The position numbers were made by a program, and so were the translations under genes. Of a stretch of DNA of 64,000 nucleotides, positions 1 through 64,000 are shown one piece after another. The notes under the pieces were generated by a model. The model made no database searches, was not told where the DNA came from, and saw nothing but the letters and a program-made list of their open reading frames with translations. The DNA lies in the NCBI GenBank assembly GCA_029242745.1, contig JAQWTI010000034.1:24-64023 (forward strand), read 5' to 3'. Source of the DNA: Acidimicrobiales bacterium. GTDB lineage: Bacteria > Actinomycetota > Acidimicrobiia > Acidimicrobiales > MedAcidi-G1. How positions within the stretch are numbered: the stretch's first letter is position 1; the number at the start of each line of letters is the position of its first letter.

Positions 1-92
1 TTCATTCGCTCTCAGGAGCGTGGGTTCGAAGGCATGCTTCACCATACAGACGGTTGAAGATCGGGGTGAGAGTTCAATGGAAAGTTGGACTG

Positions 93-413
93 CTACCCCA
101 GAGGGGAGAAGTCGGTCGGCCGAAGAATTTCGGTTGAGCTGGCGATCAAGAAAGGCAGGTTCTTTTCGCGAAAGTCCGTATTTCTCGGATCTGAACGCAC
201 TCTCTCATAAGCGGCATCGCGATCGCTGAGATTGGACCACCTCAGCATCCATAAGAGATCAGCAGAACTTCCGTCACCGATTTCGACGGTCCAGGCGCCG
301 ACAAGATCGAACCCACTGTCCTGAAGCACCGGTAGGAGGTCTAGTCCAAACCTGGTCTGAAACTCAGTCGCAGCGGCAAATGTGGTTTTGTAGTGGCGAA
401 GTTCGTAAAGCAC
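93..413 (-). CDS. NIPSNAP-family protein (small alpha/beta barrel)
   Basis: 106-aa ORF. MLYELRHY...LLWMLRWSNLSDRDAAY pattern resembles the NIPSNAP domain. Only 6 nt from ORF 420..920. Family call by eye only. Confidence 0.5.
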   Translation of the reverse strand: MLYELRHYKTTFAAATEFQTRFGLDLLPVLQDSGFDLVGAWTVEIGDGSSADLLWMLRWSNLSDRDAAYERVRSDPRNTDFREKNLPFLIASSTEILRPTDFSPLG

Positions 414-419
414 AAGCAG

Positions 420-920
420 CTACACCGACTCCGAAGTCAACTTCCAGCCTTCACCAATCTCTCCCATATGGCGAATGGTAAGGCCAATCTTGGTGAACTT
501 TCCGCAACCGTCTTTTACCTTCACCCGCATGGAGTAGGTCCCCCAGCCGATAATCGACTTGGATTCCTCTCCAGCGGTCCACAGGAAATATGCATCAATG
601 TGCACGGTGCCGTCACCGAGCCAACGGGGTGTCATATTCGTGACGAAATGTGACTTACGCGACGGGTCGGCGGCAAACGCCGACTGAAAGAAGTCGACAA
701 CGCTGTCGTAGCCCTCGACAGTCATTTCGCCCGCAGACAGGGCGACCGTGCGGTCGAGTTGTGAAGAGATTGCTGTTAGGTCTTGGGCGTCGACCGCAGC
801 CGCATAGTTGGCTAGGAGAATCCGGGCCGCCTCGGCCCCCTCTAGCGCTGCAAGTCGCTCTTCAATTCCATGATTTGCTTGATTTGTCCGACTACCGCCG
901 GTTTGCCGAAGGATGGCCAT
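420..920 (-). CDS. SnoaL-like / NTF2-superfamily protein
   Basis: 166-aa ORF. ANYAAAVDAQD...HFVTN...IDAYFLW layout is typical of SnoaL_4-like cone-fold proteins. Same strand and tightly spaced with its neighbours. Confidence 0.45.
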   Translation of the reverse strand: MAILRQTGGSRTNQANHGIEERLAALEGAEAARILLANYAAAVDAQDLTAISSQLDRTVALSAGEMTVEGYDSVVDFFQSAFAADPSRKSHFVTNMTPRWLGDGTVHIDAYFLWTAGEESKSIIGWGTYSMRVKVKDGCGKFTKIGLTIRHMGEIGEGWKLTSESV

Positions 921-945
921 TTAGTAACCGACCCCACTTGTCGAG

Positions 946-1785
946 TTAGCGCACAACGTAGCCACCGTCCATCGGAAGGGTGTGGCCGGTGATCCAGCGA
1001 GCATCATCGGACGCTAGGAAGGCGACGACAGCTGCCACGTCTTCAGCGACTGGCCAGCCGGGGATCGGATTCCAATTTTCGCGCTCAGCCCTGAATCCTT
1101 CGGGATCTTCAGAAGTTTCGATGAATGCCTCTACCATCGGGGTGAGTACAGCGGTTGGCGCGATCGCGTTGACCCGAATACCTTGCTTTGCATACTCAAC
1201 TGCCGCTGACCGAGTTATGCCGGTCACACCGGCTTTGGAATACGAGTAGGCCGAGATGTTCAACTGAGCGGTGAGAGCGGCAGTGGACGACGTATTGATG
1301 ATGCTTCCCCCTCCGGACTTCAACATTGCGGTAATCCCGTGCTTGAGCACATAGAAAACTCCGTCGCCGTTCAGAGCGTTGACGGCTCGCCAGTTTTCCT
1401 CGGTGTACTCGTGCAGTGCCTGTTGTTCTCCGGCAATGCCGGCATTGTTGAAAATTATGTCGATCTTCCCAAAGTGCTGCACTGTGGTAGCAATGGCACG
1501 CTCGACTGCTGTGCCATCTGTGACGTCTACTTGAAGACTCAAGGCACCGGGTATAGCCGCAGCGACGCGATCCGCTTCGTCACTGTTGATGTCGACGATG
1601 GCAACATTGGCCCCTTCTTCTGAAAGACGTAGTGCCGTAGCTTCACCAAGACCAGCACCGCCACCGGTAATGAAGGCAACACGGTCTTCGAGCCGGTAGC
1701 ACGCCGCTTGTCGACGCCGAGAATCTCCTGTGCTGCGCATCAGGATCGATGGGTTTATCTGACCAGGTCGATCAGCGCCTGCCAT
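946..1785 (-). CDS. short-chain dehydrogenase/reductase (SDR)
   Basis: TGGGAGLG cofactor motif, NNAG, catalytic YSYSK. The true start may be the internal ATG at 1740. Confidence 0.85.
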   Translation of the reverse strand: MAGADRPGQINPSILMRSTGDSRRRQAACYRLEDRVAFITGGGAGLGEATALRLSEEGANVAIVDINSDEADRVAAAIPGALSLQVDVTDGTAVERAIATTVQHFGKIDIIFNNAGIAGEQQALHEYTEENWRAVNALNGDGVFYVLKHGITAMLKSGGGSIINTSSTAALTAQLNISAYSYSKAGVTGITRSAAVEYAKQGIRVNAIAPTAVLTPMVEAFIETSEDPEGFRAERENWNPIPGWPVAEDVAAVVAFLASDDARWITGHTLPMDGGYVVR

Positions 1786-2001
1786 ATTCTTTACTCCTTC
1801 GATCAGGACTCCGTGGTCAAGAAGCCAGCGCTGTTTGGACTACTAACTGCCGACTATTTGTTGGTTGTATGTCTGATTCTGTCTATCAAGTCACCCTCTG
1901 TGATACAGAATCGCATGTTTGACAAGAAAACAATGTTATAGCATAATCCGGCAAGGCTTGGCCTTTAATTTCTTGCAATCCATCGAGGGGGTAGTACGAC
2001 A

Positions 2002-3657
2002 GTGTTGCGTGCATCGAGAGGCTTCATCCGGATTTTGTTTGTTGCACTACTGGCGGTAGTGGCTGCTAGTTGTGGCAGTGACACTTCTAGTACGAGTAGC
2101 AGTTCGTCGGCTTCTGCTTCGACGGCTGCTCCGGCTACCACGGCTGCGGCTGCTCCGGCTACCACCGCTGCGGCTGCAAGTGATGCTCCTGCAGCTGAGG
2201 CTGAGGCTGAGGCTGCTCCAGCGGTCGAGTATGAGGCACCACCCGAAGACAGCAGTATCGGCTACGCCTGGTCGATTCCGTTGCGGAGCCTTGATCCACA
2301 TGCGACTCCATCAAACTTCGACCCGATCTATATCGGGTTGGCTTATGACACATTGATTGTCCGCGAGTTCGATGGGACGTTCTCACCGATGCTCGCCACG
2401 TCGTGGGAGTTCGTTGAACCAGACGTTCTGGAACTGAAGTTGCGCGAGGGGGTTACGTTCCACGGAGGCCGTGCCTTTGACGCAGAAGCCGTGGTTCTGA
2501 ACTTCGAGCGTGTCACCACAGGGGAGACCTCTACTCGAGGTGGTCCACTGGCCGCTGCCATAGCGTCGGTTGAAGCCGTCGATTCCCTGACGGTCCGAAT
2601 GACGTTGGGTGACGGGCCCGGTGTGATCTTTGGTGCCCTGTCGAGCATGGGTGGCATGATGATTAACCCCGATGCGTTCGATACGGATCTTTCCGTTACC
2701 GCTGACGGCACCGGTCCCTACCGGGTGACTCAGGTTCTAGCCGCCGAGTCGGTCACATTTAAGCGATTCGAGAATACCTGGGCGCCTGAAGACGCACGGG
2801 TCTCGAACCTGAAGATTGTGACCAACAAGGACAGCGCTCAGCGCGTGAACCTTCTTCTCACTGGCGATGTGGATGCCACCAATATTGACACCCACCAGAT
2901 TGAAATGCTGGAGGAGAAGGGATACACCACTCACTTCCGGGTCGGTGACGACGCATTCGTCATGCAACTCAATTGGGAGCGGCTCCCGGATGTCGCGGCT
3001 CGTCAGGCGATTGAGAGTTCGATAGATCGAGCCTTGATCCTTGAGGGGATCCACAAGGGTGTCAGTGAGGCCGGCGGGCAGGTCCAGACCATGGGTGATC
3101 CGGCGTACAACTCCGGTGTCAGTCCTGATCCCGATATCGCGAGGGCAATCCAACTTGCTGCGGATTCGGGTCTTGAGGGGTCGACTCTGAAGTTAATGAC
3201 TGCTGGTGTGCCGAACCTTGAGGCGTATGCCCAGGCGATTCAGCCAATGCTTGAGCAGTTGGGTGTGACGGTAGAGATCACGTTGGTGGAGTGGGGACAG
3301 TTGAACCCTGAGTGGGCCACTGGCAACTACGACCTCTCTCTCATCTACTTCACAGGCAACTCCGACCTTGCGCTCTCCTATGACGCTCTGCTCGGTGCTG
3401 ACTCGGCACTGAACCCTGCTGGCACGGCCCCGGGCGGAATCGATGCCCTAATTGCCGCGACCTTCTCGGAGACAGACCCCGAAGTGCGCACCCAGCAGTT
3501 CAGTGACTTGGCTGCGGCTGTCGACGAAGAGGCCGTTGTAGGGGTGTTGGTGCATCCCGTTCAGCCGATCGTCACGGCACCAGGCATCGAGATCAACGCT
3601 GACCGGCTACGCCTGTTCGGTGGATTCAACCTGCGAGGTATCCACCGAGTCGGCTAG
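2002..3657 (+). CDS. ABC transporter substrate-binding lipoprotein, family 5 (peptide/opine/nickel type)
   Basis: GTG start with GAGGGGG about 10 nt upstream. Signal peptide plus lipobox (LLAVVAASCGS), Ser/Thr/Ala-rich linker, then a family-5 SBP body (SLDPH..., ATSWEFVEPDVLELKLREGVTFHGG). Confidence 0.85.
   Translation: MLRASRGFIRILFVALLAVVAASCGSDTSSTSSSSSASASTAAPATTAAAAPATTAAAASDAPAAEAEAEAAPAVEYEAPPEDSSIGYAWSIPLRSLDPHATPSNFDPIYIGLAYDTLIVREFDGTFSPMLATSWEFVEPDVLELKLREGVTFHGGRAFDAEAVVLNFERVTTGETSTRGGPLAAAIASVEAVDSLTVRMTLGDGPGVIFGALSSMGGMMINPDAFDTDLSVTADGTGPYRVTQVLAAESVTFKRFENTWAPEDARVSNLKIVTNKDSAQRVNLLLTGDVDATNIDTHQIEMLEEKGYTTHFRVGDDAFVMQLNWERLPDVAARQAIESSIDRALILEGIHKGVSEAGGQVQTMGDPAYNSGVSPDPDIARAIQLAADSGLEGSTLKLMTAGVPNLEAYAQAIQPMLEQLGVTVEITLVEWGQLNPEWATGNYDLSLIYFTGNSDLALSYDALLGADSALNPAGTAPGGIDALIAATFSETDPEVRTQQFSDLAAAVDEEAVVGVLVHPVQPIVTAPGIEINADRLRLFGGFNLRGIHRVG
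2124..2171. repeat. 2 x 24-bp direct repeat (1 mismatch) in the low-complexity linker of the SBP, followed by (GCTGAG)x3 at 2194..2211
   Basis: ggctgctccggctaccacggctgc / ggctgctccggctaccaccgctgc read directly. Encodes AAPATTAA twice, in frame. Confidence 0.8.
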
Positions 3658-3721
3658 AAGGGTGTCGTCGAGTGTTTACTAGGCTCGACCGGGTGAGAAA
3701 TCGAAAAGGAGAGATACGTAG

Positions 3722-4021
3722 ATGACTGAAGATAAATATGCAGACTTTCCGACGCTTCTCGTACTTGAGGTGACAGGAATGTTGGATGCGGCCGTAGTGG
3801 TCGACGCCATATTTAAAGCGGCTGATATCTCATTGATAGAATCCCTACGAACAGGGGGAGGCCGAATTGCGATCTGGGCAGGCGGTGAGCTCAGCGCTAT
3901 AAACACGGCAACAGATGCGGCGTACCTCGCGTTGGCCGATTCGAGAGAGGCCCGATCGTGCATCTTCACCCTTCCCAGCGACGTGGTTCGTGAGTTCATG
4001 TCGATGTCGGTGAGCGCGTGA
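3722..4021 (+). CDS. bacterial microcompartment shell protein, BMC-H (single Pfam00936-type domain), copy 1
   Basis: AAAGGAGAG RBS about 10 nt upstream. LLVLEV...VDAIFKAADISL...RTGGGRIAIWAGGELSAINTATDAA matches the canonical BMC-domain order (edge Lys helix, G-G-G pore loop, GDVxAV-like helix). Confidence 0.8.
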   Translation: MTEDKYADFPTLLVLEVTGMLDAAVVVDAIFKAADISLIESLRTGGGRIAIWAGGELSAINTATDAAYLALADSREARSCIFTLPSDVVREFMSMSVSA

Positions 4022-4064
4022 CTAACGTGAAGAGGTACGGAATGACTCAGGAGAGGCGGATGTC

Positions 4065-4376
4065 GTGGCAAGTCAAGTGAGAGCTATCGGAGTTATCGAG
4101 GGTCGTTTGCTCCTTCCGTTGATTAACATTTCTAACGCAATGCGGAAAGTGGCCGATGTGTCCCTTCACCACCTCCAACCAATCGGGGGTGGGATCACTT
4201 TGGCGGTAATCAGCGGAGAGGTTGGCGCTGTGCGAGTTGCGCTTGAGACCGCTGACGCAGCGGCGGTGGAGTATGAAGATTCGACTCGAACCCAAGTCTT
4301 CGCCCATCCTGGTCCGGAGGTGTGGGAGTTGTTCGAGAACCTCGGCGTAAATGTTGATCTCACTCAGAGTCTGTAA
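4065..4376 (+). CDS. bacterial microcompartment shell protein, BMC-H, copy 2
   Basis: GTG start with AGGAG 11 nt upstream. AIGVIEG...SNAMRKVADVSL...PIGGGITLAVISGEVGAVRVALETA. Confidence 0.8.
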   Translation: MASQVRAIGVIEGRLLLPLINISNAMRKVADVSLHHLQPIGGGITLAVISGEVGAVRVALETADAAAVEYEDSTRTQVFAHPGPEVWELFENLGVNVDLTQSL

Positions 4377-4418
4377 TGAATGTCTATTCAATGACGAAAA
4401 ATGCGAGGACGGAAATCG

Positions 4419-4754
4419 ATGTTTGGTAACTCAGTCGCAGTCGGAATTATCGAGATAGACGGCTACGTGGCGATGGCTGCTGCGGTGGAAGCGATGTTCA
4501 AGGCGTCTGACGCCGAGTTCGTCGGATCGCAGCGATCAGGCGGTATCACTTTCTGTGGGGTAGTGCGGGGCGAAATCTCGGCCGTCGAGTATGCGCTCGA
4601 GGCAGGTGTCGAGGCTGCGCGTCAGGCTGATGCCAACGTGAAGACGTCGCTTCTTGTACGACCTGATGGTGACGTCGGAAGTCTTCTCAGCCGTCCTGGA
4701 GCGATGCGGAGAGTTTTCGCTGAAAGTGCCAACGAGACGGATGCCGGAGAGTAG
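4419..4754 (+). CDS. bacterial microcompartment shell protein, BMC-H, copy 3
   Basis: ORF opens at 4401, but the ATG at 4419 has GAGGA 10 nt upstream. AVGIIEIDG...VEAMFKASDAEFVG...RSGGITFCGVVRGEISAVEYALEAG. About 25-aa C-terminal tail. Confidence 0.8.
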   Translation: MFGNSVAVGIIEIDGYVAMAAAVEAMFKASDAEFVGSQRSGGITFCGVVRGEISAVEYALEAGVEAARQADANVKTSLLVRPDGDVGSLLSRPGAMRRVFAESANETDAGE

Positions 4755-4759
4755 TTGGT

Positions 4760-5044
4760 ATGAGGCTCGCACTTGTCAAAGGTATTGCTTGGCCCTCTCG
4801 GAAGATCGACGGAATCGAGGGCACGCGTATCGTGTTGGTTTCTCCGGCTGGTTCAACTGACGAGGGCGAAACTCTGGCAGCTGCAGATCCGTTGCAGGCG
4901 AGCGTGGGTGACTACGTGTTGATCACCGAGGGTCAGGCGGCTGGGGCGGCTCTGCAGCCGGGGAATCCGCGCGCCTACCCACTCGACGCAGCAATCGTGG
5001 CGATCATTCAACCGGACGAGGTCAGGCCTCGTCTATTGGACTGA
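4760..5044 (+). CDS. bacterial microcompartment vertex protein, BMC-P (EutN/CcmL, Pfam03319-type)
   Basis: GGAG 10 nt upstream and 5 nt after the BMC-H3 stop. MRLALVKG...GTRIVLVSP...VGDYVLITEGQAAG...PLDAAIVAII follows the EutN/CcmL consensus layout. Confidence 0.8.
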   Translation: MRLALVKGIAWPSRKIDGIEGTRIVLVSPAGSTDEGETLAAADPLQASVGDYVLITEGQAAGAALQPGNPRAYPLDAAIVAIIQPDEVRPRLLD

Positions 5045-5730
5045 TGGCACAGGTAAGAGTTGCAAGGGGGGGATCACCGGAGCGTCGACCTCATCTTGGC
5101 AGTGCAGTTTCGGCAGCAAACGCTGACGGCGTGCGGCGTGCACTTGTTGCAGGTGGCATGCGGATGCAGTGGAGTAAGACGGGCGGGAGCGATCTAGCGT
5201 CACATCAGCTCTTCGGTCCGGTTCGAGTGCTTAAGCATGCCGTTCATGACTTAGACGCTTGGCTGGAGCAATTCGTTGCTCTCGGTATTGGTCCTTGGTG
5301 GGTTACTCGGGGGCAAGCCCCAGAATCGTTTATCCACCGTGGCAAGCAGAGTGACACCAAGTTCGACTGGGGGCTGACATGGTCAGGTGATGTCATGTAT
5401 GAGCTGATTCAGCCTCTCGACGACCTACCGTCTCCTTACCGTGAGTTTTTGGACGCAGGTCGAGAAGGTCTTCAGCATGGAGCCTTCTATCCGCCCAATT
5501 TTGAAGCCGCAATCGAAGACCTACGTCGATCTGGAAAGACGCCGATCCTCGAAGGCCACTCGGGTGACGCCAAGTTTATGTACTTCGAAGGTCTCGGCTC
5601 GCCTCCCGAACCGATCGAACTTCAGTATCTACCCGAGGACGTGATAGCTAAACACCGTGCCCTGAAAGCGGTCTGCAATAATTGGGACGGCAGCGATCCT
5701 TTCCGTGGCCCACCGCGGAAATGGTGGTGA
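5044..5730 (+). CDS. VOC-family (glyoxalase/bleomycin-resistance/dioxygenase fold) metalloenzyme with N-terminal extension
   Basis: ATG overlaps the BMC-P stop (TGATG at 5042..5046). VOC metal-ligand pattern: VLKHAVHDLD, MYELIQP, GLQHGAFY, PIELQY. About 55 aa precede the VOC core. Confidence 0.7.
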   Translation: MAQVRVARGGSPERRPHLGSAVSAANADGVRRALVAGGMRMQWSKTGGSDLASHQLFGPVRVLKHAVHDLDAWLEQFVALGIGPWWVTRGQAPESFIHRGKQSDTKFDWGLTWSGDVMYELIQPLDDLPSPYREFLDAGREGLQHGAFYPPNFEAAIEDLRRSGKTPILEGHSGDAKFMYFEGLGSPPEPIELQYLPEDVIAKHRALKAVCNNWDGSDPFRGPPRKWW

Positions 5731-6703
5731 TCTCCGAGCAGGGGGTTTTGTCGTTAGTTTGATCCGGGTTGCCTTTGCGCGGCTCCTGGCCGCGATTCCG
5801 ATGATGATTCTCGTATCGCTGATCATCTTCTCTATACCGTATTTCATCCCCGGCGACCCTGCGTTCACGATCGCTGGCCCAAATGCCACGATGGACGACA
5901 TCGCTCGAATTCGATCTGATCTGGGTTTGGACCGCCCCATACCGGGCCAGTACATCGCATGGCTGGGCAATGCAGTCACCCTTGACTTCGGCGACTCCTA
6001 CCTGGTCGGACGAGACGTCCGTACCATGATTGGTGAACGGATGGAGGTGATGCTGTCACTTGCGCTCCTCAGCACCCTGTTTGCCGGCCTGATTGGCATC
6101 CCGCTCGGCATCATTGCTGCATCGAGAATCGGCGGCGTGCGGGATCGTCTCGCAGTCGGATCGGCGTCTATGGGAGTCGCTATACCAAATTATTGGCTTG
6201 CGGCGATCCTTGTGACATACCTCGCGGTCGAGTGGGGTTGGTTTCCTGCGGCAGGCTATGTGCGCATAGGCGATGACCCAGGCCAATGGCTTTGGCATTT
6301 GATTTTGCCGACAATCGCACTCGGGGCGATCTCCGCTGCTGAGGTCACCCGGCAGACGCGCGGCATGATGGCACAAACCATGAACCTCGATTACATCCGC
6401 ACGGCGCGGATGAAGGGGTTGCCGCCTCGAATAGTAATCGGCAAGCACGCGCTTAAGAACGCAGCGATACCTGTCATCACAGCCCTCGGCCTGCAACTGA
6501 CCATTGTTCTTGGAGGGTCGGTAATTGTTGAACAGATTTTTGGGATGCCTGGCCTTGGAGAATTGGCGATCACTGCAGTTCTGGGTCGTGACATCCCAGT
6601 AATTCAGGGAATCGTTCTGCTGACTACTGTGGTGGCGGTCAGCACCAACCTTCTTGTAGACATCGTTACGTCGCACTTGGATCCACGAGTGGTCATCTCA
6701 TGA
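5705..6703 (+). CDS. ABC transporter permease (DppB/OppB-like)
   Basis: N-terminal LIRVAFARLLAAIPMMILVS and a multi-TM body with the EAA-like loop (DYIRTARMKGL). The likely real start is the TTG at 5759, where homologs begin; the ORF opens at GTG 5705. Confidence 0.85.
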   Translation: MAHRGNGGDLRAGGFVVSLIRVAFARLLAAIPMMILVSLIIFSIPYFIPGDPAFTIAGPNATMDDIARIRSDLGLDRPIPGQYIAWLGNAVTLDFGDSYLVGRDVRTMIGERMEVMLSLALLSTLFAGLIGIPLGIIAASRIGGVRDRLAVGSASMGVAIPNYWLAAILVTYLAVEWGWFPAAGYVRIGDDPGQWLWHLILPTIALGAISAAEVTRQTRGMMAQTMNLDYIRTARMKGLPPRIVIGKHALKNAAIPVITALGLQLTIVLGGSVIVEQIFGMPGLGELAITAVLGRDIPVIQGIVLLTTVVAVSTNLLVDIVTSHLDPRVVIS

Positions 6704-7623
6704 CGGTGGTTCCTTCAGAGGGTGCAGCCGGGTCAACTACCGGAGAGGCGACATTCCTAAGGAAACGATATGAGTCTCCTTCGAGACGATTTGCTCGGCG
6801 CTTACTCTCTCAAAAGGTCGCGACAGCATCAGGGGTGATTCTGATTCTCGTTGTCCTGTCTGCGATATTTGCCCCACTTCTTGCCCCGCTTGATCCCAAC
6901 AAGACCGATCTCCGAAACACCCTTTTGCCCCCCGGCTCTGCTGATTTCCTACTAGGCACCGACTATCTCGGGAGAGACGTTCTCAGCCGACTGTTGTTTG
7001 CTGGGCGAGTGTCGTTAGTCGCAGCGGTCCAGGCAGTCAGTGTTGGCCTGATTCTCGGGGTCGCCCCCGCCTTGGTTGCCGGGTATGTCGGGCGGTGGTG
7101 GGACTGGCTACTTATGAGATTTACGGACGCGCTGTTGGCCTTCCCTCCACTGATCCTCGCTATTACGGTTATAGGGATACTCGGTACCGGTCTGACCAAC
7201 GCGATGATTGGAGTCGGGATCATCTTTGCTCCAAGATTTGCTCGGATCACCCGGTCCGCCGTGTTAAGCGTCCGAGAAGAGACTTTCGTCGAAGCCGCTA
7301 AAAGTATGGGACTCAGTCAACCCCGAATCATCTGGCGACACGTGCTTCCGCACCTCCTTTCGCCATTGGTCGTGACTGCCACAGTGTTGGCAGGAATGGC
7401 GATGATTATCGAGGCTGGTTTGAGTTTCATCGGTCTCGGAGTCCAAGTCCCCCAAGCGAGCTGGGGATCAATGCTGTCGACGGCATATCGGTTTATCAGG
7501 GTTTCACCAACACTAATTCTTTGGCCAGGTTTGGCCATCATGATCACCGTGCTCAGCGTCAACCTTTTGGGTGATGGCATTCGTGACGCTCTCGGCCGTG
7601 AAGTGCGAGACATGTCCTCATGA
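6700..7623 (+). CDS. ABC transporter permease (DppC/OppC-like)
   Basis: ATGA overlap with the preceding permease. LGTDYLGRDVLSR motif and FVEAAKSMGLS EAA loop. Confidence 0.85.
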   Translation: MTVVPSEGAAGSTTGEATFLRKRYESPSRRFARRLLSQKVATASGVILILVVLSAIFAPLLAPLDPNKTDLRNTLLPPGSADFLLGTDYLGRDVLSRLLFAGRVSLVAAVQAVSVGLILGVAPALVAGYVGRWWDWLLMRFTDALLAFPPLILAITVIGILGTGLTNAMIGVGIIFAPRFARITRSAVLSVREETFVEAAKSMGLSQPRIIWRHVLPHLLSPLVVTATVLAGMAMIIEAGLSFIGLGVQVPQASWGSMLSTAYRFIRVSPTLILWPGLAIMITVLSVNLLGDGIRDALGREVRDMSS

Positions 7624-8624
7624 CCGTCCAGGACTCTGCCACTACAGCGCTCAGGGTCAAAGAGCTGTGCGTAGATGTCGCCACACCGGAGGGCTGGGCT
7701 ACCGTCGTCGAGGACGTGAGCCTCGCTGTTGATGTAGGTGAGATCCACGGTCTAGTGGGGGAGTCGGGAAGCGGAAAGTCGCTTACGGCCATGGCCATCA
7801 TGGGCCTGATCACCCATTCCCAGAGTGCTCGAGTTACCGGGGGTGAGGTGCTGCTTGGTGACGTCGATCTGCTGAAACTGTCCAATCGAGACCTCCGCAG
7901 ACACCAAGGCAAGGACCTTGCCATGGTGTTTCAAGAACCAATGACGAGTCTGAACCCAGCATTCACCGTTGCTGATCAGATCGGAGAGTCCATCCGCTAC
8001 CACCTCGGCGCATCGCGAAAAGAGGCCAGGGAACGCTCGATAGAACTTTTAGAGGAGGTCGGTATCGCCGACGCTCGTCGGCGCTGCAACGACTACCCAC
8101 ATCAGTTCTCTGGCGGAATGCGTCAACGGGTGATGCTGGCCGTGGCCCTCGCCTGTGAACCGAGACTTCTAATCGCTGATGAACCAACGACTGCGCTCGA
8201 TGTCACAGTTCAGGCACAGATGCTCGAACTTATTCGGTCACTAGTAGAACGTCATGGGATGGCGGTAATTTTTATTACCCACGATCTCGGCGTAATAGCG
8301 GAGATATGTGACCGAACGACAGTCTTTTACGCTGGCCAAGTGATCGAGAGCGGTCTCGTAGGAGAGGTCATTAAGGGGCCGCGTCATCCATATACCGAGG
8401 GGTTGTTGCGCTCGGTTCCCGCTGACGACGATCTTCCTTTGTGGTGGATCGACGGATCACCGCCCCTCCCGGGACAAGTGTCATCAGGGTGCAGGTTCAG
8501 CCCACGTTGCGAGTACAGCAAGAATGAGTGCGACACCCACGCTGTTCCGTTACGCCTGAGTGCTGATGGGCGAGCAATTAGATGCGCGCTCGCTGATGAT
8601 CTCTCTCTGAACGGGAGAGACTGA
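7620..8624 (+). CDS. ABC transporter ATP-binding protein (DppD/OppD-like)
   Basis: ATGA overlap. Walker A GESGSGKS, signature FSGGMRQR, Walker B LLIADEPTTALD, C-terminal oligopeptide-type Cys motif (GCRFSPRC). Confidence 0.9.
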   Translation: MTVQDSATTALRVKELCVDVATPEGWATVVEDVSLAVDVGEIHGLVGESGSGKSLTAMAIMGLITHSQSARVTGGEVLLGDVDLLKLSNRDLRRHQGKDLAMVFQEPMTSLNPAFTVADQIGESIRYHLGASRKEARERSIELLEEVGIADARRRCNDYPHQFSGGMRQRVMLAVALACEPRLLIADEPTTALDVTVQAQMLELIRSLVERHGMAVIFITHDLGVIAEICDRTTVFYAGQVIESGLVGEVIKGPRHPYTEGLLRSVPADDDLPLWWIDGSPPLPGQVSSGCRFSPRCEYSKNECDTHAVPLRLSADGRAIRCALADDLSLNGRD

Positions 8625-8626
8625 CG

Positions 8627-9679
8627 TTGACCCAGGTCCTCGAAGTTTCTGAAATGAGTGTTTCGTTTCCCAGACGCTCCGGCCTGTTGGGGAAGTCGCA
8701 ACCGTTACGCGTCGTGGAGAACGTATCGTTTGAGGTGGGTAAGGGCGAAGTGGTGGCCCTTGTTGGCGAGTCTGGCTCGGGAAAGTCCACCATTGCTCGG
8801 GCTGTTCTGCGTTTGTTGCCAATCGACAATGGGCGGATAACTCTCGCAGATGTGGATATCACGACGCTGTCACAACGAGCCCTGCGGCCGCACCGTCGGA
8901 ACGCACAGCTTGTTTTCCAGGACCCCTATTCATCGCTCGATCCATCGATGACGGCTATTGAGATTGTCGAAGAACCCCTTCGTGGGTTTGCTATGAGTCG
9001 TGAGGAGCGCCTGCGCTCCGCCCAAGAGTTGCTTGCCAGCGTCGGCCTCGCCGGGGTTGAAGGCCGCTACCCCTATGAATTCTCAGGTGGTCAACGACAA
9101 CGGATCGCTATTGCTAGAGCCCTTGCTCCCCGGCCGGCGTTGATCATCTGCGATGAACCTGTATCCGCTCTGGATCTGTCAACACAGAACCAGATCATCT
9201 CGCTACTTGACTCTCTTCGGCAGAGTTTGGGAGTTTCTTATCTATTCATTAGCCATGATCTATCCGTCGTGCGTCGTATCGCTGATCGAGTTTTGGTGAT
9301 GTACGCCGGCGAGATTGTGGAAGAGGGACCGACGGAGCGAGTGTTTCGCGATCCTGTCCACCCCTACACCCTGGCTCTTCTTTCTGCCGTACCTGCAGTT
9401 GTAGGTGACCGGTCAAAGCATGCCAAGCGAATTGTCTTGGAAGGCGACCTTCCCGTGCCCGGAGCGCCTCCACCGGGATGCCGATTCCATACACGGTGCC
9501 CGTTTGCTATGGATGTCTGTCGCTCGGAGGTTCCTGCATGGACAGAGTTTGATCACGGCGTATCGGGAAGGTGTCATCTGCACACCTCCGGGTCAACACT
9601 AGGTTTCTCCGGTCTAACTCAGTTTGCAGAAGATGCGATGGCATCTACGGACAGAGACCGAGGTCAGACATCTATTTAA
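8627..9679 (+). CDS. ABC transporter ATP-binding protein (DppF/OppF-like)
   Basis: Starts 2 nt after the previous stop. GESGSGKST, FSGGQRQR, LIICDEPVSALD, GCRFHTRCP. Confidence 0.9.
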   Translation: MTQVLEVSEMSVSFPRRSGLLGKSQPLRVVENVSFEVGKGEVVALVGESGSGKSTIARAVLRLLPIDNGRITLADVDITTLSQRALRPHRRNAQLVFQDPYSSLDPSMTAIEIVEEPLRGFAMSREERLRSAQELLASVGLAGVEGRYPYEFSGGQRQRIAIARALAPRPALIICDEPVSALDLSTQNQIISLLDSLRQSLGVSYLFISHDLSVVRRIADRVLVMYAGEIVEEGPTERVFRDPVHPYTLALLSAVPAVVGDRSKHAKRIVLEGDLPVPGAPPPGCRFHTRCPFAMDVCRSEVPAWTEFDHGVSGRCHLHTSGSTLGFSGLTQFAEDAMASTDRDRGQTSI

Positions 9680-9705
9680 CCGGTGAGACTAAGGATGGAT
9701 TTGTA

Positions 9706-10110
9706 GTGGTACCGGCTGAGTTGTCGGACCTTTTGGACCGGCCGCTTGTAGCGGCTCTGGCCACCGAACGCCCTGACGGCACGCTGCAATGCAATCCAAT
9801 GTGGTTCCGCTTCGATGGAACTGAGATAAAGATGAGCCACACATCAACGAGGCAGAAGATTCGCAACTGGGATGCAAACACGGCTGTGAGCTTGTGCATC
9901 ACGGATCCTGCGAACACTTTTCGATATGTGGAGGTTCGTGGTTTCGTAACTGGTTTGGCGAGCGACCTTGATGCACAATTCCACCGAGAGCTTCGTGTCC
10001 GGTACGGCATGGACGCAACCAACGTTCCTGATGCCGCTGAACGTGTGGTCGTCACTATCCGGATTACCTACATCGGTGGTCGGGAGATGGCAGATCAGAC
10101 GAAAACATGA
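9706..10110 (+). CDS. PPOX-class (pyridoxamine-5'-phosphate-oxidase-fold) FMN/F420-dependent enzyme
   Basis: ORF opens at 9571 inside the ATPase gene. The GTG at 9706 has AAGGA about 10 nt upstream. LLDRPLVAALATERPDGTLQCNPMWF...VSLCITDP...YVEVRG is typical of split-barrel PPOX/F420 family proteins. Confidence 0.65.
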   Translation: MVPAELSDLLDRPLVAALATERPDGTLQCNPMWFRFDGTEIKMSHTSTRQKIRNWDANTAVSLCITDPANTFRYVEVRGFVTGLASDLDAQFHRELRVRYGMDATNVPDAAERVVVTIRITYIGGREMADQTKT

Positions 10111-10462
10111 CAAGAGTGGTGACTTGCGTCAAGTGCGTCGTGAATGAGACGGCACGCTCGCCAGAGTGATGTTCGGATTCGGACAAATGACTGCATGCCG
10201 TCATTGATTCAGCCCTGATCCGACTTTTACGGGGACCACTGTCCTCCTAGCCGCTGTCCGGTTTTACTGGTGGGCGCCTACTGGCCGCAGCGGTAAGAGT
10301 AAGGGCGCTGTTTGCGGTGGCGGAGAGCCGGCGGACAATAGATCTAGTATCGACTTGTCGAAATCGTTAAAATCTAATGTCGATCAGTATCGAGTTCATT
10401 TAGGAGCACGTCGTATGTGCTCACTGTTCCATCGGCGATGCGACGACAGCAGCGTGCCAGTG

Positions 10463-11680
10463 CTAGTGCGGTTTTGATGCGATGACGCCGGAGAGTTCGA
10501 GAGCGTTCAGTTCCTCATCGGACATTCCGAGAAGGCCGCCAAGTACAGCTGCATTGTGTTCGCCGAGAGCCGCCGGCTGATAATTGTCGATGGGCAGTGG
10601 GTCGGTGCTCTTGATGGGAAAGCCGGGGATTGTGACGTGTCCGGCAAGCGGGTCGTCGACAATGCGCACCATCTTGCGTTCGACGAAATGGGGATGTACA
10701 ACGATCTGGCTGGGGGTGAGAACGGGTCCAGCAGGGACGCGTGCCGATGTCAGTGCGTCGAGTACCTCATTATCTGTCTCGAAAGTCGCCATCCAGGTTT
10801 CGATGATCTCAGTCAGTTCATCGCGATGTTTAATGCGGTCAGGATTGGACCTGAACCGGTCGTCTTCTCCTAGTTCCGGTCTCCCTAACGCGGACCACAG
10901 ATTCGCCATCTGCGCTTCGGTGGACAAGATGACGATCCATCCGACGGGACCACGGAATGCGCCTGCTGGTGACAGGGTTGGAAAGTGTTGGCCCTGGCGA
11001 ATCGGCTCGGGCCCATCAGGGTCCATCGAGACGGTGTGAATGGACATGTCGTGAAAGTGCAACAGGGCATCAACCATGGAGATATCGAGGTGGGTGCCTC
11101 GGCTGGTTCGTTCCCTGTGGTACAGCGCATGACCGATAGCGCCAAAGGCATGCGCACCAGCGTTAGTGTCGGCGACTCCGATCCCGGCGATGGTGGGTGG
11201 CCCATCGGGATCACCGGTCATGTGCATGAGGCCACTCATGGCCTGTGCCACCAAGTCGAAGCAAGGACGCTCAGAGAATGGCCCAGTCTGTCCAAACCCG
11301 GAGATCGACACCATAATCAGGTCCGGTTTGATTCTCCGAAGATCCTCGTACCCGAGGCCTTTATGCGCCATCACCCCTGGGCTGAAGTTCTCGACCAACA
11401 CGTCGATGCGTGCGATCAGGGCCTTGATGATTGCGATCCCGTCATCGGTGTTGAGGTCCAGACACACGCTGCGCTTACCACGATTCTGCTGAATGTGCGC
11501 GCCTGCTCGACGATTGATGCGTGGGCGGTTTGACCGATTCGGATCTCCGTAGGGGGGTTGCTCGATCTTGATTACATCGGCGCCCAACTCCACCAACATG
11601 CGGGTGCAGGCAGGTCCTGCTAGATACCGGGTGAGGTCGAGCACGGTAACGCCCTCCAACCATCTCCGATCGTCGCTCAC
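10463..11680 (-). CDS. family III CoA-transferase (CaiB/BaiF type)
   Basis: GVTVLDLTRYLAGPACTRMLVELGADVIKIE N-terminus. The GTG start overlaps the upstream ACAD stop (GTGA at 11680..11677). The ORF track extends it to 11791. Confidence 0.85.
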   Translation of the reverse strand: MSDDRRWLEGVTVLDLTRYLAGPACTRMLVELGADVIKIEQPPYGDPNRSNRPRINRRAGAHIQQNRGKRSVCLDLNTDDGIAIIKALIARIDVLVENFSPGVMAHKGLGYEDLRRIKPDLIMVSISGFGQTGPFSERPCFDLVAQAMSGLMHMTGDPDGPPTIAGIGVADTNAGAHAFGAIGHALYHRERTSRGTHLDISMVDALLHFHDMSIHTVSMDPDGPEPIRQGQHFPTLSPAGAFRGPVGWIVILSTEAQMANLWSALGRPELGEDDRFRSNPDRIKHRDELTEIIETWMATFETDNEVLDALTSARVPAGPVLTPSQIVVHPHFVERKMVRIVDDPLAGHVTIPGFPIKSTDPLPIDNYQPAALGEHNAAVLGGLLGMSDEELNALELSGVIASKPH

Positions 11681-12804
11681 GCTGCTGCCCCTGTTCGAGG
11701 TTCGCGTGGAAGCTTTAAGACTCGCTCTCCGAGGATATTGCGCATGATTTCTGACATTCCGCCCTGAATTGTGTACGCCGACGCGTAGCAAATAGCGTTG
11801 GGCACGTCATCGCCAACCATGGCAGCTGGTCCGAGCACCTCTGCTGCGAACCGTGCTACCCGTTGCTCGTGCTCTGTACAGAATAGTTTAGTGCCGGCGC
11901 TGAAGTCGGTTGGGCCCTGCTGGAGAGCGCCTCTGTAGACCATGAGACGCCCCAGATGGTACCCAGACTCAATAGTTGCGATCTCTTGACGCACCCTCGG
12001 GTCAGAGCGGTCGGCATGCTCGAGGGCAAGGTCGTAGAGCGGTCGATTCGATACAAGCCGGTCGATACCTCCTCGTTCGTGGGCCAACTGGACCATGGTT
12101 TGTTTGAAGGCGGCACCTTCGACACCAACGAGATTTTCGACCGGCACCTCAACATCGGTGAAAAATACTTCGCAAAAGTGCTTGTTGCTAACCATGTCCA
12201 CGACAGGGCGCACTTCGATCCCAGCGAGGTCCATGGGAACGATTAGCTCACTCACCCCCTCATGAGGTGGCCCGGAGGTATCCGTACGACAGATCAAATA
12301 GCAGTATGTCGCTTCTGCTGCGAGACTCGTCCAGATCTTCTGGCCGTTAACTACAAAAACCGAACCCACACGTACCGCAGAGGTACTCAGTGTGGCCAAG
12401 TCGGATCCGGCGTCGGGTTCGCTCATACCGATGCACCACGTCGCTTCGCCCGAGAGTATCCCCGGAAGGAATTCTGTCTTCTGATCGTTGGTGCCATAGG
12501 TGTAAATAGCGGGGCCCATCTGGCGATCGGCTATCCAACTCGCCGCAATCGGCGCCCCTGCGCTGATCATCTCCTCGGCCATGATGACGCGTTCGATGCC
12601 TGGTCGATTGCCACCTCCGACCTCCCGGGGCCAGGTCATACCGATCCAACCTTCTGACGCCAATATCCGGGCGAAGTCCTTCGAGTAGCCGTTGATCCAA
12701 GAGTCGTGCCACTTGCCATATTCGACGACGCCGTGTTGGGCGATTTCTCGGGCTCGGTGTTGGAGATCCCTCCATTCGGGAGGCATTGCGAACTCGAGAC
12801 TCAT
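11677..12804 (-). CDS. acyl-CoA dehydrogenase
   Basis: GMSEPDAGSD and C-terminal YTIQGGMSEIMRNILGE motifs. 4-nt overlap with the upstream amidohydrolase gene. Confidence 0.85.
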   Translation of the reverse strand: MSLEFAMPPEWRDLQHRAREIAQHGVVEYGKWHDSWINGYSKDFARILASEGWIGMTWPREVGGGNRPGIERVIMAEEMISAGAPIAASWIADRQMGPAIYTYGTNDQKTEFLPGILSGEATWCIGMSEPDAGSDLATLSTSAVRVGSVFVVNGQKIWTSLAAEATYCYLICRTDTSGPPHEGVSELIVPMDLAGIEVRPVVDMVSNKHFCEVFFTDVEVPVENLVGVEGAAFKQTMVQLAHERGGIDRLVSNRPLYDLALEHADRSDPRVRQEIATIESGYHLGRLMVYRGALQQGPTDFSAGTKLFCTEHEQRVARFAAEVLGPAAMVGDDVPNAICYASAYTIQGGMSEIMRNILGERVLKLPREPRTGAAA

Positions 12805-13829
12805 GAGATTCGGTAGACCCGAGTCGCAGTGCCGGAGAAGAGGTCATCTTGTTCGGCATCGGTGTAGTCGGCGGCAATGATTTGAAACGAGTTCCAGATT
12901 ACTGGGTACGACAGCGTTTGTCGGTCGACAGGAAAGTTCGATTCGAACATGCATCGCTCAGATCCGAACAGATCGATGCAGAATCGAAGGTCGTCAGCCC
13001 AGTAGTCAGCAACTTCGCTTGAACTTGGTGGTGCTTGGCGGGTCGACCAACCGGTGGCGAAGTAATCATCCATTCCCACCCCGCCGAGTTTTAGAAATAC
13101 GTTAGGGCTGTCTGCAACACGCCGCATGCCAGCCCTCCAAGCCGCATGGGCCTTGCTGCGGATCCGTCCGTACGGTCCAACCGCCAACGGTCCTCCAAGA
13201 TGATTGAGGACGATGACTAGGTCGGGAACCGTCGTGGCCAAAGTAGCGACCTCTGGCAACTGGGGGTGATACAACCACGCATCGAAACTCAGCCCCATCG
13301 ATGCGAGTGTTCGAGCGGCAGACCGGAACTCGCTTGCGGCCATCATGAGCGGGGTCACCTTCCTGTGGCCGTTGCGGATGTCGCCGCTCGCGTCCCATGC
13401 GGTCGTGTACCGGATCCCCCGAAAGCGGCCACCACTCGCGTCGATGTGTGCGACGAGTACATCGGCGATGCCTCGTCCGAGCATCATGTCAGCATGGCCG
13501 ATGATTCCAGCGAGAATCGGACCGCCTCCAGTGTCGGTTTGATCCGCCTCTCTGGCTGCGAACGTGGTCTCCCCAATGGGCCAGAAATGCTCGGAGCGTT
13601 CCTTGTCGTAGTTGGCTCGACACTCCACAAAGATGGTTTTAACCACATTGTGGGTGCCGGTTATGTCATCGAGCAACTGCGGGGCAAGGTACGTGCTTCC
13701 ACCTCGATCCCAGAGATGATGGTGTGGATCAACGATTACGCGATCAGGATCGATTGCCCGCTCCTGGCGCAAGGCAAGCCATTCGAACCGGTCGAGTTCC
13801 AAGACGTCCTTCCCAACTTTCCGGTCCAA
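12801..13829 (-). CDS. amidohydrolase-2 family metal-dependent hydrolase (lactonase/decarboxylase-like)
   Basis: VDPHHHLWD N-terminal metal motif, NHLGGP, and ...MFESNFPVD C-terminal motif typical of PF04909-type proteins. Confidence 0.75.
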   Translation of the reverse strand: MDRKVGKDVLELDRFEWLALRQERAIDPDRVIVDPHHHLWDRGGSTYLAPQLLDDITGTHNVVKTIFVECRANYDKERSEHFWPIGETTFAAREADQTDTGGGPILAGIIGHADMMLGRGIADVLVAHIDASGGRFRGIRYTTAWDASGDIRNGHRKVTPLMMAASEFRSAARTLASMGLSFDAWLYHPQLPEVATLATTVPDLVIVLNHLGGPLAVGPYGRIRSKAHAAWRAGMRRVADSPNVFLKLGGVGMDDYFATGWSTRQAPPSSSEVADYWADDLRFCIDLFGSERCMFESNFPVDRQTLSYPVIWNSFQIIAADYTDAEQDDLFSGTATRVYRIS

Positions 13830-13854
13830 CGAATCTAGTGCGACATAATACTAT

Positions 13855-15000
13855 GTGAGCATGTTGAATGATTTAACGAGCTTGTCGGAACGCCATCGAA
13901 GTGTCGTTAGTGAGGCGAGAACTCTTGCGGCGAGTGTCGAGGCTGTGGCGATGGAGGCAGATGAGAGTTCGACGCTGCACCCGGTGGTGGTCGACGCCCT
14001 GCGCACTAGCACCCTCAGCGAACTCATGGTGCCAGCCGCGTACGGCGGTCGCTTCGAAAAGATCGACCCTCTGGCTGTTTGCGTGGCACGTGAGGCGTTG
14101 ATGAAGACCTCCGCACATCTTGATTCTCTGTTTGCACTCCAAGGAATCGGTAGCTACGCCATTTCACGGGCCGGCACTGCTGCGCAACGCTCCGAGTGGT
14201 TGCCGTTAGTCGCGCGCTGTGAAGCAATCGCGGCGCTGGCTTTGACAGAACCGGTTGCGGGGTCCGACTTGAAGGCTATTTCCACAACGGCAACTGAACG
14301 CAACGGTGAACTCGTGATCAGCGGGTCCAAGTCGTTCATCTCGAATGCCGGGGCGGCTGCGTTCTACACCACGCTTGTCAGGGAGGGTGATGGTTATTCG
14401 CTTGTGCTCGTTCCTGCTGATACGGCCGGTCTCACGATCTCACCATCTCCTGAGATCATTGCGCCTCACGTGCTAGGTGATCTGGTATTCGACGAGGTTG
14501 TCCTTCCTGCTACGGCTCGACTTGGTGAACCGGGGACAGCGTGGAAGCACGTGCTCGCTACTTTGGCTGTGTTCCGCGTTTCGGTTGCGGGTGCGGCAGT
14601 TGGGTTGATGGAAGGTGCGCTCGAAGAGGCGGTTCGACATACGCGTGAACGTGAGCAGTTCGGAAAGCCGCTCTCCCGGCAGGGGCCCGTTGCAGGCATG
14701 CTGGCTGACTCGTGGGCTGACCTTGAATCTGCCCGCCTGCTGACCCGGCAGGCTGCGGCCATGGCGGTAGACAACCCGGCCGACGCCCTGGATCACAGTT
14801 CTCTTGCGAAGCTCCATGCGACCGAGTCGGCAGGGCGGGTGGTCGATCGCTGTGTGCAGTGCATGGGCCGGTGGGGTCTTATTCGAGGATCCAAGATCGA
14901 AAAGTATTATCGACAGGCGCGGCCGATGCGTTTGTACGAAGGAGCGTCAGAGGTGCTGCGGCTGGGGGTTGCCGCCCGGCTGACTAGGGAGGTCGACTGA
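13855..15000 (+). CDS. acyl-CoA dehydrogenase
   Basis: LTEPVAGSDL and YEGASEVLRLGVA motifs. Start is GTG 13855 or ATG 13861. Confidence 0.85.
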   Translation: MSMLNDLTSLSERHRSVVSEARTLAASVEAVAMEADESSTLHPVVVDALRTSTLSELMVPAAYGGRFEKIDPLAVCVAREALMKTSAHLDSLFALQGIGSYAISRAGTAAQRSEWLPLVARCEAIAALALTEPVAGSDLKAISTTATERNGELVISGSKSFISNAGAAAFYTTLVREGDGYSLVLVPADTAGLTISPSPEIIAPHVLGDLVFDEVVLPATARLGEPGTAWKHVLATLAVFRVSVAGAAVGLMEGALEEAVRHTREREQFGKPLSRQGPVAGMLADSWADLESARLLTRQAAAMAVDNPADALDHSSLAKLHATESAGRVVDRCVQCMGRWGLIRGSKIEKYYRQARPMRLYEGASEVLRLGVAARLTREVD

Positions 15001-15752
15001 TGGACCTCGAGATTGACAGATTCGGCGTGATCGTGACTGGGGCCAGCCGAGGCCTCGGAGCGGCGATCACCAAGGCGATGGTCGCTGAGGGAGCCAGTGT
15101 CGTTGCGGTGGCTCGTTCAACGGATGACCTCGCTGTCCTCGCAGCCAGCGCTCCAGAGCGAATCGCGCCGGTGTCATGCGATATGCGAGATACAGAGGCA
15201 GTTGAGAACCTGGTCGGTACGTGCCTCGATCGGTTCGGCCGGGTCGATGCAGTTGTCAACAACGCAGGTATCGCGCCGGCGGGCAAGTTTGTCGAGACCG
15301 ACATCGCCATCATGGAAGAAGCCCTCGCCGTAAACGTGATTGGTCCTGCCGCTTTGGCACGTAGCGCAGCGAAGCACTGGATAGCGTCCGAAGAGGCAGG
15401 GGTAGTCGTTAATATCGCCTCACTGTCTGGGCTGAGGGGCAAGGCGCTGCTGTCTGGTTATTCAGCCTCAAAGGGTGCTGTAGTTCGATTAACCGAGTCG
15501 CTTGCTGTCGAGTGGGCCCGGCACAACATCCGAGTCAACACAATCGCTCCAGGGGCGTTCCAAACCGATGCGCAGGCCGCTGTCCTTGACGACCCAGCGA
15601 CTCTGGAGGCCCGGTTGCGAAAAATTCCGTTGCGTCGAATGGCCAAACCGTACGAGATCGGCCCTCTGGTGGCCTATCTAGTCTCTCCTTTATCGTCCTT
15701 TGTGACAGGATCCTGTTTTGTCATCGATGGAGGCGAACTAGCCAGGTTGTGA
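15000..15752 (+). CDS. short-chain dehydrogenase/reductase (SDR)
   Basis: ATG overlaps the previous stop (TGATG). TGASRGLG, NNAGIA, YSASKGA. Confidence 0.85.
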   Translation: MDLEIDRFGVIVTGASRGLGAAITKAMVAEGASVVAVARSTDDLAVLAASAPERIAPVSCDMRDTEAVENLVGTCLDRFGRVDAVVNNAGIAPAGKFVETDIAIMEEALAVNVIGPAALARSAAKHWIASEEAGVVVNIASLSGLRGKALLSGYSASKGAVVRLTESLAVEWARHNIRVNTIAPGAFQTDAQAAVLDDPATLEARLRKIPLRRMAKPYEIGPLVAYLVSPLSSFVTGSCFVIDGGELARL

Positions 15753-16072
15753 TGGCTCTACCAGACGATGGAGCACGAAATAGCTCTTGAATCTGCGTGG
15801 CCATCGGACGGCCCACAGATTGCCTTTTCGTTTCGGAACGACTAAAGCGGTGATTGCATCCCTGCTCTGAACGCCGACGGAACGGGTCTCTCTTCGATCG
15901 GCTAACGGGGTGGCCCTACGTTCGGTCTTGTGGCCCTTGAGTACGCGAGCAGTGACGAGGGGTGTTCGAGTTCCGTCCAACATGAGACGAGTGTGCGGCG
16001 GCAGTCCTGCTTGACAGCAACTCGCGTGGCTTGGAAACTGAGGCCAGTCGATTGAGGGGTAAGTTTTTGAAA

Positions 16073-17092
16073 ATGCATGAGTTTTTACGTCGGATTCCAA
16101 AAGTCAGTCTGCACTGCCACCTAGAGGGATCGATCCAGCCCGAGACGGTTATCGATCTGTCGGTCAAGCATGGCATCGAGTTGCCCGACTACGACGATCC
16201 AGGCGACCTGTATAGCTACTCCGACATCTACGAATTCTTAAAGATGTACGACGTCGCCGCTCATTCAGTTCGGGACCACGACGATTTCCGGCGAGTTACC
16301 TACGAAACCCTCAAGGAGGCGGCCGATCACAGCGTGCGATATCGGGAGATGTTCTGGAGTCCAATGGCGCACATGGAGTCGGACGTCGCATACGGAACTG
16401 CGGTCGACGGCATTATCGAGGGCATGCAGGATGCAGAGGCCGACTTCGGCATTCAGTGCCGCTTAATTGCTGACATCAATCGGATGGATACGGCGGAGCA
16501 TGGGTACGAGATGGTTTCCATCATCGCCGAGAACCCTCGACCGGAGCTGATAGGAATCGGTCTGGATTACGCCGAGGCTGGCAACCCGCCTGAGAAGTTC
16601 GAGGCCGCATTTCAGTTGGCTGGCCAGAACGGGTTGCATCGCACGGCGCACTGCGCCGAGGACGGGCCGGCCGCCAACATCACTACAGCACTCGATCTCC
16701 TCAAGTGCGAGCGCATCGACCACGGCTACCACATCCTCGGTGATGACGCGGTGGTACAGCGCTGCGTGGAGGATGAGGTGGTTTTCACGTGTACGCCTAA
16801 ATCGACAGAGTGGGTGTATTTCGGTAATGGCATGGCTAATCACCCGATCAAAGAGATGGTGAGCCGAGGACTCAAGGTCATGATTGACTGCGACGACCCA
16901 CCGATGTTTAAGACGGACCCGACGAATGACTACATCGAGGCGGCTGACCACATGGGCTTCGATTCAGCAGATTTCAAGCGGTTTGTGCTCAACGGCATCG
17001 ATGGGTGCTGGATTGATGACAGCACACGTCAACAATGGCGACAGTCGTTTGGTGCGGAGATCGACGAACTAGCCACGCAACTAACGGACTAG
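16073..17092 (+). CDS. adenosine/adenine deaminase-family amidohydrolase, paralog 1
   Basis: ATG at 16073 gives MHEFLRRIPKVSLHCHLEGS (HxH metal motif). Also AHCAED (HAGE variant), RIDHGYH, DCDDPPMF. The ORF track opens at 16031. Confidence 0.8.
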   Translation: MHEFLRRIPKVSLHCHLEGSIQPETVIDLSVKHGIELPDYDDPGDLYSYSDIYEFLKMYDVAAHSVRDHDDFRRVTYETLKEAADHSVRYREMFWSPMAHMESDVAYGTAVDGIIEGMQDAEADFGIQCRLIADINRMDTAEHGYEMVSIIAENPRPELIGIGLDYAEAGNPPEKFEAAFQLAGQNGLHRTAHCAEDGPAANITTALDLLKCERIDHGYHILGDDAVVQRCVEDEVVFTCTPKSTEWVYFGNGMANHPIKEMVSRGLKVMIDCDDPPMFKTDPTNDYIEAADHMGFDSADFKRFVLNGIDGCWIDDSTRQQWRQSFGAEIDELATQLTD

Positions 17093-17150
17093 GTTCGGCT
17101 CCACCCTGCTGTTCGGGACGGTCGAGAAGGCGCCAGATTGGCGGCGACTG

Positions 17151-18407
17151 CTAATTGGTGCGCTTTCTCTCAACGAAGGGTAGTGCTCGTGTTGTTGCTC
17201 TGACTTCGCCGACCTCCTCACCCGCTTCTCGCCAAGCAAGCTTGACTTCCGTCCCTGGCTTGGCGGCCCGGGGGGCGATCCGGGCAAGTCCGATGAGGCC
17301 GTTTACGTTCGCGCTCCAGGCGATGCTGCCGACATGACCGACCGGAGTGCCGTCCAGTCTCAGTTCGAGCAGTGGGAACCGCTGGACACGTCCGGGGACT
17401 CGGGGCGGGCGGCCGGATGCCTCTTGAAGCGAGACGATGTCTCGCCAGTTGACCTCGATACCAACGAGCTTTGTCTTCGGGCCGCCGCCTTCGCGTTCAG
17501 CAACGAGGGCGTCGCGCCCGATGAAATCGCCCTTGTCGAAGTCGATGAAACGACCTGCGCCGATCTCGTCGGGAGTCGCCAACCATTGCACGGACTGCGG
17601 GCCGGTGGGGTCGCTGTCTTGCCTAGGGGCGTCCAGTCCCGCCAAGGTGTAGTCGATGACTGGTAGGACGAGACCTGCTTCGATTCGACACACGTCTTCG
17701 GAGGCGTCGCCCAAGTGTTCCAGTCCGTGGGGTTTTCCGGCTTCGACCAGAGCGTCGAACACGGGGAGCGCCCCATCGGAAGGGACCCACACTTCGAAGC
17801 CGCGTTCGCCTCCGAAGCCGACGCGCCACAGCCAGACGTCCACACCGGCCAGTTGCGTCTGAGCCCCGCGACCGAAACGCAGATCACTCCAATCTTGGCC
17901 AGTCGCGGCGGTGACGATATCGAACGCTGCGGGACCCTGCAGGTGGAGATTTCCCCAGTCGGTGGTCTCCTCTTCGATCTCGACATCGAACCCTTCGCGG
18001 TGTGCGGCGAACCAGTTATCCATAGGGCCGGATGTGTAGCAGTAGCGATCATCAGCGACGCGGAAGAGGACGCCGTCGATGATGACGTGACCGTCTTCAT
18101 CGCAGAACACGATGTATTTCGACACACCAACGTCCCAGGCGTCGACGTCTCGGATAATCAGGCGTTGGAGTAATGCAGCGGCGTCAGGTCCAGAGAAGAA
18201 ATACATCGACAACGGTGACTTGTCTTCGAGGACGGCGTGCTGGCGCATTGCGATGACGGCCGCCTCGTGGTTTCCAAACTCAGCCGGTCGCACGTAGACC
18301 TTCACGCCGTTCATCCAGTCGGACCATGTGCTGGATCTGTTCAACTGGGCATGGCGCGGGGTGAACGGCGTGACCGCCAAGGAGAGTTGGGGCTCATCGT
18401 TTGCCAT
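17151..18407 (-). CDS. GcvT-family aminomethyltransferase-like folate-binding protein
   Basis: 418-aa ORF with GcvT/DmdA-like layout (...LEDKSPLSMYFFSGPDA..., GFGGERGFEVW, CRIEAGL, C-terminal barrel). Divergent from the oxygenase operon. Confidence 0.7.
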   Translation of the reverse strand: MANDEPQLSLAVTPFTPRHAQLNRSSTWSDWMNGVKVYVRPAEFGNHEAAVIAMRQHAVLEDKSPLSMYFFSGPDAAALLQRLIIRDVDAWDVGVSKYIVFCDEDGHVIIDGVLFRVADDRYCYTSGPMDNWFAAHREGFDVEIEEETTDWGNLHLQGPAAFDIVTAATGQDWSDLRFGRGAQTQLAGVDVWLWRVGFGGERGFEVWVPSDGALPVFDALVEAGKPHGLEHLGDASEDVCRIEAGLVLPVIDYTLAGLDAPRQDSDPTGPQSVQWLATPDEIGAGRFIDFDKGDFIGRDALVAEREGGGPKTKLVGIEVNWRDIVSLQEASGRPPRVPGRVQRFPLLELRLDGTPVGHVGSIAWSANVNGLIGLARIAPRAAKPGTEVKLAWREAGEEVGEVRATTRALPFVERKRTN

Positions 18408-18945
18408 GGCAACCTTCCCTTCTCGTCTTGATACAGAGCGTGAGTCTAGTTCTGTTGAGCTGACCGAAGTTTAATTGGTGTGTTGACAGGTGAGCGTCGC
18501 GTCCCATCCTTCAGCAGTGCCAACGAGGCGCACGAGAAGATCGGCGGAATACCTCTGCTGTACCTCCACTGATCACAACAAGGTCACCATCCACGCTGCA
18601 CCTTGGACCTGACCGTTCCCGTCACCGAACTCAACAAGGAGGTCATCGCTGTTGTCAAACTAATCAGTAACAGATCAGAACCAAAAGAGGTTCCTCTCGA
18701 TTAACTCTCTGGCCGTTGGTGCTACCAGCGTGTCGCTCGATGGTCCTAGGAGTGCTTGATTTGCAGGGGTGATTTTGGAACAGGGACCTTCGCTCAGCTC
18801 TGAGAGTTGCATGCCAGCCCCGAAGCAGTGCTCTACGAGCCTCACTGCAAACTTCAGGTGGGGTAGTCTTGCAGGGCGGCTTTTGTTGATGCTTAAGTAC
18901 AGGCATGTGCGGAATTTAGGATTCGGGGGCTTGGAGCATCCTGTC

Positions 18946-19860
18946 ATGAACCTTCTAGGAAACCCAGAGGTATGTACGAACGGAGCCATTCTTGACCTTT
19001 GGCATCCGGTGGTTCCTACCAGTGAGATCGAAGTGGGAATAGTGCGGCAGGTGGTGCTGCTTGGGCAAGCAGTCAGTTACTCATTAACAGCGCCAGGGAC
19101 TTACTTTGCCTGGCGAACGGACCCTGCCATTCCCGCAGGAACAGTGTTTATGCCGTCGGTGGTAACTGAAAATCTTCCTGTTCTGCATCGGTATGGGTAT
19201 CTCTGGACAAGTCTTGGAGACCCAAGCGAAAGTCTCTTTGAAATTCCTGAATATGACGAACCAGATAGAAGAAATATCCACGCGGCGACGATTGGTGTCT
19301 ACTGCTCGGCGCCTCGGGCAGTAGAGAACTTTTTGGACTTGGGCCATTTTCCATACGTCCACACTGGGGTTCTAGGCATTGAGCCTCATACGGAAGTCGT
19401 CGAATACGACGTGCATGTAGATCCCGAGAACAATGAGCTCTGGGCTACTAACTGCCGCTTCTTTCAACCAATGGCGGCAGCCACCTCCACAACGGGCAAG
19501 ACGGTCGGGTACGAATTCCGGGTACCCCACCCTTACTGTTGTCTTCTCTACAAGACATCGCCTCTTGACAGCTCGCGTGTGGACGCAATTGGACTGTTTG
19601 TTCGATCGGTTGCTCCTGACTACATTGAGGCGAACATGTTTCTGAGCCTGCTTGATGAATCGAGTAGTGATTCGTTTATCCGCCAGTTCCAGCAATTAAT
19701 TTTTGCTCAGGACAAGCCCATCCTCGAAAATCAGAACCCAAAACTGCTACCGCTCGACCCTCGGGCCGAGACGCCTGTCCGGTCCGACAAGTTGGCAATC
19801 GCATATCGACGGTGGCTTTCTGACCTAGGCGTCACTTATGGCGTGCTTCCAAAGACTTGA
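18946..19860 (+). CDS. Rieske-less non-heme-iron oxygenase component (VanA/NdmC-like catalytic domain)
   Basis: ATG at 18946 with GGAG 9 nt upstream; the ORF track opens at 18769. Mononuclear iron motif ENFLDLGHFPYVH is present. The N-terminal WHPVV...RYGYLWTSLGDP frame of a Rieske domain is retained, but no CxH...CxxH ligands. Confidence 0.75.
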   Translation: MNLLGNPEVCTNGAILDLWHPVVPTSEIEVGIVRQVVLLGQAVSYSLTAPGTYFAWRTDPAIPAGTVFMPSVVTENLPVLHRYGYLWTSLGDPSESLFEIPEYDEPDRRNIHAATIGVYCSAPRAVENFLDLGHFPYVHTGVLGIEPHTEVVEYDVHVDPENNELWATNCRFFQPMAAATSTTGKTVGYEFRVPHPYCCLLYKTSPLDSSRVDAIGLFVRSVAPDYIEANMFLSLLDESSSDSFIRQFQQLIFAQDKPILENQNPKLLPLDPRAETPVRSDKLAIAYRRWLSDLGVTYGVLPKT

Positions 19861-19864
19861 GCCG

Positions 19865-21625
19865 ATGAGTAAAAGTTTGACGAATCTCTGGCATCCGATC
19901 GCGAGCGCTGAGGACCTGCCGTATCGCCACATCTTCCAGGGCCAGTTGCTTGGTCGTGAGCTTGCCGTGTGGCGAGCCGATGACGATTTTGTCAACATCT
20001 GGGAGAATCGCTGTCTGCATCGCGGTGTGCGACTCTCGATCGGGAGGAACGAGGGGCTTGAGCTTAAGTGTCAGTATCACGGCTGGCGCTACGCCAATCG
20101 ATCGGCTGGCTGTACCTACATTCCTGCTCATCCAGCGGACGCACCGGCTCGTACCATCTGCAACCGAACATTCCCGGTCTGTGAACGTTACGGACTGATC
20201 TGGTCGGGGGAGGACCCAACGGGAGATCCTCCTGAGATTTCACTCTTAGAGAAAGGTCGAACGCTCCCGTTGCGGAGCATCGCGGTCAACGCATCGCTGA
20301 ATCTCGTCCTGGAACACCTAGCCAACTATCGCTTTTCCCTCAACGGTGATCCTGGAAACCTTGCCGTGACCACTGCGGACTATCTGGACCAGTGTTCTCT
20401 TTCGGTAACTGCGACTTGCGATAGCAAACAATCGACAGTCCTCTTCTTCGTTCAGCCGGTTGACTCAAATCGATCCGTGATTCGAGGCGTCCTTTGCAGC
20501 AGCCCAACGGATTCTGAGCGGCTCCTGACGCTGCGACATCACAGCACGGAATTGTCTCACCTCCGCGAGAAAGTCGAACTCGACGCCCTTAAGGCCCCGC
20601 TGATTCAGCCAATGACGCCCACTATCGAACAGGTTCCTATCACCAGTTACGAAATAATGATGCCTTCTTCTGGTCGTAAGGCATCACTCCGCGTGCAAGT
20701 GCTTCGCAAATGGGTGACCGCCGAAGGGATTGTGGGTCTGGAACTCGAATCGATCGGCAAACCTCTACCAACTCCCCAGCCTGGCGCCCATATCGACGTG
20801 CACCTGCCCAATGGGTTGGTGCGGCAGTATTCGCTGACAAATGCACCAGGGCAGGGATCGCTATATCGGCTGGGGGTCAAACTTGAATCAGATTCACGTG
20901 GTGGTTCTTCCTGCCTCCACGAAACGGTCAAAGAAGGAGACGTCTTAGCCATTTCTGAGCCGCGGAACAACTTTTCGCTACGCCGCGACGCCGTGAAGAC
21001 GCTCTTGGTGGCTGGTGGGATCGGAGTGACGCCCCTGTTGTCAATGGCTCACACGCTAAGAAACAACAAATTAGACTACGAACTGCATTACTTCGCACAG
21101 ACCGATGGGCATCTCGCCTTTCCTGAGGTACTGCAGGAGTTTGGTGATGCAGTAGTGCTCCATCTCGGCCTATCGCCAGAGGCAACGAGCAAGGAACTGA
21201 CTGCGTTGCTTTTGGGATACAAGTCAGCAATGCACGTCTATGTATGTGGACCTGGACCCATGCTCGAGGCCGCTCGCCGTATTGCTTCTGAGGAGGGTTG
21301 GCCTGATACGGCCGTGCACTTTGAGTATTTCAGGAACACCATCGAGATTGACAGTTCATCTTCGTTCGAAGTCAGTTTGGCCAGATCAGCCCTCACACTT
21401 GAGATTCCGAGCGGCAAGACTATTCTCGAGATTCTTCGCGCAAACGGCATAACACTGATGTCGTCCTGTGAGCAAGGTGCATGTGGCACGTGCGAAGTAC
21501 CGGTGGTCGAAGGTGACCCAGAACATCAAGATGTCTACCTCAACGACTCAGAGAAGGCGGCAGGTCAGAGAATCATGACTTGTGTCTCTCGTGCGAAGTC
21601 GCCCCGTCTGGTTCTAGACATCTAG
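19865..21625 (+). CDS. Rieske [2Fe-2S] + FNR-like flavin/NAD(P)H + plant-type [2Fe-2S] ferredoxin fusion reductase (NdmD-like)
   Basis: Starts 4 nt after the previous stop. Rieske CLHRG...CQYHGW. FNR-like RQYSLTN, LLVAGGIGVTP, YVCGP. C-terminal CEQGACGTC...C ferredoxin motif. Confidence 0.8.
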   Translation: MSKSLTNLWHPIASAEDLPYRHIFQGQLLGRELAVWRADDDFVNIWENRCLHRGVRLSIGRNEGLELKCQYHGWRYANRSAGCTYIPAHPADAPARTICNRTFPVCERYGLIWSGEDPTGDPPEISLLEKGRTLPLRSIAVNASLNLVLEHLANYRFSLNGDPGNLAVTTADYLDQCSLSVTATCDSKQSTVLFFVQPVDSNRSVIRGVLCSSPTDSERLLTLRHHSTELSHLREKVELDALKAPLIQPMTPTIEQVPITSYEIMMPSSGRKASLRVQVLRKWVTAEGIVGLELESIGKPLPTPQPGAHIDVHLPNGLVRQYSLTNAPGQGSLYRLGVKLESDSRGGSSCLHETVKEGDVLAISEPRNNFSLRRDAVKTLLVAGGIGVTPLLSMAHTLRNNKLDYELHYFAQTDGHLAFPEVLQEFGDAVVLHLGLSPEATSKELTALLLGYKSAMHVYVCGPGPMLEAARRIASEEGWPDTAVHFEYFRNTIEIDSSSSFEVSLARSALTLEIPSGKTILEILRANGITLMSSCEQGACGTCEVPVVEGDPEHQDVYLNDSEKAAGQRIMTCVSRAKSPRLVLDI

Positions 21626-21634
21626 GGCGTGGTG

Positions 21635-22294
21635 ATGATCAAACTCTTCGATTACATCCTTTCAGTGAACTGCTATAAGCAGAGATTGATAATGAGCATC
21701 CTGGACGTGCCCTTTGAGTCGATACCCGTCGACTTCTACCCGGGATTGGAACACAAGGGTGAGGAGTTCAAGAAGATCAATCCACTTGGGCATATACCGG
21801 TCATCGACGACGACGGCTTCATGCTGCGAGATGCCCACGCAATCCTCGTATATCTCGCGTCAAAGTACGACCCAACCGGCCTTTGGTACCCAGTTAACTC
21901 CCCAGAGCTCGTTGGCGAAACTACCCAGTGGATGCTTTTTGCTGAAGGAACCACCAACACGGCTTCTGCGGCTCGTCTGCACGTGAACCTCGGTTACGAA
22001 TTCGACATTGATTCGTGTCGAGAGGGAGCCCACCGTCTGTTTCGCGTACTCGACGAGCATCTTTGGTTCAGAGAGCAAGAAAACCGGGACTGGGTGTGTT
22101 CAGGCGAACACCCCACCATCGCTGATATCGCGATATTCCCTGATGTAATCCTCTCCGAGGAAGGGGGTATTGCCCGTATCGATTACCCAGCGATTCGAAG
22201 GTGGACCGATCGGGTGAAACGACTTCCCGGGTTCCTGCCTATGCCGGGAATCTTCCCAACAGCTGATGCTCGGCCGCTATCTCACGAAGTTTGA
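21635..22294 (+). CDS. glutathione S-transferase-like protein (NdmE-like position)
   Basis: Thioredoxin-like N-domain (INPLGHIPVIDDDGFMLRDAHAILVYLA) plus a helical C-domain. Starts 9 nt after the reductase stop. Confidence 0.75.
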   Translation: MIKLFDYILSVNCYKQRLIMSILDVPFESIPVDFYPGLEHKGEEFKKINPLGHIPVIDDDGFMLRDAHAILVYLASKYDPTGLWYPVNSPELVGETTQWMLFAEGTTNTASAARLHVNLGYEFDIDSCREGAHRLFRVLDEHLWFREQENRDWVCSGEHPTIADIAIFPDVILSEEGGIARIDYPAIRRWTDRVKRLPGFLPMPGIFPTADARPLSHEV

Positions 22295-22554
22295 CCGGTC
22301 GCCCGCAGGAAGGAATTCCTTTCCCGTTCGGTCGTTTGAAAGGCAGGCGGCGGGCTTCGCTGATGCGAGTTGGCGGTTATTCCTAAACTCTTTCTACAAA
22401 CGCAAAGCAGGTGAGTCAGATACCAGAGGGCGGCTCAACCTCTCTGCTAGTGGAGAGTTGTTATCGTTCCCGTATCGCTTCAGAGTTATTTTGCTCTGAC
22501 CTTGCGTACTGACTTGCAGCGAGTTGTTGCAGAAAAGACTGGGGGGTAGACAAG

Positions 22555-23586
22555 TTGGACTATGCCGAGTTCTTACGGAAGATCCCAAAGGTCGAGTTGC
22601 ACTGCCACCTTGAGGGGAGCGTGCGAGCAACAACGGCCGTCGAACTTGCTAAGAAGTACTCAGTTCGCCTTCCGACCTACGAGCCGGAAGAGTTGTACCA
22701 GTACGAAGGAATCGTTGAGTTCCTCGAACGCTACATCCAGATATCTCATGCCATTATTGACCGTGAGGACTTTGCCCGTATCGCCTACGAAGCACTGGCG
22801 GATGGAGTGGCATTTGGCAACCTCCGTTATCGGGAGATGTTCCTGAACCCGACGAACCACTATGCCGACGGCGTGTCCTACGACACCGTGATCGATGGGG
22901 CTATCGATGGGATTCGGCAGGCAGAGCGGGATTATGGGGTTCAATGCCGACTGATCGTCGGCATCAATCGAGCGGAGTCTCCAAGTGATGCCGTCACCCT
23001 TGTTCAGCAGGTCGTCGATTCACCGCGCGATGAGGTAGTCGGGATTGGTCAGGACCATCTGACCCCTGACAACGAGGAAAATCCAGGCCGGTTCACTGAG
23101 GCGTACAGGCTCGCTGTAGCAAATGGATTAAACATCACCGCTCATGCCGGTGAGATCGACTCCTCGACCTCTGCGGATGTCGCAGCGGCTCTTGATCTGG
23201 GGTGTTTGCGCATTGATCACGGCTACAAGATTCTCGAAGACTCAGAACTCTTAAAGCGGGCTCGTGACAACAATGTTTATTTCACGTGCTGTCTCTTCTC
23301 GAGCAGGATTCTCTCCGGTTGGCACGATCTCGCAAATCATCCGATTCGACACATGATTGACGCGGGGCTCAATGTGACACTCAATACCGACGACCCGACA
23401 ATGATGAACACCCACATCGGGAAAGAGTACGAGGAGGGTTGCGTGGAGATGGGCCTTGGTCTGGACCAGGTGATAAAAATCGTGTTCAATGGCGTCGATG
23501 CTGCGTGGATGAATGGTGCCGACAAACAGGCACTACGCCATGAGTTTGAAGAAGCGATTAACTCACTCGGCTCCGAGTTGAATTGA
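22555..23586 (+). CDS. adenosine/adenine deaminase-family amidohydrolase, paralog 2
   Basis: TTG start with a G-rich RBS. ELHCHLEGS, ITAHAGE, RIDHGYK, LNTDDPTMM. Confidence 0.8.
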   Translation: MDYAEFLRKIPKVELHCHLEGSVRATTAVELAKKYSVRLPTYEPEELYQYEGIVEFLERYIQISHAIIDREDFARIAYEALADGVAFGNLRYREMFLNPTNHYADGVSYDTVIDGAIDGIRQAERDYGVQCRLIVGINRAESPSDAVTLVQQVVDSPRDEVVGIGQDHLTPDNEENPGRFTEAYRLAVANGLNITAHAGEIDSSTSADVAAALDLGCLRIDHGYKILEDSELLKRARDNNVYFTCCLFSSRILSGWHDLANHPIRHMIDAGLNVTLNTDDPTMMNTHIGKEYEEGCVEMGLGLDQVIKIVFNGVDAAWMNGADKQALRHEFEEAINSLGSELN

Positions 23587-23691
23587 CCCTCTGGAGATGG
23601 CTTACAGTGCGACAAAGCCTCAACCTGCGAGCCGAGTTCCGTGGGAAGCCAACTGCGACCAGCATTGCCTGTCTAATCTAGGAGGGTCTCG

Positions 23692-24720
23692 ATGAACATT
23701 GACGAAGCACTCCGCCTGATGCCAAAGACGGAACTTCACCTCCATCTTGAGGGGGCGGTGGACTCAACTACGTTCGCTGAACTTGCAGCGAAACACAGAC
23801 TTGAATTGCCGCCTCATGCCGTGGCGTCAGATCTTTACGAGTACGACAGCTTGGCTGATTTCCTTGATGTGTACTCGTTGGTGTCTCACTCGATACGAGA
23901 TCGTGATGATTTCCAGAGGGTGACCTACGAATGTCTTGAGCGCTGCGTGAACAGCGGTGCACGGTATGTCGAATTATTTTTTAGCCCCGAGTCGCACCTT
24001 CAAGTTGGAGTTAGTTACGAGACAATGCTTGAGGGCGTGCTCCAGGGTGTGGAAGATATCCAAGTAGACCTCGGTTTGGTTAGCAACCTCGTACCCGCGA
24101 TTAATCGTGAACTTGGCGGATATAGGGCCGTGGAATTTGTTCAGATGGTGGCGGACCACCGCCACGATCGAATAATTGGTGTGGGGCTGGATTTCAACGA
24201 GTTGGGCCACCCACCAGAAGCCTTCGTGGACGCCTTCCGTCTGGCCAGCCAAGTCGGCTTACATCGCACATCCCACGCTGGTGAGGTCGGACCCGCGCAG
24301 AACATTCGAACCGGAATCGAACTCCTTGATTGCCAAAGAGTCGACCATGGCTACAACATCGTGGAGGACGCTCGTTTGCTTGCAGATTGCGCGGCTAGCC
24401 AGATTCCTTTCACTGCATGTCCAACAACGACCACTTACACGAGTGCCTTTCGTGATCTAGGAGCCCCTGACCACGCAATTCGTCAAATGGCCGATGCAGG
24501 TCTAAAACTCACCATCAACTCTGACGATCCGCCAATGTTTGGTATCGATCTGGCAATGGAGTACTGCACCCTTTATCACCAGATGGGTTTCACTCCAGAC
24601 GACCTCAAGACGTTTGCGCTCAACGGCATCGATGCGGCGTGGATCGATGACCAAACTAAACGAGAATGGCGCTCCACCTGGAGCAACGAAATTGATGGCC
24701 TCCTTAGTCAGGTGGTCTGA
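23692..24720 (+). CDS. adenosine/adenine deaminase-family amidohydrolase, paralog 3
   Basis: AGGAGGG RBS. ELHLHLEGA, TSHAGE, RVDHGYN, INSDDPPMF. Confidence 0.8.
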   Translation: MNIDEALRLMPKTELHLHLEGAVDSTTFAELAAKHRLELPPHAVASDLYEYDSLADFLDVYSLVSHSIRDRDDFQRVTYECLERCVNSGARYVELFFSPESHLQVGVSYETMLEGVLQGVEDIQVDLGLVSNLVPAINRELGGYRAVEFVQMVADHRHDRIIGVGLDFNELGHPPEAFVDAFRLASQVGLHRTSHAGEVGPAQNIRTGIELLDCQRVDHGYNIVEDARLLADCAASQIPFTACPTTTTYTSAFRDLGAPDHAIRQMADAGLKLTINSDDPPMFGIDLAMEYCTLYHQMGFTPDDLKTFALNGIDAAWIDDQTKREWRSTWSNEIDGLLSQVV

Positions 24721-24941
24721 TCTTCAGGGGAAAGACTGGAATTAATTTGATCCACGAGTTCGCCGCGGAGACCGCATCTTCAGGGCTGAGATTTTAGATC
24801 GAGTATCGCCTCAATGTCTTGAATCGGTCCAGTTTTGGCCTTTTCCTATGGCCCCTGGGCCGAGAAAGCCTCAGAGCGCTGCCACTGCTAATGTGCGCAA
24901 TGTTGTTTGGGGCGAGAGGCTGGAGAAACAAAACTGTGGAC

Positions 24942-25961
24942 ATGGAGGCCTTTCTAAAAGCCATTCCAAAGGTGAGTCTGCATCTTCACTTGATGGGTTC
25001 GGTGCAGGCGCGTACCGCTGTGGAATTGTGTCAGAAACATGGGGTGGTACTGCCGGATTTTGAGGAGCCAGAGGATCTCTACGACTATCCAGACATTTAC
25101 AAGTTTCTCCACATGTATGACAACACTGCTCTTGGTGTGGTCGATAGAGAAGATTTTGAGCGAATTTGCTACGAGACCCTAAGCGAAGCGGCGGACCACA
25201 ACGTTCGCTACCGCGAAATGTCCTTTAACCCCACCACGCATATGGCGGCCGGCGTGGATTATGGGACTTGCGTCGACGGTCTCATTGATGGCATCAACGC
25301 GGCTCGGACCGATTATGGCATCGAGTGTCGCCTGGTCGCTGCAGTGAACCGGATGGAAAGTCCCGAACTCGCCGTCGAGATGGTCGAGACAATGCTGGCA
25401 AATCCCCGAGACGAGGTAATCGGAATTGGCTTGGACTACGCGGAGGACTCAGGGACCTCACCCGAGAGATTCTGGAAGGCCTATGGGATGGCACGCCGCG
25501 CTGGATACCGGTTGACAGCACACGCATCTGAGGCTGAACCACCTCGCAACATCGAGACGTGTTTAGATCTATTGGGCTGTGAGCGCGTTGACCACGGCTA
25601 TCACGTGGTCGAAAGTGAAGATGTGATGCGGCGCTGCCGAGACGAAGGCGTTGTTTTCACCTGCACCCCGGTTTCGACAGCATGGGTTTACTTTGATAAC
25701 GACTTTGACAACCACCCAATCGAACGCATGCGCGAATTTGGTTTGAAAATCAGCTTGGATTGCGATGATCCACCGATGTTCAAGACGGATCCAACAAAAG
25801 ACCTGGTCATGGCCCACAACCACATGGGCTTCGAAGTAGAGGACTTCCGACAGTGCATGCTTAACGGTATCGACGGGGCTTGGATTGACGAACCCGACAA
25901 GCGGTCAATGAGACGCCATTGGTCGACAGAGTTTGATGACCTGGCTGCGAATTTGGCCTAA
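24942..25961 (+). CDS. adenosine/adenine deaminase-family amidohydrolase, paralog 4 (variant motifs)
   Basis: ATG at 24942 gives MEAFLKAIPKVSLHLHLMGS. Also TAHASE, RVDHGYH, LDCDDPPMF. Closest to paralog 1. The ORF track opens at 24819. Confidence 0.75.
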   Translation: MEAFLKAIPKVSLHLHLMGSVQARTAVELCQKHGVVLPDFEEPEDLYDYPDIYKFLHMYDNTALGVVDREDFERICYETLSEAADHNVRYREMSFNPTTHMAAGVDYGTCVDGLIDGINAARTDYGIECRLVAAVNRMESPELAVEMVETMLANPRDEVIGIGLDYAEDSGTSPERFWKAYGMARRAGYRLTAHASEAEPPRNIETCLDLLGCERVDHGYHVVESEDVMRRCRDEGVVFTCTPVSTAWVYFDNDFDNHPIERMREFGLKISLDCDDPPMFKTDPTKDLVMAHNHMGFEVEDFRQCMLNGIDGAWIDEPDKRSMRRHWSTEFDDLAANLA

Positions 25962-26044
25962 GGTCGGAAGTAATATGTGCAATAGGGATTTAAGTAGTTG
26001 ACAAACTAGAGATACGACCGATAACGGGGAATGGGGCTTACTAA

Positions 26045-27214
26045 ATGAATAAGAATCAAACGGGAGGATTGCACCTTCCACCTTCTGCAAGTGGACCTGG
26101 TTACAGCCGGCGAGATGCACTTCGGCTAGGAGCCATTGGTGTTGGTGGCCTCGCCATAGGTGGTTCACTTCTGGCTGCTTGCGGCTCGGACGATTCTAGC
26201 ACAGGCGCCTCTGGCGGAGCCAAGGAGAGCATTAAGGCACATTGGGTCTACATCGGACCGCCTGACGATCAGGGTTGGACCCAGCGACACCATGAGGGCT
26301 ACTTGGCTGCTGTGGCTGCGATGGGGGACAAGATGGTTTCCGGGTACACACCCAACATAGGGTTCGACGCAGGCACCACTCAGCTCTTCCAGCAACTGGT
26401 AGATGACAAGAACGACATCATCTTTATGAACACGGAATACTCCGGACTCATGAGTGAGGTAGCGGACGCCAACCTTCAGGTGAAGTGGGCTGAGACCAAC
26501 GGCCATCATTTCACTGAGAACTGCTTTGGTTACTACCTCGCCCACGAAACCACTGCCTATCTGCTCGGAGTTGCAGCAGCTCATCTTGCTGACAATGGGC
26601 GGATTGGTTACATCGGAGCGTTTCCGACTGCGACTGCCTACAACGATGTCAATGGCATGCTCCTAGGGGCACGATCGGTTAACCCCGAGGCAACCGTTGA
26701 GACGGTTATGGTCAGCACGTTCTATGACCCTCAGGCGGCTGCGCAGGCATCTGACGCCCTGCTCAACAACGGTGTGGACTTCTTGTTTGGAGTGATGGAT
26801 GAACCAACCTTCCTCAACCTTGCAGAAGAGGCTGGCGTCTGGACTGGCTACTGGAACGGCGACTTCCCTGAGCAGGCGCCGAACATGTACACAGCCGGTT
26901 TCGATATCGGTCACGGCCTTGGCCCGTTCTACACCCAGCAGTGCCAAGCGGTTCTTAATGGTTCATGGGTCGCTCCAAGCGTGGCCACACTTCTTGACAC
27001 GCCACTGGGCGACTGGGGTCCAAAGGTTCCTCAGGACGTCAAAGATGCGGTCGCCGCAGCTGACGCTGCGCTGAAGAGTGGCGATCTCCACGTCTACGAA
27101 GGTCCGCTTATGGACAACAAGGGCAACCAGGTCTTGGCTGCCGGCGAGACAATTGACTCTCTGGGCGCCTACGAAATCAACTGGGCAGTTGAAGGCGTGT
27201 CGGGACTGGAGTGA
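26045..27214 (+). CDS. BMP-family (PnrA/Med-like) ABC substrate-binding lipoprotein, nucleoside/purine type
   Basis: Tat-like SRRDAL plus lipobox LLAACGS. The BMP-family body is a by-eye call (IGYIGAFP, FLFGVMDEP). Confidence 0.7.
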   Translation: MNKNQTGGLHLPPSASGPGYSRRDALRLGAIGVGGLAIGGSLLAACGSDDSSTGASGGAKESIKAHWVYIGPPDDQGWTQRHHEGYLAAVAAMGDKMVSGYTPNIGFDAGTTQLFQQLVDDKNDIIFMNTEYSGLMSEVADANLQVKWAETNGHHFTENCFGYYLAHETTAYLLGVAAAHLADNGRIGYIGAFPTATAYNDVNGMLLGARSVNPEATVETVMVSTFYDPQAAAQASDALLNNGVDFLFGVMDEPTFLNLAEEAGVWTGYWNGDFPEQAPNMYTAGFDIGHGLGPFYTQQCQAVLNGSWVAPSVATLLDTPLGDWGPKVPQDVKDAVAAADAALKSGDLHVYEGPLMDNKGNQVLAAGETIDSLGAYEINWAVEGVSGLE

Positions 27215-28746
27215 TCGAACCGGATCATTCGTATGCCGTCGAGGCGCGGGGCATTTCCAAGTATTTCGGAGGTGTCGCCGCCCTCGACGGTGTCGACTTT
27301 AAAGTTCATTGGGGCGAGGTCCATGCTCTCCTAGGTGAGAACGGTGCTGGAAAGACCACACTTTCCAACATTCTTGCTGGCATATATCGGGCGGACTCAG
27401 GTGAGATTGCCGTTGATGGACTCACCCATGAGGTTCGCACGCCTGCCCAGGCGATCGAAGCTGGAATTGGAATGGTTCACCAGCATTTCAAGCTCGTCGA
27501 AACTATGACAGTGGCCGAGAACGTCCACCTCGGTTGGCCTGATACCCCAACCTTGGTCAGCCAGCGGGTGTTGGTAGACCGGACTAACCATTTGATGGAA
27601 GAAATCGGACTTCATGTCGACCCGACTGCGAAGGTCTGGCAATTGTCGGTTGGAGAACAACAGCGAGTTGAGATCCTTAGAGTGTTAGCGCGAGGAGCCC
27701 AAATACTCATCCTCGACGAACCCACGGCGGTCCTGACTTCCCACGAAGCCAGAGACTTGTTCAAGGTCATGCGCGACCTCGTTTCGGGCGGCCGGACAGT
27801 CATCTTCATAAGTCACAAACTGAATGAAGTGCTCGAAGTTTCCGATCAGATCACAGTTCTCCGCGACGGGGTTCATGAGGTCACACGTTCGGCTGAAGGA
27901 GCGACACCGCGAGAGCTGGCACGGTTGATGACTGGTGAGGAAAGAACTCTTGAGGTTGAACATCGAGAGATTACGGGAGAAACTGTTCTGCAGCTCGAGG
28001 GTGTAACGGCGAGCAATGACCGCGGCGTTGTTGCTCTCAGCAGCGTTGATCTAGTAGCGCGGTCAGGTGAAATTCTTGGAATAGCCGGGGTGTCTGGCAA
28101 CGGCCAGACTGAACTTGCTGAGGTCATCTCAGCTATGCGCAGAGTGGACGGCGGGACAATCACTGTTGATGGCGAAGATGTTGCCAATGGCCTGGTCCGG
28201 AAGGTCACCGACCTTGGAGTTGGTCATATACCAGAGGATCGCATCGGTGTTGGCATAGTTGGGTCAGCCTCCGTTAAGGACAACGCTGTTCTCAGGCACT
28301 ACTGGACTGAGGGGTTATCGAGTGGCGTCACGCTGTTTCGCCAGGCAGTTGTCGACTTTGCGACCCGCTTGGTCGAAGTTGCTCGCGTGCAAACCCGATC
28401 AATTACTGCCACTGCCGGTCAGATGTCAGGGGGGAATCAGCAGCGTCTCGTAGCCCGACGTGAGGCCCTATTAGCGACCCGAGTGCTGATAGCCGTTCAC
28501 CCCACGCGTGGTCTAGACGTGCTTGCTGCTCAAGAGGTGCAAACCGCCGTAATCGGACAGCGCGATAGAGGTGCAGCTGTTCTCTTCATCTCGGACGATC
28601 TCGATGAAGTTCTCCTGATGAGTGACCGGATTGCAGTGATGTACGAAGGGCGCATCATGGGGATCTTCGATCGGGTAGATGCAGATCGTGAGGCGATTGG
28701 TTTGATGATGGGCGGCCACACGCTCGAAGAAGCGATGGCTAAATGA
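27211..28746 (+). CDS. ABC transporter ATP-binding protein, duplicated-domain (ribose/nucleoside type)
   Basis: GTGA overlap with the SBP stop. Walker A GENGAGKTT and degenerate GVSGNGQTE. Signatures LSVGEQQR and MSGGNQQR. Confidence 0.9.
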   Translation: MIEPDHSYAVEARGISKYFGGVAALDGVDFKVHWGEVHALLGENGAGKTTLSNILAGIYRADSGEIAVDGLTHEVRTPAQAIEAGIGMVHQHFKLVETMTVAENVHLGWPDTPTLVSQRVLVDRTNHLMEEIGLHVDPTAKVWQLSVGEQQRVEILRVLARGAQILILDEPTAVLTSHEARDLFKVMRDLVSGGRTVIFISHKLNEVLEVSDQITVLRDGVHEVTRSAEGATPRELARLMTGEERTLEVEHREITGETVLQLEGVTASNDRGVVALSSVDLVARSGEILGIAGVSGNGQTELAEVISAMRRVDGGTITVDGEDVANGLVRKVTDLGVGHIPEDRIGVGIVGSASVKDNAVLRHYWTEGLSSGVTLFRQAVVDFATRLVEVARVQTRSITATAGQMSGGNQQRLVARREALLATRVLIAVHPTRGLDVLAAQEVQTAVIGQRDRGAAVLFISDDLDEVLLMSDRIAVMYEGRIMGIFDRVDADREAIGLMMGGHTLEEAMAK

Positions 28747-29825
28747 GCACCTATCGTTTGGAGCGCCGACTCGAAGTCGACACGAAGAAGCAAGCACTCA
28801 CAAGAGTTGCTGGCGCGTTAATTGCCATGGCCGTAGCCGGGCTCGTTCTGTTGCTGACAGGTCGAAACTCGTTCAAAATTCTTTTTGATGGACTCGAAGC
28901 GATCTTCGGCAGTCAACGAGGCCTAGAAGGTGTAGCGCTCCGGGCCATTCCGATTCTCATGACAGCACTCGCCGTTGCGTTGTCGCTTCGCATGAAGATA
29001 TGGAATATTGGTTCGGGTGGTCAGTTTCTTATGGGTGCGTTCGCGGCACTTGGAGTCGGCATCCATGTGAACGGCCCGGGCTGGCTTGTCTTGATCTTGA
29101 TGGCACTTGCAGCGCTAGTCGCTGGTTCTCTATGGATTTTAGTTCCAGCGCTTGCCCGCGCCTATTGGGACGTCAATGAGATCATCACAACCTTGCTGCT
29201 CAACTTCGTCGCGGCACAGTTGGTGACCTGGGCTTCAATTGGATTTTGGCGTGATACTGAGGCAGCTGTTATTCAGTCCACCAAACGGGTGCCCTACAGG
29301 CTTGCTGAGTTGCCAGGCACCGACTCGTTGACTATTGCTCTATTGGTGCCGTTCGTCATCGCTTTAGTGCTGTTCTGGATATTTCGTTCGACGACTATTG
29401 GTTTTGAGATCGACACCATAGGAGGCAACGCGCGGGCTGCGGCCTTTGCCGGGATAAACGTTCGCCGCCGGATACTGCTGGTGATGCTCTGTACCGGAGC
29501 GATAGCGGGCCTTGGTGGAATGTTGCAACTTAGTGCCCCGGGGGCACGGCAACTCGGTCCAGGATACGAAGCGCAGTTTGGACTAACCGGCTTCATCGTT
29601 GCGGCCCTTGCCGGAGGGGCAATGATGGGCGTGTTAGTTGGTGGAACCTTCATTGCCTCGATGTTCTTTGCTGGCTTGGTGCTTCAGACCAAAGGCCTAT
29701 CCGTCTACATCATCTTTGGCATATATGGCCTAATTCTCACCGGGGTCGCGTTAGGCGAAATGGCTGCTAGATATCGACTGGTTCGGGTAGGGGATGCGGT
29801 TAGTAGCGAAAGAGTTGCATCATGA
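28743..29825 (+). CDS. ABC transporter permease (BPD_transp_2 type)
   Basis: ATGA overlap. Multi-TM protein typical of ribose/nucleoside-type permeases. Confidence 0.8.
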   Translation: MSTYRLERRLEVDTKKQALTRVAGALIAMAVAGLVLLLTGRNSFKILFDGLEAIFGSQRGLEGVALRAIPILMTALAVALSLRMKIWNIGSGGQFLMGAFAALGVGIHVNGPGWLVLILMALAALVAGSLWILVPALARAYWDVNEIITTLLLNFVAAQLVTWASIGFWRDTEAAVIQSTKRVPYRLAELPGTDSLTIALLVPFVIALVLFWIFRSTTIGFEIDTIGGNARAAAFAGINVRRRILLVMLCTGAIAGLGGMLQLSAPGARQLGPGYEAQFGLTGFIVAALAGGAMMGVLVGGTFIASMFFAGLVLQTKGLSVYIIFGIYGLILTGVALGEMAARYRLVRVGDAVSSERVAS

Positions 29826-30805
29826 CCTTTGCTCTCATCGAGAACGGCTTCCTCAGTCTCATCAGCTCCGCTATTCCTGCAAGCACCGTGGTTGTGCTTG
29901 CAGCTCTTGGTTGCCTAGTCGGAGAACGGGTGGGGGTCCTAAATTTGGGGCAAGAAGGCCTTATAGGCATAGGAGGGGTCTACGCGGTGATAGCCGTTGT
30001 GACTTGGGGTGTGGGTAGCCCTTGGGTCGCACTTGCCATAGGCATGGCAGCGGCAGGTATTGCTGGCCTGATGTTCGCTGTTGCCGTTGTGGTATTTAGA
30101 GCCAGCCAAGTGTTGGTTGGTCTGGCTCTGGCGCTAGGCGGGATCGGGTTGTCAAATCAGTTGGGAACCAACCGAAATGGCGTTCAGGTGAGAACGCAGT
30201 TCAGCGAGTTCAGTCTTGGCGGCAGCCTCGTCGATGGAGGTGTTCGTGAAGCCCTCTTCGCACATGACCCGATGGTCTACGTCGCGTATGTGTTACTCCC
30301 GCTTACTCTTTGGTTCATCCTGTTCCGCACCCGGCACGGGATGAATATGCGGGCAGTAGGTGAGAATCCAGCTGCAGCAGATGCTGTCGGTGTCAGCGTG
30401 ACCTGGTCCCGTATCGGCTACAGCGTTCTGGGTGCTGCGATTTCCGGAGCTGGAGGCGCATATATGGTGCTCTCATTCACGCCTACCTGGTCACCTGATA
30501 TAGCACGAGGTCGAGGCTGGGTTGCTCTCGCAGTCGTGATCTTCGCTGGTTGGCGGCCGGTCCGGGCTGTATTCGGAGCACTGCTCTACGGCACGATGTT
30601 CTCCTTAGGACTCACAGCACAGGCACGAGGTTGGGGCTTTCTGTTCAATGCTACGGACCTCGCTTTCTTCCTCTCGATGTTGCCATTTCTTGTGACCCTG
30701 GCGGCCATTCTCCTGCCTGCTGGTGCAGCCAAGATAGGGAAAAGGGTTCGTTCCACTGCCGCACCTGCGGCACTTGCCATCCCCTACTCCCGTGAGGAAC
30801 GGTAG
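29822..30805 (+). CDS. ABC transporter permease (BPD_transp_2 type)
   Basis: ATGA overlap. Multi-TM. Paralogous to the preceding permease. Confidence 0.8.
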   Translation: MTFALIENGFLSLISSAIPASTVVVLAALGCLVGERVGVLNLGQEGLIGIGGVYAVIAVVTWGVGSPWVALAIGMAAAGIAGLMFAVAVVVFRASQVLVGLALALGGIGLSNQLGTNRNGVQVRTQFSEFSLGGSLVDGGVREALFAHDPMVYVAYVLLPLTLWFILFRTRHGMNMRAVGENPAAADAVGVSVTWSRIGYSVLGAAISGAGGAYMVLSFTPTWSPDIARGRGWVALAVVIFAGWRPVRAVFGALLYGTMFSLGLTAQARGWGFLFNATDLAFFLSMLPFLVTLAAILLPAGAAKIGKRVRSTAAPAALAIPYSREER

Positions 30806-30823
30806 GGCAAAGAGGTCATTGCT

Positions 30824-31816
30824 GTGGGCAACATCCGTGATGAGTGGTTCCCCATTGCTAGTTCTGCCGACTTGCAGCCAGGAACGTGTTCAGCGTTGAC
30901 GTTGCTCGAAAATCGGTTGCTTCTGGGTGTCGGGAAAGATGGTCAACCATCACTGTTTCCTGACACGTGCCCTCACCGTGGGGCTCAACTGAGTCTCGGC
31001 TCATTTGACGGTGCGAAGTTCCAATGCCCCTACCATGGTTGGGAGTTCGGGCTCGATGGACGGTGCCTGCACCAGCCGGCCCATCCTGGCCGTGACCCAT
31101 CGGCGGCCTCAACTCTGCCGTCTTATTTGCTCCGTGAGGGATACGGATTGCTGTGGGCATGTTTAGGCGATAACCCAAAGTGTCTGCCAACGTACCCGGA
31201 ATACGAGGACGGCACTGGTCGAAGCCTTGTGCTGAAGGCAGCCCCGTTCGCTAGCTCAGGCCCGCGAATTATTGAGAACTTCCTTGACCTCGCACACTTT
31301 CCGTTTGTGCACGAGGGATACCTTGGTGATCCGCGAATCGCCGGCATCGACAGATACGTCGTTGAAGTCGTAGACGGAATGCTACGCCTCAGTGAGGTGT
31401 CGGTTTGGCAGCCAAATCCAGGGCCATTGGCGACCAGTGGGGGACCAGTGTCCTACGAGTACACCGTCTCACATCCTTATGCGGCAACCCTTGCGAAGAC
31501 CCCGAGCGAGGTTGATGGTGGGGAGCGCAGTGGCTTTTCAATTCTTTTGGTCGCTAGTCCCGTCAACGAGACCGAATGTTTAGTTTGGCGCGTCGTAACA
31601 GTTCGTGATCCTGGAGTAGACACCGATGCGCAGCGTGCCTTCAATCGCACAATCTTTGAGCAAGACATCAACGTGGTGGAATCGCAGCTTCCTAAGAGGT
31701 TGCCACTGGACTTACGTGCCGAAGTGCACCAACCAGCCGACGCTGGAAGCCTTGCCTACCGTAAGTGGCTCATCGATCGCGGAACGTCGTATGGGACGGT
31801 ACCCAAGACTGAATAG
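30824..31816 (+). CDS. Rieske non-heme-iron oxygenase, alpha-only VanA/NdmA/NdmB-like (complete)
   Basis: GTG start. Rieske CPHRG...CPYHGW and iron motif ENFLDLAHFPFVH. The C-terminal AYRKWLIDRGTSYGTVPKT tail is shared with ORF 18946..19860. Confidence 0.85.
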   Translation: MGNIRDEWFPIASSADLQPGTCSALTLLENRLLLGVGKDGQPSLFPDTCPHRGAQLSLGSFDGAKFQCPYHGWEFGLDGRCLHQPAHPGRDPSAASTLPSYLLREGYGLLWACLGDNPKCLPTYPEYEDGTGRSLVLKAAPFASSGPRIIENFLDLAHFPFVHEGYLGDPRIAGIDRYVVEVVDGMLRLSEVSVWQPNPGPLATSGGPVSYEYTVSHPYAATLAKTPSEVDGGERSGFSILLVASPVNETECLVWRVVTVRDPGVDTDAQRAFNRTIFEQDINVVESQLPKRLPLDLRAEVHQPADAGSLAYRKWLIDRGTSYGTVPKTE

Positions 31817-31926
31817 TTGCGAGGCAACTGGCTCATAGGGTTGCCACGGTTCGGCTGACACACTTGGCCCCTCCTGGCGTAGAAACTGCGTATCGGTCGC
31901 ACCACACCGAACCGTAGGATGGCGCC

Positions 31927-32217
31927 GTGGCCCACACTGTCTTCGTAGAGTTTAGATGTCAGCCAGGAAAGAGGGAAAAGCTCCTCTCGTCGCTCCTGCC
32001 TGCGTTGGATGAAACGAGAGCCTTCGCTGGCTGTCGTTCAATCGATACTTATGTTGATTGCAACGACCCTGACTTGGTGTTGCTTTGGGAGCATTGAGAT
32101 GCGGCTCACGATCATGCCGCCTACATGGCATGGCGGACTGAGGAAGGGCTGCTCGATCGACTCGGTCCGTTGTTCCGTGGAGATGCACGGGTCGTTCACA
32201 TGAATAAAGCTCTGTAG
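31927..32217 (+). pseudogene. ABM (antibiotic-biosynthesis-monooxygenase-like) domain gene interrupted by one in-frame TGA at 32095..32097
   Basis: My own translation from the GTG at 31927: VAHTVFVEFRCQPGKREKLLSSLLPALDETRAFAGCRSIDTYVDCNDPDLVLLWEH*DAAHDHAAYMAWRTEEGLLDRLGPLFRGDARVVHMNKAL*. The 96 codons match ABM-domain length and pattern. Both halves fall below the 60-aa ORF-track cutoff. Confidence 0.6.
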
Positions 32218-32229
32218 GGGAAAGTTCGA

Positions 32230-33213
32230 ATGATTTCAGTTCCGACAGTTGACATCGGTCCCGCTTTGGCCGGGGAGCCCGGCGCAGTAGCCAGAGCGGC
32301 TGCCGCCCTTGACGCTGCGTGCACGACCAGCGGCTTCTTCGTACTCACCGGTCATGGGGTCCCGTCGGAACTGGTCGAAGAGGTGATGGCTCAAGGAAGA
32401 AAATTTTTCTGTTTGCCTTTCGAGGAAAAGCAGCGAGTGGCTCCACCGGGGCCTGAACACTACCGGGGCTATCTCGGTATGGACACGACCTCGCTTGCCG
32501 CGACCCTCGGCAATGAGGCGCCTCCCGACCTGTGCGAGTCGTTCAACATCAATCGTTTCGACGACCCTGCAGTTCGAAGTCGGGCATACGTTGAGGGGGC
32601 AGAGGCCGCCGTGCACCCCAACTTGTGGCCAGAGAACCCGGCGGAGTTGCGACCTGTGCTGGAGCGTTACTACGCAGAAATGGAGCAACTGTGCGTAGGG
32701 TTGCTGCCGATTTTCGCAGGAGCGCTCGACCTCCCCTCAACGTGGTTCGACGACAAGGTGGCAGAGCACACTGCGTTGCTGCTGCTGAACTGGTATCCGC
32801 CAGTCAGTGGTGCGGCCCGGCCAGCACAGCTCCGGCGTGGCGCACACACCGACTATGGCGCATTCACGATTGTGGCTGCTGAGCAGATCCCAGGGCTGCA
32901 GATTCTCCTTGACGACAACTGGGTGGATGTACCGGCAGTGCCGGGTGGGTTCGTCGTGAACCTCGGCGATCTTATGGCGCGTTGGACCAACGATCGTTGG
33001 GTTTCCACCCTTCACCGGGTGGTGATCCCTGACGGGGCTGATCAGGAACGGGATCGCATGTCGGTGCCGTACTTCTTTCAGCCCTCCTACGGTGCGCTCA
33101 TAGAGACAATCCCGACCACGGTGACGACTAGCCGTCCCTCGAGGTACGAACCGGTGATTTCAGGCAAGTGGATTACCGCCAAATCCATGTCGATGCTTGA
33201 AGACCAAGAATGA
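32230..33213 (+). CDS. 2-oxoglutarate/Fe(II)-dependent oxygenase (isopenicillin-N-synthase-like family)
   Basis: HTDYGAFTIV (HxD), STLHRV (distal His), RMSVPYFFQP (RxS). Confidence 0.85.
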   Translation: MISVPTVDIGPALAGEPGAVARAAAALDAACTTSGFFVLTGHGVPSELVEEVMAQGRKFFCLPFEEKQRVAPPGPEHYRGYLGMDTTSLAATLGNEAPPDLCESFNINRFDDPAVRSRAYVEGAEAAVHPNLWPENPAELRPVLERYYAEMEQLCVGLLPIFAGALDLPSTWFDDKVAEHTALLLLNWYPPVSGAARPAQLRRGAHTDYGAFTIVAAEQIPGLQILLDDNWVDVPAVPGGFVVNLGDLMARWTNDRWVSTLHRVVIPDGADQERDRMSVPYFFQPSYGALIETIPTTVTTSRPSRYEPVISGKWITAKSMSMLEDQE

Positions 33214-33268
33214 GCGTCAACTTCCGACTTGTAAAGAAGTCTTGGCTCCTGCGTGTTCCGTGTTGCTG

Positions 33269-34288
33269 CTAACGAGCGGATGGTTGGATTAAAATCTTCA
33301 TATGAGTAGTTTCGGCGGCGCTTAACTCGTTAAACGCTTCTTCTGCGTTGTCTAACGAGACGACGCCAGTGACCATAGACCCGACCGGGATGACGCCAGA
33401 GGCCAATAGGGCGATTGCCCTCCCAAAGTCAGCGCGGGTATAGCCCGCAGCACCATTCACGTGAATTTCCTTCATTATCAAAGTATCGATGTCGATTTCA
33501 GAGCGCTTCATAGGCAGGCCAACGAGCACTAATCTGCCTTGCCGTCGCAACAACTTGAGAGCGGTATTGGTTGCGTTAGCTGAACCGGCACACTCGATTA
33601 CGGCTATTGGGTCCCTTGCCCCAAGGACGTTGAGACTGCTGGTTGGGTCTTCGTCTACCACAGTGTTAAACCCAAGGTTTTCTGCGATTTTCGCTCGAGC
33701 GGGATTCTGCTCGAGGATGACGACATTTTGGCTTCCCTGTGCCCTTAGAGCGACGCCGGTCAGGACGCCAATAGGGCCGGCGCCAATGACCAGGACCGGC
33801 TCTTGCGGGTCGAGATCCGCAACGGTCGCAGCAGCCCTGACCGAGACTGCTACCGGCTCGGTGAAGGCGCCGTGCTGCGGCGGCATGGAGTCAGGCAGAG
33901 GGTAGAGGGAGCCCGAATCCACGATGGCAGTATCTGCGTACCCTCCCGGCATGTGAACTCCTAAAACGCGACCGTTGTGCCCGCCGTTAAGACACTGAGT
34001 TTCATTTCCTACGCGGCAAAATGGACACTGACCGCAGTTTGTATACGGGAGGACAGCGACCGTATCTCCCGCCGACCAGCCGGTCACTTCGTGGCCGATT
34101 TCGCGAACTGTCCCAGCAAACTCATGACCGAATACCGCTCCTGGCCTGACCACTTTCCGCATGTGAAGGTCGGTCCCGCAGATGCCACAGAAGGTGACGT
34201 CGATGCGCACTTCTCCAGGGGTCAGGGTCCGGTCCGGTCGTTCAACAACCACGAGTTCACGAAACGCTCCAACTTGGACAACTCTCAT
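33269..34288 (-). CDS. zinc-dependent medium-chain alcohol/polyol dehydrogenase
   Basis: CGICGTDLH, GHEFAGTV, structural-zinc CGQCPFCRVGNETQC, GAGPIG Rossmann motif. Confidence 0.85.
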   Translation of the reverse strand: MRVVQVGAFRELVVVERPDRTLTPGEVRIDVTFCGICGTDLHMRKVVRPGAVFGHEFAGTVREIGHEVTGWSAGDTVAVLPYTNCGQCPFCRVGNETQCLNGGHNGRVLGVHMPGGYADTAIVDSGSLYPLPDSMPPQHGAFTEPVAVSVRAAATVADLDPQEPVLVIGAGPIGVLTGVALRAQGSQNVVILEQNPARAKIAENLGFNTVVDEDPTSSLNVLGARDPIAVIECAGSANATNTALKLLRRQGRLVLVGLPMKRSEIDIDTLIMKEIHVNGAAGYTRADFGRAIALLASGVIPVGSMVTGVVSLDNAEEAFNELSAAETTHMKILIQPSAR

Positions 34289-34588
34289 TAGGTCACAACC
34301 ATTTAGTTACCCCGCCTAGGTTTTACTTTGAATGGCTACTCGGGGGCAGCAGCCTCGTGGGCAATGTGGTAGCACCAATAGTCAAGGGTGGATTCAATGA
34401 ATGGGGTTGAACCGGATCGTAGAAGATGTGACCCGCCTGTGTGACCGAAGGATAAGTGCAGTGCAGTGAAGAAAGGCACCACACGTGAGTCCAGGCCAGT
34501 AATTATCTGACTTGGAAGCTGTGCGATCCAGCGAGAAGCACGCACCAGGCTCAAAGCCCGCTGTTGACCTTCTTGCCGTTTGGCTCCT

Positions 34589-35416
34589 TTACCCGACAGT
34601 GATCATTGAGATCGAAGTCACTGCAACTGCGAGCCCAATTGCCTGCCCCCCTGACACGCGTTCACGCAGAAAGAAGCGGGCTAGAAGAACAGTGACGGCA
34701 GGGTGAAGGCAACTAAGCACCGAGGAAATACTGAGGAGGCCGATGTTCAAGGCCTCCAAGAATAAAACGGCGGCGAGGACATCGGTAAAACTGGCGCCAG
34801 CGATGAACGGTCGCGCTCGAGAAGAGGCAATTGCGGGCCACGGCATTTTTGCAGCGACCAAGAGAACCACGATGGCCGGTAGAAGCCGGGCACCAAGGAC
34901 GGGCCATGGAGCAGAGATTGGGTCAGTGGTACTAATGATTATGTAGCCGAAACCGAAGCCCGTACCCGCCAGAACGCCGTTGATGATGGCGCCAAACTTC
35001 AAGTCGGAACCCCTCCAACCAGAGCCTGACACGAGAAGAATGGAGATAAGCCCAAGGGCCACGCCGATGAATTGCCAGACCGAAAGATGATCGCCGACGC
35101 CGAGCCCCCAGATCACTGGGAGGATGGCGCCCACTACACCCGTGATCGGCGCAACCGCAACCATATGGCTCCGCAACCCGAGGTAGAAAAATGCCACTCC
35201 GGCGGAGCCGAAAATTCCAGAGATTCCTCCGATTAGGAAGTCCCGAAAGATAAAACTTTCAGCGAGGAAGAATGCGAAGGGAAGTGCGAATAATGCGGCA
35301 AGCGCTTGATCCAGCACAAGCACCGCAAAGAGATTTGAACGACGTGCAGCTTGGCCGCCAAAGAAGGCTGCAAATCCCCAGAGAAAGGCCGAGGAGAGCG
35401 CCAGTGTGTTGGACAC
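34589..35416 (-). CDS. EamA/DMT-family transporter
   Basis: 275 aa, about 9-10 predicted TM helices, duplicated EamA-like halves. Confidence 0.7.
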   Translation of the reverse strand: MSNTLALSSAFLWGFAAFFGGQAARRSNLFAVLVLDQALAALFALPFAFFLAESFIFRDFLIGGISGIFGSAGVAFFYLGLRSHMVAVAPITGVVGAILPVIWGLGVGDHLSVWQFIGVALGLISILLVSGSGWRGSDLKFGAIINGVLAGTGFGFGYIIISTTDPISAPWPVLGARLLPAIVVLLVAAKMPWPAIASSRARPFIAGASFTDVLAAVLFLEALNIGLLSISSVLSCLHPAVTVLLARFFLRERVSGGQAIGLAVAVTSISMITVG

Positions 35417-35511
35417 CGTCGGAGCCTATTGCCTGACAGAATCTCCAGAAGTGTTGCTCGCTGCACCCATGCCGACGTGCGACGGTTGCCAGACGTAACT
35501 CGATTAACTAC

Positions 35512-35820
35512 CTACAGTTGATCGAGTTCTCTGGTTGAATGGATTAGGTCAACGAGAACGTCTCCGTGACAACTCAGTGGCGCACACCAGCAGCCCAGAC
35601 GCTGCCCAACAAGTTCCTGGAGTGACCCCATCAACTCTGGCTGCTTTACTATCCACTCGCGGTAAGCGTCGAGCACTCGTTCACGTTCGTCATCACTGTC
35701 GTCCTGAAGGACGAAGGGGTTGCCCCACTTGCTGGCGCTGCGGCCGTGCTCAGCTACTTCCCGGCCTATATAGACGTCGAAGTCTTCATGTAAATTATGG
35801 ACAACGGTGGTCTTGGACAA
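35512..35820 (-). CDS. DUF4326-like small protein
   Basis: DVYIGR...KWGNPF...GCWCAPLSCHGDVL pattern recalled from the DUF4326 family. Monocistronic. Confidence 0.5.
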   Translation of the reverse strand: MSKTTVVHNLHEDFDVYIGREVAEHGRSASKWGNPFVLQDDSDDERERVLDAYREWIVKQPELMGSLQELVGQRLGCWCAPLSCHGDVLVDLIHSTRELDQL

Positions 35821-36108
35821 GAGTGAACCTCTTTAAGTAGGTGTTTCCTGAGTTTGCTTCATCGTATTGCTGGTATGCCAATTGACTCTCAAGTAGCAAA
35901 CTGGAAGCTGAACTGTGGGCGCGGTGTCTCTGGTTTGACGCGTTGGCCGGCCGAATCCAAATTATTTCGCGAGTCGTAGTTTGTGGTCGAATCGAGTCAA
36001 CATCTCGTGAGAAACGGGCACTAGAACAGTGGTTTGCAGTTCGGTCGCCGATGACGAATATCCCCCGACGTCAGCAGGGAGAACGTTTACTCGATAGACC
36101 ATATAACT

Positions 36109-36432
36109 ATGTGTCCCACCCCGACCTCCAGAGCGCCTTCCGACGTCCAGGCCCGAACATTCTCTACATCAATGGTGGTGTCTGGAATTCGTTGCCTCCT
36201 AACTTACGTCCTGTTCCCGTGGCTGCTGCCGGCTCTCGGGGTTGCTACGAGTATTGGTCCAGCAATAGGTCTACCAATTGCCGTGGTGGCGATCTATTTC
36301 AACGTGACGAGTATTCTTCGTTTCAAAAGCGCGGGACATCGACTGAAGTGGCTGATTATCCCAATAAATGTCTCAGTGATTGCACTTCTTGTCGTTTTGA
36401 TGGGATTGGATATCGCTGACCTCAATGGATAA
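36109..36432 (+). CDS. small integral membrane protein (unknown function)
   Basis: Three hydrophobic helices. Chosen over the overlapping Arg/Cys-rich frame 35943..36419. 8-nt overlap with the next gene. Start uncertain. Confidence 0.45.
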   Translation: MCPTPTSRAPSDVQARTFSTSMVVSGIRCLLTYVLFPWLLPALGVATSIGPAIGLPIAVVAIYFNVTSILRFKSAGHRLKWLIIPINVSVIALLVVLMGLDIADLNG

Positions 36433-36883
36433 AGAACCAGCAACCCTAGATCCGGGGGGGGACAGTCCGGGACGAACCCTGAGTCGCGGCCCGGCACGTA
36501 TTCTCTGGTTGCTAATCGGGTGCCTATCGCTTGTTGTCGGGGGCATCGGGGTGGTGGTTCCTGGCCTTCCCACCACGGTGTTTATGATTGTTGCGGCGTC
36601 TTGTTTCGCTCGCTCTGTTCCCCGCTTCGAACGGTGGATATTGGCCTTACCGGGTGTCGGACCTTTGGTCCGGGACTACCGGAGAGGCCTCGGGATGCCA
36701 AGGCGGGCTAAACGTGCAGCAGTGACAACAATCCTGGTGATGAGCGGTGTGAGCGCTGGCGTCCTAGTTAACTCACTAGTTGTTAGGGGAAGCATTGTTG
36801 TGGTGGCGATAGTGGGTGTTTGGTATCTAATCTGGCGCGTACCAACCCGACTAGCGGACCGTACCAACGCCCCTGATGAATGA
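36425..36883 (+). CDS. DUF454 (YbaN-like) inner-membrane protein
   Basis: GGIGVVVPGLPTTVFMIVAASCFARS motif characteristic of the YbaN family. Confidence 0.6.
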   Translation: MDKEPATLDPGGDSPGRTLSRGPARILWLLIGCLSLVVGGIGVVVPGLPTTVFMIVAASCFARSVPRFERWILALPGVGPLVRDYRRGLGMPRRAKRAAVTTILVMSGVSAGVLVNSLVVRGSIVVVAIVGVWYLIWRVPTRLADRTNAPDE

Positions 36884-37673
36884 AGTTTGTGCACACATCG
36901 ATGGGGAACCCATCGAGCTAATCGCAGGGGATCCATCGACATTTCCAAGTGATGCTGAACTGGCGCGTACCCTCGTCGCTACGCGAACCGAAGCGACCTT
37001 GCACACTCTGGGCAATAAAGCTTTTCCCCACGCAGGTGTCGTGTCCTATGCGGTAGGAGATGATGGTAAACCGATTATTCTTATCTCTGAACTAGACGAG
37101 CACGCTGTGAACGCTCGTAGGAATCGATGGGCTGTGCTGCTGGTCACCGCTGAGAGTTCAGACGGCGGGGGCCTACCTAAGCTGGCCCAAATTGCTCTCA
37201 GTGGTTGTGTGAAGGTGCTCGAAGAGCCGCACGAGGCGCGAACCTGTTATTTGGACTGCCATCCGGATTCTTACCGTTACGCCGACTGTAGTGACTTCAA
37301 TTTTTGGCAACTTAGTGTCGAACAATGTGACCTTACTAGCGAGCCTGGCCAAAGGACTGGGGTGCCAGCGGCGGCCTATGCGGCGGCGAGTGTTGATCCC
37401 ATACAGAGAGTTGCGGTCTCTATTTTGGAACACATGAACCAAGATCATTCAGATGCCAACCTCGCCTATGCACGTCATTTGGCGGGCCTCACTGAAGCGA
37501 TTGATGCTGAAATGATGGGGATTGATCGGTACGGAGTAACCCTCCGGACGAATTCTCTCGCAGGGGTGCGAATGGCTCGCGTGCCGTTCGGTGACGTCCT
37601 TTCAGATCCGGCTCAAGCGCGACCAGCAGTTATAGAACTACTTGAACGAGCCCGCAGTGTTGGCGCACCGTAG
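36876..37673 (+). CDS. PNPOx-fold / DUF2470 protein (HugZ-like family)
   Basis: N-terminal split-barrel-like region (ATLHTL...HAGVVSYAV) and a C-terminal DUF2470-like segment (ILEHMNQDHSDANLAYARHLAG). 8-nt overlap with the previous gene. Confidence 0.55.
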   Translation: MNEVCAHIDGEPIELIAGDPSTFPSDAELARTLVATRTEATLHTLGNKAFPHAGVVSYAVGDDGKPIILISELDEHAVNARRNRWAVLLVTAESSDGGGLPKLAQIALSGCVKVLEEPHEARTCYLDCHPDSYRYADCSDFNFWQLSVEQCDLTSEPGQRTGVPAAAYAAASVDPIQRVAVSILEHMNQDHSDANLAYARHLAGLTEAIDAEMMGIDRYGVTLRTNSLAGVRMARVPFGDVLSDPAQARPAVIELLERARSVGAP

Positions 37674-38575
37674 TGTCGGGTTGGTCAAAGGCTTTAATTG
37701 CGTCCTTGGATAAACGGGCTACCGTCATTTCCACCAAGTACGGACTGGTTCAGGTACCTAAAGAAGGTGCCGTACCCCAGGTGTCGAGCATTCATGGGTC
37801 TCCTGGCGGGTTTGATCAAGGCTTGTTGTGGGCTGAACACTTGCAAGCCGGTGGCTGTGAAATAATCGCGCCGTCGCGGCCAGGGTACCTTCGGACACCG
37901 CTGGACTCTGGTGAGAGCCCAGCCCAGCGAGCGGATCTATATGCGGCGATGCTAGATGTCCTCCTCATTGAGAAGGTGACAGTGCTCGGAATTTCGTCGG
38001 GTGGTCCTTCAGCGGTTCACTTTGCTGCCCGGCATCCAGATCGAACTGTCGCCCTACTTCTTGACGCGGCAGTTCTTTTGCCAATAACTCCGGACAACAA
38101 CTGGATTGAGAGAACAATAGTTGAGTCCAACGCAGGCACATGGGCCTCGTGTCAGATAGCTAAGCGGTGGCCGAAACTGTCGACTGCGTTACTTGTAGAC
38201 GCCCTCTCAAGTGGCCTAACCAGAACTAGCAGAAAGGCTGCGGTTGATTGGATCACCTCCCATCCAGCCCGGCTGAAAAGCGCTGCAGGTCTGACAAGCT
38301 CCCTTGCTCCACGAAAGTTTCGACACTCAGGACACAAGAATGACGAAGGCAATGAGATCAACCTTGACCCCCTCCCGTTTGCGGATATCAAAGCACCAAC
38401 TCTCATAAGCCAAGGCGCTAATGATGCATTCCCCCTTATTGAGCATGCGGTAAGCGCTCTTGGCCAGATAGTTGGCGCGGAGTTCATACTTGTCGAAGAG
38501 GGACACCACGGGTTGCCCTGGTGCCGACGGTTTGCAGAAGTGGCGGAGCGCCAGATTTTCCTTACCCATAACTAG
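37673..38575 (+). CDS. alpha/beta-fold hydrolase
   Basis: GTG overlaps the previous TAG. Nucleophile elbow GISSGG. C-terminal EEGHHG region. Confidence 0.7.
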   Translation: MSGWSKALIASLDKRATVISTKYGLVQVPKEGAVPQVSSIHGSPGGFDQGLLWAEHLQAGGCEIIAPSRPGYLRTPLDSGESPAQRADLYAAMLDVLLIEKVTVLGISSGGPSAVHFAARHPDRTVALLLDAAVLLPITPDNNWIERTIVESNAGTWASCQIAKRWPKLSTALLVDALSSGLTRTSRKAAVDWITSHPARLKSAAGLTSSLAPRKFRHSGHKNDEGNEINLDPLPFADIKAPTLISQGANDAFPLIEHAVSALGQIVGAEFILVEEGHHGLPWCRRFAEVAERQIFLTHN

Positions 38576-38639
38576 ATTGCGGCGGGCGGGCCGCCGACCT
38601 GGTCCAGCTCAGGAACCAAGTTCTCGCGACAAGTTGAAA

Positions 38640-39695
38640 CTAAGTTTCTGCGATCAAGTCCAACATTTTCTTAGCTCCTTCGATGGTTTCGCTAAGGCCC
38701 TCAAACATGGACCCCCGTGCCACCGCAGCAAGGTTGAAACTGGCGCCATCAACACCCAGCGCCAAGAGAGTCTTAAGTTGCTCAGCGCACTGCTCAGGTG
38801 TTCCGGCAATTGCAAACTGTTGGGCGAGTTCGTTATCAATCAACCGCATGAGCTCGGGGGGGTCGTACCGATCTGTGTCGAAGTACCAGCCTGTCGCTTG
38901 CGCTAGAGCCGTCTCGATGGCATCTCTCAGGGAGCTATCAATTTTCGGGCCTTGTTCACCAAGAATCGATAAGTAGTGGGCGGCGTATCGCTTAACGCTG
39001 TGGATGGCTAAGTCCGCATCGGATGAAATGCACAAGGTGACACGCGGAAGAATCTCGAGGTTCCGGAGGTTCCGCCCAGTGCGGCTAGCCCCCAACGCCA
39101 GCCAGTCCCGGTATTCCTCGAGGAGTTCATGTGTAAGGTGGCGAGCTCCAATTAGCGCAACGTCGGCCAGCTCACCAGCGAGGCGCATGACTCCTGGACT
39201 TCGTGTACCGATTGCTACTGGAACGGGTTTATTGAGTTCGCGCAGCAACCGGCTGTTCTGAATGGATACGTACTCACCCTGAACGGTGGTGCTTTCTCCA
39301 CTCAATAGTTGACGGAAGGCTGTGATGGTCTCGCGTAGTGTTTGTACAGGTTTGTTGTAGGAGAAGCCCAGTTCTTCGAGGCCCGCTCCAACTCCAATGC
39401 CTAAAAAGGCTCGCCCTTCTGAGACCTCTTGCAACGTAGCGACGGCGCTTGCATGAACCGCAACATGTCGGGTGTACGGGTTCGTGACCATGGAGCCGAT
39501 TTGAATTGTCTCGGTCCTATCTGCGATAAGCGTTTGTATTTGGTATGTATCAGGCCATAACGCCACACAGGAAACTCCAATCCGATGGAAGCCAGCGGCC
39601 TCTACCTGTACGCCAAGGTCAACCGCATCAAGCGGGCTCATTCCTGGCGTAATCTCCGCTTCGAAGACGGGCCCGCTGGTGAGGTCATGAAGCAT
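38640..39695 (-). CDS. LLM-class (luciferase-like) flavin/F420-dependent oxidoreductase
   Basis: TIM-barrel LLM pattern (GFHRIGVS..., FLGIGVGAG..., GTPEQCAEQLKTL). Confidence 0.75.
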   Translation of the reverse strand: MLHDLTSGPVFEAEITPGMSPLDAVDLGVQVEAAGFHRIGVSCVALWPDTYQIQTLIADRTETIQIGSMVTNPYTRHVAVHASAVATLQEVSEGRAFLGIGVGAGLEELGFSYNKPVQTLRETITAFRQLLSGESTTVQGEYVSIQNSRLLRELNKPVPVAIGTRSPGVMRLAGELADVALIGARHLTHELLEEYRDWLALGASRTGRNLRNLEILPRVTLCISSDADLAIHSVKRYAAHYLSILGEQGPKIDSSLRDAIETALAQATGWYFDTDRYDPPELMRLIDNELAQQFAIAGTPEQCAEQLKTLLALGVDGASFNLAAVARGSMFEGLSETIEGAKKMLDLIAET

Positions 39696-39832
39696 TGTGT
39701 GAAGTTCGTAACCTTCGGTTAGTCGCTGTGATCGAAAAGCCGGATGTAGGACTTTCCGTAAAGTTACTGGTCTAAGTATCGTTATTAAGTGGTCATCTTT
39801 ACGGTTAAAAATAGTTGCGTTGGAGATGGAGT

Positions 39833-41392
39833 ATGAATATTGGTCAAATTTCGGCCAAGTGGGCGCGCCAGACCCCGAATAGCGAGGCGATTTTCGATTC
39901 CACCACTGGCCGACGGATCAACTTTGCGGATCTGGACAAGGAAGTTCGTCAGCTTGCGAATGGGCTTCTCGAATTAGGTCTAAAACCCGGAGACCGCGTT
40001 GGTGTCCTCAGCACAAACAGCATCGAGTACTGCGCCATCTTCTTCGCGTGTGGCCGTGTGGGATTAGTAGCACAGCCGATGAATTGGCGTTTGTCGGTAT
40101 CCGAGTTGGTGAAGATTGTGGCCAATGGTGAACCGAAAGTTGTTGTTACGCAAGGCCAGTATGCGGAGGTAACCGCAGAACTCTCGGATCTGGTCAACGG
40201 CGTGGACCACTGGCTCCAATACGGCGACGGTGGTGACGGAAGTTACGAGAGGCTGGTCAAAGCGGCGACCGACACAGAGCCTCGAGAGTCTGACGCCGTT
40301 GAAGACCACCACCCATTCCTGATCCTCTACACGGGAGGCACGACGGGTGATTCCAAAGGGGTGCTCCACAGCCACCGGAGCGTCGGTGCAATGATGCTCA
40401 ACCAGACAACGGCTGAACGCATAGTCCCTAGCGATGTATACCTCCTCACTGGTCAGATGTTTCACATCCCGATCGTCTTGGCGCTCAACTATTTAGGCCA
40501 CGGCTGCCCACTGGTGTTGATGAACTTCGATGCCCGATTGGCGCTGGATTTAATTCAGAAAGAGCGAGTCTCTGCCTTCCTGGGTGTGACCACAATGTTG
40601 AACTGGATGATGGCTCTACCCGACTTTGACACCTATGACCTGTCGAGCCTTCGGAATATTCAATACGGAGGTGGGCCAATGCCGTCACGTGTGATCGAAG
40701 AGGCAATGGCAAAATTTCCCTGCACGCTAATTCAGGGGTACGGGCAGACCGAGGGTGCAGGTATGACATTCCTGTCCCAAGAAGATCATCTGAGGGCTAT
40801 CAAGGATGGCTATCACCCGGAGCGGCTCAAGTCGTGTGGGCGTGAGGGATTGATCACGTCGGTACGTGTAGTCGATGACCGCGGTAGTGACGTACCTACT
40901 GACGGAGTTACCCCTGGACAGATCATTGTGAAGTCAGACACCAACATGATGGGCTACTTCAGGCGCCCTGATCTCACGGACGCAACAATTCGTGACGGCT
41001 GGATGTACACCGGCGACATCGCAACCATGGACAGTGAACGGTACGTGTACATCGTGGACCGAGCAAAGGACATGATTATCTCAGGCGGTGAAAATATCTA
41101 TTCGGTGCAGGTTGAAGATGCCATCGCTCAACATCCGGCTGTGCTTGAAACAGCGGTCATCGGTATCCCGGATGACGAGTGGGGTGAACGTGTAAAGGCG
41201 TACGTGGTTCTGAAGCCGGAGACCAACGTTACCGAAGAAGAAATAATTGAGACTGCCAAAACTCACCTCGCTTCTTACCAAAAGCCGCGACTGGTCGAGT
41301 TCATCGATGAGTTGCCGAAGGCGACGACGGGAAAGATACTCAAACGCCTGCTGCGGGATCCTTATTGGGCCGACAAGAGGCGGGACGTCTAA
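39833..41392 (+). CDS. AMP-dependent acyl-CoA synthetase/ligase
   Basis: ATG at 39833 with GGAG upstream. AMP motif YTGGTTGDSKGV, YGQTEG, TGDIA...VDRAKDMIISGGENIY, C-terminal GKILKR. Confidence 0.9.
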   Translation: MNIGQISAKWARQTPNSEAIFDSTTGRRINFADLDKEVRQLANGLLELGLKPGDRVGVLSTNSIEYCAIFFACGRVGLVAQPMNWRLSVSELVKIVANGEPKVVVTQGQYAEVTAELSDLVNGVDHWLQYGDGGDGSYERLVKAATDTEPRESDAVEDHHPFLILYTGGTTGDSKGVLHSHRSVGAMMLNQTTAERIVPSDVYLLTGQMFHIPIVLALNYLGHGCPLVLMNFDARLALDLIQKERVSAFLGVTTMLNWMMALPDFDTYDLSSLRNIQYGGGPMPSRVIEEAMAKFPCTLIQGYGQTEGAGMTFLSQEDHLRAIKDGYHPERLKSCGREGLITSVRVVDDRGSDVPTDGVTPGQIIVKSDTNMMGYFRRPDLTDATIRDGWMYTGDIATMDSERYVYIVDRAKDMIISGGENIYSVQVEDAIAQHPAVLETAVIGIPDDEWGERVKAYVVLKPETNVTEEEIIETAKTHLASYQKPRLVEFIDELPKATTGKILKRLLRDPYWADKRRDV

Positions 41393-41741
41393 TCCACTGA
41401 CTACGTCGAAGAAAAATGTGTTTCCCGGGTGTTGCCCGAACATGTTTGATTTGCTGGGGCCTTTGCCAAGTCGCCAAACCGCTGGACTCCATTTAACTGG
41501 GCATGCTTACCTGACTGAGAAGAAACCTTCCTCGCCCCCGGCTAAGGGGTTGTCCTACTTCTGTCCGTCTATTCGGAATCAGGTTTTGTGGTGGCGCGCC
41601 TTAGGTGGAGCAGAGTCGACAGGGGCGCCATCTAATCGCAACAAGGCAGCGTGTGGCTGGGGTGAAAGGAGTCTGACAGATTGCAAGTGGCTCTCGCGAA
41701 GCCGATGTTTCTGTGGGACGTTTTTATCACCAGAGGGCTGC

Positions 41742-42848
41742 TCATGGCATTTGTAGTTCCTCTTCGGCGGGATCACACGGATCCACGTCGTAGCGTTTGT
41801 CTGCGCGCCAGGGACCGGCCTCCCATCCTGGTTGAAGTGACAGACCAGCATCGCCCAGAATTGAGGTTGCGATAATTTGGGCGGCTATTCGGGCGCCCTC
41901 CCGGCAGATATGGACACCGTCGACCTTACGTATCGGAAACTTGTTTGGTGGGCGACCAATGTGGCTTACATAGCCACCAGCCGAGTCAGTAAATCCGGTA
42001 GTCAAGTCGATAATGGACGTACGGGAATGTGCGTCAACGGCGTCAAATAGGAGTTGGTTCAGTTTCTCAGGCCAACTTGAATGCGGTGATGGAAGCATTG
42101 TGAGCCAATAGACGTGAGCGCCGTCACCCGCTAGCACATCGGTGGCTATGTGAATCAGGGACATGAATGATTCCTCCCAGTCTGGGTCATCGGGTCGGGG
42201 GATGCGATCATCTCCCCCCCATACGTCGTCGACATCCCAGGTGCCTGTCTGCACAACTATGGCCTCAGGCCTTGCCGCAGCAATGAACTGGGGCCAGAGC
42301 TCCGCCCATGGGTAGACGGGCCACCGACTAAGGCCAAAGCCAACCTGTGTCCGGTTGGCGGCGACAGCGAGCCCCGTTTGTTCAAGGGCTGCGGTAAGCC
42401 CGGGCTCGATTTCGAAAGTGACGCTGTCTCCGATCAGCATCACTCGCAATGGTTCTCCGAGTGTTGGGCTGCGCAGCATCTGGTTGCTGATGGCAAGAGC
42501 GTCGTTCTGGTCCAATGGGCTCGTGGTTGAGGGTGTCGAAGATGCCGGAACTGGACTACTAGTAGAGGTAGTAGAGGTAGTAGAGGTAGTAGAGGTAGTA
42601 GAGGTAGTAGAGGTAGCGGCAGCAGCAGTGTTGGATGATTCTTCCAAGAGCTCGGACATAGCATCCAGTCGGCTCCTTAACTCCACGGACTCTTTTTGTA
42701 GGTTGTGGAGATCAGGGGGACTACCGCAACCGGCGCCAGTGATGACAAATAGGGCAATTGAAAAGGCACAGGGGAGTACTCGGCGATAGTCAGGGGAGCG
42801 ATGTGGCGGCCAGCCAGTCACACAATCGACGCTTCGACTCATTGTCAT
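41742..42848 (-). CDS. SGNH/GDSL-fold hydrolase lipoprotein with Thr/Ser-rich linker
   Basis: Lipobox ITGAGCGS, (TST)n linker, block I MLIGDSV, C-terminal DGVHICREG (block V-like). Confidence 0.65.
   Translation of the reverse strand: MTMSRSVDCVTGWPPHRSPDYRRVLPCAFSIALFVITGAGCGSPPDLHNLQKESVELRSRLDAMSELLEESSNTAAAATSTTSTTSTTSTTSTTSTSSPVPASSTPSTTSPLDQNDALAISNQMLRSPTLGEPLRVMLIGDSVTFEIEPGLTAALEQTGLAVAANRTQVGFGLSRWPVYPWAELWPQFIAAARPEAIVVQTGTWDVDDVWGGDDRIPRPDDPDWEESFMSLIHIATDVLAGDGAHVYWLTMLPSPHSSWPEKLNQLLFDAVDAHSRTSIIDLTTGFTDSAGGYVSHIGRPPNKFPIRKVDGVHICREGARIAAQIIATSILGDAGLSLQPGWEAGPWRADKRYDVDPCDPAEEELQMP
42561..42614. repeat. perfect 6 x 9-bp tandem repeat (agtagaggt) inside the SGNH lipoprotein gene
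   Basis: Counted directly. Encodes (TST)x6 on the minus strand, in frame. Confidence 0.95.
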
Positions 42849-42905
42849 GCCTTCTCTGTAGCTACAGCCAGCGTCATAGCGGAGGTGTCGGCTCTCTCAA
42901 TCAAA

Positions 42906-43739
42906 TTAGCCGAGAGCTATCAAAGCGACCGCAATGCTTGAAGCGGCCAGTCCGACTCCTTGGCACCACCAAAGTCTTTGGCCACGAAATAAGACCCCGA
43001 GTAGAACGGCAACTGCGGCATACTGCGAGGCCAGAATACTTACCACAGCGAGGCTGCCTCCCCGCAGGGCTAGGACGAAAACAATCACAGCGGCGATAGC
43101 GAAAAGGCCAGCCGCAAAGGCAACCAAGAAGTCTCGCCGTTTGGCCGGGAAGATTCGTGGCCCGGTGGAACGGGTAACCGCCATAGCAACTAGGAAGGCG
43201 AGGCCTCGCTGGACTAAGAGCGGTGATCCACCGGCGTCGTTGCTGATATAGCTCAACTGCACAAACATCACGCCGAAAACGAGGCCCGATAAAATCGCAA
43301 AGATTAGCCCTCCGCGATTGGACTCCGGCCCTCGACGCTCGTAGGACGTCATAGCGATGGCGATGACCCCCAGCACCAAGCCGATGGATGCAATAGTCGA
43401 AGGTGAGTTGCCCGAAACGAGTACGTCCCACAACACGGGCATACTCGACATGATTACGGCCGCAGTTGGTGCTGTGGAGCCAAGCGAAGCGCGCGAGTAG
43501 GCGAACAGCAGCAATAGAACACCCAGTCCGTTAGCTACACCGGCGAGTGCTCCGTGCAGCAAATCAGAGTTTGTCGGATGACCAGTCCAGAAAAGAGAGC
43601 TGGCCGCCATCACTATCAGTCCCGCAAACAGCACTGTGGAACTAACCTCGTTGGCGCGCGTTCGCTTAGTGACATTGGATGCGTAGAAGTCGCTCAGGCC
43701 AATGGAACACGTGGAGAGCAGCGCAAAAATAATGGACAC
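42906..43739 (-). CDS. EamA/DMT-family transporter
   Basis: 277 aa, about 10 hydrophobic helices. Confidence 0.65.
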   Translation of the reverse strand: MSIIFALLSTCSIGLSDFYASNVTKRTRANEVSSTVLFAGLIVMAASSLFWTGHPTNSDLLHGALAGVANGLGVLLLLFAYSRASLGSTAPTAAVIMSSMPVLWDVLVSGNSPSTIASIGLVLGVIAIAMTSYERRGPESNRGGLIFAILSGLVFGVMFVQLSYISNDAGGSPLLVQRGLAFLVAMAVTRSTGPRIFPAKRRDFLVAFAAGLFAIAAVIVFVLALRGGSLAVVSILASQYAAVAVLLGVLFRGQRLWWCQGVGLAASSIAVALIALG

Positions 43740-44190
43740 TAAACGAAAGTATGCACTTGGTCAGTTGTGTTGCGGTTCCCCAAATGTGGCTTCAGAGGGC
43801 TTCGACGGTCCACGGGAAAAAGCAAATGGGGGTTTCACTCTGTAGTCAGTTTGAGCATGGAGAACTTTCCAATGCGTCCGATCTCTCTGCCGTGCATCAA
43901 CCGATTCGAGGACAGTTGTTTCGAAAGGTGACCCAGCCTGTCTGTTGTTGTCGTGGGTTCATGACTGACAGTGGCGGTCAGGAGTTGGGGATTGGTGTGG
44001 GTGACGGTTGGTATGCTTGGGCGCGGGCCGCCAACGTGGCGGGGTTCGGCAGCGAAAAGACGTCGGCGTTCGTCGAGGTCTGATCACCCGCTACCGCAAA
44101 TAACAGGTGGTCATTCTGCGTTACGTGTCGGCGTAGTTGGCGGCTGGAACAGCAGTGAGCCTGATACTGAGAGTTTGGTAGGTAACAATC

Positions 44191-46467
44191 GTGGGACTAC
44201 TCGGATCGCCGGTTAGGCGGAGCGAAGACCGAGCGCTGCTAGTGGGTTCGGGCACGTACGTAGGTGACGTGGCGCCAGAAGGTGCTCTTCACGCAGTGTT
44301 TGTACGTTCCGTGATTCCGCACGGTGAGATCCAGACCGTTGACGCCGCAGAGGCTTCCTCACTCCCCGGAGTTGCTGCGGTATTCACTGCCAGCGACCTT
44401 GGTATCAAACCAGTTGCTCCGGCGCTACCAGGGCTCGACACAGCTATGACACGTACCGCACTGGCGACCGACCGAGTTCGGTTCGTCGGAGAACCGGTTG
44501 CCATTGTGCTCGCCGAGTCGATAGCTCTTGCCGCTGATGCGGCCGAACTTGTAGTCGTGGATGTGGAGCCCCTCCCGGCAGTAGTGGGGCTGGACACTGC
44601 TCGCACAGATGAGATATTGCTCCATCCAGCAGCCGGGACGAATCGCTGTTTCACACTGGGAGGTGAGCCCGACAACGATCTATTTAGTGATTGTGAGATT
44701 GTGGTAAGTCTTGAGTTCGACAACCCGCGTCTCAGTGGTGCGCCTCTTGAACCGCGGTGCGCTGTTTCTTCCTGGTCGGAATCTGACGCCGGCCTTCGGC
44801 TCACACAGTGGTCGTGCACCCAGTTTCCCCACCGGGCCCAGGAAGCCCTGGCTGTTGGGTGTGGAGTAACTGCAGAAGAAGTGCGCGTGATCACTCCGGA
44901 GGTTGGGGGCGGATTCGGTGCTAAAAACGGGGCCTACCCCGAAGACATTGTTGTCGCTCTGGCTGCGAGGAAGATCGGTCAGCCGGTCCGCTGGACTGAG
45001 ACCAGATCTGAGTCGATGCTCAACCTCGCTCATGGACGGGGCTTACGGCTTACGGCAACCCTCGGTGGGGATCGAGACGGAAAACTCTCCACCTACAAAC
45101 TTCACATGGACCAGGACGGTGGGGCCTATCCGGGGATCGGGGCTGTCTTACCTATGTTTGGACACATGATGGTTACTGGGTCCTACACCATCGAAAAAGT
45201 CGAGTTCACTGCGGCGTCGTACGTCACCAATACGGTCCCTATGGGTGCGTACCGAGGTGCCGGCCGGCCAGAGGCGACCCACGGAATCGAACGAATTGTC
45301 GATAGGTACGCCATGGAAATCGGCATGGACCCTGCGGAGCTGCGTCGCCGGAACTTCATTTCCCCTCAAGCCTTTCCGTATACAACGTTGTCCGGACAGG
45401 TCTACGACAGTGGGGCGTATGAAGATGCACTCGACGCAGTCCTCGGGGTCTTGGATATCGAACCTTTACGACAAGAACAATCCCGACGCCGAACGGGAGA
45501 CGGAAGAGAACCATTCCTGGGTATCGGCTACGCCGCATACGTGGAGATCACCAACCCCCTGAGGAACTCTGAGTTTGGTCGGGTGGCAATCCGCCCAGAT
45601 GGTTCAGCACTGGTCTTGACGGGTTCCTCAGCGCATGGTCAAGGACACCACACTACGTTTGCCCAACTTGCGGCGGATGCTCTGGGGATTCCGTTCGATC
45701 AGATTGAAGTGCGCCATGGTGACACCGACGAGGTACCGCGCGGGGGCGGGACCGGAGGCTCGAAGTCTGTTCAAGTCGGGGGATCTGCCGTCAATCGGGC
45801 CAGTGAGGCCGTCGTTGACGAAGGACGCCGTATTGCCGCCGACCTGTTGGAGGCAAACTTGGAAGACGTCATCGGGGACAAGGATGCTGGCGGATTCGTA
45901 GTAGTTGGGTCACCTTCGGTTCGGGTCGGATGGGCCACCGTGGCAGCCGAAGTGGAAAAGCGTGGTGGCGAATTGGCAGCTGAGGTGGATTTCCAGCCCT
46001 CGGGGGCGACCTTCCCATTTGGGGTTCACGCCAGTGTTGTCGAGGTCGATAGAGATACTGGCGGAGTCACCATCCTGCGTCACGTTGCCTGTGACGATGC
46101 CGGAGTAATCGTAAACCCAACCATTGTCGACGGACAGGTACACGGCGGTGTGGCTGGTGGCATTGCTCAAGCGCTCATGGAGGAGTTTCAGTACGCAGAT
46201 GACGGAACGCCCATGACGACCAACTTCATGGATTACGGCTTTATTTCCGCCGCAGAGTTGCCGTCGTTTGAGAGAGTAGAGCACGTCACACCTACTGACT
46301 TGAATCCCCTCGGCGTGAAGGGGATTGGCGAAGCTGGTACTATCGGCGCGACTCCCGCAGTTCAGAATGCAGTGGTCGACGCGATTGCTCACCTCGGAAT
46401 TGAACACATCGATATTCCCGTTACCTCTGAACGGGTCTGGCGTGTCATGAACGGCGCTACTTGTTGA
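44191..46467 (+). CDS. molybdopterin-binding large subunit of the xanthine dehydrogenase / aldehyde oxidase / CoxL family
   Basis: GTG start. N-terminal GSPVRRSEDRALLVGSGTYVGD hammerhead motif. 758 aa. GGGFG, AYRGAGRPE and C-terminal GIGEAGTIGATPAV motifs. Confidence 0.85.
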   Translation: MGLLGSPVRRSEDRALLVGSGTYVGDVAPEGALHAVFVRSVIPHGEIQTVDAAEASSLPGVAAVFTASDLGIKPVAPALPGLDTAMTRTALATDRVRFVGEPVAIVLAESIALAADAAELVVVDVEPLPAVVGLDTARTDEILLHPAAGTNRCFTLGGEPDNDLFSDCEIVVSLEFDNPRLSGAPLEPRCAVSSWSESDAGLRLTQWSCTQFPHRAQEALAVGCGVTAEEVRVITPEVGGGFGAKNGAYPEDIVVALAARKIGQPVRWTETRSESMLNLAHGRGLRLTATLGGDRDGKLSTYKLHMDQDGGAYPGIGAVLPMFGHMMVTGSYTIEKVEFTAASYVTNTVPMGAYRGAGRPEATHGIERIVDRYAMEIGMDPAELRRRNFISPQAFPYTTLSGQVYDSGAYEDALDAVLGVLDIEPLRQEQSRRRTGDGREPFLGIGYAAYVEITNPLRNSEFGRVAIRPDGSALVLTGSSAHGQGHHTTFAQLAADALGIPFDQIEVRHGDTDEVPRGGGTGGSKSVQVGGSAVNRASEAVVDEGRRIAADLLEANLEDVIGDKDAGGFVVVGSPSVRVGWATVAAEVEKRGGELAAEVDFQPSGATFPFGVHASVVEVDRDTGGVTILRHVACDDAGVIVNPTIVDGQVHGGVAGGIAQALMEEFQYADDGTPMTTNFMDYGFISAAELPSFERVEHVTPTDLNPLGVKGIGEAGTIGATPAVQNAVVDAIAHLGIEHIDIPVTSERVWRVMNGATC

Positions 46468-46674
46468 TCTGCAGAATGTGTTGTCGGTTATTGCATCAGC
46501 GACGCCGTCGACCATGAGCAAAGCCTCCGTACTTACAGCACGCGAAATCACTGGCTGTAGTAGTGATACCACCAGCAATGTTGTCCAGCTGGATAACCAA
46601 AGTGAGCGGATCGCAACTCCGGTTATCGAATTGCGACCACTCGCAGGACATGAATCGTCAGTTCCTGCAGGAAT

Positions 46675-47559
46675 GTGTCCTCGAGGGAGCAGGCATCTAA
46701 CGTCGTTCCAGTGGAGACTCCAACACCGCGTCCTGCACCAGTTGATTCTGGTGAACGGAGTGCTGCTCAACCAGTTGTTTGTTATCCGCCCGATCAACTT
46801 CCAATACTTGATTGGATCTCAATCGCCGCTGCGCGGGCAGGCCAAAAAAGAGTTGCGGAGGTAGTGGTTCCCCCAAGAGAGGCCCGTGTTTTCGAAGTCA
46901 AGGCGGGTCAGTTCTTCCGGATTGTAAGTATCGAAGGCTCACAAGTCGGTGACCTCAATCTTCACCATGCCCTTGACCTGACCGAGCGGTTCTTTTCTGG
47001 CAAAACTCGGGCGTTACACGGCACCCACTTGACGACCGGAGACCGGCTGTGGAGCACCTTTCCCCATTTACGCCCCCTTGCCACCATCACTGATGACACG
47101 CTGGACTGGTATGGGTATGACGCTGACGGAGGTGGTGTCCATGACGTAATTGGTACTCGTTGCGACCCGTACACGCATCGACTTCTAGGGGGAGGCCAGT
47201 ACCACAACTGCTGCCATTCCAATCTCACCCGAGCGTTGGCGGCTTACTCGGGCACTAGTGAGCGCGAAGTTGAGCACTTGGTGCATGACGTGCTGAATGT
47301 CTTCATGTGCACTGGATTCTCCCTGGACCTGCACCAATACTTCATGAAAGCCAGCCCTGCCCGACCTGGTGACCATCTTGAGTTCCTCGCCGACGTAGAT
47401 CTGCTCGGTGTCCTGTCGGCCTGTCCCGGTGGTGACTGCAGCGAAGAACACTCGTCTGATGTGGCGGTATGCCACCCACTTCTCGTGGAGATATTCGATG
47501 GGCCGCCACCTCTCGGCTGGCTGCCAGCGGAAGCATCGGATTATGTCTGGCCAGCATGA
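46675..47559 (+). CDS. DUF1989 (urea-carboxylase-associated / YcgI-like) protein
   Basis: VPPREARVFEVKAGQFFRIVSIEGSQVGDL...NCCHSNL...LGVLSACP pattern recalled from DUF1989. Start uncertain. Confidence 0.6.
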   Translation: MSSREQASNVVPVETPTPRPAPVDSGERSAAQPVVCYPPDQLPILDWISIAAARAGQKRVAEVVVPPREARVFEVKAGQFFRIVSIEGSQVGDLNLHHALDLTERFFSGKTRALHGTHLTTGDRLWSTFPHLRPLATITDDTLDWYGYDADGGGVHDVIGTRCDPYTHRLLGGGQYHNCCHSNLTRALAAYSGTSEREVEHLVHDVLNVFMCTGFSLDLHQYFMKASPARPGDHLEFLADVDLLGVLSACPGGDCSEEHSSDVAVCHPLLVEIFDGPPPLGWLPAEASDYVWPA

Positions 47560-47569
47560 TGAGTGGTAC

Positions 47570-48742
47570 TTAAGTTCGTAAGAACGCCCCAACAGTTTCG
47601 ACGTGAGACGTATCGGGGAATAGGTCAACGATAATTAAACGAGTGAGGGTTAGTCCAGCCACTGCCAGTAAGGCCGCGTCTCGAGCGAACGAAGAGTGAT
47701 CACAACTTATCAAGATGAGCAAATCTGGTTGGGAGCCAAGAAGGGCTTTAACGCTGGCATGCCCTAAGCCCGCCCGGGCTGGGTCTGCTAGAACAGTCGC
47801 GGCAGGAGTCGCCCGCCAACTTTCAACAGAAGAACCCACGATACGAGCACCACTGTCCGCAAGATTGATTCGGGCGTCAGCAAGCGAGTCTGCGCTGCGT
47901 TCAACGGCGGTGACAGGGCGATCTACTCCAACCGTGCCTGCGAATATTCCAACCCCTGCAAAGGCGTCAATCATTGGTCCGTCCGAGCCGTAGTCGCTTA
48001 CCATTTGCTGGACTATTTGGACGAGGGCGTCTACGGCCGCCGGCCGGTTCTGGAAAAAGGACCGAGCAGAGACCCTCCAACGTCGCCCACCGGCTTCTTC
48101 ATGGATCCAAGCACGTTTTCCGCCCGCAAGTTCAGCCTTACTGACTTTCAACACGTCGGAGGGCACTGTTAGTTCAGCGGTATCACCATCCACGAGCACG
48201 AGCCGCTCACCGGTCCGAGCACCCACTCGAAGGGTTGCACCGGACGCATCACCAAACCGGCCTTCAACAAGCAACTCTTCCAAGATGGGATCAACAGCGC
48301 TGCAGTCCTCAGGGACAACCAGTTCATTAGATCCGGCAATTCGGTAAGCGGCCCGACCGCCAATTACGCCTACTTGTACGGTGGTCCGACCCTCATCATT
48401 GATGAGCGCGTGAAACTCGGGGTCAGGTGCGAGAACTTCAGAGCGTTCGAGCTGGTCGACGACCATGCTCAGTTTCATAGCAGTTTGATGGTCTTTGGCG
48501 ACGTGGAGCAGATCGCAGCCACCACAACCAGCAGTTCGGTGGTTGCACGACACATCGACTCGATGTGGGGACGGTTCAAGCATCTGAACAATCTGTGCGC
48601 GTGCCCAGCGCCTATCCATGTGGTCTACACGGGCCCGCACAACTTCGCCAGGAAGTCCTCCTTCTACGAATATCACCCGCCCATCTTCGGCCCGAGCTAC
48701 TCCTGCGCCGTCGCGCGCAGTGGCGGTAATCACGAGTTCCAT
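47570..48742 (-). CDS. SAM-dependent RNA (uracil-5)-methyltransferase, RumA/TrmA family with TRAM domain
   Basis: N-terminal TRAM-like barrel, Cys cluster (CNHRTAGCGGCDLLH), SAM motif DAFAGVG, C-terminal ISCD...VDLFPDTSHVE. Confidence 0.75.
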   Translation of the reverse strand: MELVITATARDGAGVARAEDGRVIFVEGGLPGEVVRARVDHMDRRWARAQIVQMLEPSPHRVDVSCNHRTAGCGGCDLLHVAKDHQTAMKLSMVVDQLERSEVLAPDPEFHALINDEGRTTVQVGVIGGRAAYRIAGSNELVVPEDCSAVDPILEELLVEGRFGDASGATLRVGARTGERLVLVDGDTAELTVPSDVLKVSKAELAGGKRAWIHEEAGGRRWRVSARSFFQNRPAAVDALVQIVQQMVSDYGSDGPMIDAFAGVGIFAGTVGVDRPVTAVERSADSLADARINLADSGARIVGSSVESWRATPAATVLADPARAGLGHASVKALLGSQPDLLILISCDHSSFARDAALLAVAGLTLTRLIIVDLFPDTSHVETVGAFLRT

Positions 48743-48820
48743 CCGCTGACCGTAGCCGGGGTCTACCTTTACTGCGGACCGATCAAATAGTTCGGCAAGG
48801 CCAATAAAGGAGAAACAAGA

Positions 48821-49186
48821 ATGCAGGAATCCACATGGGCGTCAATCATGGCTACTAGGAGCAGGGCGGGAAACTCTCTTGTCCTTCCTTTTGTAATCCT
48901 CCACAGTGTGGTGTTGGTGATACTCGCCTTTGAGAGCGCTGCCCTCGACGCTTCGAGCGTGCAGCTGGTCCTTGCTGCATCGACAGTGATTGGAACCCTC
49001 TGGCTCACCATCAACTTTGATTCAGTCTTTGCGGACTTTGACGCGCTTACCAAGGACATGAGCGAGAGCGTTGCCTCTTCGAATCTTGGCCGCAACTGGG
49101 CCCGGATGCCGATCGGAGCAATGCGAGTCATGGGAATAGCATTTTCTGCGATCCTCGTAATCGTCGAGTTGCTGGCGATTTATTAG
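48821..49186 (+). CDS. hypothetical membrane protein
   Basis: AAAGGAG RBS 8-9 nt upstream. Three hydrophobic helices. No family recognised. Confidence 0.45.
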   Translation: MQESTWASIMATRSRAGNSLVLPFVILHSVVLVILAFESAALDASSVQLVLAASTVIGTLWLTINFDSVFADFDALTKDMSESVASSNLGRNWARMPIGAMRVMGIAFSAILVIVELLAIY

Positions 49187-49566
49187 ATCCAGCGTTCACG
49201 ACTGAAGTGATGGGAAGAGAGGGATCAGGTCGCATTACCTAATCCAAGGCACTTACAACACCAGTGGGACCACGGGGCTTGTAACAGAAGGAGGTACTAG
49301 CCGCATCACGGAGGCCGCTGCGCTGATCAGGGAACTCGGTAGCACCCTTGAGTGCTTGTATTTCGTTTGGGGGAGCGACGATGTGGTGGGCATATGCGAA
49401 AACCTGACGATGCCTCGGCTGTTGGGGCGAGTTTGGCAGTGTCGTCGAGTGGCAAGGTTGGTGTGAGAATGACCCCGCTACTCGATCCGACGGCCCTTGA
49501 CGCCGCCGCCGAAATGGCCCGGGCAGTTACCTATCGTGCCCCCGGGAACTGACCAACAGTATTTCT

Positions 49567-49610
49567 GGACCTACATTTCCCGGCTGAAATCAGCCGGGAA
49601 ATGTAGGTCC
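49567..49610. terminator. perfect 20-bp-stem hairpin (4-nt loop), no U-tract
   Basis: ggacctacatttcccggctg-aaat-cagccgggaaatgtaggtcc read directly. Lies 75 nt downstream of the minus-strand nitrilase stop, between convergent genes. Confidence 0.4.
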
Positions 49611-49684
49611 AGGGATTGGGTCCGTCTGGAGCTCTTTGCAGTTTTCTTGATTGGGCCACGAGCCGAACGCTCCTGACAAGATCG

Positions 49685-50596
49685 TCAGGCTGTATAGCGG
49701 GAACGGTTCACCTCTAGGTGTAGGACATCGGGTCGGCTGTAGTGACCTGTGGGGTCAAAGTTCTGGCGGTGGCGTGCGACTTCCTCCAAGTCAAGATCAG
49801 CCCAAACGATTCCCTTGTCGTTCCGCACAGGTTCCACAATCCACTTGCCGTCTGGGCCCGCTATGCAAGTTCCTCCGTTGTGGTATTCCTGTCCAGCCTC
49901 CAGTTGGTCTCGAAGAGGGAAGTCGCGGGGAATCATGTTGTTCTCGTAGACGCCGCCCACACTGATTACGAACATACGCCCTTCCTTCGCTACGAACCTC
50001 GTGACATCTTCTGTAAGGCCAACTGAACCAGGCCAGGCCGCTACATGAACCTGTGAGCCAGTGGCATACATAGCGGTTCTGGCCAAGGGCATCCAATTCT
50101 CCCAGCAGTTCAGGCCGGTAATCAGGGTGCCCATGTGACTGTGCGCCACGAGTCCAGCGCCGTCTCCGTCGGCCCATAACAGGCGCTCACCGTGGGTGGG
50201 CTTCAGTTTCCGGTGGACACCAATGACACCGACGTGCGGGTCTATAGCCACGAGGGAGCAGTACACAGATCCGCCTGAGGCTGCGCGCTCAACCACACCT
50301 AAGTAGGTGAATGCGCCAGAGTCACGAACGGCACCGACAACGGAAGTGAACTCATCTCCGTCAAGGTCAACTGACTGGTCAAGGTATAGGGCAAAAGCCT
50401 CTTGTTGGGCGGTCTCTTCCCAAGCCGATGCGTTCGTCAAATCCAACCACACTGGGTAACCACTGACGAAAACCTCTGGAAAGGCAATCAGATTGGCACC
50501 ACCGGCGGCAGCCTCAATAATGCGTTCACACACCCTTTCAATCGTGCCTGAACGATCTAGAAACATTGGCGAGTCTTGGACAGCAGCAATGCGCAT
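49685..50596 (-). CDS. nitrilase-superfamily carbon-nitrogen hydrolase (nitrilase-like)
   Basis: MRIAAVQ...FPEVFVSGYP (catalytic Glu), HRKLKPT (Lys), GLNCWENW (Cys). The ORF track opens at 50617. Confidence 0.85.
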   Translation of the reverse strand: MRIAAVQDSPMFLDRSGTIERVCERIIEAAAGGANLIAFPEVFVSGYPVWLDLTNASAWEETAQQEAFALYLDQSVDLDGDEFTSVVGAVRDSGAFTYLGVVERAASGGSVYCSLVAIDPHVGVIGVHRKLKPTHGERLLWADGDGAGLVAHSHMGTLITGLNCWENWMPLARTAMYATGSQVHVAAWPGSVGLTEDVTRFVAKEGRMFVISVGGVYENNMIPRDFPLRDQLEAGQEYHNGGTCIAGPDGKWIVEPVRNDKGIVWADLDLEEVARHRQNFDPTGHYSRPDVLHLEVNRSRYTA

Positions 50597-50620
50597 CGTG
50601 TTACGGCCTCGATTCAATTT

Positions 50621-52186
50621 TCATTTGGTGGACTTGGTCCGCAAGTTGGGAGCGTCGAACGACATGACCCCGTCGTCAATCGCCCCTCGTCTAATCATCT
50701 TGACATCGCGCCGGTAGTCCTGAGGGTTCAGCCACGGTTCTCTATCCCCTTGTCGGGGAAGCAAGTGCATCGAGCGTTGCATGTAGCCGGCTGGAAAGTC
50801 CTCGATCCATTGGCGTTCTGGCATTTCGGCATCCTCGAGTCGAAGATTGGGGGTGCAACGTGTGGCTTTAACGGCGGCCATGTGGTTGAGCAACCGACAC
50901 ACATACTCAGAGGTGAGATCAGCCTTTAGCGTCCAAGATGCGTTGACGTAACCGAAGGTTGAAACCAGATTTGGGATTCCCGAATATGCCAGACCCCGGT
51001 AAGTCCAGGTGCGGCTGAAATCCACCAACTGGCCATCAACTTCAAATTCCATCTCCCCAAGCGTCACGAGATTTAGTCCGGTAGCAGTAACAATGAGGTC
51101 AGCTTCCAGTTCTAGTCCAGATGAGAGGCGAAGGCCCTTTTCTGTAAAGGTTTCAATCTGCTCGGTGACGATGGACACTTTTCCTGAGCGAATGGTCTTA
51201 AACAGATCGCCGTCGCGTATGAGGCAGAGTCGTTGGTCCCAGGGGTTGTAGGAGGGACTGAAGTGCCTATCAACGTCGTAATCGGGGCCAAGCCCTTCAC
51301 GGACTCCCGCCAGCAAAAGCTTTCTGACTTTGTCGGGTTCCGTGCGTGTCTTGCGATATACGAGACCTTGGTTAAAGATGTTCTTCCGACGAATAACGGC
51401 GTATGCAAGCCGATCGGGCAGGAACTTTCGTATACGGTTTGCGATTGCGTCGCGAGCGGGACGGGCCACTACGTAGGTAGGAGAGCGCTGGACCATCGTT
51501 ACATGTGCTGCAGTTTCTGCTAGGGCTGGAACCAGAGTCATGGCCGTAGCTCCTGATCCGATGACCACTATGCGCTGCCCATTGTAATCAATATCTTCCG
51601 GCCAATTCTGAGGGTGGATAATGGTCCCCTGGAAGTCATCTCGGCCAGAAAAAGCCGGGGTATAACCCTCGCGGTAGCTGTAATACCCGGAACACATAAA
51701 CAAGAAGCCACAGGTGAGCGTGGTGGTTTGAACCGCTCCTGAAGTTGTGTCTGTGCGCTCTGCAGTCACCGTCCATTGTGCCTCCGTACTGGACCATTGG
51801 GCCTTGGAGACCTTGTGGCTGAAACGGATATGTCGGGCTAAGTCGTTTTCGCTCACGACCTCGTTGAGGTAGTCGAGAATCACCGCCCCGTCAGCAATCG
51901 ACTTCTCGTGCTTCCAAGGCTTGAACCGGTAGCCGAGAGTGTGCATGTCGCTGTCCGAACGTACCCCGGGGTAGCGAAATAGGTCCCACGTACCACCAAG
52001 CGCAGGCCGGCCTTCTAGCAGGGCAAAGCTGGCGTTGGGGCAGCGCTCCTGAAGATGGACGGCACCACCAATACCCGAGATACCGGCACCAACAATCAGG
52101 ACATCTAAATGTTCTTGAGTCACGTGTTCCGCCTGCTGAACATCAGACACGGGGTATTCCGATTGCAAGTCGGCTGTGGTTGCCAT
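50621..52186 (-). CDS. type I Baeyer-Villiger / flavin-containing monooxygenase (EthA-like)
   Basis: GAGISGIG FAD motif, BVMO fingerprint FQGTIIHPQNWP, second Rossmann motif GSGATA. Start is ambiguous (52186, 52192 or TTG 52219). Confidence 0.85.
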   Translation of the reverse strand: MATTADLQSEYPVSDVQQAEHVTQEHLDVLIVGAGISGIGGAVHLQERCPNASFALLEGRPALGGTWDLFRYPGVRSDSDMHTLGYRFKPWKHEKSIADGAVILDYLNEVVSENDLARHIRFSHKVSKAQWSSTEAQWTVTAERTDTTSGAVQTTTLTCGFLFMCSGYYSYREGYTPAFSGRDDFQGTIIHPQNWPEDIDYNGQRIVVIGSGATAMTLVPALAETAAHVTMVQRSPTYVVARPARDAIANRIRKFLPDRLAYAVIRRKNIFNQGLVYRKTRTEPDKVRKLLLAGVREGLGPDYDVDRHFSPSYNPWDQRLCLIRDGDLFKTIRSGKVSIVTEQIETFTEKGLRLSSGLELEADLIVTATGLNLVTLGEMEFEVDGQLVDFSRTWTYRGLAYSGIPNLVSTFGYVNASWTLKADLTSEYVCRLLNHMAAVKATRCTPNLRLEDAEMPERQWIEDFPAGYMQRSMHLLPRQGDREPWLNPQDYRRDVKMIRRGAIDDGVMSFDAPNLRTKSTK

Positions 52187-52464
52187 AGCCATGACCTTAC
52201 GGAAGCAGTGGGGGAGCAAGGGAAGCGGGGATGGGTGTTGGTTGAGTATCCCTGTTGAAGTTGGATGGAGTTACCTAGCCCATGGACGACGCCATAGCAT
52301 TGAACGATTATTGCGGTAGAGGGTGGGGTGGACTCATGGCAGATTTGACACGAAGTGCTGCGGTAAGCGCAGAGACAATGCCTTTGTGCGGAATTTCAAT
52401 CGAAGGTGTCTTGGAGTGGGCGCTGAATTCTTGTGAAACCCTCGCTCTGGGCAGAGGCTGAAGC

Positions 52465-53364
52465 GTGTCGCGCACTCACTTGAACCAGTTGGAAGCTGAG
52501 GCCGTCCACGTTATGCGAGAGGTCGTCTCTCAGTGCGACAACCCGGTGATGCTTTACTCCATTGGCAAGGATTCCTCGGTGCTCCTACACCTCGCCCGTA
52601 AAGCATTTGCACCGGGCCCCATCCCTTTTCCACTGCTGCACATCGATACCACTTGGAAGTTTCGACAGATGATCGAGTTTCGTGACCGGATCACTGCCAG
52701 CCTGGGTGTTGACTTGATAGTCCACTCAAACCCTCAGGGAGTGGCAGACAGAATTAATCCATTCGACCACGGTTCGAGGAATTACACCGACATCATGAAG
52801 ACTCAGGCGCTACGCCAAGCGTTGGATGCCGGAAGATATGACGCAGCGTTTGGTGGGGCCCGGCGTGACGAGGAACGGGCTCGAGCCAAGGAACGAATCT
52901 TCAGTTTTCGAGATCGACACCATAGGTGGGACCCGAAGGCTCAGCGTCCTGAACTCTGGAGCCTCTACAACGGTCGGGTCGAACGAGGTGAAAGCATTCG
53001 GGTCTTTCCGATCAGCAACTGGACCGAGTTGGACGTATGGCAGTACATCCACTTAGAGGGTATTGAAATTGTTCCGCTCTATCGTTCGGCCATCCGGCCA
53101 GTGGTGGAGCGCGGTGGAACACTCATCATGGTCGATGATGACCGTTTCCAGTTTGTGGACAAAGAAAAGCCAGAGATGCGCTCGGTGCGTTTTCGTACGT
53201 TGGGTTGTTACCCGTTGTCGGGTGCTGTCGAATCAACGGCTGTCACGATTCCTGAAATAATTCAGGAGATGCTCTTAGCGACTCGGTCTGAACGCGAGGG
53301 TCGAGTAATTGACCATGACCAGTCGGACTCAATGGAGGAGAAAAAACGCGAGGGTTACTTCTAA
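52465..53364 (+). CDS. cysD: sulfate adenylyltransferase subunit 2
   Basis: GTG start. [12 protein letters not shown]..., PAPS-reductase-fold SIGKDSSV, C-terminal [10 protein letters not shown] typical of CysD. Confidence 0.9.
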
Positions 53365-55283
53365 TGTTGGAATCCTCGGACCTGATTGCCACCGATATCG
53401 AGACGTACCTTTCCGAACACGAACGTAAAGGCCTTCTGCGTTTCCTCACTTGCGGCAGTGTGGATGACGGAAAATCCACACTTATTGGGCGCTTACTCCA
53501 TGATACGAAGCTGATCTACGAGGACCAGTTGCTGGGGTTAAGGGCCGACTCCGCAATCATGGGTTCAGCAGGTGATCGCCTCGATTTGGCTCTACTTATG
53601 GATGGGCTTAAGGCTGAGCGGGAGCAAGGAATTACCATCGATGTTGCCTACCGCTACTTCTCCACCACTCGTCGCAAGTTCATCGTGGCGGACACACCTG
53701 GCCATGAGCAGTACACCCGGAACATGGCGACCGGCGCGTCGAACTGCGAACTAGCGGTGATTCTGATTGACGCACGCAGTGGGGTGTTGAATCAGACTCG
53801 TCGCCACAGTTGCATCTCGAGCTTGCTGGGCATCCGAAATGTGGTGGTGGCTATCAACAAGATGGACTTAGTGGATTGGTCTGCTGAGCGGTTTCACGAA
53901 ATCAAAGATGAGTATCAGGCTTTCTCTAAAGAACTGAACTTTACCGACACCTACTTTGTACCTATGTCGGCGCTGCTGGGAGACAACGTCGTTGAACAAA
54001 GCGGTCATCTCACCTGGTTTGACGGACCGCCCTTGATGGAATACCTGGAGACGGTGGAGGTCGGCGGGGCAGATGGCCTTGAAGATCTTCGCTTTCCCGT
54101 TCAGTTGGTAGTCCGTCCAGACTTGGACTTTCGCGGATTCGCGGGCACGGTGGCTGCTGGTGTTTTGCACCCTGGAGACGCCGTCGTAGCGCTGCCGTCC
54201 GGGGTCTCGTCAACCATCGATCGCATCGTGACATTTGTTGGTGACCAAGACGAAGCTAGAGCGGGGGACGCCATCACCGTCACACTGACAGACGAGATTG
54301 ATGTCAGCCGTGGAGACCTCTTGGTCGGAGTAGAGAACCCACCAAACATATCTCATGACATCGACGCCGTGATTGTTTGGATGGCCGACTCGACACTGGA
54401 ACCAGGTCGCCAATACCTGCTTCAGTCGGTCGCTGGACTTGGTGGCGCGTCGGTTACGGCAGTTAATTATCGAGTGGACGTCAACACGCTTGAGCAGGTC
54501 TCCGCTGACAATCTGGCCCTCAACGAGATTGGCTGCTGCGCCATCACGGTTGACAGGCCTCTGGTCTTTGATCCTTACGTAGAAAATCGCCAAACTGGAT
54601 CGTTTGTCCTTATTGACAGGATGAGCAATTCCACCCTGGCCGCTGGAATGATTCTTGGGGTGTCCTCGGGTTGGGACCGACGCCCCGATGCTGGACTGGT
54701 CCGGCAGTCATCAGAGATCGAGCCCAGCGAACGGGCAGCACGGTACGGTCAACTACCGGCAACAGTTTTGCTTACTGGGCTGACGGCGGCGGGTAAGTCG
54801 ACGATAGCCACGGCACTCGAACGACGGCTCTTCGATCGTGGTCGTGCGACGGTTCGCCTAGACGGTGAGAACATGCGTCTCGGAATCAGTCGTGACCTGA
54901 GTTTTAGTGCACAAGACCGGTCTGAGAATCTTCGGCGTGTGGCTGAAGTGGCTCGGCTAGTCAACAATCAGGGCCTGATAGCGATAGCGGCTCTAGTCGC
55001 CCCAAAGGCTGACGTACGAGAAAGGGCACGCAAACTTGTGGGAGCTGATCGCTGGATCGAGGTCTTTGTTGACACTCCCTTGGCTGTCTGCCGTGAGCGC
55101 GACCCCATGGGTTTGTATCAACAAGCCGAGGCGGAAGAGATCCAGCAGTTCCCAGGAGTGTCGGCCCCGTACGAGCGGCCCACCGATATGGATCTACGAG
55201 TGGACACGTCGGTCGACAGTGTGGAGAAATGCGTGGACTCCATCCTGGCGTTGCTCGAAAGCCGCGGGATCCTAAATGCCTAG
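53364..55283 (+). CDS. cysNC: sulfate adenylyltransferase subunit 1 (GTPase) fused to an APS-kinase-like domain
   Basis: ATG overlaps the cysD stop (TAATG). G-motifs [19 protein letters not shown]-terminal about 175 aa are APS-kinase-like with variant motifs ([18 protein letters not shown]). Confidence 0.85.
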
Positions 55284-55902
55284 TCTCACGCCCAGTTCGG
55301 CAGGTTCGCGCAACGTCACCCGAGTAGACGGCCGTGTAGATGGCATGCAGCGTGCGGAAGTGACCGGGCACCGTGGACAAACCGTCTGGTTTACGGGCCT
55401 CTCAGGATCAGGTAAGTCAACTTTGGCGTTTGCCGTAGAAGAAGTTCTGATCGGGCGTGGTGTAGCGGCTTATGTACTTGATGGCGACAACGTACGTATG
55501 GGGCTCAACCGAGATCTGGGTTTCTCACCGAAAGAACGCTCGGAAAATATCCGTCGGGTTGGCGAAGTCTGCTGCCTGTTCCAGGATGCGGGTCTCGTGG
55601 TCTTGACTGCTTTTATTTCGCCGTACTGCTCTGATCGTGATGGCGCACGGGCCCTCCATCCAGCAGGGGCCTTTACTGAGGTGCACGTAGATACGCCGTT
55701 AGCGGTTTGCGAACAGCGTGACGTGAAGGGGCTTTACGCCAAAGCCCGATCTGGTGAAATTCCCGATTTCACGGGTATATCAGCTCCGTATGAGGCACCT
55801 ACTGCGCCCGAGTTGCGTATTGATACGAGCCAATCTCTTGATTTGTGTGTGGCGCAGGTAGTGAATTCACTGATTCTAGATGTTGCACCGAGGACGGACT
55901 AG
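55276..55902 (+). CDS. cysC: adenylylsulfate (APS) kinase
   Basis: 8-nt overlap with cysNC. Canonical [61 protein letters not shown]. Confidence 0.9.
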
Positions 55903-55962
55903 CAATATGACTTCGGGCATGTTTGTCCCGTGGCGCATTAACGACACGGTGGAGTCGGGACA

Positions 55963-58050
55963 GTGCTAGATCCTTTGCTTCAGCCGTTCGACCTAGCTGG
56001 ACTCAAACTTCGCAACCGGATTTTTTCGAGTAGCCACTCGCCAGGTTTCAACGTGGACGGTACCCCAAGTGACCGATATGTCCGCTACCACGAAGAAAAG
56101 GCAGCCGGTGGAATCGGCCTGACCATGATCGGTGGTTCATCAAATGTTTCACGCGATTCAGCTTCTTTGTGGGGGCAACTCAGTTTTACCACCGATGCAA
56201 TAATTGCCCCATTGGCTCAGATGGTTGACAGAGTTCATGACCACGGTGCAGCCATTATGTGTCAGCTCACGCATATGGGTCGGCGTAACGTCTCCAACGA
56301 CGGCGACTGGTTGCCCACAATTGCTCCATCGCCGGTACGTGAGCCCATGCACCGCTTCTGGCCAAAGCAAGCGGAGTTATCCGATCTTCGCCGTGTCGTA
56401 GCAGACTTTGCCGCCGCAGCTCGACGCGCAGCAGCCGCTGGTCTCGACGGAATCGAGTTATTGGCAACCAGCCATCTACTTGACCAGTTTTGGTCGCCTC
56501 TGGTGAATCACCGCTCAGATGAGTATGGAGGGTCATTGAATAACCGACTTCGGCTGACCATTGAGGTACTCGAAGCGGCTCAGGCAGCAGTTGATGGACA
56601 ACTCCTCATAGGCCTCCGGATGCTAGGAACTGAGGACCAGCCCGGGGGGCTCGACCAAAGTGATTGCTGCGAGATTGCCGCGACCCTTTCTTCCACTGGC
56701 CTCTTGGACTTCATTAACGTCGCTGGGCCAGCGATTGCCACGGACGACGGCCTCTCCAAGGCGATACCACCAGCTGGAACACCGTTGTCGCCTTATTTGG
56801 CGATGGCGGCCGCTATACGTCGCTCCGTCAATATTCCGATCCTGCATGCCACCCGAGTTAACGATCTGTCCGCAGCCCGACATGCCATTAAATCCGGCGC
56901 AGTCGATCTGGTGGGGATGACGAGAGCCCACATGGCTGACCCGCACCTAGTTGAAAAATTAAAGCGTGGTGAACCCAACCGAATTCGTACCTGCGTTGGT
57001 GCGTCGCTGTGTATAAACCGGCTACACCTAGGCCTTGACTCGGTATGCATTCAGAATCCGGCAACCGGACGAGAGGCCTCGGTACCCCAACTCGTAAGCC
57101 GAACTTCAGGACCTCGACGCCGAGTCGTTGTTGTTGGGGGTGGGCCAGCGGGCCTTGAGGCGGCACGTACTTGCGGCGAGAGGGGCCACGACGTGGTTCT
57201 GTTCGAGGCCCAAGATCGTTTGGGTGGGCAGTTAACCCTCATGGCCCGTGCTACCAAACGCCAACAGGAGGTGGCAGGGCTTGTCGACTGGTTGATTGCC
57301 GAGGTGGAATTGATAGGAGTTGATGTTCGACTGAATACACCAATCGATATGGAGGGCGTACTGGCGCAATCGCCCGATGTGGTTGTGGTGGCAACCGGTG
57401 GTTGGCCTGAAGTGGGCTACATGGAGTCCGGAGCCGACTTAGTGGTGACAGCCTGGGATGTCCTAAGTGGATACGCCCGACCCGAAGGTCGAGTTCTTTT
57501 TTACGATGACCACGGTGCCGAACGTGGCCTTTCGGTGTTGGAATTATTGGCTACGGAGAGGACTGTGCGAGGGGTGTCGACTCTGGAACTTGTTACGCCG
57601 GATAGACACGCTGGACTTGATCTGGCCACTCCACTTGGACCGGCCTACCTGCGCATGCTCTACGGACAGGAAGTGGCCATGACGCCAGATCACCGGTTGG
57701 TTAAGGTGCGGAGGGGTGAGTCCCGGGATGGGAGTAAAGTCGACTCTGATGTGACCTTGAGGGCCGTGATGCGCAACGAGTACACCCGTGAAGAGATCGT
57801 GCGAGAAGTGGACGCAGTGATTGTCGAACACGGTGTCGTGCCAGACGACGACCTGTATCAGTCTCTGCTCAGTCGGTCATTCAACAATGGAATAATCGAT
57901 CTTGATGCACTTTCTGACGGCCGACCACAGGCAGTATTTTCGTCTGATGCCTGGCCAGAGCCTTTGGTCTATCGAGTAGGAGACTGTGTGGCTAGCCGGG
58001 ACGTGGCCTCAGCTCTGCTCGATTCCCGCCGCCTGCTCCAGCATCTCTGA
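55963..58050 (+). CDS. two-domain flavoprotein: OYE-like FMN TIM barrel + FAD/NAD(P)-binding domain (FadH / TMADH / DgcA-StcD family)
   Basis: GTG start. NRIFSSSH...HDHGAAIMCQLTHMGR FMN-barrel motifs, a Cys motif region, then VVVVGGGPAGLEAA Rossmann. 695 aa. Confidence 0.8.
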   Translation: MLDPLLQPFDLAGLKLRNRIFSSSHSPGFNVDGTPSDRYVRYHEEKAAGGIGLTMIGGSSNVSRDSASLWGQLSFTTDAIIAPLAQMVDRVHDHGAAIMCQLTHMGRRNVSNDGDWLPTIAPSPVREPMHRFWPKQAELSDLRRVVADFAAAARRAAAAGLDGIELLATSHLLDQFWSPLVNHRSDEYGGSLNNRLRLTIEVLEAAQAAVDGQLLIGLRMLGTEDQPGGLDQSDCCEIAATLSSTGLLDFINVAGPAIATDDGLSKAIPPAGTPLSPYLAMAAAIRRSVNIPILHATRVNDLSAARHAIKSGAVDLVGMTRAHMADPHLVEKLKRGEPNRIRTCVGASLCINRLHLGLDSVCIQNPATGREASVPQLVSRTSGPRRRVVVVGGGPAGLEAARTCGERGHDVVLFEAQDRLGGQLTLMARATKRQQEVAGLVDWLIAEVELIGVDVRLNTPIDMEGVLAQSPDVVVVATGGWPEVGYMESGADLVVTAWDVLSGYARPEGRVLFYDDHGAERGLSVLELLATERTVRGVSTLELVTPDRHAGLDLATPLGPAYLRMLYGQEVAMTPDHRLVKVRRGESRDGSKVDSDVTLRAVMRNEYTREEIVREVDAVIVEHGVVPDDDLYQSLLSRSFNNGIIDLDALSDGRPQAVFSSDAWPEPLVYRVGDCVASRDVASALLDSRRLLQHL

Positions 58051-58062
58051 TCGGGTGGGATA

Positions 58063-59082
58063 ATGGCGAATCTGGCCGTGCCGTTTCCATCTGAGCAGCC
58101 CGCGGGCTACGAGTGGTTGGACGACGAACCGGGCTTTGATCCGGGGATTCATCTAGCCATAGAACCACCGAAGGTGCTTACGTGGTTGACCGACCTTGGG
58201 TATAAGCAAACCGATATTGCTTCAACAGCCACGCCAATTGCTTTCTCCGAACCATTTCGGGTGCTGTCGCCACTGGGCGCTTCAGTGATGTTGGATACGG
58301 CTCGCCGACTAGAACCATTCAAGGCACGAGCACGAGAGCGGATCGAAAACATGGTGCGAGGGGGTTGTTATCGATCCCGCTGGCTACGCGACCTATGTCT
58401 GAGTCCTGAGGTGACTGAAGCTATGGCGCAGATCTACGGTGTTCCGGTTGCACCACACTCCATGCCAGTTCACCTAGGCCACATGAACTTTGCACCAACA
58501 ACCGTTGGAGAGCCAGTGGACAAGTGGCACCACGACACCTTGGCGCTGGACTACGTGATGATGGTGACCGATCCAGCAAACTTGCCCGGGGGGCGTTTTG
58601 AAATCTTCCTTGGCACAAAGGGTGAAGCGTCAGCTCTGGCCGCCGAGGGCCGACAGCCACCGGATGACCGGATTCTTAGGCCCAAGTTTCCTGGTCCCGG
58701 ATGGGCTATTGCGCTTCATGGCAACATGGTTGTACACCGTGGCGCCTCGCTCACGAAAGCCGCTGAGCGAATCACGATGGTTAATGGCTACGTAGGACTT
58801 GATCGGCGGGTTGACGACCAGTCACGATCTCGAGATCTGATTGGTGTTGACGATCCCGGAGTCCTCGCCACTGAGTGGGCCCGCCACGCTGCGTGGCGAG
58901 GAATGGGTCGCCTCGGGTTACTGGTTGATGAATTGCAGTTCGGAATCGACAGCAACAGTGCTGCAGATCAACTCGAATCAGCAATCGTTGATGTTCGACG
59001 TGCCATCGACGACCTACGATCCGAACCGCCGCCTATCGAGCACTACGAGCGGATCAATACGGACACAAAAGAAATCAAGTGA
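58063..59082 (+). CDS. putative Fe(II)/2OG-oxygenase-like protein (uncharacterised family)
   Basis: Possible facial triad WHHD...HGNMVVHRG plus RITMV. No family confidently recognised. Confidence 0.4.
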   Translation: MANLAVPFPSEQPAGYEWLDDEPGFDPGIHLAIEPPKVLTWLTDLGYKQTDIASTATPIAFSEPFRVLSPLGASVMLDTARRLEPFKARARERIENMVRGGCYRSRWLRDLCLSPEVTEAMAQIYGVPVAPHSMPVHLGHMNFAPTTVGEPVDKWHHDTLALDYVMMVTDPANLPGGRFEIFLGTKGEASALAAEGRQPPDDRILRPKFPGPGWAIALHGNMVVHRGASLTKAAERITMVNGYVGLDRRVDDQSRSRDLIGVDDPGVLATEWARHAAWRGMGRLGLLVDELQFGIDSNSAADQLESAIVDVRRAIDDLRSEPPPIEHYERINTDTKEIK

Positions 59083-59969
59083 ACGCAAACGAACCACCAA
59101 CGACGGGCCCACTTACTGCAAAGCAGATCGAAGCCTTTTGGACTGATGGCTACATCATGATGGATGAGGCCATTACGCCTGCTGATCTATTCGACCTGCA
59201 GGCAGTGATCGGGGACTGGGTCGCTGAAAGTCGAAGCTACACCCAGCCTTGGGGCCAGACACTAGACGGCAGACCCCGATTTGATATCCAGCCAGGACAC
59301 ACCTTCGAACATCCGACCCTACGCAGGGTGGCGTCGCCCCAAGAGGTCTGTGCCGTCCATCGCCGAATCATGCGTTCCAGTCCGTTGGTGGATGCAGCAG
59401 CACAGTTGGTGGGCCCAAACCTGGCTGTGAACAACGTCAAGACGAACTGCAAACAGCCTGGGAGCGATACTTCGGTGAGGTTCCATCAGGATTTTGCCTA
59501 CGAGGCCCACAGTAATGACGATTTGGTAGCCGTGCTCCTGTTTGTAGACGACGTGACTCTCAACAACGGGCCGCTGGAAGTCATCCCAGGTACTCACCGC
59601 GGACCAATACACGACCATTGGCAGGATGGAAAGTTCACGGGAACCATCGCGCACGACGTCCTAGAAAGACTGGATAGTCCGGTGGCCTGCCATGGATTGG
59701 CTGGGTCTGCGTGCCTCATGCATTCCCGGCTGATCCACGGATCCCGGCCGAACCTTTCTGATCAACAGCGGACACTCTCGATCTTTAGTTACCGCTCGGA
59801 GGACAGCCGAATTTTGCACCCAAACCATCTACCTAGTGTCAACGAAGGAGAAGTAGTGCGGGGCTCAGTTACAGGTCGGGTCCGCGCAACGGCCTATGAA
59901 ATGGCGCTAGGTGAGAAACCGACCGGTGCATCGTTCTTTGAACAGCAGGCAAGCGGATCCAAGTCGTGA
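59079..59969 (+). CDS. phytanoyl-CoA dioxygenase (PhyH)-family Fe(II)/2OG oxygenase
   Basis: GTGA overlap. FWTDGYIMMDEAI, FHQDFAY (HxD), LEVIPGTHRG, distal HSRLIHGSRPN. Confidence 0.8.
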   Translation: MNANEPPTTGPLTAKQIEAFWTDGYIMMDEAITPADLFDLQAVIGDWVAESRSYTQPWGQTLDGRPRFDIQPGHTFEHPTLRRVASPQEVCAVHRRIMRSSPLVDAAAQLVGPNLAVNNVKTNCKQPGSDTSVRFHQDFAYEAHSNDDLVAVLLFVDDVTLNNGPLEVIPGTHRGPIHDHWQDGKFTGTIAHDVLERLDSPVACHGLAGSACLMHSRLIHGSRPNLSDQQRTLSIFSYRSEDSRILHPNHLPSVNEGEVVRGSVTGRVRATAYEMALGEKPTGASFFEQQASGSKS

Positions 59970-60751
59970 CCGCGTTAGATCTTCAGAAGTTGGCTTTCAC
60001 CACCGACAATGGTTTCGGTGACCGGGCTCGCATCGGTCTCGTCGTCTTAGAGAATGACCAGACGGTGGAAGCCGAACTGGCCTCACTGTGGCCAAGTGGA
60101 GTGGCTGCCTTTGTCACACGTATCCCGATGGAGGACCGGGTAACTCCAGAAGCCCTGTTATCAATGGAGGCTCGCATCCCTGAGGCTGCAGGTCTGCTAC
60201 CGGAAATACTCGATTTTGACGTCATCGGCTACGGCTGTACTTCTGGCGCGACCCTGATAGGCGAAAATCGGGTTTCGGCAGCAATCCGCTGTGCCCACCC
60301 CAAGACACCCAATACGAATCCGATCACCGCTGCTCAGGCAGCCCTTGCTGCGCTCGAGGCCCGTCGTATCGCCATTGTCACGCCTTACAACGCTCAAGTC
60401 ACGTCAGGAATTGCCAATCTCTTAACTGCTGGAGGCCTCGAGGTTCTGACTATCGGTTCCTTCTTCGAGGAGAGTGACGCCGTCGTTGCACACATCACCG
60501 AGGAAGCCGTTTCCGATGCCGTACGAACGGTCGTGAAGGATGTGGCCGGTCAAGTAGACGCTGTTTTCGTGTCTTGCACCAGCCTCCGCGCCTTCAGCGT
60601 GGCTGGACCACTCGAGGAGGAGTTGGGTATGCCAGTGTTGTCGAGCAATCTTGCCTTCGGTTGGCATCTTCTTCGCTTGGCCGGAATTGACGACAGGTTG
60701 GGTGGCCTTGGACGGCTTTACTCGCTCGGCCTACCAGGGGCTGAGCGGTGA
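59966..60751 (+). CDS. Asp/Glu/hydantoin-racemase-fold protein (maleate isomerase / arylmalonate decarboxylase / EutA-like)
   Basis: GTGA overlap. RIGLVVLENDQTVE..., two Cys-containing loops (GYGCTSG, VSCTSLR) typical of this fold. Confidence 0.7.
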   Translation: MTALDLQKLAFTTDNGFGDRARIGLVVLENDQTVEAELASLWPSGVAAFVTRIPMEDRVTPEALLSMEARIPEAAGLLPEILDFDVIGYGCTSGATLIGENRVSAAIRCAHPKTPNTNPITAAQAALAALEARRIAIVTPYNAQVTSGIANLLTAGGLEVLTIGSFFEESDAVVAHITEEAVSDAVRTVVKDVAGQVDAVFVSCTSLRAFSVAGPLEEELGMPVLSSNLAFGWHLLRLAGIDDRLGGLGRLYSLGLPGAER

Positions 60752-61926
60752 GTCTCCTGGAGCGCGGCTTCCCCGACAGTGAGTTCGAAGCTCGAGCTGC
60801 CGGTGCCCAAGCCCTGATGGCTGACCTTGGCTTGGATGTCCTCCTAGTCTGTACGGAACCTGAAGTTCGCTACCTGACCGGTTTCCACACGCCATTCTGG
60901 CAAAGCCCAACTCGACCTTGGTTTGTGGTCTTGCCCGCTGAAGGGCGACCAGTGGCCGTAATACCAAGTATTGGGGCGTCAGCAATGAACGCCACCTGGG
61001 TGAACGACATTCGGACCTGGCCTTCACCCCGACCATCTGACGACGGCCTAGGGCTACTAGTTGAGACACTCGCTGAATTGGTAGGTCAAACTTCCTCTAA
61101 CGAAAATGTTTCTATTGGCCTGCCCATGGGTCACGAGACTCACGTACGAATGCCACTTGCCGACCTAGATGTGCTCAGAGAACGGGTGGCACCAGCCAGG
61201 TTTGTTGACGCTACTGAAGTGGTCCGGACTCTGCGGATGGTGAAATCTGACCGTGAGATCGCCAAAATGGCTCATATCTGTGACGTGGTATCCGGAGCGT
61301 TTGAGGGGTTGGGGGAACTCCTGTCGATTGGGATGACCGAACGGGAGGCGTTCAAGTCATTCCGTATAGACCTATTGCAACGTGGTGCTGACGATGTTCC
61401 CTATCTCGTAGGGGCATCGGGACCTGGCTTCGATGACATCATCAAGCAACCATCCGATCGGGTTATCGAACGTGGTGATCTATTGATGTTTGACACCGGC
61501 TCGCTGTATGACGGGTATTCCAGCGACTTCGATCGATACGTGGCCTTTGGGCGGGCGGGTGCGGATGCACAGCGGGCCTACTCGACTGTCTGGGCGGCCA
61601 CGGAAGCTGGTCTGGCAGCGGCACGTCCTGGGGCGACCACAAGTGACCTTTGGCGGGCCATGGCGGACGTACTCGATGCCGGCGGATCCCTTGGTAACTC
61701 AGTTGGACGCCTGGGCCACGGCCTCGGTATGCAGGTAACTGAATGGCCGTCCAACACGGCAGATGACAATACTGTTTTGCAGGAGGGCATGGTGCTAACC
61801 CTGGAGCCGGGTCTCACTTGGGCGCCTGGTCGGATGATGGTGCACGAAGAGAACTTCGTGGTCAGGGCAGATGGGCCTGAGATGCTGTCGCGCCGAGCAT
61901 CTTCTGAACTGCCCATCCTGAAGTGA
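60748..61926 (+). CDS. M24-family metallohydrolase (Xaa-Pro dipeptidase / creatinase / ectoine hydrolase DoeA-EutD-like)
   Basis: GTGA overlap. Creatinase-like N-domain plus pita-bread domain with DTG...D..R, GHGLGM, LTLEPG, HEEN metal-ligand blocks. Confidence 0.8.
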   Translation: MSLLERGFPDSEFEARAAGAQALMADLGLDVLLVCTEPEVRYLTGFHTPFWQSPTRPWFVVLPAEGRPVAVIPSIGASAMNATWVNDIRTWPSPRPSDDGLGLLVETLAELVGQTSSNENVSIGLPMGHETHVRMPLADLDVLRERVAPARFVDATEVVRTLRMVKSDREIAKMAHICDVVSGAFEGLGELLSIGMTEREAFKSFRIDLLQRGADDVPYLVGASGPGFDDIIKQPSDRVIERGDLLMFDTGSLYDGYSSDFDRYVAFGRAGADAQRAYSTVWAATEAGLAAARPGATTSDLWRAMADVLDAGGSLGNSVGRLGHGLGMQVTEWPSNTADDNTVLQEGMVLTLEPGLTWAPGRMMVHEENFVVRADGPEMLSRRASSELPILK

Positions 61927-61945
61927 ACAGATGGGGCAAAACAAA

Positions 61946-62743
61946 ATGACGGGTTTGCAGTTTTTTCAGATTGACTCATTTACTGATCGACCCTTCGCTG
62001 GTAATCCCGCTGCCGTCGTGGTCCTTGACGGACCAGCTGAAGTCCCCTGGATGCAGGCGGTTGCCCTTGAGATGAACCTTTCTGAGACTGCATTTTGTTA
62101 TCCGTCAAGTTCAGCAGAAGGGGAGTGGGACCTCCGCTGGTTTACACCTATAGCGGAGGTGGCGCTGTGTGGTCACGCAACACTGGCAGCAGCGCACGCT
62201 CTGACCACCGAGTACCACATAGTTGGTGAAATTACGTTTAATACTCGGTCAGGACAGTTGACCGCCCTGAAAAATGACTATGGCCTCCGACTTGATTTTC
62301 CAGCGGACCACCTACTGACGGTGCCTGTGGTCGAAGCCATGGAGGCAGCTGTCAACTGCACGGTGGAGGCTGCGGCAACTGGATCTACCGACCTGTTGCT
62401 GGAACTCGGATCAGCAGCTGACGTCCGTCGATGTAAGCCTGACTTTAGGTTGCTTGCCAGTCTTGCCGACCGGAGCGTAATTGTGACTGCAGTGTGCACC
62501 GACCGTGATGACGTAGACATCGTTTCACGGGTATTTGCTCCGAAGGTCGGAATCCTCGAGGATCCCGTCACCGGCTCAGCGCACACCACCTTGGTGGCAT
62601 GGTGGGCTGCTCGGCTTGGTCCCAAACTTCGAGCGGAACAAGCCTCGCCTCGCGGTGGTGAGCTCGATGTCGAATTAGTGGGCGACCGGGTTTACCTGAC
62701 CGGTCAGGCGGTAACGGTGGCCCGCGGTAATCTGCTGGTGTGA
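61946..62743 (+). CDS. PhzF-family isomerase-like protein
   Basis: MTGLQFFQIDSFTDRPFAGNPAAVV N-terminus, SETAF, FTP..EVALCGHATLA, EDPVTGSAH. The ORF track opens at ATG 61931. Confidence 0.8.
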   Translation: MTGLQFFQIDSFTDRPFAGNPAAVVVLDGPAEVPWMQAVALEMNLSETAFCYPSSSAEGEWDLRWFTPIAEVALCGHATLAAAHALTTEYHIVGEITFNTRSGQLTALKNDYGLRLDFPADHLLTVPVVEAMEAAVNCTVEAAATGSTDLLLELGSAADVRRCKPDFRLLASLADRSVIVTAVCTDRDDVDIVSRVFAPKVGILEDPVTGSAHTTLVAWWAARLGPKLRAEQASPRGGELDVELVGDRVYLTGQAVTVARGNLLV

Positions 62744-63414
62744 ACGCCAAAACGCAGCTTAATCGGAAGCCGTCACGGGCAGTGTTCGACCGTAACGGCA
62801 TCTATGCGGTGCTAGATGAGGGGCTGGTCGCACACGTCGGGCTTATTGCCGGCGACACTCCAGATGTTCACCCGATCGTGATCCCGATGCTGTACGCACG
62901 TGACGGTGACATGTTACTCCTGCACGGCTCACCGGCTAGTCGCCTACTTCGCAACGCAAAGGGTGGCCGGGATGTGTGTGTGACCGTCACCCTCCTGGAT
63001 GCTTTAGTCCTAGCGCGTTCCGGGCTCCATCATTCAATGAACTACCGATCGGTCGTTGTTATGGGCTGCGCATCTGAGATAACAGATCCTGATGCGAAAG
63101 TGGCCGCCTTGGACCGGCTGGTCGAGCACACCGTTCCTGGTCGGTCGAAACAAATACGTCCGGCGCACGATAAAGAAGTTAAAGCCACAACGGTTCTCAT
63201 CCTGTCGTTGGATGAGTGTTCTATGAAGGTTAGGACCGGTGGTCCAATTGATGATCTAGACGATCTCGATGAACCATCCTGGGCAGGTCTCGTCCCTCTC
63301 GGTGTGTTCATCGGTGAACCAGAGCCTGACGAGGGGTCGACTGGCGACCCGGTGCCCGGTCACGTGGCCTTCTGGTCCCGTGGTCCCGGTCAGGTCAACG
63401 GCCGGGCTGGCTGA
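62740..63414 (+). CDS. pyridoxamine-5'-phosphate-oxidase-fold flavin-binding protein (COG3467/NimA-like)
   Basis: GTGA overlap. [22 protein letters not shown]...HGSPASR...SVVVMG pattern. Confidence 0.6.
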
Positions 63415-63416
63415 TC

Positions 63417-64000
63417 GTGTCTCCCGGCGCGGCCTCCGTCAGCGGTGGCTCCCTCGTCGGAGCCATCGACCAGGGCACCACAAGTACCCGATTCATAATC
63501 TTCGACGAGACGGGCTCGGTAGTGGCGGCAGCTCAGAGGCCCCACGCCCAGCACTTTCCCCAGCCCGGCTGGGTGGAGCACGACGCAGCCGAGATCCTGA
63601 CCAACACGAGGGCGGTGATCGACGAGGCACTGTCATCTGCCGATCTGTCAACAGGTGATTTGGCGGCCGCGGGCATCACCAACCAGCGCGAAACCCTCGT
63701 GGTCTGGGACCCTGTCACCGGTAAACCGCTGAGTCACGCCATCGTCTGGCAAGACACCCGTACCGATAACATCGTCGCCCGGCTGGCTAACGGTAATCTG
63801 GACCGATTCCGCGCCGTCACAGGCCTGCCGCTAACCACCTACTTCAGCGGTCCCAAGGCCACATGGCTCCTCGAGAACGTGGACGGGTTGCGGGCCCGTG
63901 GCGAGGCTGGCCAGGCACTATTCGGCACCGTCGATTCTTGGCTGCTTTGGAACCTGACCGGTGGCCCCGACGGTGGCCGTCACGCCACTGATGTCACCAA
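63417..64000 (+). CDS. glpK: glycerol kinase (5' part; runs off the window)
   Basis: My own translation from the GTG at 63417: ...[17 protein letters not shown]...[15 protein letters not shown]...[13 protein letters not shown]...IVWQDTRT...[14 protein letters not shown]. Not in the ORF track because it has no stop in the window. Confidence 0.9.

What the first reader, a model, noticed from the sequence alone, without database searches (positions are those of the whole stretch)
16073..25961. Four adenosine/adenine-deaminase-family paralogs within 10 kb, three in tandem, all with non-canonical substrate-pocket motifs
All four paralogs retain the metal and catalytic scaffold. Their motifs are:
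- P1 (16073..17092): HCHLEGS / AHCAED / RIDHGYH / DCDDPP
- P2 (22555..23586): HCHLEGS / AHAGE / RIDHGYK / NTDDP
- P3 (23692..24720): HLHLEGA / SHAGE / RVDHGYN / NSDDPP
- P4 (24942..25961): HLHLMGS / AHASE / RVDHGYH / DCDDPP

None has the classical HxHLDG motif. From memory, that Asp (Asp19 of murine ADA) contacts the ribose 5'-OH. Three paralogs have Glu there and P4 has Met.

The classical DLAGDE substrate loop is replaced by LDYAEAGNPP, QDHLTPDNEENP, LDFNELGHPP and LDYAEDSGTSP.

P1 and P4 form one subtype and share ADHNVRYREM, VVFTCTP.ST.WVYF and DCDDPPMFKTDPT. P2 and P3 are each distinct.

ADA-fold enzymes are known to hydrolyse adenine, N6-methyl-AMP, N6-substituted adenines (cytokinins) and other aminopurine analogues. 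Such an array suggests a set of specificities for different modified purines rather than redundancy.
Basis: partly seen in the sequence, partly recalled or inferred. Interest (0 to 1): 0.75.

Follow-up and report, generated by a model that had tools for sequence, protein, structure and literature searches.

The report
Four diverged purine deaminases, oxygenase island
A marine actinobacterial genome fragment carries four anciently diverged relatives of adenine deaminase next to a purine-base importer and caffeine-demethylase-like oxygenases, which looks like a toolkit for using several different modified purines whose identities are still unknown.

Summary
Four intact A_deaminase (PF00962) genes lie at the stated coordinates, are 38-55% identical to each other, and keep all seven metal-binding and catalytic residues.

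The framing needs correcting. HxHLEG plus LD..E..PP is the normal signature of the cog1816 adenine-deaminase lineage (PA0148, AAur1117), not an oddity.

What is distinctive:
- All four fall in a strongly supported (100/100), functionally uncharacterised sister branch typified by the structural-genomics entry 4GXW. Its marks are DHGY, INR, an aromatic residue or His where ADA has the Gly of DLAGDE, and a Trp-rich C-terminus.
- Each paralog has its own cross-phylum orthogroup with its own conserved pocket residues. P4 orthologs have Met in 38 of 41.

Context points the same way:
- P2-P3-P4 sit in one co-directional gene string with an NdmCDE-like split Rieske oxygenase, a second Rieske oxygenase, a 2OG oxygenase, and a Bmp-type ABC importer whose nearest solved homologs bind free purine bases.
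- A GcvT-like gene is divergently placed.
- Such deaminase, oxygenase and importer modules recur across phyla, sometimes alongside a canonical adenine deaminase, which argues against redundancy.

The best reading is a set of free-base 6-aminopurine hydrolases for different substituted purines. No substrate is known.

The parts
16073..17092 (+). P1, ADA-family hydrolase of the P1/P4 (DCDDPPMF, GLDYAE) type. Glu follows HxHL.
   Evidence: PF00962 E 5e-71. Best PDB hit 4GXW at 1.7e-65. P1 orthogroup has 6/6 Glu. P1-like genes lie next to a Bmp-ABC transporter in L069 and L079, with an XDH-family gene also in L079.
17151..18407 (-). GcvT-like folate-binding aminomethyltransferase homolog, divergently oriented to the oxygenase/deaminase string.
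   Evidence: PF01571 and PF08669. Best NCBIfam match is the C-terminal part of TMAO demethylase, then GcvT, DesA and LigM, all below cutoff. GcvT-like genes sit beside P3-type genes in 8 of 78 loci.
18946..19860 (+). NdmC-like oxygenase catalytic subunit. It has the VanA_C domain only and no Rieske cluster ligands. The longest ORF starts at 18769; the likely start is the ATG at 18946.
   Evidence: Pfam VanA_C only. No CxH...CxxH, but DLGHFPYVH and QD iron ligands are present. PDB hits: SxtT/SxtDIOX at 1e-25 to 1e-26, NdmA at 1e-14. It is 57% identical to a Sinorhizobium pSymA gene and 41-43% to P. putida and K. pneumoniae plasmid genes in ndmCDE-like strings.
19838..21625 (+). NdmD-like reductase: N-terminal Rieske domain, FNR-like module and C-terminal plant-type [2Fe-2S].
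   Evidence: Pfam Rieske, NAD_binding_1 and Fer2. CLHRG...CQYHGW and CEQGACGTC motifs. PDB hits: phthalate dioxygenase reductase at 4e-59 and the NdmD ferredoxin domain 6ICM_D at 5e-20.
21629..22294 (+). NdmE-like glutathione S-transferase-fold protein.
   Evidence: GST_N and GST_C domains. It follows the NdmC-like and NdmD-like genes, in the same order as the P. putida ndmCDE description.
22555..23586 (+). P2, ADA-family hydrolase of a rare type (GQDH..., AHAGEIST, NTDDP).
   Evidence: PF00962 E 1e-66. Only about 14 database clusters are at least 55% identical. A P2-type gene is adjacent to a P4-type gene and Bmp-ABC in L090 too.
23692..24720 (+). P3, ADA-family hydrolase of the type most widely linked to oxygenases (GLD[FY]NE, NSDDPPMF).
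   Evidence: PF00962 E 9e-75. 5765 hits, with orthologs in Acidimicrobiia, Verrucomicrobiota, Alpha- and Gammaproteobacteria and Acidobacteriota. 41 of 78 species-level loci have a homologous oxygenase within 10 kb.
24942..25961 (+). P4, ADA-family hydrolase. Met replaces the Glu/Asp after HxHL.
   Evidence: PF00962 E 4e-66. Best PDB hit 4GXW at 7e-77. Met in 38 of 41 non-redundant orthologs, Leu or Ile in 2. Abundant in ocean metagenomes (P0135 occurs in 86 index blocks) and always next to Bmp-ABC.
26045..30805 (+). Bmp-family ABC importer: binding protein 26045-27214, double ATPase 27211-28746, permeases 28743-29825 and 29822-30805.
   Evidence: Pfam Bmp, ABC_tran x2 and BPD_transp_2 x2. The binding protein's best solved homologs are 3S99 (adenine modelled) and AtzT (guanine Kd 0.11 uM, adenine 2.5 uM, GTP not bound), both at E about 1e-45.
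30824..31816 (+). Second oxygenase, a complete Rieske + VanA_C alpha subunit of the NdmA/B, VanA or HpxD-like class.
   Evidence: Pfam Rieske and VanA_C. CPHRG...CPYHGW and DLAHFPFVH motifs. 33% identical to the oxygenase next to hpxO on pKF715A.
31927..32217 (+). ABM-type small monooxygenase ORF, interrupted in this window by TGG>TGA at 32095-32097.
   Evidence: Called as a 96-aa PF03992 gene on the near-identical contig L001. The window differs at 2 of 419 bases, and one change creates a stop.
32230..33213 (+). 2-oxoglutarate/Fe(II) oxygenase (DIOX_N type).
   Evidence: PF14226 and PF03171. PDB hits: an ethylene-forming-type enzyme at 2e-40 and thymine dioxygenase at 1e-36. 32% identical to the 2OG oxygenase following ndmCDE-like genes on pKF715A. 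Homologs lie next to P3-type genes in 13 of 78 loci.

Best explanation
The window comes from a marine Acidimicrobiales MAG and carries an uptake-and-conversion island for purine bases.

Shown:
- Four intact zinc-amidohydrolase genes belong to the adenine-deaminase side of the ADA family. They fall in an uncharacterised '4GXW-like / DHGY' branch, and each represents a different old orthogroup.
- P2, P3 and P4 are co-directional with an NdmCDE-like split Rieske oxygenase, a Bmp-type ABC importer, a second Rieske oxygenase and a 2OG oxygenase.
- P1 and a GcvT-like gene flank this string.

Inferred mechanism:
1. The importer brings in free purine bases.
2. Each deaminase uses the conserved His3/Asp metal site, the HxxE Glu (proton to N1), the DHG His and the DD pair to add water at C6 and expel ammonia, or an amine or other leaving group. 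This gives a 6-oxopurine.
3. The paralogs differ in which ring or N6 substituents they accept. They carry different, orthogroup-conserved residues at the positions homologous to ADA Asp19 (Glu in P1-P3, Met in P4), to the Gly of DLAGDE (Tyr, His, Phe, Tyr) and at several other loop positions.
4. The oxygenases, fed by the NdmD-like reductase, then remove N-methyl groups as formaldehyde, which the GcvT-like protein passes to folate. Alternatively, or in addition, they hydroxylate the ring toward xanthine and urate.

The most likely substrate class is substituted adenines, such as ring- or N6-methylated, 2-substituted or 8-substituted forms. Which ones is unknown.
For: - Family and catalytic residues.
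- Closest solved proteins are 4GXW (E 1e-63 to 1e-77), then the adenine deaminases 3OU8 and 3RYS. Adenosine deaminases are much further away.
- NJ tree with 100 bootstraps: the DHGY branch containing P1-P4 and 4GXW scores 100, the canonical ADE clade 100, and P1+P4 99.
- Orthogroup-conserved pocket differences, including Met in 38 of 41 P4 orthologs.
- Across 50%-identity representatives of the branch, the Asp19-equivalent position is E/L/M/I/V/A/T/G/F/N/Q. The Gly184-equivalent position is Y/F/G/A/H/D/S/C.
- Non-redundancy: a canonical ADE is encoded beside P3- or P4-type genes in L004/L008, L007, L009 and L089, and a cog1001 adenine deaminase lies near P3-type in Kaistia.
- Context in the window.
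- Recurrence of P3-type with NdmC/D/E-like, Rieske or 2OG oxygenases and Bmp-ABC. It is seen in Kaistia, Mesorhizobium, Aminobacter, Roseibium, gammaproteobacterial, verrucomicrobial and acidobacterial genomes, in 41 of 78 loci.
- NdmCDE-like strings elsewhere sit with hpxO, an NCS2 nucleobase permease, Tsx/OmpK and a Bmp binding protein.
- The binding protein's nearest solved relatives bind free adenine or guanine.
- The NdmCDE architecture (oxygenase without Rieske, reductase with an extra Rieske, GST partner) matches the published description.
Against: - No substrate was tested, and no characterised enzyme was shown to lie inside the DHGY branch. Specificity is therefore inferred from residues and neighbours only.
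- Many P3 orthologs in Acidimicrobiia stand alone, without oxygenases or a transporter.
- Rieske and DIOX_N-type oxygenases near purine genes may be ring hydroxylases of the HpxDE kind rather than demethylases. That weakens the 'methyl' part of the reading.
- The GcvT-like gene accompanies only 8 of 78 loci.
- P1 is separated from the string by an opposite-strand gene, and its co-regulation is unknown.
- The trees are simple NJ trees on identity-based distances.
- Pocket positions were assigned by homology to ADA from established knowledge, not from a model with ligand.
Confidence: 0.55

Rival explanations
1. Redundant or condition-specific isozymes. All four are ordinary adenine deaminases that differ only in regulation, kinetics or metal preference, and the array simply boosts adenine use.
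For: All keep the full catalytic set. P1-P3 keep the Glu typical of adenine deaminases. The window holds no canonical ADE, so one of them could fill that role.
Against: - Identity is 38-55%, with separate cross-phylum orthogroups.
- Differences at pocket-loop positions are conserved within each group.
- P3- and P4-type genes co-reside with a bona fide PA0148-type ADE in the same strings elsewhere.
- The GLDSxE, DHG[VI]R and NSDDPAYF signature of proven ADEs is absent from all four.
Confidence: 0.12
2. A plain purine-oxidation island. The oxygenases are HpxDE-like or 2OG purine ring hydroxylases (hypoxanthine to xanthine to urate), not demethylases. The deaminases then handle oxidised or aminated adenines such as isoguanine, 8-oxoadenine or 2,6-diaminopurine, rather than methylated ones.
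For: - Rieske and DIOX_N-type dioxygenases, deaminases and tsx are the genes regulated by the xanthine riboswitch. The authors of that work proposed them to act on purines and related them to hpxDE.
- NdmCDE-like strings on pKF715A sit next to hpxO and a nucleobase permease.
- XDH-family genes adjoin related arrays (L004, L023, L089).
Against: - The three-part NdmC/NdmD/NdmE architecture is so far tied experimentally only to N7-demethylation of 7-methylxanthine.
- A folate-dependent GcvT-like gene is divergently placed next to it.
- The closest PDB relatives of the 2OG enzyme include thymine dioxygenase, a nucleobase methyl oxidase.
- No Rfam xanthine riboswitch is present.
Confidence: 0.22
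3. Nucleoside- or nucleotide-level enzymes. The paralogs act on modified adenosines or AMP derivatives (as ADA or ADAL/MAPDA do), and the Bmp transporter imports nucleosides.
For: Bmp/PnrA-family binding proteins are often nucleoside receptors (Pfam name). NCBIfam labels all four 'adenosine deaminase'.
Against: - They are sister to free-base adenine deaminases and far from Add, ADA and ADAL structures. Hits to 6N91 and 1A4L are E 1e-27 to 1e-38 and to 8QCH 5e-12, against 1e-63 to 1e-77 for 4GXW.
- None has the ribose-contacting Asp of HxHLDG.
- The binding protein matches the purine-base binders 3S99 and AtzT at 1e-45, but the nucleoside/riboflavin-type Bmp proteins only at E above 1e-4.
- No nucleosidase or phosphorylase is found in the string.
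Confidence: 0.07
4. Non-purine heterocycle catabolism (aminotriazines, aminopteridines, aminopyrimidine-like metabolites). The ADA-fold enzymes displace amino groups from other rings.
For: One of the two closest solved relatives of the binding protein is the hydroxyatrazine- and ammeline-binding AtzT. Amidohydrolase deaminases have repeatedly been recruited to s-triazines.
Against: AtzT itself is judged a purine binder that accepts triazines promiscuously. The triazine hydrolases named in that literature are relatives of guanine deaminase, not of ADA. The neighbours hpxO, the NCS2 permease and XDH elsewhere point to purines.
Confidence: 0.04

Closest known systems
cog1816 adenine deaminases PA0148 (PDB 3OU8/3PAO) and AAur1117 (3RYS)
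   Same: Same fold and the same seven catalytic and metal residues. They share HxH[LI]EG, G.D..E...PP and the DDP motif. They form the sister clade in the tree.
   Different: Only 28-36% identical. The window proteins have DHGY instead of DHG[VI]R, and Tyr/His/Phe instead of Ser after GLD. They have INR instead of FLR, PPMF or PTMM instead of PAYF, and a roughly 20-residue Trp-rich C-terminal extension.
PDB 4GXW, a Burkholderia ambifaria cog1816 'adenosine deaminase' from structural genomics (no functional paper found)
   Same: Best solved match to P1, P3 and P4, covering the C-terminal extension. It has DHGY, GIDY.E..PP and a hydrophobic residue (Leu) after HxHL, as P4 does.
   Different: 36-42% identical. 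It sits on its own sub-branch with P0389 and P0390. Its function is unknown, so it gives a fold but no activity.
Cytokinin deaminase Patl2390 (Paraglaciecola sp. T6c; cog1816 group 3)
   Same: A cog1816 enzyme that rejects adenine and adenosine but hydrolyses N6-methyl- and N6,N6-dimethyladenine. This is the kind of activity proposed here. P3-type orthologs exist in three Paraglaciecola species.
   Different: The 90% cluster of the Paraglaciecola P3-type proteins contains no T6c entry, so membership of any paralog in its group is untested.
NdmCDE N7-demethylase of Pseudomonas putida CBB5 (caffeine pathway)
   Same: The same unusual three-gene architecture in the same order: an oxygenase lacking the Rieske cluster, a reductase carrying an extra Rieske domain, and a GST-like partner. 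A separate complete Rieske oxygenase (NdmA/B-like) lies nearby. Homologs of unknown function in Sinorhizobium and Mesorhizobium were already noted in 2013.
   Different: NdmC and NdmE sequences could not be compared directly. NdmA matches at only E 1e-14. Here the module is joined to ADA-family deaminases and a Bmp importer rather than to ndmA, ndmB and frmAB. Its substrate is unknown.
HpxDE hypoxanthine/xanthine hydroxylase of Klebsiella, and the dioxygenases linked to the xanthine riboswitch
   Same: Rieske-type and DIOX_N-type oxygenases encoded with purine deaminases and transporters.
   Different: HpxDE is a two-component system with no GST partner and no split Rieske domain (own knowledge). 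No xanthine riboswitch is found in the window. Sequences were not compared.
Purine-binding Bmp proteins 3S99 and AtzT
   Same: The cluster's binding protein matches both over about 330 residues at E about 1e-45. Both hold free purine bases.
   Different: Ligand-contact residues were not compared, so the ligand here may be a substituted purine.

Membership tests
Adenosine/adenine deaminase family (Pfam PF00962, amidohydrolase superfamily, COG1816) | Full-length match to the family profile | tested here: met
   All four score E 1e-66 to 1e-75 over about 320 of 330 profile positions, and exceed the TIGR01430 cutoff.
Adenosine/adenine deaminase family (Pfam PF00962, amidohydrolase superfamily, COG1816) | Metal ligands (HxH, His of HxxE, first Asp of DD) and catalytic Glu, His and second Asp | tested here: met
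   H, H, H, E, H, D and D are present in P1-P4 in the alignment columns they share with 3OU8, 4GXW and 6N91.
Classical adenosine deaminase (Add/ADA) | HxHLDG with the ribose-contacting Asp, a DLAGDE loop, and closest similarity to Add/ADA | tested here: not met
   Glu, Glu, Glu and Met replace the Asp. The loop is GLDYAE, GQDHLT, GLDFNE or GLDYAE. Identity to Add (6N91) is 25-30%. NCBIfam Add-type equivalogs score far below their cutoffs.
Canonical cog1816 adenine deaminase (PA0148/AAur1117 type) | Placement in the PA0148/3RYS clade with GLDS.E, DHG[VI]R and NSDDPAYF | tested here: not met
   The four fall in the sister DHGY clade (bootstrap 100), and the ADE clade (bootstrap 100) excludes them. 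Motifs differ. NF006850 scores 208-262 bits against a cutoff of 419.
Canonical cog1816 adenine deaminase (PA0148/AAur1117 type) | Deamination of adenine but not adenosine | not testable with these tools
   Needs enzyme assays.
4GXW-like 'DHGY' branch (uncharacterised) | Monophyly with 4GXW; DHGY; an aromatic residue or His after G.D; the C-terminal NG[IV]D..W...........W extension | tested here: met
   Bootstrap is 100 for the clade of 57 taxa. The motifs are present in all four, although P2 lacks the second Trp.
Cytokinin / N6-alkyladenine deaminase (Patl2390 group) | Sequence membership in cog1816 group 3 together with Patl2390 | not tested
Paraglaciecola P3-type proteins were found, but T6c is not in their cluster.
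NdmCDE-type split Rieske oxygenase | An oxygenase subunit with a 2-His-1-carboxylate site but no Rieske ligands | tested here: met
   Only VanA_C is detected. DLGHFPYVH and QD are present, and no CxH/CxxH pair is found.
NdmCDE-type split Rieske oxygenase | A reductase with an additional Rieske [2Fe-2S] domain plus flavin/NAD and plant-type ferredoxin modules | tested here: met
   Rieske (res. 18-99), NAD_binding_1 and Fer2 (res. 516-587), with CLHRG..CQYHGW.
NdmCDE-type split Rieske oxygenase | An adjacent GST-like third subunit | tested here: met
   A GST_N/GST_C protein is encoded 4 nt after the reductase gene.
NdmCDE-type split Rieske oxygenase | N7-demethylation of 7-methylxanthine; complex formation | not testable with these tools
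   These are biochemical properties. Direct sequence comparison with NdmC and NdmE was also not possible, because neither is in the PDB and the paper is not held.

The most novel reading that the evidence does not exclude
The 4GXW-like/DHGY branch is a large, unrecognised radiation of modified-purine-base hydrolases. This island, together with its relatives in ocean metagenomes, rhizobia and plasmids, would then be a dedicated 'modified nucleobase utilisation locus'. In this reading a free-base importer feeds a panel of specialised C6-hydrolases, with substrates such as 1-, 3-, 7- or 9-methyladenine, N6-alkyladenines, and 2-amino- or 2-oxo-adenine. NdmCDE-like demethylases then strip the remaining ring N-methyl groups. 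That would finally give a natural, non-caffeine function to the widespread ndmCDE homologs. It would also reveal a route by which marine and soil bacteria recycle the modified bases released from RNA and DNA turnover.
Probability: 0.3. Interest if true: 0.75.

Novelty: new variant of a known kind. Interest (0 to 1): 0.6.

Why it matters
Enzymes that prefer alkylated over plain nucleobases are few and were each a notable discovery. Examples are the N6-methyladenine, cytokinin and 5-methylcytosine deaminases, and in 2026 the N2,N2-dimethylguanine hydrolases.

This work identifies a whole sister branch of adenine deaminase with a solved structure but no assigned function. It also identifies four co-encoded representatives whose pocket residues differ in a conserved way. 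The same locus ties them to ndmCDE homologs that have been 'of unknown function' since 2013.

Two of the types (P3, P4) are common in ocean metagenomes, so the substrates may be a real component of marine dissolved organic nitrogen. Cultured carriers exist (Kaistia, Mesorhizobium, Aminobacter, Sinorhizobium pSymA, P. putida pKF715A), so the hypothesis can be tested directly.

Tried and rejected
- Rfam scan of the whole window for a purine, xanthine or other riboswitch: no hit.
- Promoter and terminator consensus scan of 15.7-34.4 kb: counts no different from shuffles, so uninformative for operon limits.
- Placing Patl2390:
  - The paper (PMC3199332) is not held.
  - An exact-cluster look-up of the Paraglaciecola P3-type proteins returned no T6c member.
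  - The citing paper gives no residues.
- The Summers 2013 ndmCDE paper is not held.
- NCBIfam has no specific model for the NdmC-like, RO2 or 2OG proteins.
- The Zn-ADH downstream (33269-34288) was checked as a possible formaldehyde dehydrogenase. It is closer to threonine or inosose dehydrogenases, so it was not used as evidence.
- The 'TIM barrel protein' in the plasmid ndmCDE-like strings was checked as a possible deaminase. It is xylose-isomerase-like, not ADA-fold.
- Literature searches for this cluster (methylpurine with Rieske and deaminase; 7-methylguanine demethylase; 4GXW) found nothing relevant.
- Structure prediction was not run. The tool returns no coordinates, so the pocket could not be inspected, and sequence matches to solved structures already settle the fold.

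Full report
**1. What is there**

- Each matches Pfam PF00962 end to end (E 1e-66 to 1e-75) and exceeds the TIGR01430 cutoff.
- The more specific NCBIfam 'adenosine deaminase' equivalogs all score far below their cutoffs. The best is NF006850 at 208-262 bits against 419.
- The paralogs are 38-55% identical to each other, and there is no fifth copy in the 64 kb.
- In a 459-sequence alignment all four keep the two His of HxH, the His and Glu of HxxE, the His of DHG and both Asp of DD. All four therefore look catalytically competent.

**2. Whose genome**

The P2 and P3 proteins are 100% identical to NCBI entries named 'MAG: adenosine deaminase [Acidimicrobiales bacterium]' on a 65-kb contig. A near-identical Logan metagenome contig (L001) carries the same gene string.

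**3. The motifs in context**

Residue-level alignments to solved structures were examined.
- The proven adenine deaminases PA0148 (3OU8) and AAur1117 (3RYS) read HLH[LI]EG / GLDS[SA]EVG.PP / AHAGEEGP / RIDHG[VI]R / NSDDPAYF.
- Bacterial Add (6N91, 6N9M) reads HRHLDG / DLAGDE / HAGE / IGHG / NTDDP.
- So the Glu after HxHL and the LD..E...PP loop are the normal marks of the adenine-deaminase lineage. They are not deviations.

The features that do set the four apart from proven adenine deaminases are:
- DHGY;
- Tyr (P1, P4), His (P2) or Phe (P3) at the position of the Gly in DLAGDE, where adenine deaminases have Ser;
- an INR motif where adenine deaminases have FLR;
- PPMF or PTMM instead of PAYF;
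- a Trp-rich C-terminal helix (NGIDxAWxDDxxKxxWRxxW);
- in P4, Met instead of Glu.

These features are shared with the best PDB hit of P1, P3 and P4. That hit is 4GXW, a Burkholderia ambifaria structural-genomics entry with HCHLLGA (E 1.7e-65, 1e-62 and 7e-77). I found no functional paper for it.

**4. Phylogeny**

I combined several sequence sets:
- the window proteins;
- five PDB sequences transcribed from the HMMER alignments;
- 348 database homologs of P2, P3 and P4;
- 102 ADA-family ORFs from 83 fetched loci;
- later, 50%-identity representatives from an exhaustive search with P1.

NJ trees with 100 bootstraps give these clades.

| Clade | Bootstrap |
|---|---|
| Add | outgroup |
| Canonical ADE clade | 100 |
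| Sister 'DHGY' clade holding P1-P4 and 4GXW (57 taxa) | 100 |
| P1+P4, within the DHGY clade | 99 |

Within the DHGY clade, P2, P3, 4GXW and a large actinobacterial GMDGAEAPDPP group are separate lineages. The four paralogs are therefore old, distinct orthogroups, not local duplicates.

It is not met.

**5. Pocket divergence is conserved**

- Within non-redundant orthogroups the residue after HxHL is Glu in P1 (6/6), P2 (11/11 scored) and P3 (85/90). In P4 it is Met in 38 of 41, with Ile or Leu in two.
- Columns that are at least 70% conserved inside every group but differ between groups include the positions below (P3 numbering, in the order P1/P4/P2/P3/canonical ADE).

| P3 position | P1 | P4 | P2 | P3 | Canonical ADE | Note |
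|---|---|---|---|---|---|---|
| 98 | S | N | N | S | D | |
| 168 | Y | Y | H | F | S | equivalent of the Gly of DLAGDE |
| 199 | D | D | I | V | E | just after HxxE |
| 277 | C | C | T | S | S | before DD |

- By homology to mouse ADA, the first two kinds of position line the substrate site. Asp19 contacts the ribose 5'-OH and Gly184 contacts N3. This rests on established knowledge and was not modelled here.
- Across 50%-identity representatives of the whole DHGY clade, these two positions run through E/L/M/I/V/A/T/G/F/N/Q and Y/F/G/A/H/D/S/C. That is the pattern of a specificity radiation.

**6. Neighbours in the window**

P2, P3 and P4 lie in one co-directional string. In order, it contains:
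- an oxygenase with only the VanA_C catalytic domain. The iron ligands are present and there are no Rieske Cys/His ligands;
- a 595-aa reductase with an N-terminal Rieske domain, an FNR module and a plant-type ferredoxin;
- a GST-fold protein;
- P2, P3 and P4;
- a Bmp-family ABC importer;
- a complete Rieske/VanA_C oxygenase;
- a small ABM ORF, interrupted here by a stop;
- a DIOX_N-type 2OG oxygenase.

Upstream, a GcvT-like folate protein is divergently oriented, and P1 lies beyond it.

The first three genes reproduce the architecture published for NdmCDE, the 7-methylxanthine N7-demethylase of P. putida CBB5. The review describing it calls that architecture unique among Rieske oxygenases. 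It also notes ndmCDE homologs of unknown function in 18 organisms, mainly Sinorhizobium and Mesorhizobium.

The binding protein's two closest solved relatives (E about 1e-45) are 3S99, deposited with adenine, and AtzT. AtzT binds guanine at 0.11 uM and adenine at 2.5 uM, and does not bind GTP. This points to free bases rather than nucleosides.

**7. Recurrence elsewhere**

A scan of one genome per GTDB species with a P3-ortholog profile returned 78 loci. I searched their ORFs with the window proteins.
- 41 of 78 loci have a homologous oxygenase within 10 kb: 31 a Rieske-type part and 13 the 2OG enzyme.
- 31 of 78 have the ABC importer.
- NdmC-like plus GST plus Bmp-ABC plus P3-type occurs in Kaistia, Mesorhizobium, Aquibium, Roseibium and several proteobacterial MAGs.
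- A Rieske oxygenase plus reductase plus P3-type occurs in Aminobacter and Mesorhizobium.
- 2OG plus P3-type occurs in Acidobacteriaceae.
- A Verrucomicrobiales MAG carries almost the same island. It has P4-type (84%), P3-type (72%), GST (84%) and transporter (68-79%), plus a canonical ADE, a cog0402-type amidohydrolase and XDH.
- P4 orthologs are abundant in ocean assemblies and always sit beside Bmp-ABC. They often come with a fifth ADA type and two cog0402-type amidohydrolases.
- One 2-Mb contig has P4-type, the importer, a Rieske oxygenase, the fifth type, a canonical ADE (56% to PA0148) and an NdmC-like gene in a row.
- P2-type is rare, but is again found next to P4-type and Bmp-ABC.

The repeated presence of a canonical adenine deaminase in the same string is the strongest argument that the DHGY-type enzymes are not simply adenine deaminases. 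A cog1001 adenine deaminase near the Kaistia cluster points the same way.

**8. The oxygenase module in cultured bacteria**

The NdmC-like protein has 57% identical homologs on Sinorhizobium pSymA. There it sits in a GntR / Bmp-ABC / 2x VanA_C-only / Rieske-reductase / GST cluster.

It has 41-43% identical homologs on P. putida pKF715A and a K. pneumoniae plasmid. In those the string is Rieske oxygenase, xylose-isomerase-like TIM barrel, NdmC/D/E-like genes, then a 2OG oxygenase. The pKF715A copy sits with hpxO, a Bmp binding protein and OmpK/Tsx, and both plasmids carry an NCS2 nucleobase permease nearby.

These are purine-catabolic surroundings. They independently tie the module to purine bases.

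**9. What the oxygenases do is open**

- Against demethylation: the xanthine-riboswitch study reports that Rieske-type and DIOX_N-type dioxygenases, deaminases and tsx form its regulon. It relates them to Klebsiella hpxDE, which oxidises hypoxanthine and xanthine, and stresses that their functions are not established. Ring hydroxylation is therefore a serious alternative.
- For demethylation: the NdmCDE-specific architecture, the divergent GcvT-like gene, and a 2OG enzyme whose PDB relatives include thymine dioxygenase. None of these is decisive.

**10. Verdict**

- 'Different specificities rather than redundancy' is well supported by phylogeny, conserved pocket differences and gene context.
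- 'Non-canonical motifs' is over-stated for the Glu and the PP loop.
- 'Modified or methylated purines' is a reasonable but untested inference.

The proteins are new members of a known superfamily, in a branch without an assigned function. One caveat applies: the cytokinin deaminase Patl2390 could not be placed, and P3-type genes do occur in its genus. The combination with NdmCDE-like genes is not described in the literature I could search.

I rate the finding a new variant of a known kind, of moderate-to-good interest. It gives concrete, testable candidates for new modified-purine hydrolases, and for the natural role of ndmCDE homologs.

Noticed in passing
window 31927-32217 (stop at 32095-32097); L001 12800-13090: The small ABM-type monooxygenase gene between the second Rieske oxygenase and the 2OG oxygenase is intact on the near-identical metagenome contig L001. 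In the window it carries a TGG>TGA change, one of only 2 differences in 419 bases. This could be a pseudogene, a strain variant or an assembly error.
   Followed up: partly
window 18001-26000 vs flanks; L004/L008: G+C in the oxygenase/deaminase part is 0.53-0.54, against 0.595-0.60 just upstream. A Verrucomicrobiales MAG carries the same island with 62-84% protein identity. This suggests inter-phylum transfer, or mis-binning of one of the contigs.
   Followed up: partly
L087 7844-8896; L089 16158-17207: A fifth ADA-family type accompanies P4-type genes in abundant marine contigs, flanked by two cog0402-type amidohydrolases. Its motifs are HCH[VI]EG, G[AM]DSVER, DHG[YF]R and NSDDPGMM, and it is 34-39% identical to P1-P4. 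Deaminase arrays around Bmp importers therefore seem to be a general marine pattern.
   Followed up: partly
L064 9997-11709; proteins P0459, P0473, P0475: An ADA-like clade near the canonical ADE group has [MC]H[VC]DQ in place of HAGE. The catalytic Glu is replaced by Gln, so it is possibly not a deaminase. One copy sits by a P3-type gene and Bmp-ABC.
   Followed up: no
L084 (S. meliloti pSymA) 5355-15352: The model rhizobium carries a GntR / Bmp-ABC / two VanA_C-only oxygenases / Rieske-reductase / GST cluster with no deaminase, and an XDH-family enzyme lies nearby. It is a tractable system for finding the substrate of ndmCDE-like modules.
   Followed up: no
L085 (P. putida pKF715A) and L086 (K. 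pneumoniae plasmid): The same RO, TIM-barrel, NdmC/D/E-like and 2OG string, followed by a group II intron, occurs on conjugative plasmids of two genera. IS elements also flank the K. pneumoniae copy. The module is therefore mobile.
   Followed up: no
window 18408-18945: An intergenic region of about 540 nt lies between the divergent GcvT-like gene and the likely start of the NdmC-like gene. It has no Rfam match, and no regulator gene was identified among the annotated ORFs from P1 to the 2OG gene (16073-33213). It might hold an unrecognised regulatory element.
   Followed up: no
window 44191-46467: The molybdopterin enzyme 11 kb downstream scores better against the glyceraldehyde dehydrogenase and aerobic CODH models than against the XDH models, all below cutoff. 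It should not be counted as part of a purine pathway without further evidence.
   Followed up: partly
window 10463-15752: Upstream of P1 lies an unrelated-looking block: a family III CoA-transferase, two acyl-CoA dehydrogenases, an Amidohydro_2 (lactonase-like) protein and an SDR.
   Followed up: no

What the first reader, a model, noticed from the sequence alone, without database searches (positions are those of the whole stretch)
16073..33213. Composite island: deaminase paralogs + Ndm-like demethylases + BMP-type nucleoside importer + GcvT-like + 2OG oxygenase, a putative methylated-purine or modified-nucleoside catabolic locus
About 17 kb of contiguous functional theme contains:
- four ADA-family genes
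- an NdmCDE-like triad plus a complete Rieske paralog (30824..31816)
- a Tat-lipoprotein BMP-family binding protein with its ATPase and two permeases (26045..30805); this type typically imports purine nucleosides
- a divergently transcribed GcvT-family folate enzyme, a possible sink for the formaldehyde or methyl units released
- an ABM-domain remnant and an IPNS-like 2OG oxygenase

A molybdenum hydroxylase large subunit lies 11 kb further on (44191).

I know of no described pathway that combines these parts. A reasonable hypothesis is uptake and stepwise N-demethylation or deamination of methylated purines or nucleosides, for example RNA/DNA turnover products or methylxanthine-like metabolites, as a C/N source.
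Basis: inference. Interest (0 to 1): 0.7.

Follow-up and report, generated by a model that had tools for sequence, protein, structure and literature searches.

The report
Methylpurine uptake-and-demethylation gene island
This stretch of an uncultured marine-type actinobacterium (Acidimicrobiaceae) most likely imports N-methylated purine bases and strips off their amino and methyl groups, an undescribed relative of the bacterial caffeine-degradation pathway that could explain how microbes recycle modified nucleobases.

Summary
There are four catalytically intact ADA-family deaminases. There is an NdmC/NdmD/NdmE-like triad: an oxygenase without a Rieske cluster, a reductase carrying an extra Rieske domain, and a GST-like protein. 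There is also a Tat-lipoprotein BMP binding protein with its ABC transporter, a complete Rieske oxygenase, a divergent GcvT-like folate protein, an ABM gene and a 2OG oxygenase.

The combination is not chance. A 99.4%-identical contig has the same gene order. Relatives whose proteins are 60-97% identical keep the same parts in different orders. Across 79 genome loci, the triad occurs in 64, and in 53 of those it sits with a BMP-type ABC system.

Three unrelated aminopurine deaminase families recur beside the triad: ADA, Ade-type and guanine deaminase. Formaldehyde-detoxifying FrmA/FrmB recur beside it in Alphaproteobacteria.

The binding protein and the deaminases resemble binders and deaminases of purine bases, not nucleosides. 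The molybdenum hydroxylase at 44191 is not linked to the locus.

Best reading: uptake of methylated aminopurine bases, hydrolytic deamination, Ndm-type oxidative N-demethylation, and folate capture of formaldehyde. The substrate is unproven. I found no paper describing this pathway. I rate it a new variant of a known kind.

The parts
16031..17092 (+). ADA1, an ADA-family (cog1816-type) deaminase. An alternative ATG start lies at 16073. Its membership of the island is the least certain.
   Evidence: Pfam A_deaminase 5.6e-71, and TIGR01430 above cutoff. The catalytic residues are intact, and it is 54% identical to ADA4. No relative contig covers this side, so linkage could not be tested.
17151..18407 (-). 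GcvT-family folate-binding protein. Proposed role: trapping formaldehyde or methylene as 5,10-CH2-THF, or a THF-dependent demethylase.
   Evidence: Pfam GCV_T plus GCV_T_C. It is below all NCBIfam equivalog cutoffs. The nearest structures are the THF domain of TMAO demethylase, and LigM. A 93% ortholog lies in L080, and 35-44% homologues lie in 5 other Acidimicrobiia loci.
18408..18945 (.). 538-bp divergent intergenic region between the GcvT-like and NdmC-like genes; a presumed control region.
   Evidence: Read from the sequence. There is no Rfam match, and no regulator gene in the island.
18946..19860 (+). NdmC-like catalytic oxygenase subunit that lacks the Rieske cluster.
   Evidence: VanA_C domain only. 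The CxH...CxxH loops are deleted relative to the paralogue. The Fe ligands H134, H139 and D256 are invariant. It is 56-58% identical to the Sinorhizobium and Mesorhizobium proteins that the literature calls ndmC homologues.
19838..21625 (+). NdmD-like reductase: N-terminal Rieske domain, FMN/NAD(H) domain and plant-type 2Fe-2S domain. It overlaps the NdmC-like gene by 23 nt.
   Evidence: Pfam Rieske, NAD_binding_1/DmmA-like_N and Fer2. Rieske ligands are present. The C-terminal domain is about 45% identical to NdmD chain 6ICM_D.
21629..22294 (+). NdmE-like GST-fold protein, presumed to be a structural subunit.
   Evidence: GST_N and GST_C Pfam hits. It lies immediately after the NdmD-like gene in 64 of 79 loci, with 60-86% identity.
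22300..31905 (.). 9.6-kb variable cassette (ADA2-4, ABC importer, Rieske oxygenase). It is absent at this position in the closest genome relative.
   Evidence: In L001 (91% nt identity), window 18962-22272 is followed after 254 bp by window 31908-33231.
22555..23586 (+). ADA2, an ADA-family deaminase paralogue with lineage-specific insertions.
   Evidence: A 73% ortholog lies in L098.
23692..24720 (+). ADA3, an ADA-family deaminase paralogue.
   Evidence: The nearest structures are 4GXW, 3OU8/3PAN and 3RYS. A 74% ortholog lies in L098, and it is 49% identical to the ADA next to NdmCDE in Ensifer.
24936..25961 (+). ADA4, an ADA-family deaminase paralogue, always found directly upstream of the binding-protein gene. 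The longest ORF starts at 24819.
   Evidence: Orthologs at 76-96% lie immediately upstream of the SBP in 7 of the 8 metagenome contigs that carry a close relative of this SBP (L080, L092-L095, L097, L098). The start is taken from the gene call in L090.
26045..27214 (+). Tat-exported lipoprotein; a BMP-family substrate-binding protein of the purine-base-binding subgroup.
   Evidence: Pfam Bmp. SRRDALR motif and LLAAC lipobox. E about 1e-45 to 3S99 (adenine modelled) and to AtzT (binds guanine and adenine). The aromatic sandwich is kept, and the polar contacts are changed.
27211..28746 (+). ABC transporter ATPase with a double ABC domain.
   Evidence: Pfam ABC_tran x2. 4-nt overlap with the SBP gene. 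97% identical in L080.
28743..29825 (+). ABC permease 1.
   Evidence: BPD_transp_2.
29822..30805 (+). ABC permease 2.
   Evidence: BPD_transp_2.
30824..31816 (+). Complete Rieske/VanA_C oxygenase (NdmA/B-SxtT clade), 19 nt after the permease gene.
   Evidence: Pfam Rieske plus VanA_C. PDB matches: SxtDIOX/SxtT 2e-48, NdmA 3e-34, NdmB 5e-27. Orthologs at 79% (L080) and 60% (L098).
31927..32217 (+). ABM-domain gene interrupted by a single nonsense codon (TGA at 32095-32097).
   Evidence: It is intact (96 aa, PF03992) in L090.
32230..33213 (+). Fe(II)/2OG oxygenase (DIOX_N plus 2OG-FeII_Oxy). Its role is unassigned; it may carry out a further oxidative demethylation or hydroxylation.
   Evidence: The nearest structures are an ethylene-forming-enzyme-like protein and the nucleobase enzyme thymine dioxygenase. 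It is 93% identical and directly follows NdmCDE-ABM in L001, and is also present in L004, L062 and L078.

Best explanation
The locus is a catabolic or salvage island for N-methylated (alkylated) aminopurine bases. The steps below are inferred from homology and context; none is shown biochemically.

1. A Tat-exported lipoprotein of the purine-base-binding BMP subgroup, with its ABC transporter, imports the base or bases.
2. Three or four anciently diverged ADA-family hydrolases remove the C6 amino or alkylamino group. Each probably acts on a different methyl isomer. The products are methyl-hypoxanthines or methyl-xanthines plus ammonia or methylamine.
3. The NdmC-like oxygenase lacks its own Rieske cluster. 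It is served by the Rieske domain fused to the NdmD-like reductase and scaffolded by the GST-like NdmE homologue. The complete Rieske paralogue probably draws electrons from the same reductase. Both oxidatively remove ring N-methyl groups as formaldehyde.
4. The GcvT-like protein traps that formaldehyde on tetrahydrofolate. In the proteobacterial versions of the locus, glutathione-dependent FrmA/FrmB do this job instead.
5. The 2OG oxygenase and the ABM protein carry out accessory oxidations that cannot yet be assigned.

The end products would be hypoxanthine or xanthine for salvage or for use as a nitrogen source. The order of steps 2 and 3 is unknown.
For: Anatomy of the locus:
- All domains and catalytic residues are present.
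- The transporter genes and the Rieske oxygenase gene are tightly packed, with 4-nt overlaps and a 19-nt gap.

Conservation:
- The same gene order occurs at 99.4% nt identity, with 49 synonymous versus 20 non-synonymous differences, which indicates purifying selection.
- L080/L093 carry the same components in another order: NdmC 76%, NdmD 80%, NdmE 88%, ADA4 76%, SBP 90%, Rieske 79%, GcvT 93%. They also carry Ade-type and guanine-deaminase-like genes.
- L098 keeps ADA2, ADA3, ADA4, the SBP-ABC system, the Rieske oxygenase and an inverted NdmCDE.
- Across 79 genome loci, the triad is present in 64 and is accompanied by a BMP-type ABC ATPase in 53.
- A minimal module, GntR-BMP-ABC divergent from NdmCDE, lies on Sinorhizobium megaplasmids. 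In Pseudomonas the module sits beside a Tsx channel.

Purine link:
- The SBP's only close solved relatives bind guanine or adenine.
- The ADA paralogues are nearest the structures 4GXW, 3OU8/3PAN and 3RYS. PA0148 encodes an adenine deaminase; that 3OU8/3PAN are its structures is from memory.
- Three non-homologous aminopurine deaminase families occur in 14 of the 79 loci.
- An XdhAB-like pair lies next to the module in L096.

Demethylation link:
- S-(hydroxymethyl)glutathione dehydrogenase and S-formylglutathione hydrolase, both above their equivalog cutoffs, recur in the alphaproteobacterial loci, as frmA/frmB do beside ndmABCDE in strain CBB5.
- The GcvT-like gene recurs mainly in Acidimicrobiia loci.

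Precedents in the literature:
- The cog1816 enzyme Patl2390 hydrolyses N6-methyladenine and N6,N6-dimethyladenine but not adenine or adenosine (PMC13296781).
- N2,N2-dimethylguanine hydrolases exist in the guanine deaminase family (PMC13054789).
- Marine invertebrates make methylated adenines, guanines and isoguanines (PMC5793054).
Against: - No substrate is shown for any protein here.
- The oxygenases are as close to, or closer to, the saxitoxin hydroxylases SxtT/SxtDIOX than to NdmA/B in the PDB. Hydroxylation rather than demethylation therefore cannot be excluded from sequence.
The NdmD Fer2 domain (about 45% identity) is no closer to NdmD than to generic phthalate-dioxygenase-type reductases.
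- Most triad loci (65 of 79) have no deaminase within 10 kb. The aminopurine step is an accessory feature of a minority of loci.
- The closest genome relative, L001, lacks the ADA and transporter cassette at this site.
- The island contains no regulator, riboswitch or xanthine dehydrogenase.
- ADA1 linkage is untested.
Confidence: 0.6

Rival explanations
1. Genuine methylxanthine (caffeine, theobromine, 7-methylxanthine) degradation, as in Pseudomonas putida CBB5. The deaminases would be bystanders.
For: The triad has the unique NdmCDE architecture, and there is an additional complete Rieske oxygenase of the NdmA/B clade. FrmA/FrmB lie beside homologous loci, as in CBB5.
Against: Methylxanthines carry no amino group, yet the ADA paralogues are individually conserved and physically interleaved with the transporter and oxygenase genes across rearranged loci. 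There is only one complete Rieske paralogue, whereas the caffeine pathway needs two (NdmA and NdmB). The carriers are Acidimicrobiia MAGs and rhizobial megaplasmids, not the caffeine-degrading pseudomonads in which the pathway was defined. The review states that the function of the rhizobial homologues is unknown.
Confidence: 0.1
2. Catabolism of modified nucleosides such as m6A, m1A or m7G ribosides, with import and deamination at the nucleoside level.
For: The BMP family includes nucleoside binders, and ADA-family enzymes include adenosine deaminases. All four ADA genes pass the TIGR01430 'adenosine deaminase' model. A Tsx nucleoside channel lies beside the Pseudomonas module.
Against: The SBP matches the purine-base binders at about 1e-45, and the nucleoside-binding BMPs (BmpD, TpN38) only at about 1e-3. 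The ADA paralogues are closest to 4GXW, 3OU8/3PAN and 3RYS, and mammalian adenosine deaminases score far lower. No nucleoside hydrolase or phosphorylase lies in the window or among the recurrent neighbours. Known Ndm enzymes act on free bases.
Confidence: 0.1
3. The oxygenases hydroxylate the imported heterocycle, in the manner of SxtT or GxtA, rather than N-demethylating it. The substrate would be some other nitrogen-rich heterocycle, such as N6-alkyladenines or cytokinins, s-triazines, pterins or guanidinium alkaloids.
For: SxtT and SxtDIOX are the best PDB matches for both oxygenases. AtzT-type SBPs also bind ammeline and hydroxyatrazine. A cog1816 member is a cytokinin deaminase.
Against: Formaldehyde-detoxification genes recur next to the triad, and a GcvT-type C1 acceptor recurs in the actinobacterial loci. 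Adenine-type and guanine-type deaminases, and an XDH-like pair, point to purines. No triazine hydrolase set is present.
Confidence: 0.12
4. The genes are a fortuitous juxtaposition of unrelated genes in a flexible genomic region, with no shared pathway.
For: The region is mosaic. There is a 9.6-kb indel relative to L001. L080 contains gene fragments and rearrangements. Identity is unequal between modules, with transporter proteins at 96-97% against NdmC at 76%. One gene carries a nonsense codon.
Against: The same families reassemble in different orders in independent lineages. The triad and transporter are coupled in 53 of 79 genome loci. Selection is purifying.
Confidence: 0.04

Closest known systems
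NdmABCDE caffeine N-demethylation system of Pseudomonas putida CBB5 (NdmCDE = 7-methylxanthine N7-demethylase)
   Same: The hallmark split architecture is the same: a catalytic subunit without a Rieske cluster, a reductase carrying the extra Rieske domain, and a GST-like third subunit, in the order C-D-E. There is also an additional complete Rieske oxygenase of the NdmA/B clade. Formaldehyde-handling genes are associated with the homologous loci.
   Different: The locus is coupled to a purine-base ABC importer and to multiple aminopurine deaminases, neither of which is part of the caffeine cluster as described in the review. It has a GcvT-like folate protein in place of FrmA/FrmB, and adds a 2OG oxygenase and an ABM protein. 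The host is an Acidimicrobiaceae actinobacterium. Neither the substrate nor the identity to CBB5 NdmC is determined.
ndmCDE homologues of unknown function in Sinorhizobium and Mesorhizobium (Summers et al. 2013, as cited in PMC4408171)
   Same: The window's proteins are 56-58% (NdmC), about 60% (NdmD) and about 65% (NdmE) identical to them, with the same gene order and the same adjacency to a BMP-type ABC system.
   Different: The rhizobial module is minimal (GntR, SBP-ABC and the triad) and mostly lacks the ADA paralogues, GcvT and the 2OG oxygenase. Some of these loci carry guanine deaminase, an Ade-type deaminase or FrmA/FrmB instead.
Purine-base-binding BMP proteins AtzT (PDB 6PI5) and Brucella 3S99
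   Same: About 31% identity over the full length, E about 1e-45. The Tat signal is present, as in AtzT. The aromatic sandwich is retained (Tyr45->Trp, Trp194->Phe).
   Different: The hydrogen-bonding residues are changed: Glu165->Thr, Asn218->Val, Asn220->Asp. Position 218 is hydrophobic in all three NdmCDE-linked SBPs examined. This suggests, but does not show, a different and possibly methylated purine ligand.
cog1816 base-specific deaminases: adenine deaminase PA0148 and cytokinin / N6-methyladenine deaminase Patl2390
   Same: The ADA fold and the full catalytic set are present, and the nearest solved structures are 4GXW, 3OU8/3PAN and 3RYS, not the mammalian adenosine deaminases. My reading of that group as the adenine-deaminase branch rests partly on memory.
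   Different: The window carries four paralogues that are 41-54% identical to each other, and three of them have their own conserved orthologues. Specificity is unknown, and identity to Patl2390 was not measured.
THF-binding (GcvT-like) domains of TMAO demethylase, dimethylglycine oxidase and sarcosine oxidase; LigM and DmdA
   Same: GCV_T plus GCV_T_C domains; these enzymes are the best structural-sequence matches.
   Different: The protein is a stand-alone 418-aa protein and is below every equivalog cutoff. Whether it traps formaldehyde or is itself a demethylase is unknown.

Membership tests
NdmCDE-type split Rieske N-demethylase | The catalytic oxygenase subunit has the non-haem-iron domain but no Rieske [2Fe-2S] ligands. 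| tested here: met
   VanA_C domain only. The CxH...CxxH loops are deleted relative to the paralogue. H134, H139 and D256 are invariant.
NdmCDE-type split Rieske N-demethylase | The reductase carries an extra N-terminal Rieske domain in addition to its flavin/NAD and plant-type 2Fe-2S domains. | tested here: met
   Pfam Rieske, NAD_binding_1/DmmA-like_N and Fer2 in one 595-aa protein. C59xH61...C78xxH81 are present.
NdmCDE-type split Rieske N-demethylase | A GST-like third subunit is encoded directly downstream, in the gene order C-D-E. | tested here: met
   GST_N and GST_C protein at 21629-22294. The order is conserved in 64 of 79 loci.
NdmCDE-type split Rieske N-demethylase | Sequence orthology to P. 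putida CBB5 NdmC, NdmD and NdmE. | tested here: inconclusive
   The CBB5 NdmC and NdmE sequences were not obtainable. The NdmD Fer2 domain (6ICM_D) is about 45% identical, which is no better than generic reductases. There is indirect support: 56-58% identity to the rhizobial proteins that the literature calls ndmCDE homologues.
NdmCDE-type split Rieske N-demethylase | Catalyses N7-demethylation of 7-methylxanthine with release of formaldehyde. | not testable with these tools
   Only contextual support is available: FrmA/FrmB in alphaproteobacterial loci and a GcvT-like gene in actinobacterial loci.
Purine-base-binding BMP substrate-binding proteins (AtzT / 3S99 type) | Full-length similarity to AtzT and 3S99, and retention of the aromatic sandwich around the base. 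| tested here: met
   E = 1.4e-45 and 4.1e-45. The equivalents of Tyr45 and Trp194 are Trp and Phe.
Purine-base-binding BMP substrate-binding proteins (AtzT / 3S99 type) | The polar residues that hydrogen-bond guanine or adenine (Glu165, Asn218, Asn220). | tested here: not met
   These positions are Thr, Val and Asp in the window protein. The ligand is probably not plain guanine.
ADA-family (cog1816) metal-dependent purine deaminases | The HxH, His, Glu, His and Asp-Asp metal-binding and catalytic residues. | tested here: met
   All are present in ADA1-4. All four score above the TIGR01430 cutoff.
ADA-family (cog1816) metal-dependent purine deaminases | Specificity for adenosine, as in the housekeeping Add enzyme. 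| tested here: inconclusive
   The nearest structures are 4GXW, 3OU8/3PAN and 3RYS, and mammalian ADA scores about 1e-29. PA0148 is an adenine deaminase; that 3OU8/3PAN are its structures is from memory. The paralogues read HLEG or HLMG where adenosine deaminases have HLDG (this motif rule is from memory, not tested). All are below every PRK09358 equivalog cutoff.
Glycine-cleavage T protein (GcvT proper) | Scores above the GcvT equivalog cutoffs. | tested here: not met
   91-136 bits against cutoffs of 236-459. The protein is a member of the superfamily only.
Xanthine dehydrogenase (for the Mo hydroxylase at 44191) | An XDH-type large subunit with adjacent FAD and FeS subunits, linked to the island. 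| tested here: not met
   The best NCBIfam matches are the glyceraldehyde-DH and CODH types, all below cutoff. There are no partner subunits, and unrelated genes lie in between.

The most novel reading that the evidence does not exclude
The NdmCDE-like triad together with a purine-base BMP importer may be the core of a widespread, so far unrecognised bacterial route for scavenging N-methylated purine bases. It occurs in Acidimicrobiia, on rhizobial megaplasmids and in some Pseudomonas. Candidate substrates are RNA/DNA turnover and alkylation products such as 7-methylguanine and 1-, 3-, 7- or N6-methyladenine, and invertebrate methyl-isoguanine or methyl-guanine alkaloids. Lineage-specific deaminases from three unrelated families would feed the core, and lineage-specific formaldehyde sinks (folate or thiol based) would serve it. 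On this reading, the caffeine pathway of Pseudomonas and parts of the atrazine pathway (AtzT, AtzB) would be recent offshoots of this older methylpurine metabolism.
Probability: 0.35. Interest if true: 0.8.

Novelty: new variant of a known kind. Interest (0 to 1): 0.62.

Why it matters
Modified purines are released continuously from RNA and DNA turnover and from DNA repair, and marine invertebrates make them as alkaloids. [quoted passage not shown]

NdmCDE homologues in rhizobia have been an acknowledged unknown since 2013. This locus and its relatives give a concrete, testable assignment for them:

- a defined binding protein to screen against ligands;
- three or four deaminase paralogues that may resolve different methyl isomers;
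- two oxygenases whose formaldehyde release can be assayed;
- cultured carriers of the minimal module (Sinorhizobium meliloti 1021 pSymA, Pseudomonas sp. Cab53) for genetics.

If confirmed, it would add a nitrogen-rich substrate class to marine and soil dissolved-organic-matter cycling. It would also indicate where the caffeine and atrazine catabolic enzymes came from, and provide regiospecific N-demethylases and deaminases for biocatalysis.

Tried and rejected
- Riboswitch or other RNA clue to the ligand: an Rfam scan of 15-36 kb found nothing meaningful. Promoter and terminator scans were at background level.
- Direct comparison with CBB5 NdmC and NdmE: the original paper is not held and no sequences were retrievable. 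Only the NdmD Fer2 fragment in the PDB could be compared, and it was not diagnostic.
- Literature searches for a described pathway found nothing relevant. The searches covered 7-methylguanine with 7-methylxanthine, methylated purines with Rieske and adenine deaminase, modified-nucleobase catabolism, and ndmC with marine. Guessing S. meliloti pSymA locus tags gave no inducer data.
- Exact-sequence look-ups for NdmE, GcvT and ADA1 found no contigs, so linkage on the ADA1/GcvT side could not be checked in the same population.
- Mo hydroxylase at 44191 as part of the pathway: rejected. An XdhAB-like pair does, however, sit next to the module in L096.
- ADH at 33269-34288 as a formaldehyde dehydrogenase: rejected. 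It resembles threonine or sugar-alcohol dehydrogenases and is far below the formaldehyde-dehydrogenase cutoffs.
- Several recurrent 'neighbour' clusters without any Pfam hit were set aside as probable antisense ORF artefacts of high-GC DNA.

Full report
**1. What is in the sequence**

- ADA-family deaminases lie at 16031/16073-17092 (ADA1), 22555-23586 (ADA2), 23692-24720 (ADA3) and 24819/24936-25961 (ADA4).
- A GcvT-family gene lies on the minus strand at 17151-18407, divergent from the next gene across a 538-bp spacer.
- An oxygenase with only a VanA_C catalytic domain follows. Its real start is the ATG at 18946 and it ends at 19860, because all homologues are about 300 aa.
- A 595-aa reductase (19838-21625) has an N-terminal Rieske domain (C59xH61...C78xxH81), an FNR-like domain and a plant-type ferredoxin domain.
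- A GST-fold protein lies at 21629-22294.
- A BMP-family binding protein (26045-27214) has a twin-arginine motif (SRRDALR) and a lipobox (LLAAC). It is followed by an ATPase and two permeases with 4-nt overlaps.
- A complete Rieske/VanA_C oxygenase starts 19 nt later (30824-31816).
- An ABM gene lies at 31927-32217, and an Fe(II)/2OG oxygenase at 32230-33213.

Alignment of the two oxygenases shows that the first has lost about 36 residues carrying both cluster-binding loops, but keeps the mononuclear-iron ligands H134, H139 and D256.

The four ADA proteins are 41-54% identical to each other, and all retain the HxH, His, Glu, His and Asp-Asp catalytic set.

The ABM 'remnant' is a full-length gene with one TGG->TGA change. 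It is intact in a 99.4%-identical contig.

**2. Surroundings**

The flanks hold generic catabolic genes: acyl-CoA dehydrogenases, a CoA transferase, an oligopeptide ABC system, a luciferase-like oxygenase and an acyl-CoA ligase.

The Mo-hydroxylase large subunit at 44191-46467 has no FAD or FeS partner genes. It is below cutoff for every NCBIfam model, with its best matches the glyceraldehyde-DH and CODH types. Unrelated genes separate it from the island. I do not count it as part of the locus.

The ADH at 33269-34288 is not a formaldehyde dehydrogenase.

No Rfam element and no regulator gene lie in the island.

**3. Origin**

The closest genome records are uncultured Acidimicrobiaceae and Acidimicrobiales MAGs. 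L001 has 93% identity for the NdmC-like protein.

**4. Is the combination real?**

The answer is yes, from three kinds of comparison.

(a) Close relatives.
- L090 is 99.4% identical over 15.6 kb and has the same order from the NdmC-like gene to the EamA gene. It differs by 49 synonymous and 20 non-synonymous substitutions, which indicates purifying selection.

(b) Moderately diverged relatives keep the parts but shuffle them.
- L080/L093: Ade-like, ADA, ADA4 (76%), SBP (90%), ATPase (97%), permeases (96-97%), NdmC (76%), NdmD (80%), NdmE (88%), guanine-deaminase-like, Rieske (79%), then GcvT (93%) on the opposite strand.
- L098: ADA2 (73%), ADA4 (85%), SBP (75%), ABC, Rieske (60%), ADA3 (74%), then NdmE/D/C inverted.
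- L096: an XdhAB-like pair, an amidohydrolase, SBP-ABC, NdmCDE and an ADA.
- In 7 of the 8 metagenome contigs that carry a close relative of this SBP, an ADA4 orthologue lies immediately upstream of the SBP gene (L096 is the exception).
- ADA2, ADA3 and ADA4 each have their own orthologues. They are therefore old, separately maintained paralogues.

(c) Distant relatives.
- Among 79 genome loci found with the NdmC-like protein, the C-D-E triad is present in 64, and a BMP-type ABC ATPase accompanies it in 53.
- On Sinorhizobium megaplasmids, including S. meliloti 1021 pSymA, the module is minimal: GntR, SBP and ABC, divergent from NdmC-D-E.
- In Pseudomonas sp. Cab53 it sits with a Tsx channel, an AraC regulator and a further Rieske oxygenase with its reductase.

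**5. Unbiased neighbour analysis**

I clustered all ORFs of 87 loci and annotated the recurrent clusters. The counts below are the number of the 79 genome loci that carry each family.

| Recurrent neighbour | Genome loci |
|---|---|
| GntR/FCD regulators | 21 |
| S-(hydroxymethyl)glutathione dehydrogenase (TIGR02818, above cutoff) | 8 |
| S-formylglutathione hydrolase (TIGR02821, above cutoff) | 8 |
| ADA-family genes | 7 |
| Ade-type adenine-deaminase-like proteins (below the TIGR01178 cutoff) | 6 |
| Guanine deaminase (TIGR02967, above cutoff in L026) | 4 |
| GcvT-like | 6 |
| 2OG oxygenase | 4 |

- Three non-homologous aminopurine deaminase families therefore recur beside the same oxygenase and transporter core, in 14 of 79 loci in all. 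That is far above what one or two such genes per genome would give by chance; this estimate is my own inference.
- FrmA and FrmB occur only in alphaproteobacterial loci. The GcvT-like gene occurs almost only in Acidimicrobiia loci. This looks like two alternative sinks for the same product, formaldehyde.
- frmA and frmB also flank ndmABCDE in P. putida CBB5 (PMC4408171).
- No nucleoside hydrolase or phosphorylase recurs.

**6. Clues to the substrate class**

- Binding protein. Its only close solved relatives are Brucella 3S99, in which adenine is modelled, and AtzT, which co-purifies with guanine (KD 0.11 uM) and binds adenine at 2.5 uM. Both match at E about 1e-45. Nucleoside-binding BMPs score only about 1e-3.
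- Binding pocket. The aromatic sandwich is kept, but the guanine-contacting Glu165, Asn218 and Asn220 are Thr, Val and Asp. Position 218 is hydrophobic in the window, Sinorhizobium and Pseudomonas SBPs alike. This is compatible with, but does not prove, a methylated ligand.
- ADA paralogues. They are nearest 4GXW, 3OU8/3PAN and 3RYS, and mammalian adenosine deaminases score much lower. PA0148 is an adenine deaminase. My recollection that 3OU8/3PAN are PA0148 and that 3RYS holds adenine is from memory.
- Precedents. Patl2390 (cog1816) hydrolyses N6-methyladenine and N6,N6-dimethyladenine but not adenine or adenosine. Guanine-deaminase-family N2,N2-dimethylguanine hydrolases were reported in 2026.
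- Oxygenases. They fall in the clade that holds NdmA/NdmB and the saxitoxin hydroxylases SxtT/SxtDIOX.
- 2OG oxygenase. Its second-best structural relative is thymine dioxygenase, a nucleobase methyl oxidase.
- GcvT-like protein. It is nearest the THF domain of TMAO demethylase, which handles formaldehyde, and the THF-dependent demethylase LigM.

**7. Most likely mechanism** (confidence about 0.6; the steps are inferred)

1. N-methylated aminopurine bases are imported.
2. The ADA paralogues remove the C6 amino or alkylamino group hydrolytically.
3. The split NdmCDE-like enzyme and the complete Rieske paralogue carry out NADH-dependent oxidative N-demethylation. The paralogue probably shares the NdmD-like reductase, as NdmA and NdmB do in CBB5.
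4. The GcvT-like protein captures formaldehyde on tetrahydrofolate.
5. The product is hypoxanthine or xanthine.

Plausible substrates are methyladenines and 7-methylguanine from nucleic-acid turnover, or the methylated adenines, guanines and isoguanines made by marine invertebrates. C6 deamination of 1,3-, 3,7- or 1,3,7-methylisoguanines would give exactly the methylxanthines that Ndm enzymes demethylate; this is my inference.

**8. Rivals**

The rivals are true methylxanthine degradation, nucleoside-level catabolism, hydroxylation of another nitrogen heterocycle, and chance juxtaposition. They are weighed in the Rival explanations section. None fits the conserved interleaving of deaminases, base-type importer and oxygenases as well. 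The Sxt-like hydroxylase possibility cannot be excluded from sequence.

**9. Mosaic structure**

- In L001 (91% nt identity), the NdmCDE block is followed after 254 bp by the ABM and 2OG genes. Window positions of about 22.3-31.9 kb (ADA2-4, importer, Rieske oxygenase) therefore form a 9.6-kb indel cassette.
- The transporter proteins are 96-97% identical to those of L080, whereas NdmC is only 76% identical.
- L080 carries Rieske and ADA gene fragments.
- The island is evidently assembled and reshuffled from modules.

**10. Comparison with what is known, and novelty**

The triad meets every architectural criterion of NdmCDE. It is 56-58% identical to the rhizobial homologues whose function the literature calls unknown. 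Orthology to CBB5 NdmC and activity on 7-methylxanthine were not testable here.

I found no paper that describes the coupling to a purine-base importer, to multiple deaminases and to a folate C1 sink.

I rate it a new variant of a known kind, with interest of about 0.6. It turns two open questions into direct experiments, using cultured carriers of the minimal module: what the widespread ndmCDE homologues do, and how microbes dispose of modified purine bases.

Noticed in passing
window 32095-32097 (within the ABM gene, 31927-32217): A single TGG->TGA nonsense change truncates the ABM protein at residue 57. The gene is intact in the 99.4%-identical contig L090 and in L001. This is a strain-specific pseudogene or a sequencing error.
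   Followed up: yes
window ~22300-31905 versus L001 3731-3985: A 9.6-kb block (ADA2-4, BMP-ABC importer, Rieske oxygenase) is present here but replaced by 254 bp in the closest genome relative, which is 91% identical at the nucleotide level on both sides. I did not search for repeats or a mobility gene at the junctions (ORFs and the downstream junction alignment only).
   Followed up: partly
L080 (JGI 3300006166) 1861-2387, 9513-9689 and 13162-13329: The related island contains short fragments of Rieske oxygenase and ADA genes between the intact genes. This suggests repeated duplication, rearrangement and decay.
   Followed up: partly
window 26045-30805 versus L080 4633-9381: The transporter proteins are 90-97% identical between the two islands, while the NdmC and ADA4 orthologues are only 76% identical. 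This suggests either stronger constraint or recent exchange of the importer module.
   Followed up: no
L084/L085 (Pseudomonas sp. Cab53) and L088/L089 (Sinorhizobium meliloti pSymA/pB): The Pseudomonas NdmC-like protein is 84% identical to the Sinorhizobium megaplasmid protein, which implies horizontal transfer between classes. NdmC-like genes are found on 212 plasmids in PLSDB, mostly from Rhizobium and Sinorhizobium, and about half of those plasmids are conjugative.
   Followed up: partly
window 44191-46467: A lone molybdenum-hydroxylase large subunit (CODH / glyceraldehyde-DH-like, below all cutoffs) has no adjacent FAD or FeS subunit genes. It is flanked by an EamA transporter gene and a DUF1989 gene.
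   Followed up: partly
window 24819-24935: The longest ADA4 ORF starts at a TTG and adds 39 N-terminal residues that have no counterpart in the orthologues. The gene call in L090 starts at the position equivalent to window 24936. ADA4 also reads HLMG where the other paralogues read HLEG, next to the metal-binding HxH.
   Followed up: partly
window 18000-26000: G+C content is about 53-54% across the NdmCDE/ADA part of the island, against 57-60% in the flanks at 14-18 kb and 30-34 kb.
   Followed up: no
L096 3102-6925: In one metagenome relative, an XdhA/XdhB-like pair (FAD plus 2Fe-2S subunit, then Mo subunit) lies just upstream of the SBP-ABC-NdmCDE-ADA module. That would link the module to urate formation there.
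   Followed up: no
window 2002-9679 and 10463-15752: Upstream of the island lie a complete oligopeptide-type ABC system (SBP_bac_5, two permeases, two ATPases) and a cluster of acyl-CoA dehydrogenases, a family III CoA-transferase, an amidohydrolase_2 and an SDR. They appear unrelated to the purine theme.
   Followed up: no

What the first reader, a model, noticed from the sequence alone, without database searches (positions are those of the whole stretch)
18946..22294. Three-gene module with the NdmC/NdmD/NdmE (GST-dependent N-demethylase) architecture outside its known Pseudomonas context
The module has three parts:
- 18946..19860 is an oxygenase catalytic subunit with an intact mononuclear-iron motif (ENFLDLGHFPYVH) but no Rieske ligands.
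- 19865..21625 is a 586-aa reductase carrying an extra N-terminal Rieske domain (CLHRG...CQYHGW) in front of FNR-like and plant-type ferredoxin domains.
- 21635..22294 is a GST-like protein.

Gaps are 4 and 9 nt.

From memory of Summers et al. 2013 (J Bacteriol), this exact triad is the hallmark of the caffeine/7-methylxanthine N7-demethylase NdmCDE of Pseudomonas putida CBB5. There the Rieske-less NdmC needs the Rieske domain of NdmD, and the GST-like NdmE acts as a structural partner.

Finding the same triad in a high-GC actinobacterial/Chloroflexota-like gene neighbourhood, next to deaminases and a nucleoside-type importer, suggests a homologous heterocycle N-demethylase acting on a different and probably uncharacterised substrate.
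Basis: partly seen in the sequence, partly recalled or inferred. Interest (0 to 1): 0.8.

Follow-up and report, generated by a model that had tools for sequence, protein, structure and literature searches.

The report
NdmCDE-type purine N-demethylase gene cluster
A marine Acidimicrobiales genome carries a genuine relative of the three-protein caffeine-pathway demethylase NdmCDE inside a cluster of purine deaminases and a transporter; it is probably a methylated-purine demethylase, a kind of cluster already noted in other bacteria in 2013 but never assigned a substrate.

Summary
There is a Rieske-less oxygenase (18946-19860), a Rieske+FNR+ferredoxin reductase (19865-21625) and a GST-like protein (21635-22294), with gaps of 4 and 9 nt. 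All three align over their full length with NdmC, NdmD and NdmE of a bona fide Pseudomonas ndmABCDE cluster, at 42, 36 and 58% identity.

The oxygenase falls in a clade of Rieske-less oxygenases that includes NdmC (200/200 NJ bootstraps). It is not in NdmC's own subclade, so the substrate is open.

The triad is not rare. A scan of species-representative genomes found 584 related stretches. The GST gene follows the reductase gene in 62 of 67 loci. A 2015 review reports that ndmCDE-like clusters of unknown function were already found in 18 organisms in 2013.

The window comes from an Acidimicrobiales MAG. The surrounding genes point to catabolism of methylated purine bases:
- four diverged ADA-family deaminases
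- a BMP-type ABC importer
- a second, full-length NdmA-like oxygenase
- a GcvT-like folate protein

Side result: NdmD's N-terminal half looks like a whole oxygenase subunit that has lost its iron site, and NdmC keeps a vestigial Rieske domain. The "split" therefore looks like duplication with reciprocal loss.

Verdict: new member of a known kind, moderate interest.

The parts
18946..19860 (+). NdmC-like Rieske-less non-haem-iron oxygenase (304 aa). It has a vestigial N-terminal Rieske remnant and an intact 2-His-1-Asp site.
   Evidence: Pfam VanA_C only. 42% identical over its full length to NdmC of a bona fide ndm cluster. Iron-site and bridging residues are invariant. It lies in a clade of Rieske-less oxygenases with 200/200 NJ bootstraps. 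The N-terminus aligns to a Rieske domain with the cluster-binding loops deleted.
19865..21625 (+). NdmD-like reductase (586 aa). Domains in order: Rieske [2Fe-2S], a START-fold middle domain, a phthalate-dioxygenase-reductase-type FMN/NADH module, and a plant-type ferredoxin.
   Evidence: Pfam hits. PDB sequence hits: 2pia 3.5e-59 and the NdmD ferredoxin domain 6icm_D 4.6e-20. 36% identical over its full length to NdmD. All cluster ligands are invariant. Middle-domain fold.
21635..22294 (+). NdmE-like GST-fold protein (219 aa), presumed scaffold of the complex.
   Evidence: Pfam GST_N and GST_C. 58% identical to NdmE. It directly follows the reductase gene in 62 of 67 loci. It is the most conserved of the three proteins.
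30824..31816 (+). Second oxygenase ('RO2'), a full-length Rieske + VanA_C protein of the NdmA/NdmB/SxtT type (330 aa). It probably uses the same reductase.
   Evidence: Pfam. PDB sequence hits: SxtDIOX 1.9e-48, NdmA 3e-34, NdmB 5e-27. No other reductase was found in the window. Orthologues lie beside the triad in L004, L005, L085 and L086.
17151..18407 (-). GcvT-like folate-binding aminomethyltransferase-family protein, divergently transcribed. Proposed to capture the C1 unit (formaldehyde) as methylene-tetrahydrofolate.
   Evidence: Pfam GCV_T 1.2e-49. NCBIfam hits to the folate domains of demethylases, all below cut-off. A 93%-identical orthologue lies next to the module in L004 and L005.
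16031..17092 (+). ADA-family deaminase paralogue 1.
   Evidence: A_deaminase 5.6e-71. Above the TIGR01430 cut-off. A 92%-identical orthologue lies beside the triad in L085 and L086.
22555..23586 (+). ADA-family deaminase paralogue 2.
   Evidence: Best PDB hits are 4gxw and 3rys. 38-43% identical to the other paralogues, with catalytic motifs intact.
23692..24720 (+). ADA-family deaminase paralogue 3.
   Evidence: Best PDB hits are 4gxw (1e-62) and 3ou8 (6.8e-57), ahead of the other entries named adenosine deaminase at about 1e-29 to 1e-38.
24819..25961 (+). ADA-family deaminase paralogue 4. The true start is probably near 24939, because the domain begins at residue 50 of the ORF.
   Evidence: 54% identical to paralogue 1.
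26045..30805 (+). BMP/PnrA-family ABC importer: binding protein 26045-27214, ATPase 27211-28746, permeases 28743-29825 and 29822-30805.
   Evidence: Pfam Bmp, ABC_tran and BPD_transp_2 x2. The same transporter type lies within 10 kb of the triad in about 60 of 85 loci, in different orientations in Alphaproteobacteria and Acidimicrobiia.
32230..33213 (+). 2-oxoglutarate/Fe(II) oxygenase (DIOX_N + 2OG-FeII_Oxy). Tentatively part of the island; role unknown.
   Evidence: Pfam. Homologues flank ndmCDE-like genes in P. putida pPp1290 (L002) and in L007, L046, L060, L066 and L078.

Best explanation
This is an NdmCDE-type three-component Rieske monooxygenase that removes N-methyl groups from purine bases. 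It sits inside a catabolic island for methylated or otherwise modified purines in a marine Acidimicrobiales bacterium.

**Electron path (inferred by homology).** NADH reduces the flavin of the reductase. Electrons pass to its C-terminal plant-type [2Fe-2S] cluster, then to its N-terminal Rieske cluster. From there they go in trans, via the conserved bridging Asp131, to the mononuclear iron (His134, His139, Asp256) of the Rieske-less oxygenase.

**Chemistry (inferred).** The oxygenase hydroxylates an N-methyl group, which then leaves as formaldehyde.

**Assembly (inferred).** The GST-fold protein is a non-catalytic scaffold that holds oxygenase and reductase together, as proposed for NdmE.

**Second oxygenase (inferred).** The full-length NdmA-like oxygenase at 30824-31816 draws electrons from the same reductase and removes a methyl group at another position.

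**Pathway (inferred from context).**
1. The BMP-type ABC transporter imports the compounds.
2. The four diverged ADA-family deaminases convert different amino- or alkylamino-purines to oxo-purines.
3. The oxygenases demethylate these to hypoxanthine or xanthine.
4. The GcvT-like protein traps the C1 unit on tetrahydrofolate.

**Shown versus inferred.** Shown: homology, intact cofactor ligands, conserved synteny and conserved purine context. Inferred: complex formation, demethylation chemistry, and the identity of the substrates (methyladenine-, methylhypoxanthine- or methylxanthine-type).
For: **Homology to the characterised system.**
- Full-length homology to bona fide NdmC, NdmD and NdmE.
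- All metal and cofactor ligands are invariant.
- The Rieske-less oxygenases form one clade that includes NdmC, with 200/200 NJ bootstraps.
- Bona fide NdmC and the window protein show the same ranking against solved structures: SxtT/SxtDIOX first, then NdmA/NdmB.

**Conserved synteny.**
- The C>D>E order with a GST-like gene recurs in 62 of 67 loci that have both D and E.

**Formaldehyde-handling genes travel with the triad.**
- frmA-like genes in 15 loci and fghA-like genes in 9 loci, 59-65% and 45-49% identical to the annotated genes of the Pseudomonas cluster.
- GcvT-like genes in the window and its closest relatives.

**Purine context.**
- Four ADA paralogues in the window.
- Guanine-deaminase-like genes in 9 loci, including the closest relatives L004, L005, L085 and L086.
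- Adenine-deaminase-like genes.
- BMP transporters in about 60 of 85 loci.
- In Pseudomonas relatives: a nucleobase symporter and urate hydroxylase HpxO.

**Literature.**
- NdmCDE is a roughly 360 kDa C3D3E3 complex. NdmC is insoluble without NdmD and NdmE. NdmD also serves NdmA and NdmB (PMC4408171; PMC10380055).
Against: - No biochemical data exist for this protein or for any member of its subclade.
- The window oxygenase is only 42% identical to NdmC and lies in a different subclade. The internal branching of the clade is poorly supported (10-34% bootstrap).
- The nearest solved structures, SxtT and GxtA, are C-H hydroxylases, not demethylases.
- BMP-family binding proteins also carry non-purine ligands. 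The only NCBIfam hit of this one is a weak match to a putative B6 transporter.
- GcvT-like proteins also accompany osmolyte demethylases.
- No regulator, riboswitch or promoter evidence ties the genes into one operon.
- Gene-context counts come from phylogenetically related genomes and are not independent.
Confidence: 0.6

Rival explanations
1. It is a functional equivalent of NdmCDE itself. The substrate would be 7-methylxanthine, produced by deamination of 7-methylguanine released from RNA caps, tRNA, rRNA or alkylated DNA. The widespread family would then be a 7-methylguanine salvage route, not an alkaloid pathway.
For: - NdmC is the only characterised member of the clade of Rieske-less oxygenases.
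- Guanine-deaminase-like genes sit directly beside the triad in the closest relatives L004, L005, L085 and L086 and in several Alphaproteobacteria.
- Caffeine is an implausible substrate for marine Acidimicrobiia (inference).
Against: - The window itself has no guanine-deaminase-like gene. It has ADA-family paralogues instead.
- The oxygenase is in a different subclade from NdmC, at 42% identity.
- Many loci carry two or three different Rieske-less oxygenases, which implies several specificities.
Confidence: 0.2
2. The oxygenase is a C-H hydroxylase of a purine-like or guanidinium heterocycle (SxtT/GxtA-type chemistry) rather than an N-demethylase.
For: SxtDIOX and SxtT are the best solved-structure matches of the oxygenase (1.4e-26), of the reductase's Rieske domain (9e-23) and of the second oxygenase (1.9e-48).
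Against: - Bona fide NdmC and NdmD give the same SxtT-first ranking, so the ranking does not discriminate.
- Formaldehyde- or C1-handling genes accompany the triad.
- Sequence identity to NdmC (238 bits) far exceeds that to SxtDIOX (97 bits).
Confidence: 0.12
3. It demethylates a non-purine N-methyl compound (for example a methylated amine, betaine or vitamin-like heterocycle), and the deaminases are unrelated neighbours.
For: - The GcvT-like neighbour resembles the folate domains of TMAO, DMSP and aryl O-demethylases.
- The BMP binding protein's only NCBIfam hit is a putative B6 transporter.
- The wider window is a mixed catabolic region.
Against: - Purine deaminases of three different families recur next to the triad in distant lineages.
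- Pseudomonas relatives carry a nucleobase symporter and HpxO.
- The co-directional, tightly spaced genes from 18946 to 31816 include the deaminases.
Confidence: 0.07

Closest known systems
NdmCDE N7-demethylase complex of Pseudomonas putida CBB5 (7-methylxanthine to xanthine). Described from memory of Summers et al. 2013, J Bacteriol 195:3933, and reviewed in PMC4408171 and PMC10380055.
   Same: - The same three proteins in the same order, with full-length homology (42, 36 and 58% identity).
- Rieske-less oxygenase with an intact iron site.
- Reductase with an extra N-terminal Rieske domain.
- GST-fold third subunit.
- A full-length NdmA/B-type oxygenase in the same cluster, and no second reductase.
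- Purine-related neighbours.
   Different: - Different oxygenase subclade, so orthology is not established.
- Host is a marine Acidimicrobiales bacterium, not Pseudomonas.
- C1 handling is by a GcvT-like folate protein instead of frmA/fghA.
- Uptake is by a BMP-type ABC importer instead of a nucleobase:cation symporter plus OmpK.
- Four ADA-family deaminases are present.
- Substrate is unknown.
ndmCDE-like clusters of unknown function in Sinorhizobium, Mesorhizobium, Janthinobacterium sp. Marseille, Klebsiella and Pseudomonas sp. TJI-51 (reported in PMC4408171 as a 2013 finding).
   Same: - Same family. The window proteins are 55-58% (C), 59-62% (D) and 63-68% (E) identical to the rhizobial ones.
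- A BMP-type ABC transporter is also adjacent in the rhizobial clusters.
   Different: - Rhizobial clusters usually have two tandem Rieske-less oxygenases, a GntR regulator and often frmA/fghA.
- They lack the ADA paralogues, the GcvT-like gene and the full-length second oxygenase.
NdmA and NdmB (PDB 6ick, 6icl) and SxtT, GxtA/SxtDIOX (PDB 6wn3, 6wnc): full-length alpha3-type Rieske oxygenases.
   Same: - Same superfamily and the same catalytic-domain motifs.
- The second oxygenase of the window is of this full-length type.
   Different: The finding's oxygenase lacks the [2Fe-2S] ligands and about 45 residues of the cluster-binding loops.
Phthalate dioxygenase reductase (PDB 2pia) and class IA Rieske oxygenase reductases.
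   Same: The C-terminal 310 residues of the reductase have the same FMN/NADH/[2Fe-2S] arrangement (3.5e-59; Foldseek 2.4e-24).
   Different: About 270 extra N-terminal residues: a Rieske domain plus a START-fold domain.

Membership tests
NdmCDE-type split Rieske oxygenase | Oxygenase subunit with the 2-His-1-carboxylate iron site but no Rieske [2Fe-2S] ligands. | tested here: met
   Pfam VanA_C only. No CxH...CxxH motif. E127, D131, H134, H139 and D256 are invariant.
NdmCDE-type split Rieske oxygenase | Reductase with an N-terminal Rieske domain in front of the FMN/NADH module and a plant-type ferredoxin. | tested here: met
   Pfam Rieske, NAD_binding_1 and Fer2. Ligands are invariant. Aligns end to end with NdmD.
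NdmCDE-type split Rieske oxygenase | GST-fold protein encoded directly downstream and conserved in synteny. | tested here: met
   GST_N and GST_C. 58% identical to NdmE. Adjacent on the same strand in 62 of 67 loci.
NdmCDE-type split Rieske oxygenase | Oxygenase groups phylogenetically with NdmC rather than with other Rieske oxygenases. | tested here: met
   The clade of Rieske-less oxygenases that includes NdmC is recovered in 200/200 NJ bootstraps. DdmC E = 0.04.
NdmC proper (7-methylxanthine N7-demethylase orthologue) | Membership of the NdmC subclade (orthology). | tested here: not met
   NdmC from L003 plus its L002 relative form their own 100%-supported pair, separate from the window group. 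Identity is 42%.
NdmC proper (7-methylxanthine N7-demethylase orthologue) | Activity on 7-methylxanthine with formaldehyde release. | not testable with these tools
   Needs an enzyme assay.
NdmCDE-type split Rieske oxygenase | The three proteins form one complex (C3D3E3), and the oxygenase depends on the GST-like subunit for solubility and activity. | not testable with these tools
   No multimer prediction is available here. Literature covers the Pseudomonas complex only.
Ndm system (shared reductase) | Full-length NdmA/B-type oxygenase(s) in the same cluster that use the same reductase. | tested here: inconclusive
   A full-length oxygenase is present (NdmA 3e-34) and no other reductase was found in the window. 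Sharing of the reductase is inferred.
Glutathione S-transferase (catalytic) | Intact glutathione-binding site residues. | tested here: inconclusive
   Ser10, cis-Pro55 and Asp66 are invariant. From general knowledge of GSTs, the canonical Glu-Ser pair is Asp-Ala here and in NdmE. Binding cannot be judged from sequence.

The most novel reading that the evidence does not exclude
The NdmCDE 'split' may not be a simple domain transfer. It may be a gene duplication followed by reciprocal loss.
- The reductase's first ~245 residues would be a whole oxygenase alpha-subunit that kept its Rieske cluster but lost its iron site.
- NdmC would have kept the iron site but lost the cluster loops.
- The two would assemble, with the GST-fold subunit, into a pseudo-alpha hetero-oligomer.

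One reductase/GST 'hub' would then serve several interchangeable Rieske-less catalytic subunits; two or three such genes per locus are common, and some sit alone elsewhere in the genome.

The family as a whole (584 related stretches found in species-representative genomes of soil and marine bacteria) would be a previously unrecognised route for salvaging methylated purines from nucleic-acid turnover, with this Acidimicrobiales island handling methyladenine-type bases.
Probability: 0.35. Interest if true: 0.65.

Novelty: new member of a known kind. Interest (0 to 1): 0.42.

Why it matters
NdmCDE is the only characterised Rieske oxygenase whose Rieske domain sits on the reductase and which needs a GST-fold subunit. 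Its structure is still unsolved, and its many homologues have no assigned substrate.

This locus links the triad to four diverged purine deaminases, an importer and a folate C1 acceptor in an abundant marine lineage. That gives a concrete, testable set of candidate substrates: methylated adenines, hypoxanthines and xanthines. It also suggests that the family's natural role is recycling of modified nucleobases rather than caffeine degradation.

If confirmed, it would add new regiospecific N-demethylases for biocatalysis and a piece of marine dissolved-organic-nitrogen cycling. The reciprocal-loss model, if right, would guide structural work on the complex.

Tried and rejected
- **RNA families.** Rfam scans of the whole window (gathering threshold) and of 15700-26100 (E up to 1) found no riboswitch or other RNA.
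- **Promoters and terminators.** Scans gave counts no higher than in shuffled sequence.
- **Intergenic region 18408-18945 (538 nt).** It holds only weak repeats and no convincing small ORF.
- **Exact look-up.** The window's oxygenase, and the reductase protein that is 100% identical, were not found in the contig collection. The source contig itself was therefore not retrieved.
- **Primary paper.** Summers et al. 2013 is not in the library. I relied on two reviews and a 2026 note.
- **Literature search.** A search for Rieske-dependent catabolism of methylated purines found nothing relevant.
- **Full-length reductase model.** Confidence was low in the Fe-S domains (mean pLDDT 63), and its fold search was dominated by the FNR module. 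I re-predicted the middle domain alone.
- **Solved-structure ranking.** I first took the SxtT-over-NdmA ranking as possible evidence against an Ndm relationship. I rejected this because bona fide NdmC and NdmD give the same ranking.
- **Antisense ORFs.** Many 'conserved neighbour' ORF clusters turned out to be antisense shadows of real genes and were discarded.

Full report
**1. Observation**

The three ORFs are present on the + strand.
- Oxygenase: ATG at 18946. Most close homologues are 304 aa.
- Reductase: ATG at 19865. An NCBI MAG protein of 586 aa is 100% identical.
- GST-like protein: ATG at 21635. It aligns from residue 1 with NdmE.
- The gaps are 4 and 9 nt.

Pfam results:
- The oxygenase has only the VanA_C catalytic domain.
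- The reductase has Rieske, an NAD-binding domain and Fer2.
- The third protein has GST_N and GST_C.

No NCBIfam equivalog reaches its cut-off for any of the three.

The quoted motifs are real and conserved:
- In the oxygenase, E127, N128, D131, H134, H139 and D256 are invariant across 24 homologues.
- In the reductase, the Rieske ligands C50/H52/C69/H72 and the ferredoxin cysteines C535/C540/C543/C573 are invariant across 34 homologues.

**2. Is it really NdmCDE-like?**

NdmC, full-length NdmD and NdmE are not in the structure database, so I needed a trustworthy copy.
- A tblastn search of plasmids found P. putida MT178 plasmid pTmex-577K.
- Its annotated region has the gene order frmA, oxygenase, ompK, gntR, oxygenase, nucleobase symporter, TIM-barrel protein, short oxygenase, Rieske-reductase, GST, fghA.
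- Its first oxygenase matches crystallised CBB5 NdmA at E 1e-229, about 92% identical by eye in the printed alignment. The C-terminus of its reductase matches the crystallised NdmD ferredoxin domain at 4.7e-47.
- I take this as a bona fide ndmABCDE cluster.

Against its proteins, the window proteins align end to end:

| Protein | Identity | E-value |
|---|---|---|
| NdmC | 42% | 2e-82 |
| NdmD | 36% | 8e-128 |
| NdmE | 58% | 3e-98 |

The best solved-structure match of the window oxygenase is SxtDIOX/SxtT (1.4e-26), ahead of NdmA (9e-15). This is not evidence against the relationship. Genuine NdmC and the Rieske domain of genuine NdmD show the same ranking.

**3. Phylogeny**

I built a neighbour-joining tree of 140 oxygenases collected from 84 loci plus the window, rooted on NdmA.
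- The full-length (Rieske-bearing) proteins form a basal grade.
- All Rieske-less proteins fall in one clade. A 49-sequence subset recovers this clade in 200 of 200 bootstraps.
- Inside that clade, NdmC and its P. putida pPp1290 relative form a separate pair with 100% support.
- The window protein groups with marine metagenome and Acidimicrobiia sequences. Internal branching is weakly supported (10-34%).

The protein is therefore NdmC-like, but orthology with NdmC, and hence the same substrate, is not established.

**4. Distribution and prior knowledge**

The family is large.
- 4415 protein clusters match the oxygenase at E <= 1e-5. The best 120 are nearly all about 300 aa and carry no Rieske domain; named examples come from Sinorhizobium, Ensifer, Mesorhizobium, Aminobacter, Shinella, Pseudomonas and Acidimicrobiales.
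The best match is only 64% identical (an Acidimicrobiaceae MAG).

A 2015 review states that Summers et al. 2013 found ndmCDE-like clusters of unknown function in 18 further organisms, mainly Sinorhizobium and Mesorhizobium (PMC4408171). The triad outside Pseudomonas is therefore already on record.

As of 2023-2026 the literature describes the complex as follows (PMC10380055; PMC13237722):
- It is a roughly 360 kDa C3D3E3 assembly.
- NdmE is a non-catalytic structural subunit.
- The structure is unsolved.

I found no paper that assigns a function to any homologue.

**5. Source organism**

The reductase is 100% identical to an NCBI protein from a MAG labelled Acidimicrobiales bacterium, on a 65 kb contig. 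Closer oxygenase relatives (65-79% identity) come from marine metagenomes, including Tara samples. GC content is 53-60%.

**6. Context in the window**

Pfam and NCBIfam annotation gives:

| Coordinates | Strand | Gene |
|---|---|---|
| 16031-17092 | + | ADA-family deaminase 1 |
| 17151-18407 | - | GcvT-like folate protein, divergent from the triad |
| 18946-22294 | + | the triad |
| 22555-25961 | + | three more ADA-family deaminases |
| 26045-30805 | + | BMP/PnrA-type ABC importer |
| 30824-31816 | + | full-length Rieske + VanA_C oxygenase |
| 32230-33213 | + | 2-oxoglutarate/Fe(II) oxygenase |

Further details:
- The second oxygenase matches SxtDIOX at 1.9e-48 and NdmA at 3e-34.
- The four deaminases are old paralogues, 37-54% identical to each other, with intact HxH, HxxE, DHG and DDP motifs. 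All four exceed the TIGR01430 cut-off.
- Their best solved relatives are 4gxw, 3ou8 and 3rys, ahead of the other entries named adenosine deaminase.
- From memory, 3ou8 is Pa0148, an adenine (free base) deaminase, and this family also contains N6-methyladenine and cytokinin deaminases. That is a lead, not a test.
- No second reductase was found in the window. The second oxygenase would therefore have to share the NdmD-like protein, as NdmA and NdmB do in Pseudomonas.

**7. Context elsewhere**

I called ORFs in 84 related loci plus the window, clustered them, and removed antisense shadow ORFs.

| Feature | Loci (of 85) |
|---|---|
| GST-like gene | 70 |
| Reductase gene | 68 |
| BMP-type transporter components | about 60 |
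| GntR regulator | 36 |
| frmA-like dehydrogenase | 15 |
| fghA-like esterase | 9 |
| Guanine-deaminase-like gene | 9 |
| ADA-family gene | 9 |
| 2-oxoglutarate oxygenase | 7 |
| Adenine-deaminase-like gene | 6 |
| GcvT-like gene | 6 |
| Another Amidohydro_1 deaminase | 5 |

Supporting details:
- The GST-like gene lies directly after the reductase gene on the same strand in 62 of 67 loci that have both.
- The transporter lies in different orientations in Alphaproteobacteria and Acidimicrobiia.
- The frmA-like and fghA-like genes are 59-65% and 45-49% identical to the annotated formaldehyde-detoxification genes of the Pseudomonas cluster.
- One guanine-deaminase-like gene is above the TIGR02967 cut-off and another just below it. 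The adenine-deaminase-like gene is below the TIGR01178 cut-off.

The closest relatives carry the same gene set in other orders:
- L004 and L005 are marine metagenome contigs with the oxygenase 75% identical, GcvT 93% and the transporter 90-96%.
- L085 and L086 have the reductase 80% identical.
- In these loci a guanine-deaminase-like gene occupies the position where the window has three ADA genes.

The Pseudomonas relatives carry a nucleobase symporter and the urate hydroxylase HpxO.

The recurring themes are purine deamination, uptake and C1 disposal. This supports N-demethylation of purines and argues against an unrelated substrate class. These counts are not phylogenetically independent.

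**8. Mechanism**

By homology, electrons should flow from NADH to the flavin, then to the plant-type cluster, then to the N-terminal Rieske cluster of the reductase, and finally to the iron of the oxygenase. Asp131 is the conserved carboxylate of the ENxxDxxH motif. From general knowledge of Rieske oxygenases, this residue bridges the cluster and the iron between subunits.

A side result bears on how the two proteins fit together.
- Profile-profile alignment of the reductase's first 285 residues against the oxygenase family runs colinearly from the Rieske domain into the catalytic beta-sheet (probability 99.4%, residues 7-231).
- The stretch that normally carries the iron ligands is missing there (LEHLANYR in place of ENFLDLGHFPYVH).
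- The middle region alone still matches the oxygenase family (probability 86%, E 4.9e-6).
- An AlphaFold2 model of residues 121-285 is confident (mean pLDDT 80.6; most 10-residue blocks from residue 11 to 120 average above 90).
- In a fold search of solved structures, its best matches are START-superfamily proteins (2.5e-5) and the catalytic domains of SxtT, GxtA and KshA (about 1e-4).
- Conversely, the first ~95 residues of the NdmC-like protein align to a Rieske domain from which the cluster-binding loops have been deleted.

The simplest reading is an ancestral duplication followed by reciprocal loss. This predicts a pseudo-alpha hetero-oligomer. It is an inference from modest scores and needs a complex structure.

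The GST-like subunit is the most conserved of the three. It is 75-88% identical to Acidimicrobiia and metagenome relatives, against 55-75% for the oxygenase. It keeps Ser10, Pro55 and Asp66, but has Asp-Ala where, from general knowledge, typical GSTs have Glu-Ser. Whether it binds glutathione cannot be decided here.

**9. Verdict**

- The interpretation as an NdmCDE-type system is supported.
- The novelty claim is overstated, because such clusters were already noted in 2013.
- What is new here is the lineage (marine Acidimicrobiales) and the unusually explicit purine context.
- The substrate remains unknown. I favour methylated adenine-, hypoxanthine- or xanthine-type bases (confidence about 0.6 for 'purine N-demethylase', much lower for any single compound).
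- Rating: new member of a known kind, moderate interest.

Noticed in passing
L009, L010, L014, L015, L018-L020, L022, L023 and many other Rhizobiales loci (about 9000-10900 in each): Most rhizobial loci carry two tandem Rieske-less oxygenase genes (about 290 aa and about 300 aa, from two separate clades) in front of a single reductase and a single GST-like gene. L012, L038 and L057 have a third copy. This suggests one reductase/GST pair serves several catalytic subunits.
   Followed up: partly
L031, L044, L049, L061, L072, L073 (Acidimicrobiia, 'Aldehydirespirator' MAGs): NdmC-like genes stand alone next to a Cyclase-family (PF04199) gene, and in four of the six loci a BMP-type ABC transporter. 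No reductase or GST-like gene lies within 10 kb. In genome OY730440.1 a lone copy (L055) coexists with a full triad elsewhere (L008).
   Followed up: partly
window 20225-20599 (reductase residues about 121-245): The unannotated middle of the NdmD-like reductase folds as a START/SRPBCC domain. It aligns to the catalytic domain of Rieske oxygenases with the iron-ligand stretch missing. Its residues R224, H225 and H226 are invariant or nearly so, with no obvious role.
   Followed up: yes
L087 9834-9971: In one close relative (reductase 77% identical) only a 46-residue remnant of the oxygenase gene remains upstream of intact reductase and GST-like genes. The neighbours there are unrelated to purines.
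   Followed up: partly
window 18408-18945: A 538-nt gap between the divergent GcvT-like gene and the oxygenase gene. It has no Rfam match, no promoter signal above chance, no local regulator gene, and only weak direct repeats.
   Followed up: partly
window 32230-33213; L002 10441-11439 and 17390-18379; L060, L066, L078: A DIOX_N/2OG-Fe(II) oxygenase recurs beside ndmCDE-like genes in distant hosts. There are two copies on P. putida plasmid pPp1290 and up to three in some Acidimicrobiia. Its role is unknown.
   Followed up: no
window 44191-46467 and 46675-47559: A molybdopterin subunit of the xanthine-dehydrogenase/aldehyde-oxidase family (758 aa) lies 12 kb downstream, followed by a DUF1989 protein. 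It could act on oxo-purines, but no link to the island was tested.
   Followed up: no
window 24819-24938: The ORF of the fourth ADA paralogue has an N-terminal extension of about 40 residues that is absent from its paralogues. The real start is probably the ATG near 24939.
   Followed up: partly
window 10463-15752 and 38640-41392: The flanks are rich in generic catabolic paralogue families: a family III CoA-transferase, two acyl-CoA dehydrogenases, Amidohydro_2, SDRs, a luciferase-like monooxygenase and an AMP-ligase. These are not obviously part of the purine island.
   Followed up: no
L002 14859-16614 (P. putida 1290 plasmid pPp1290): The NdmD-like gene of this plasmid is annotated as three separate short CDSs (Rieske protein, ferredoxin reductase, 2Fe-2S protein). 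This suggests frameshifts or a decaying copy.
   Followed up: no
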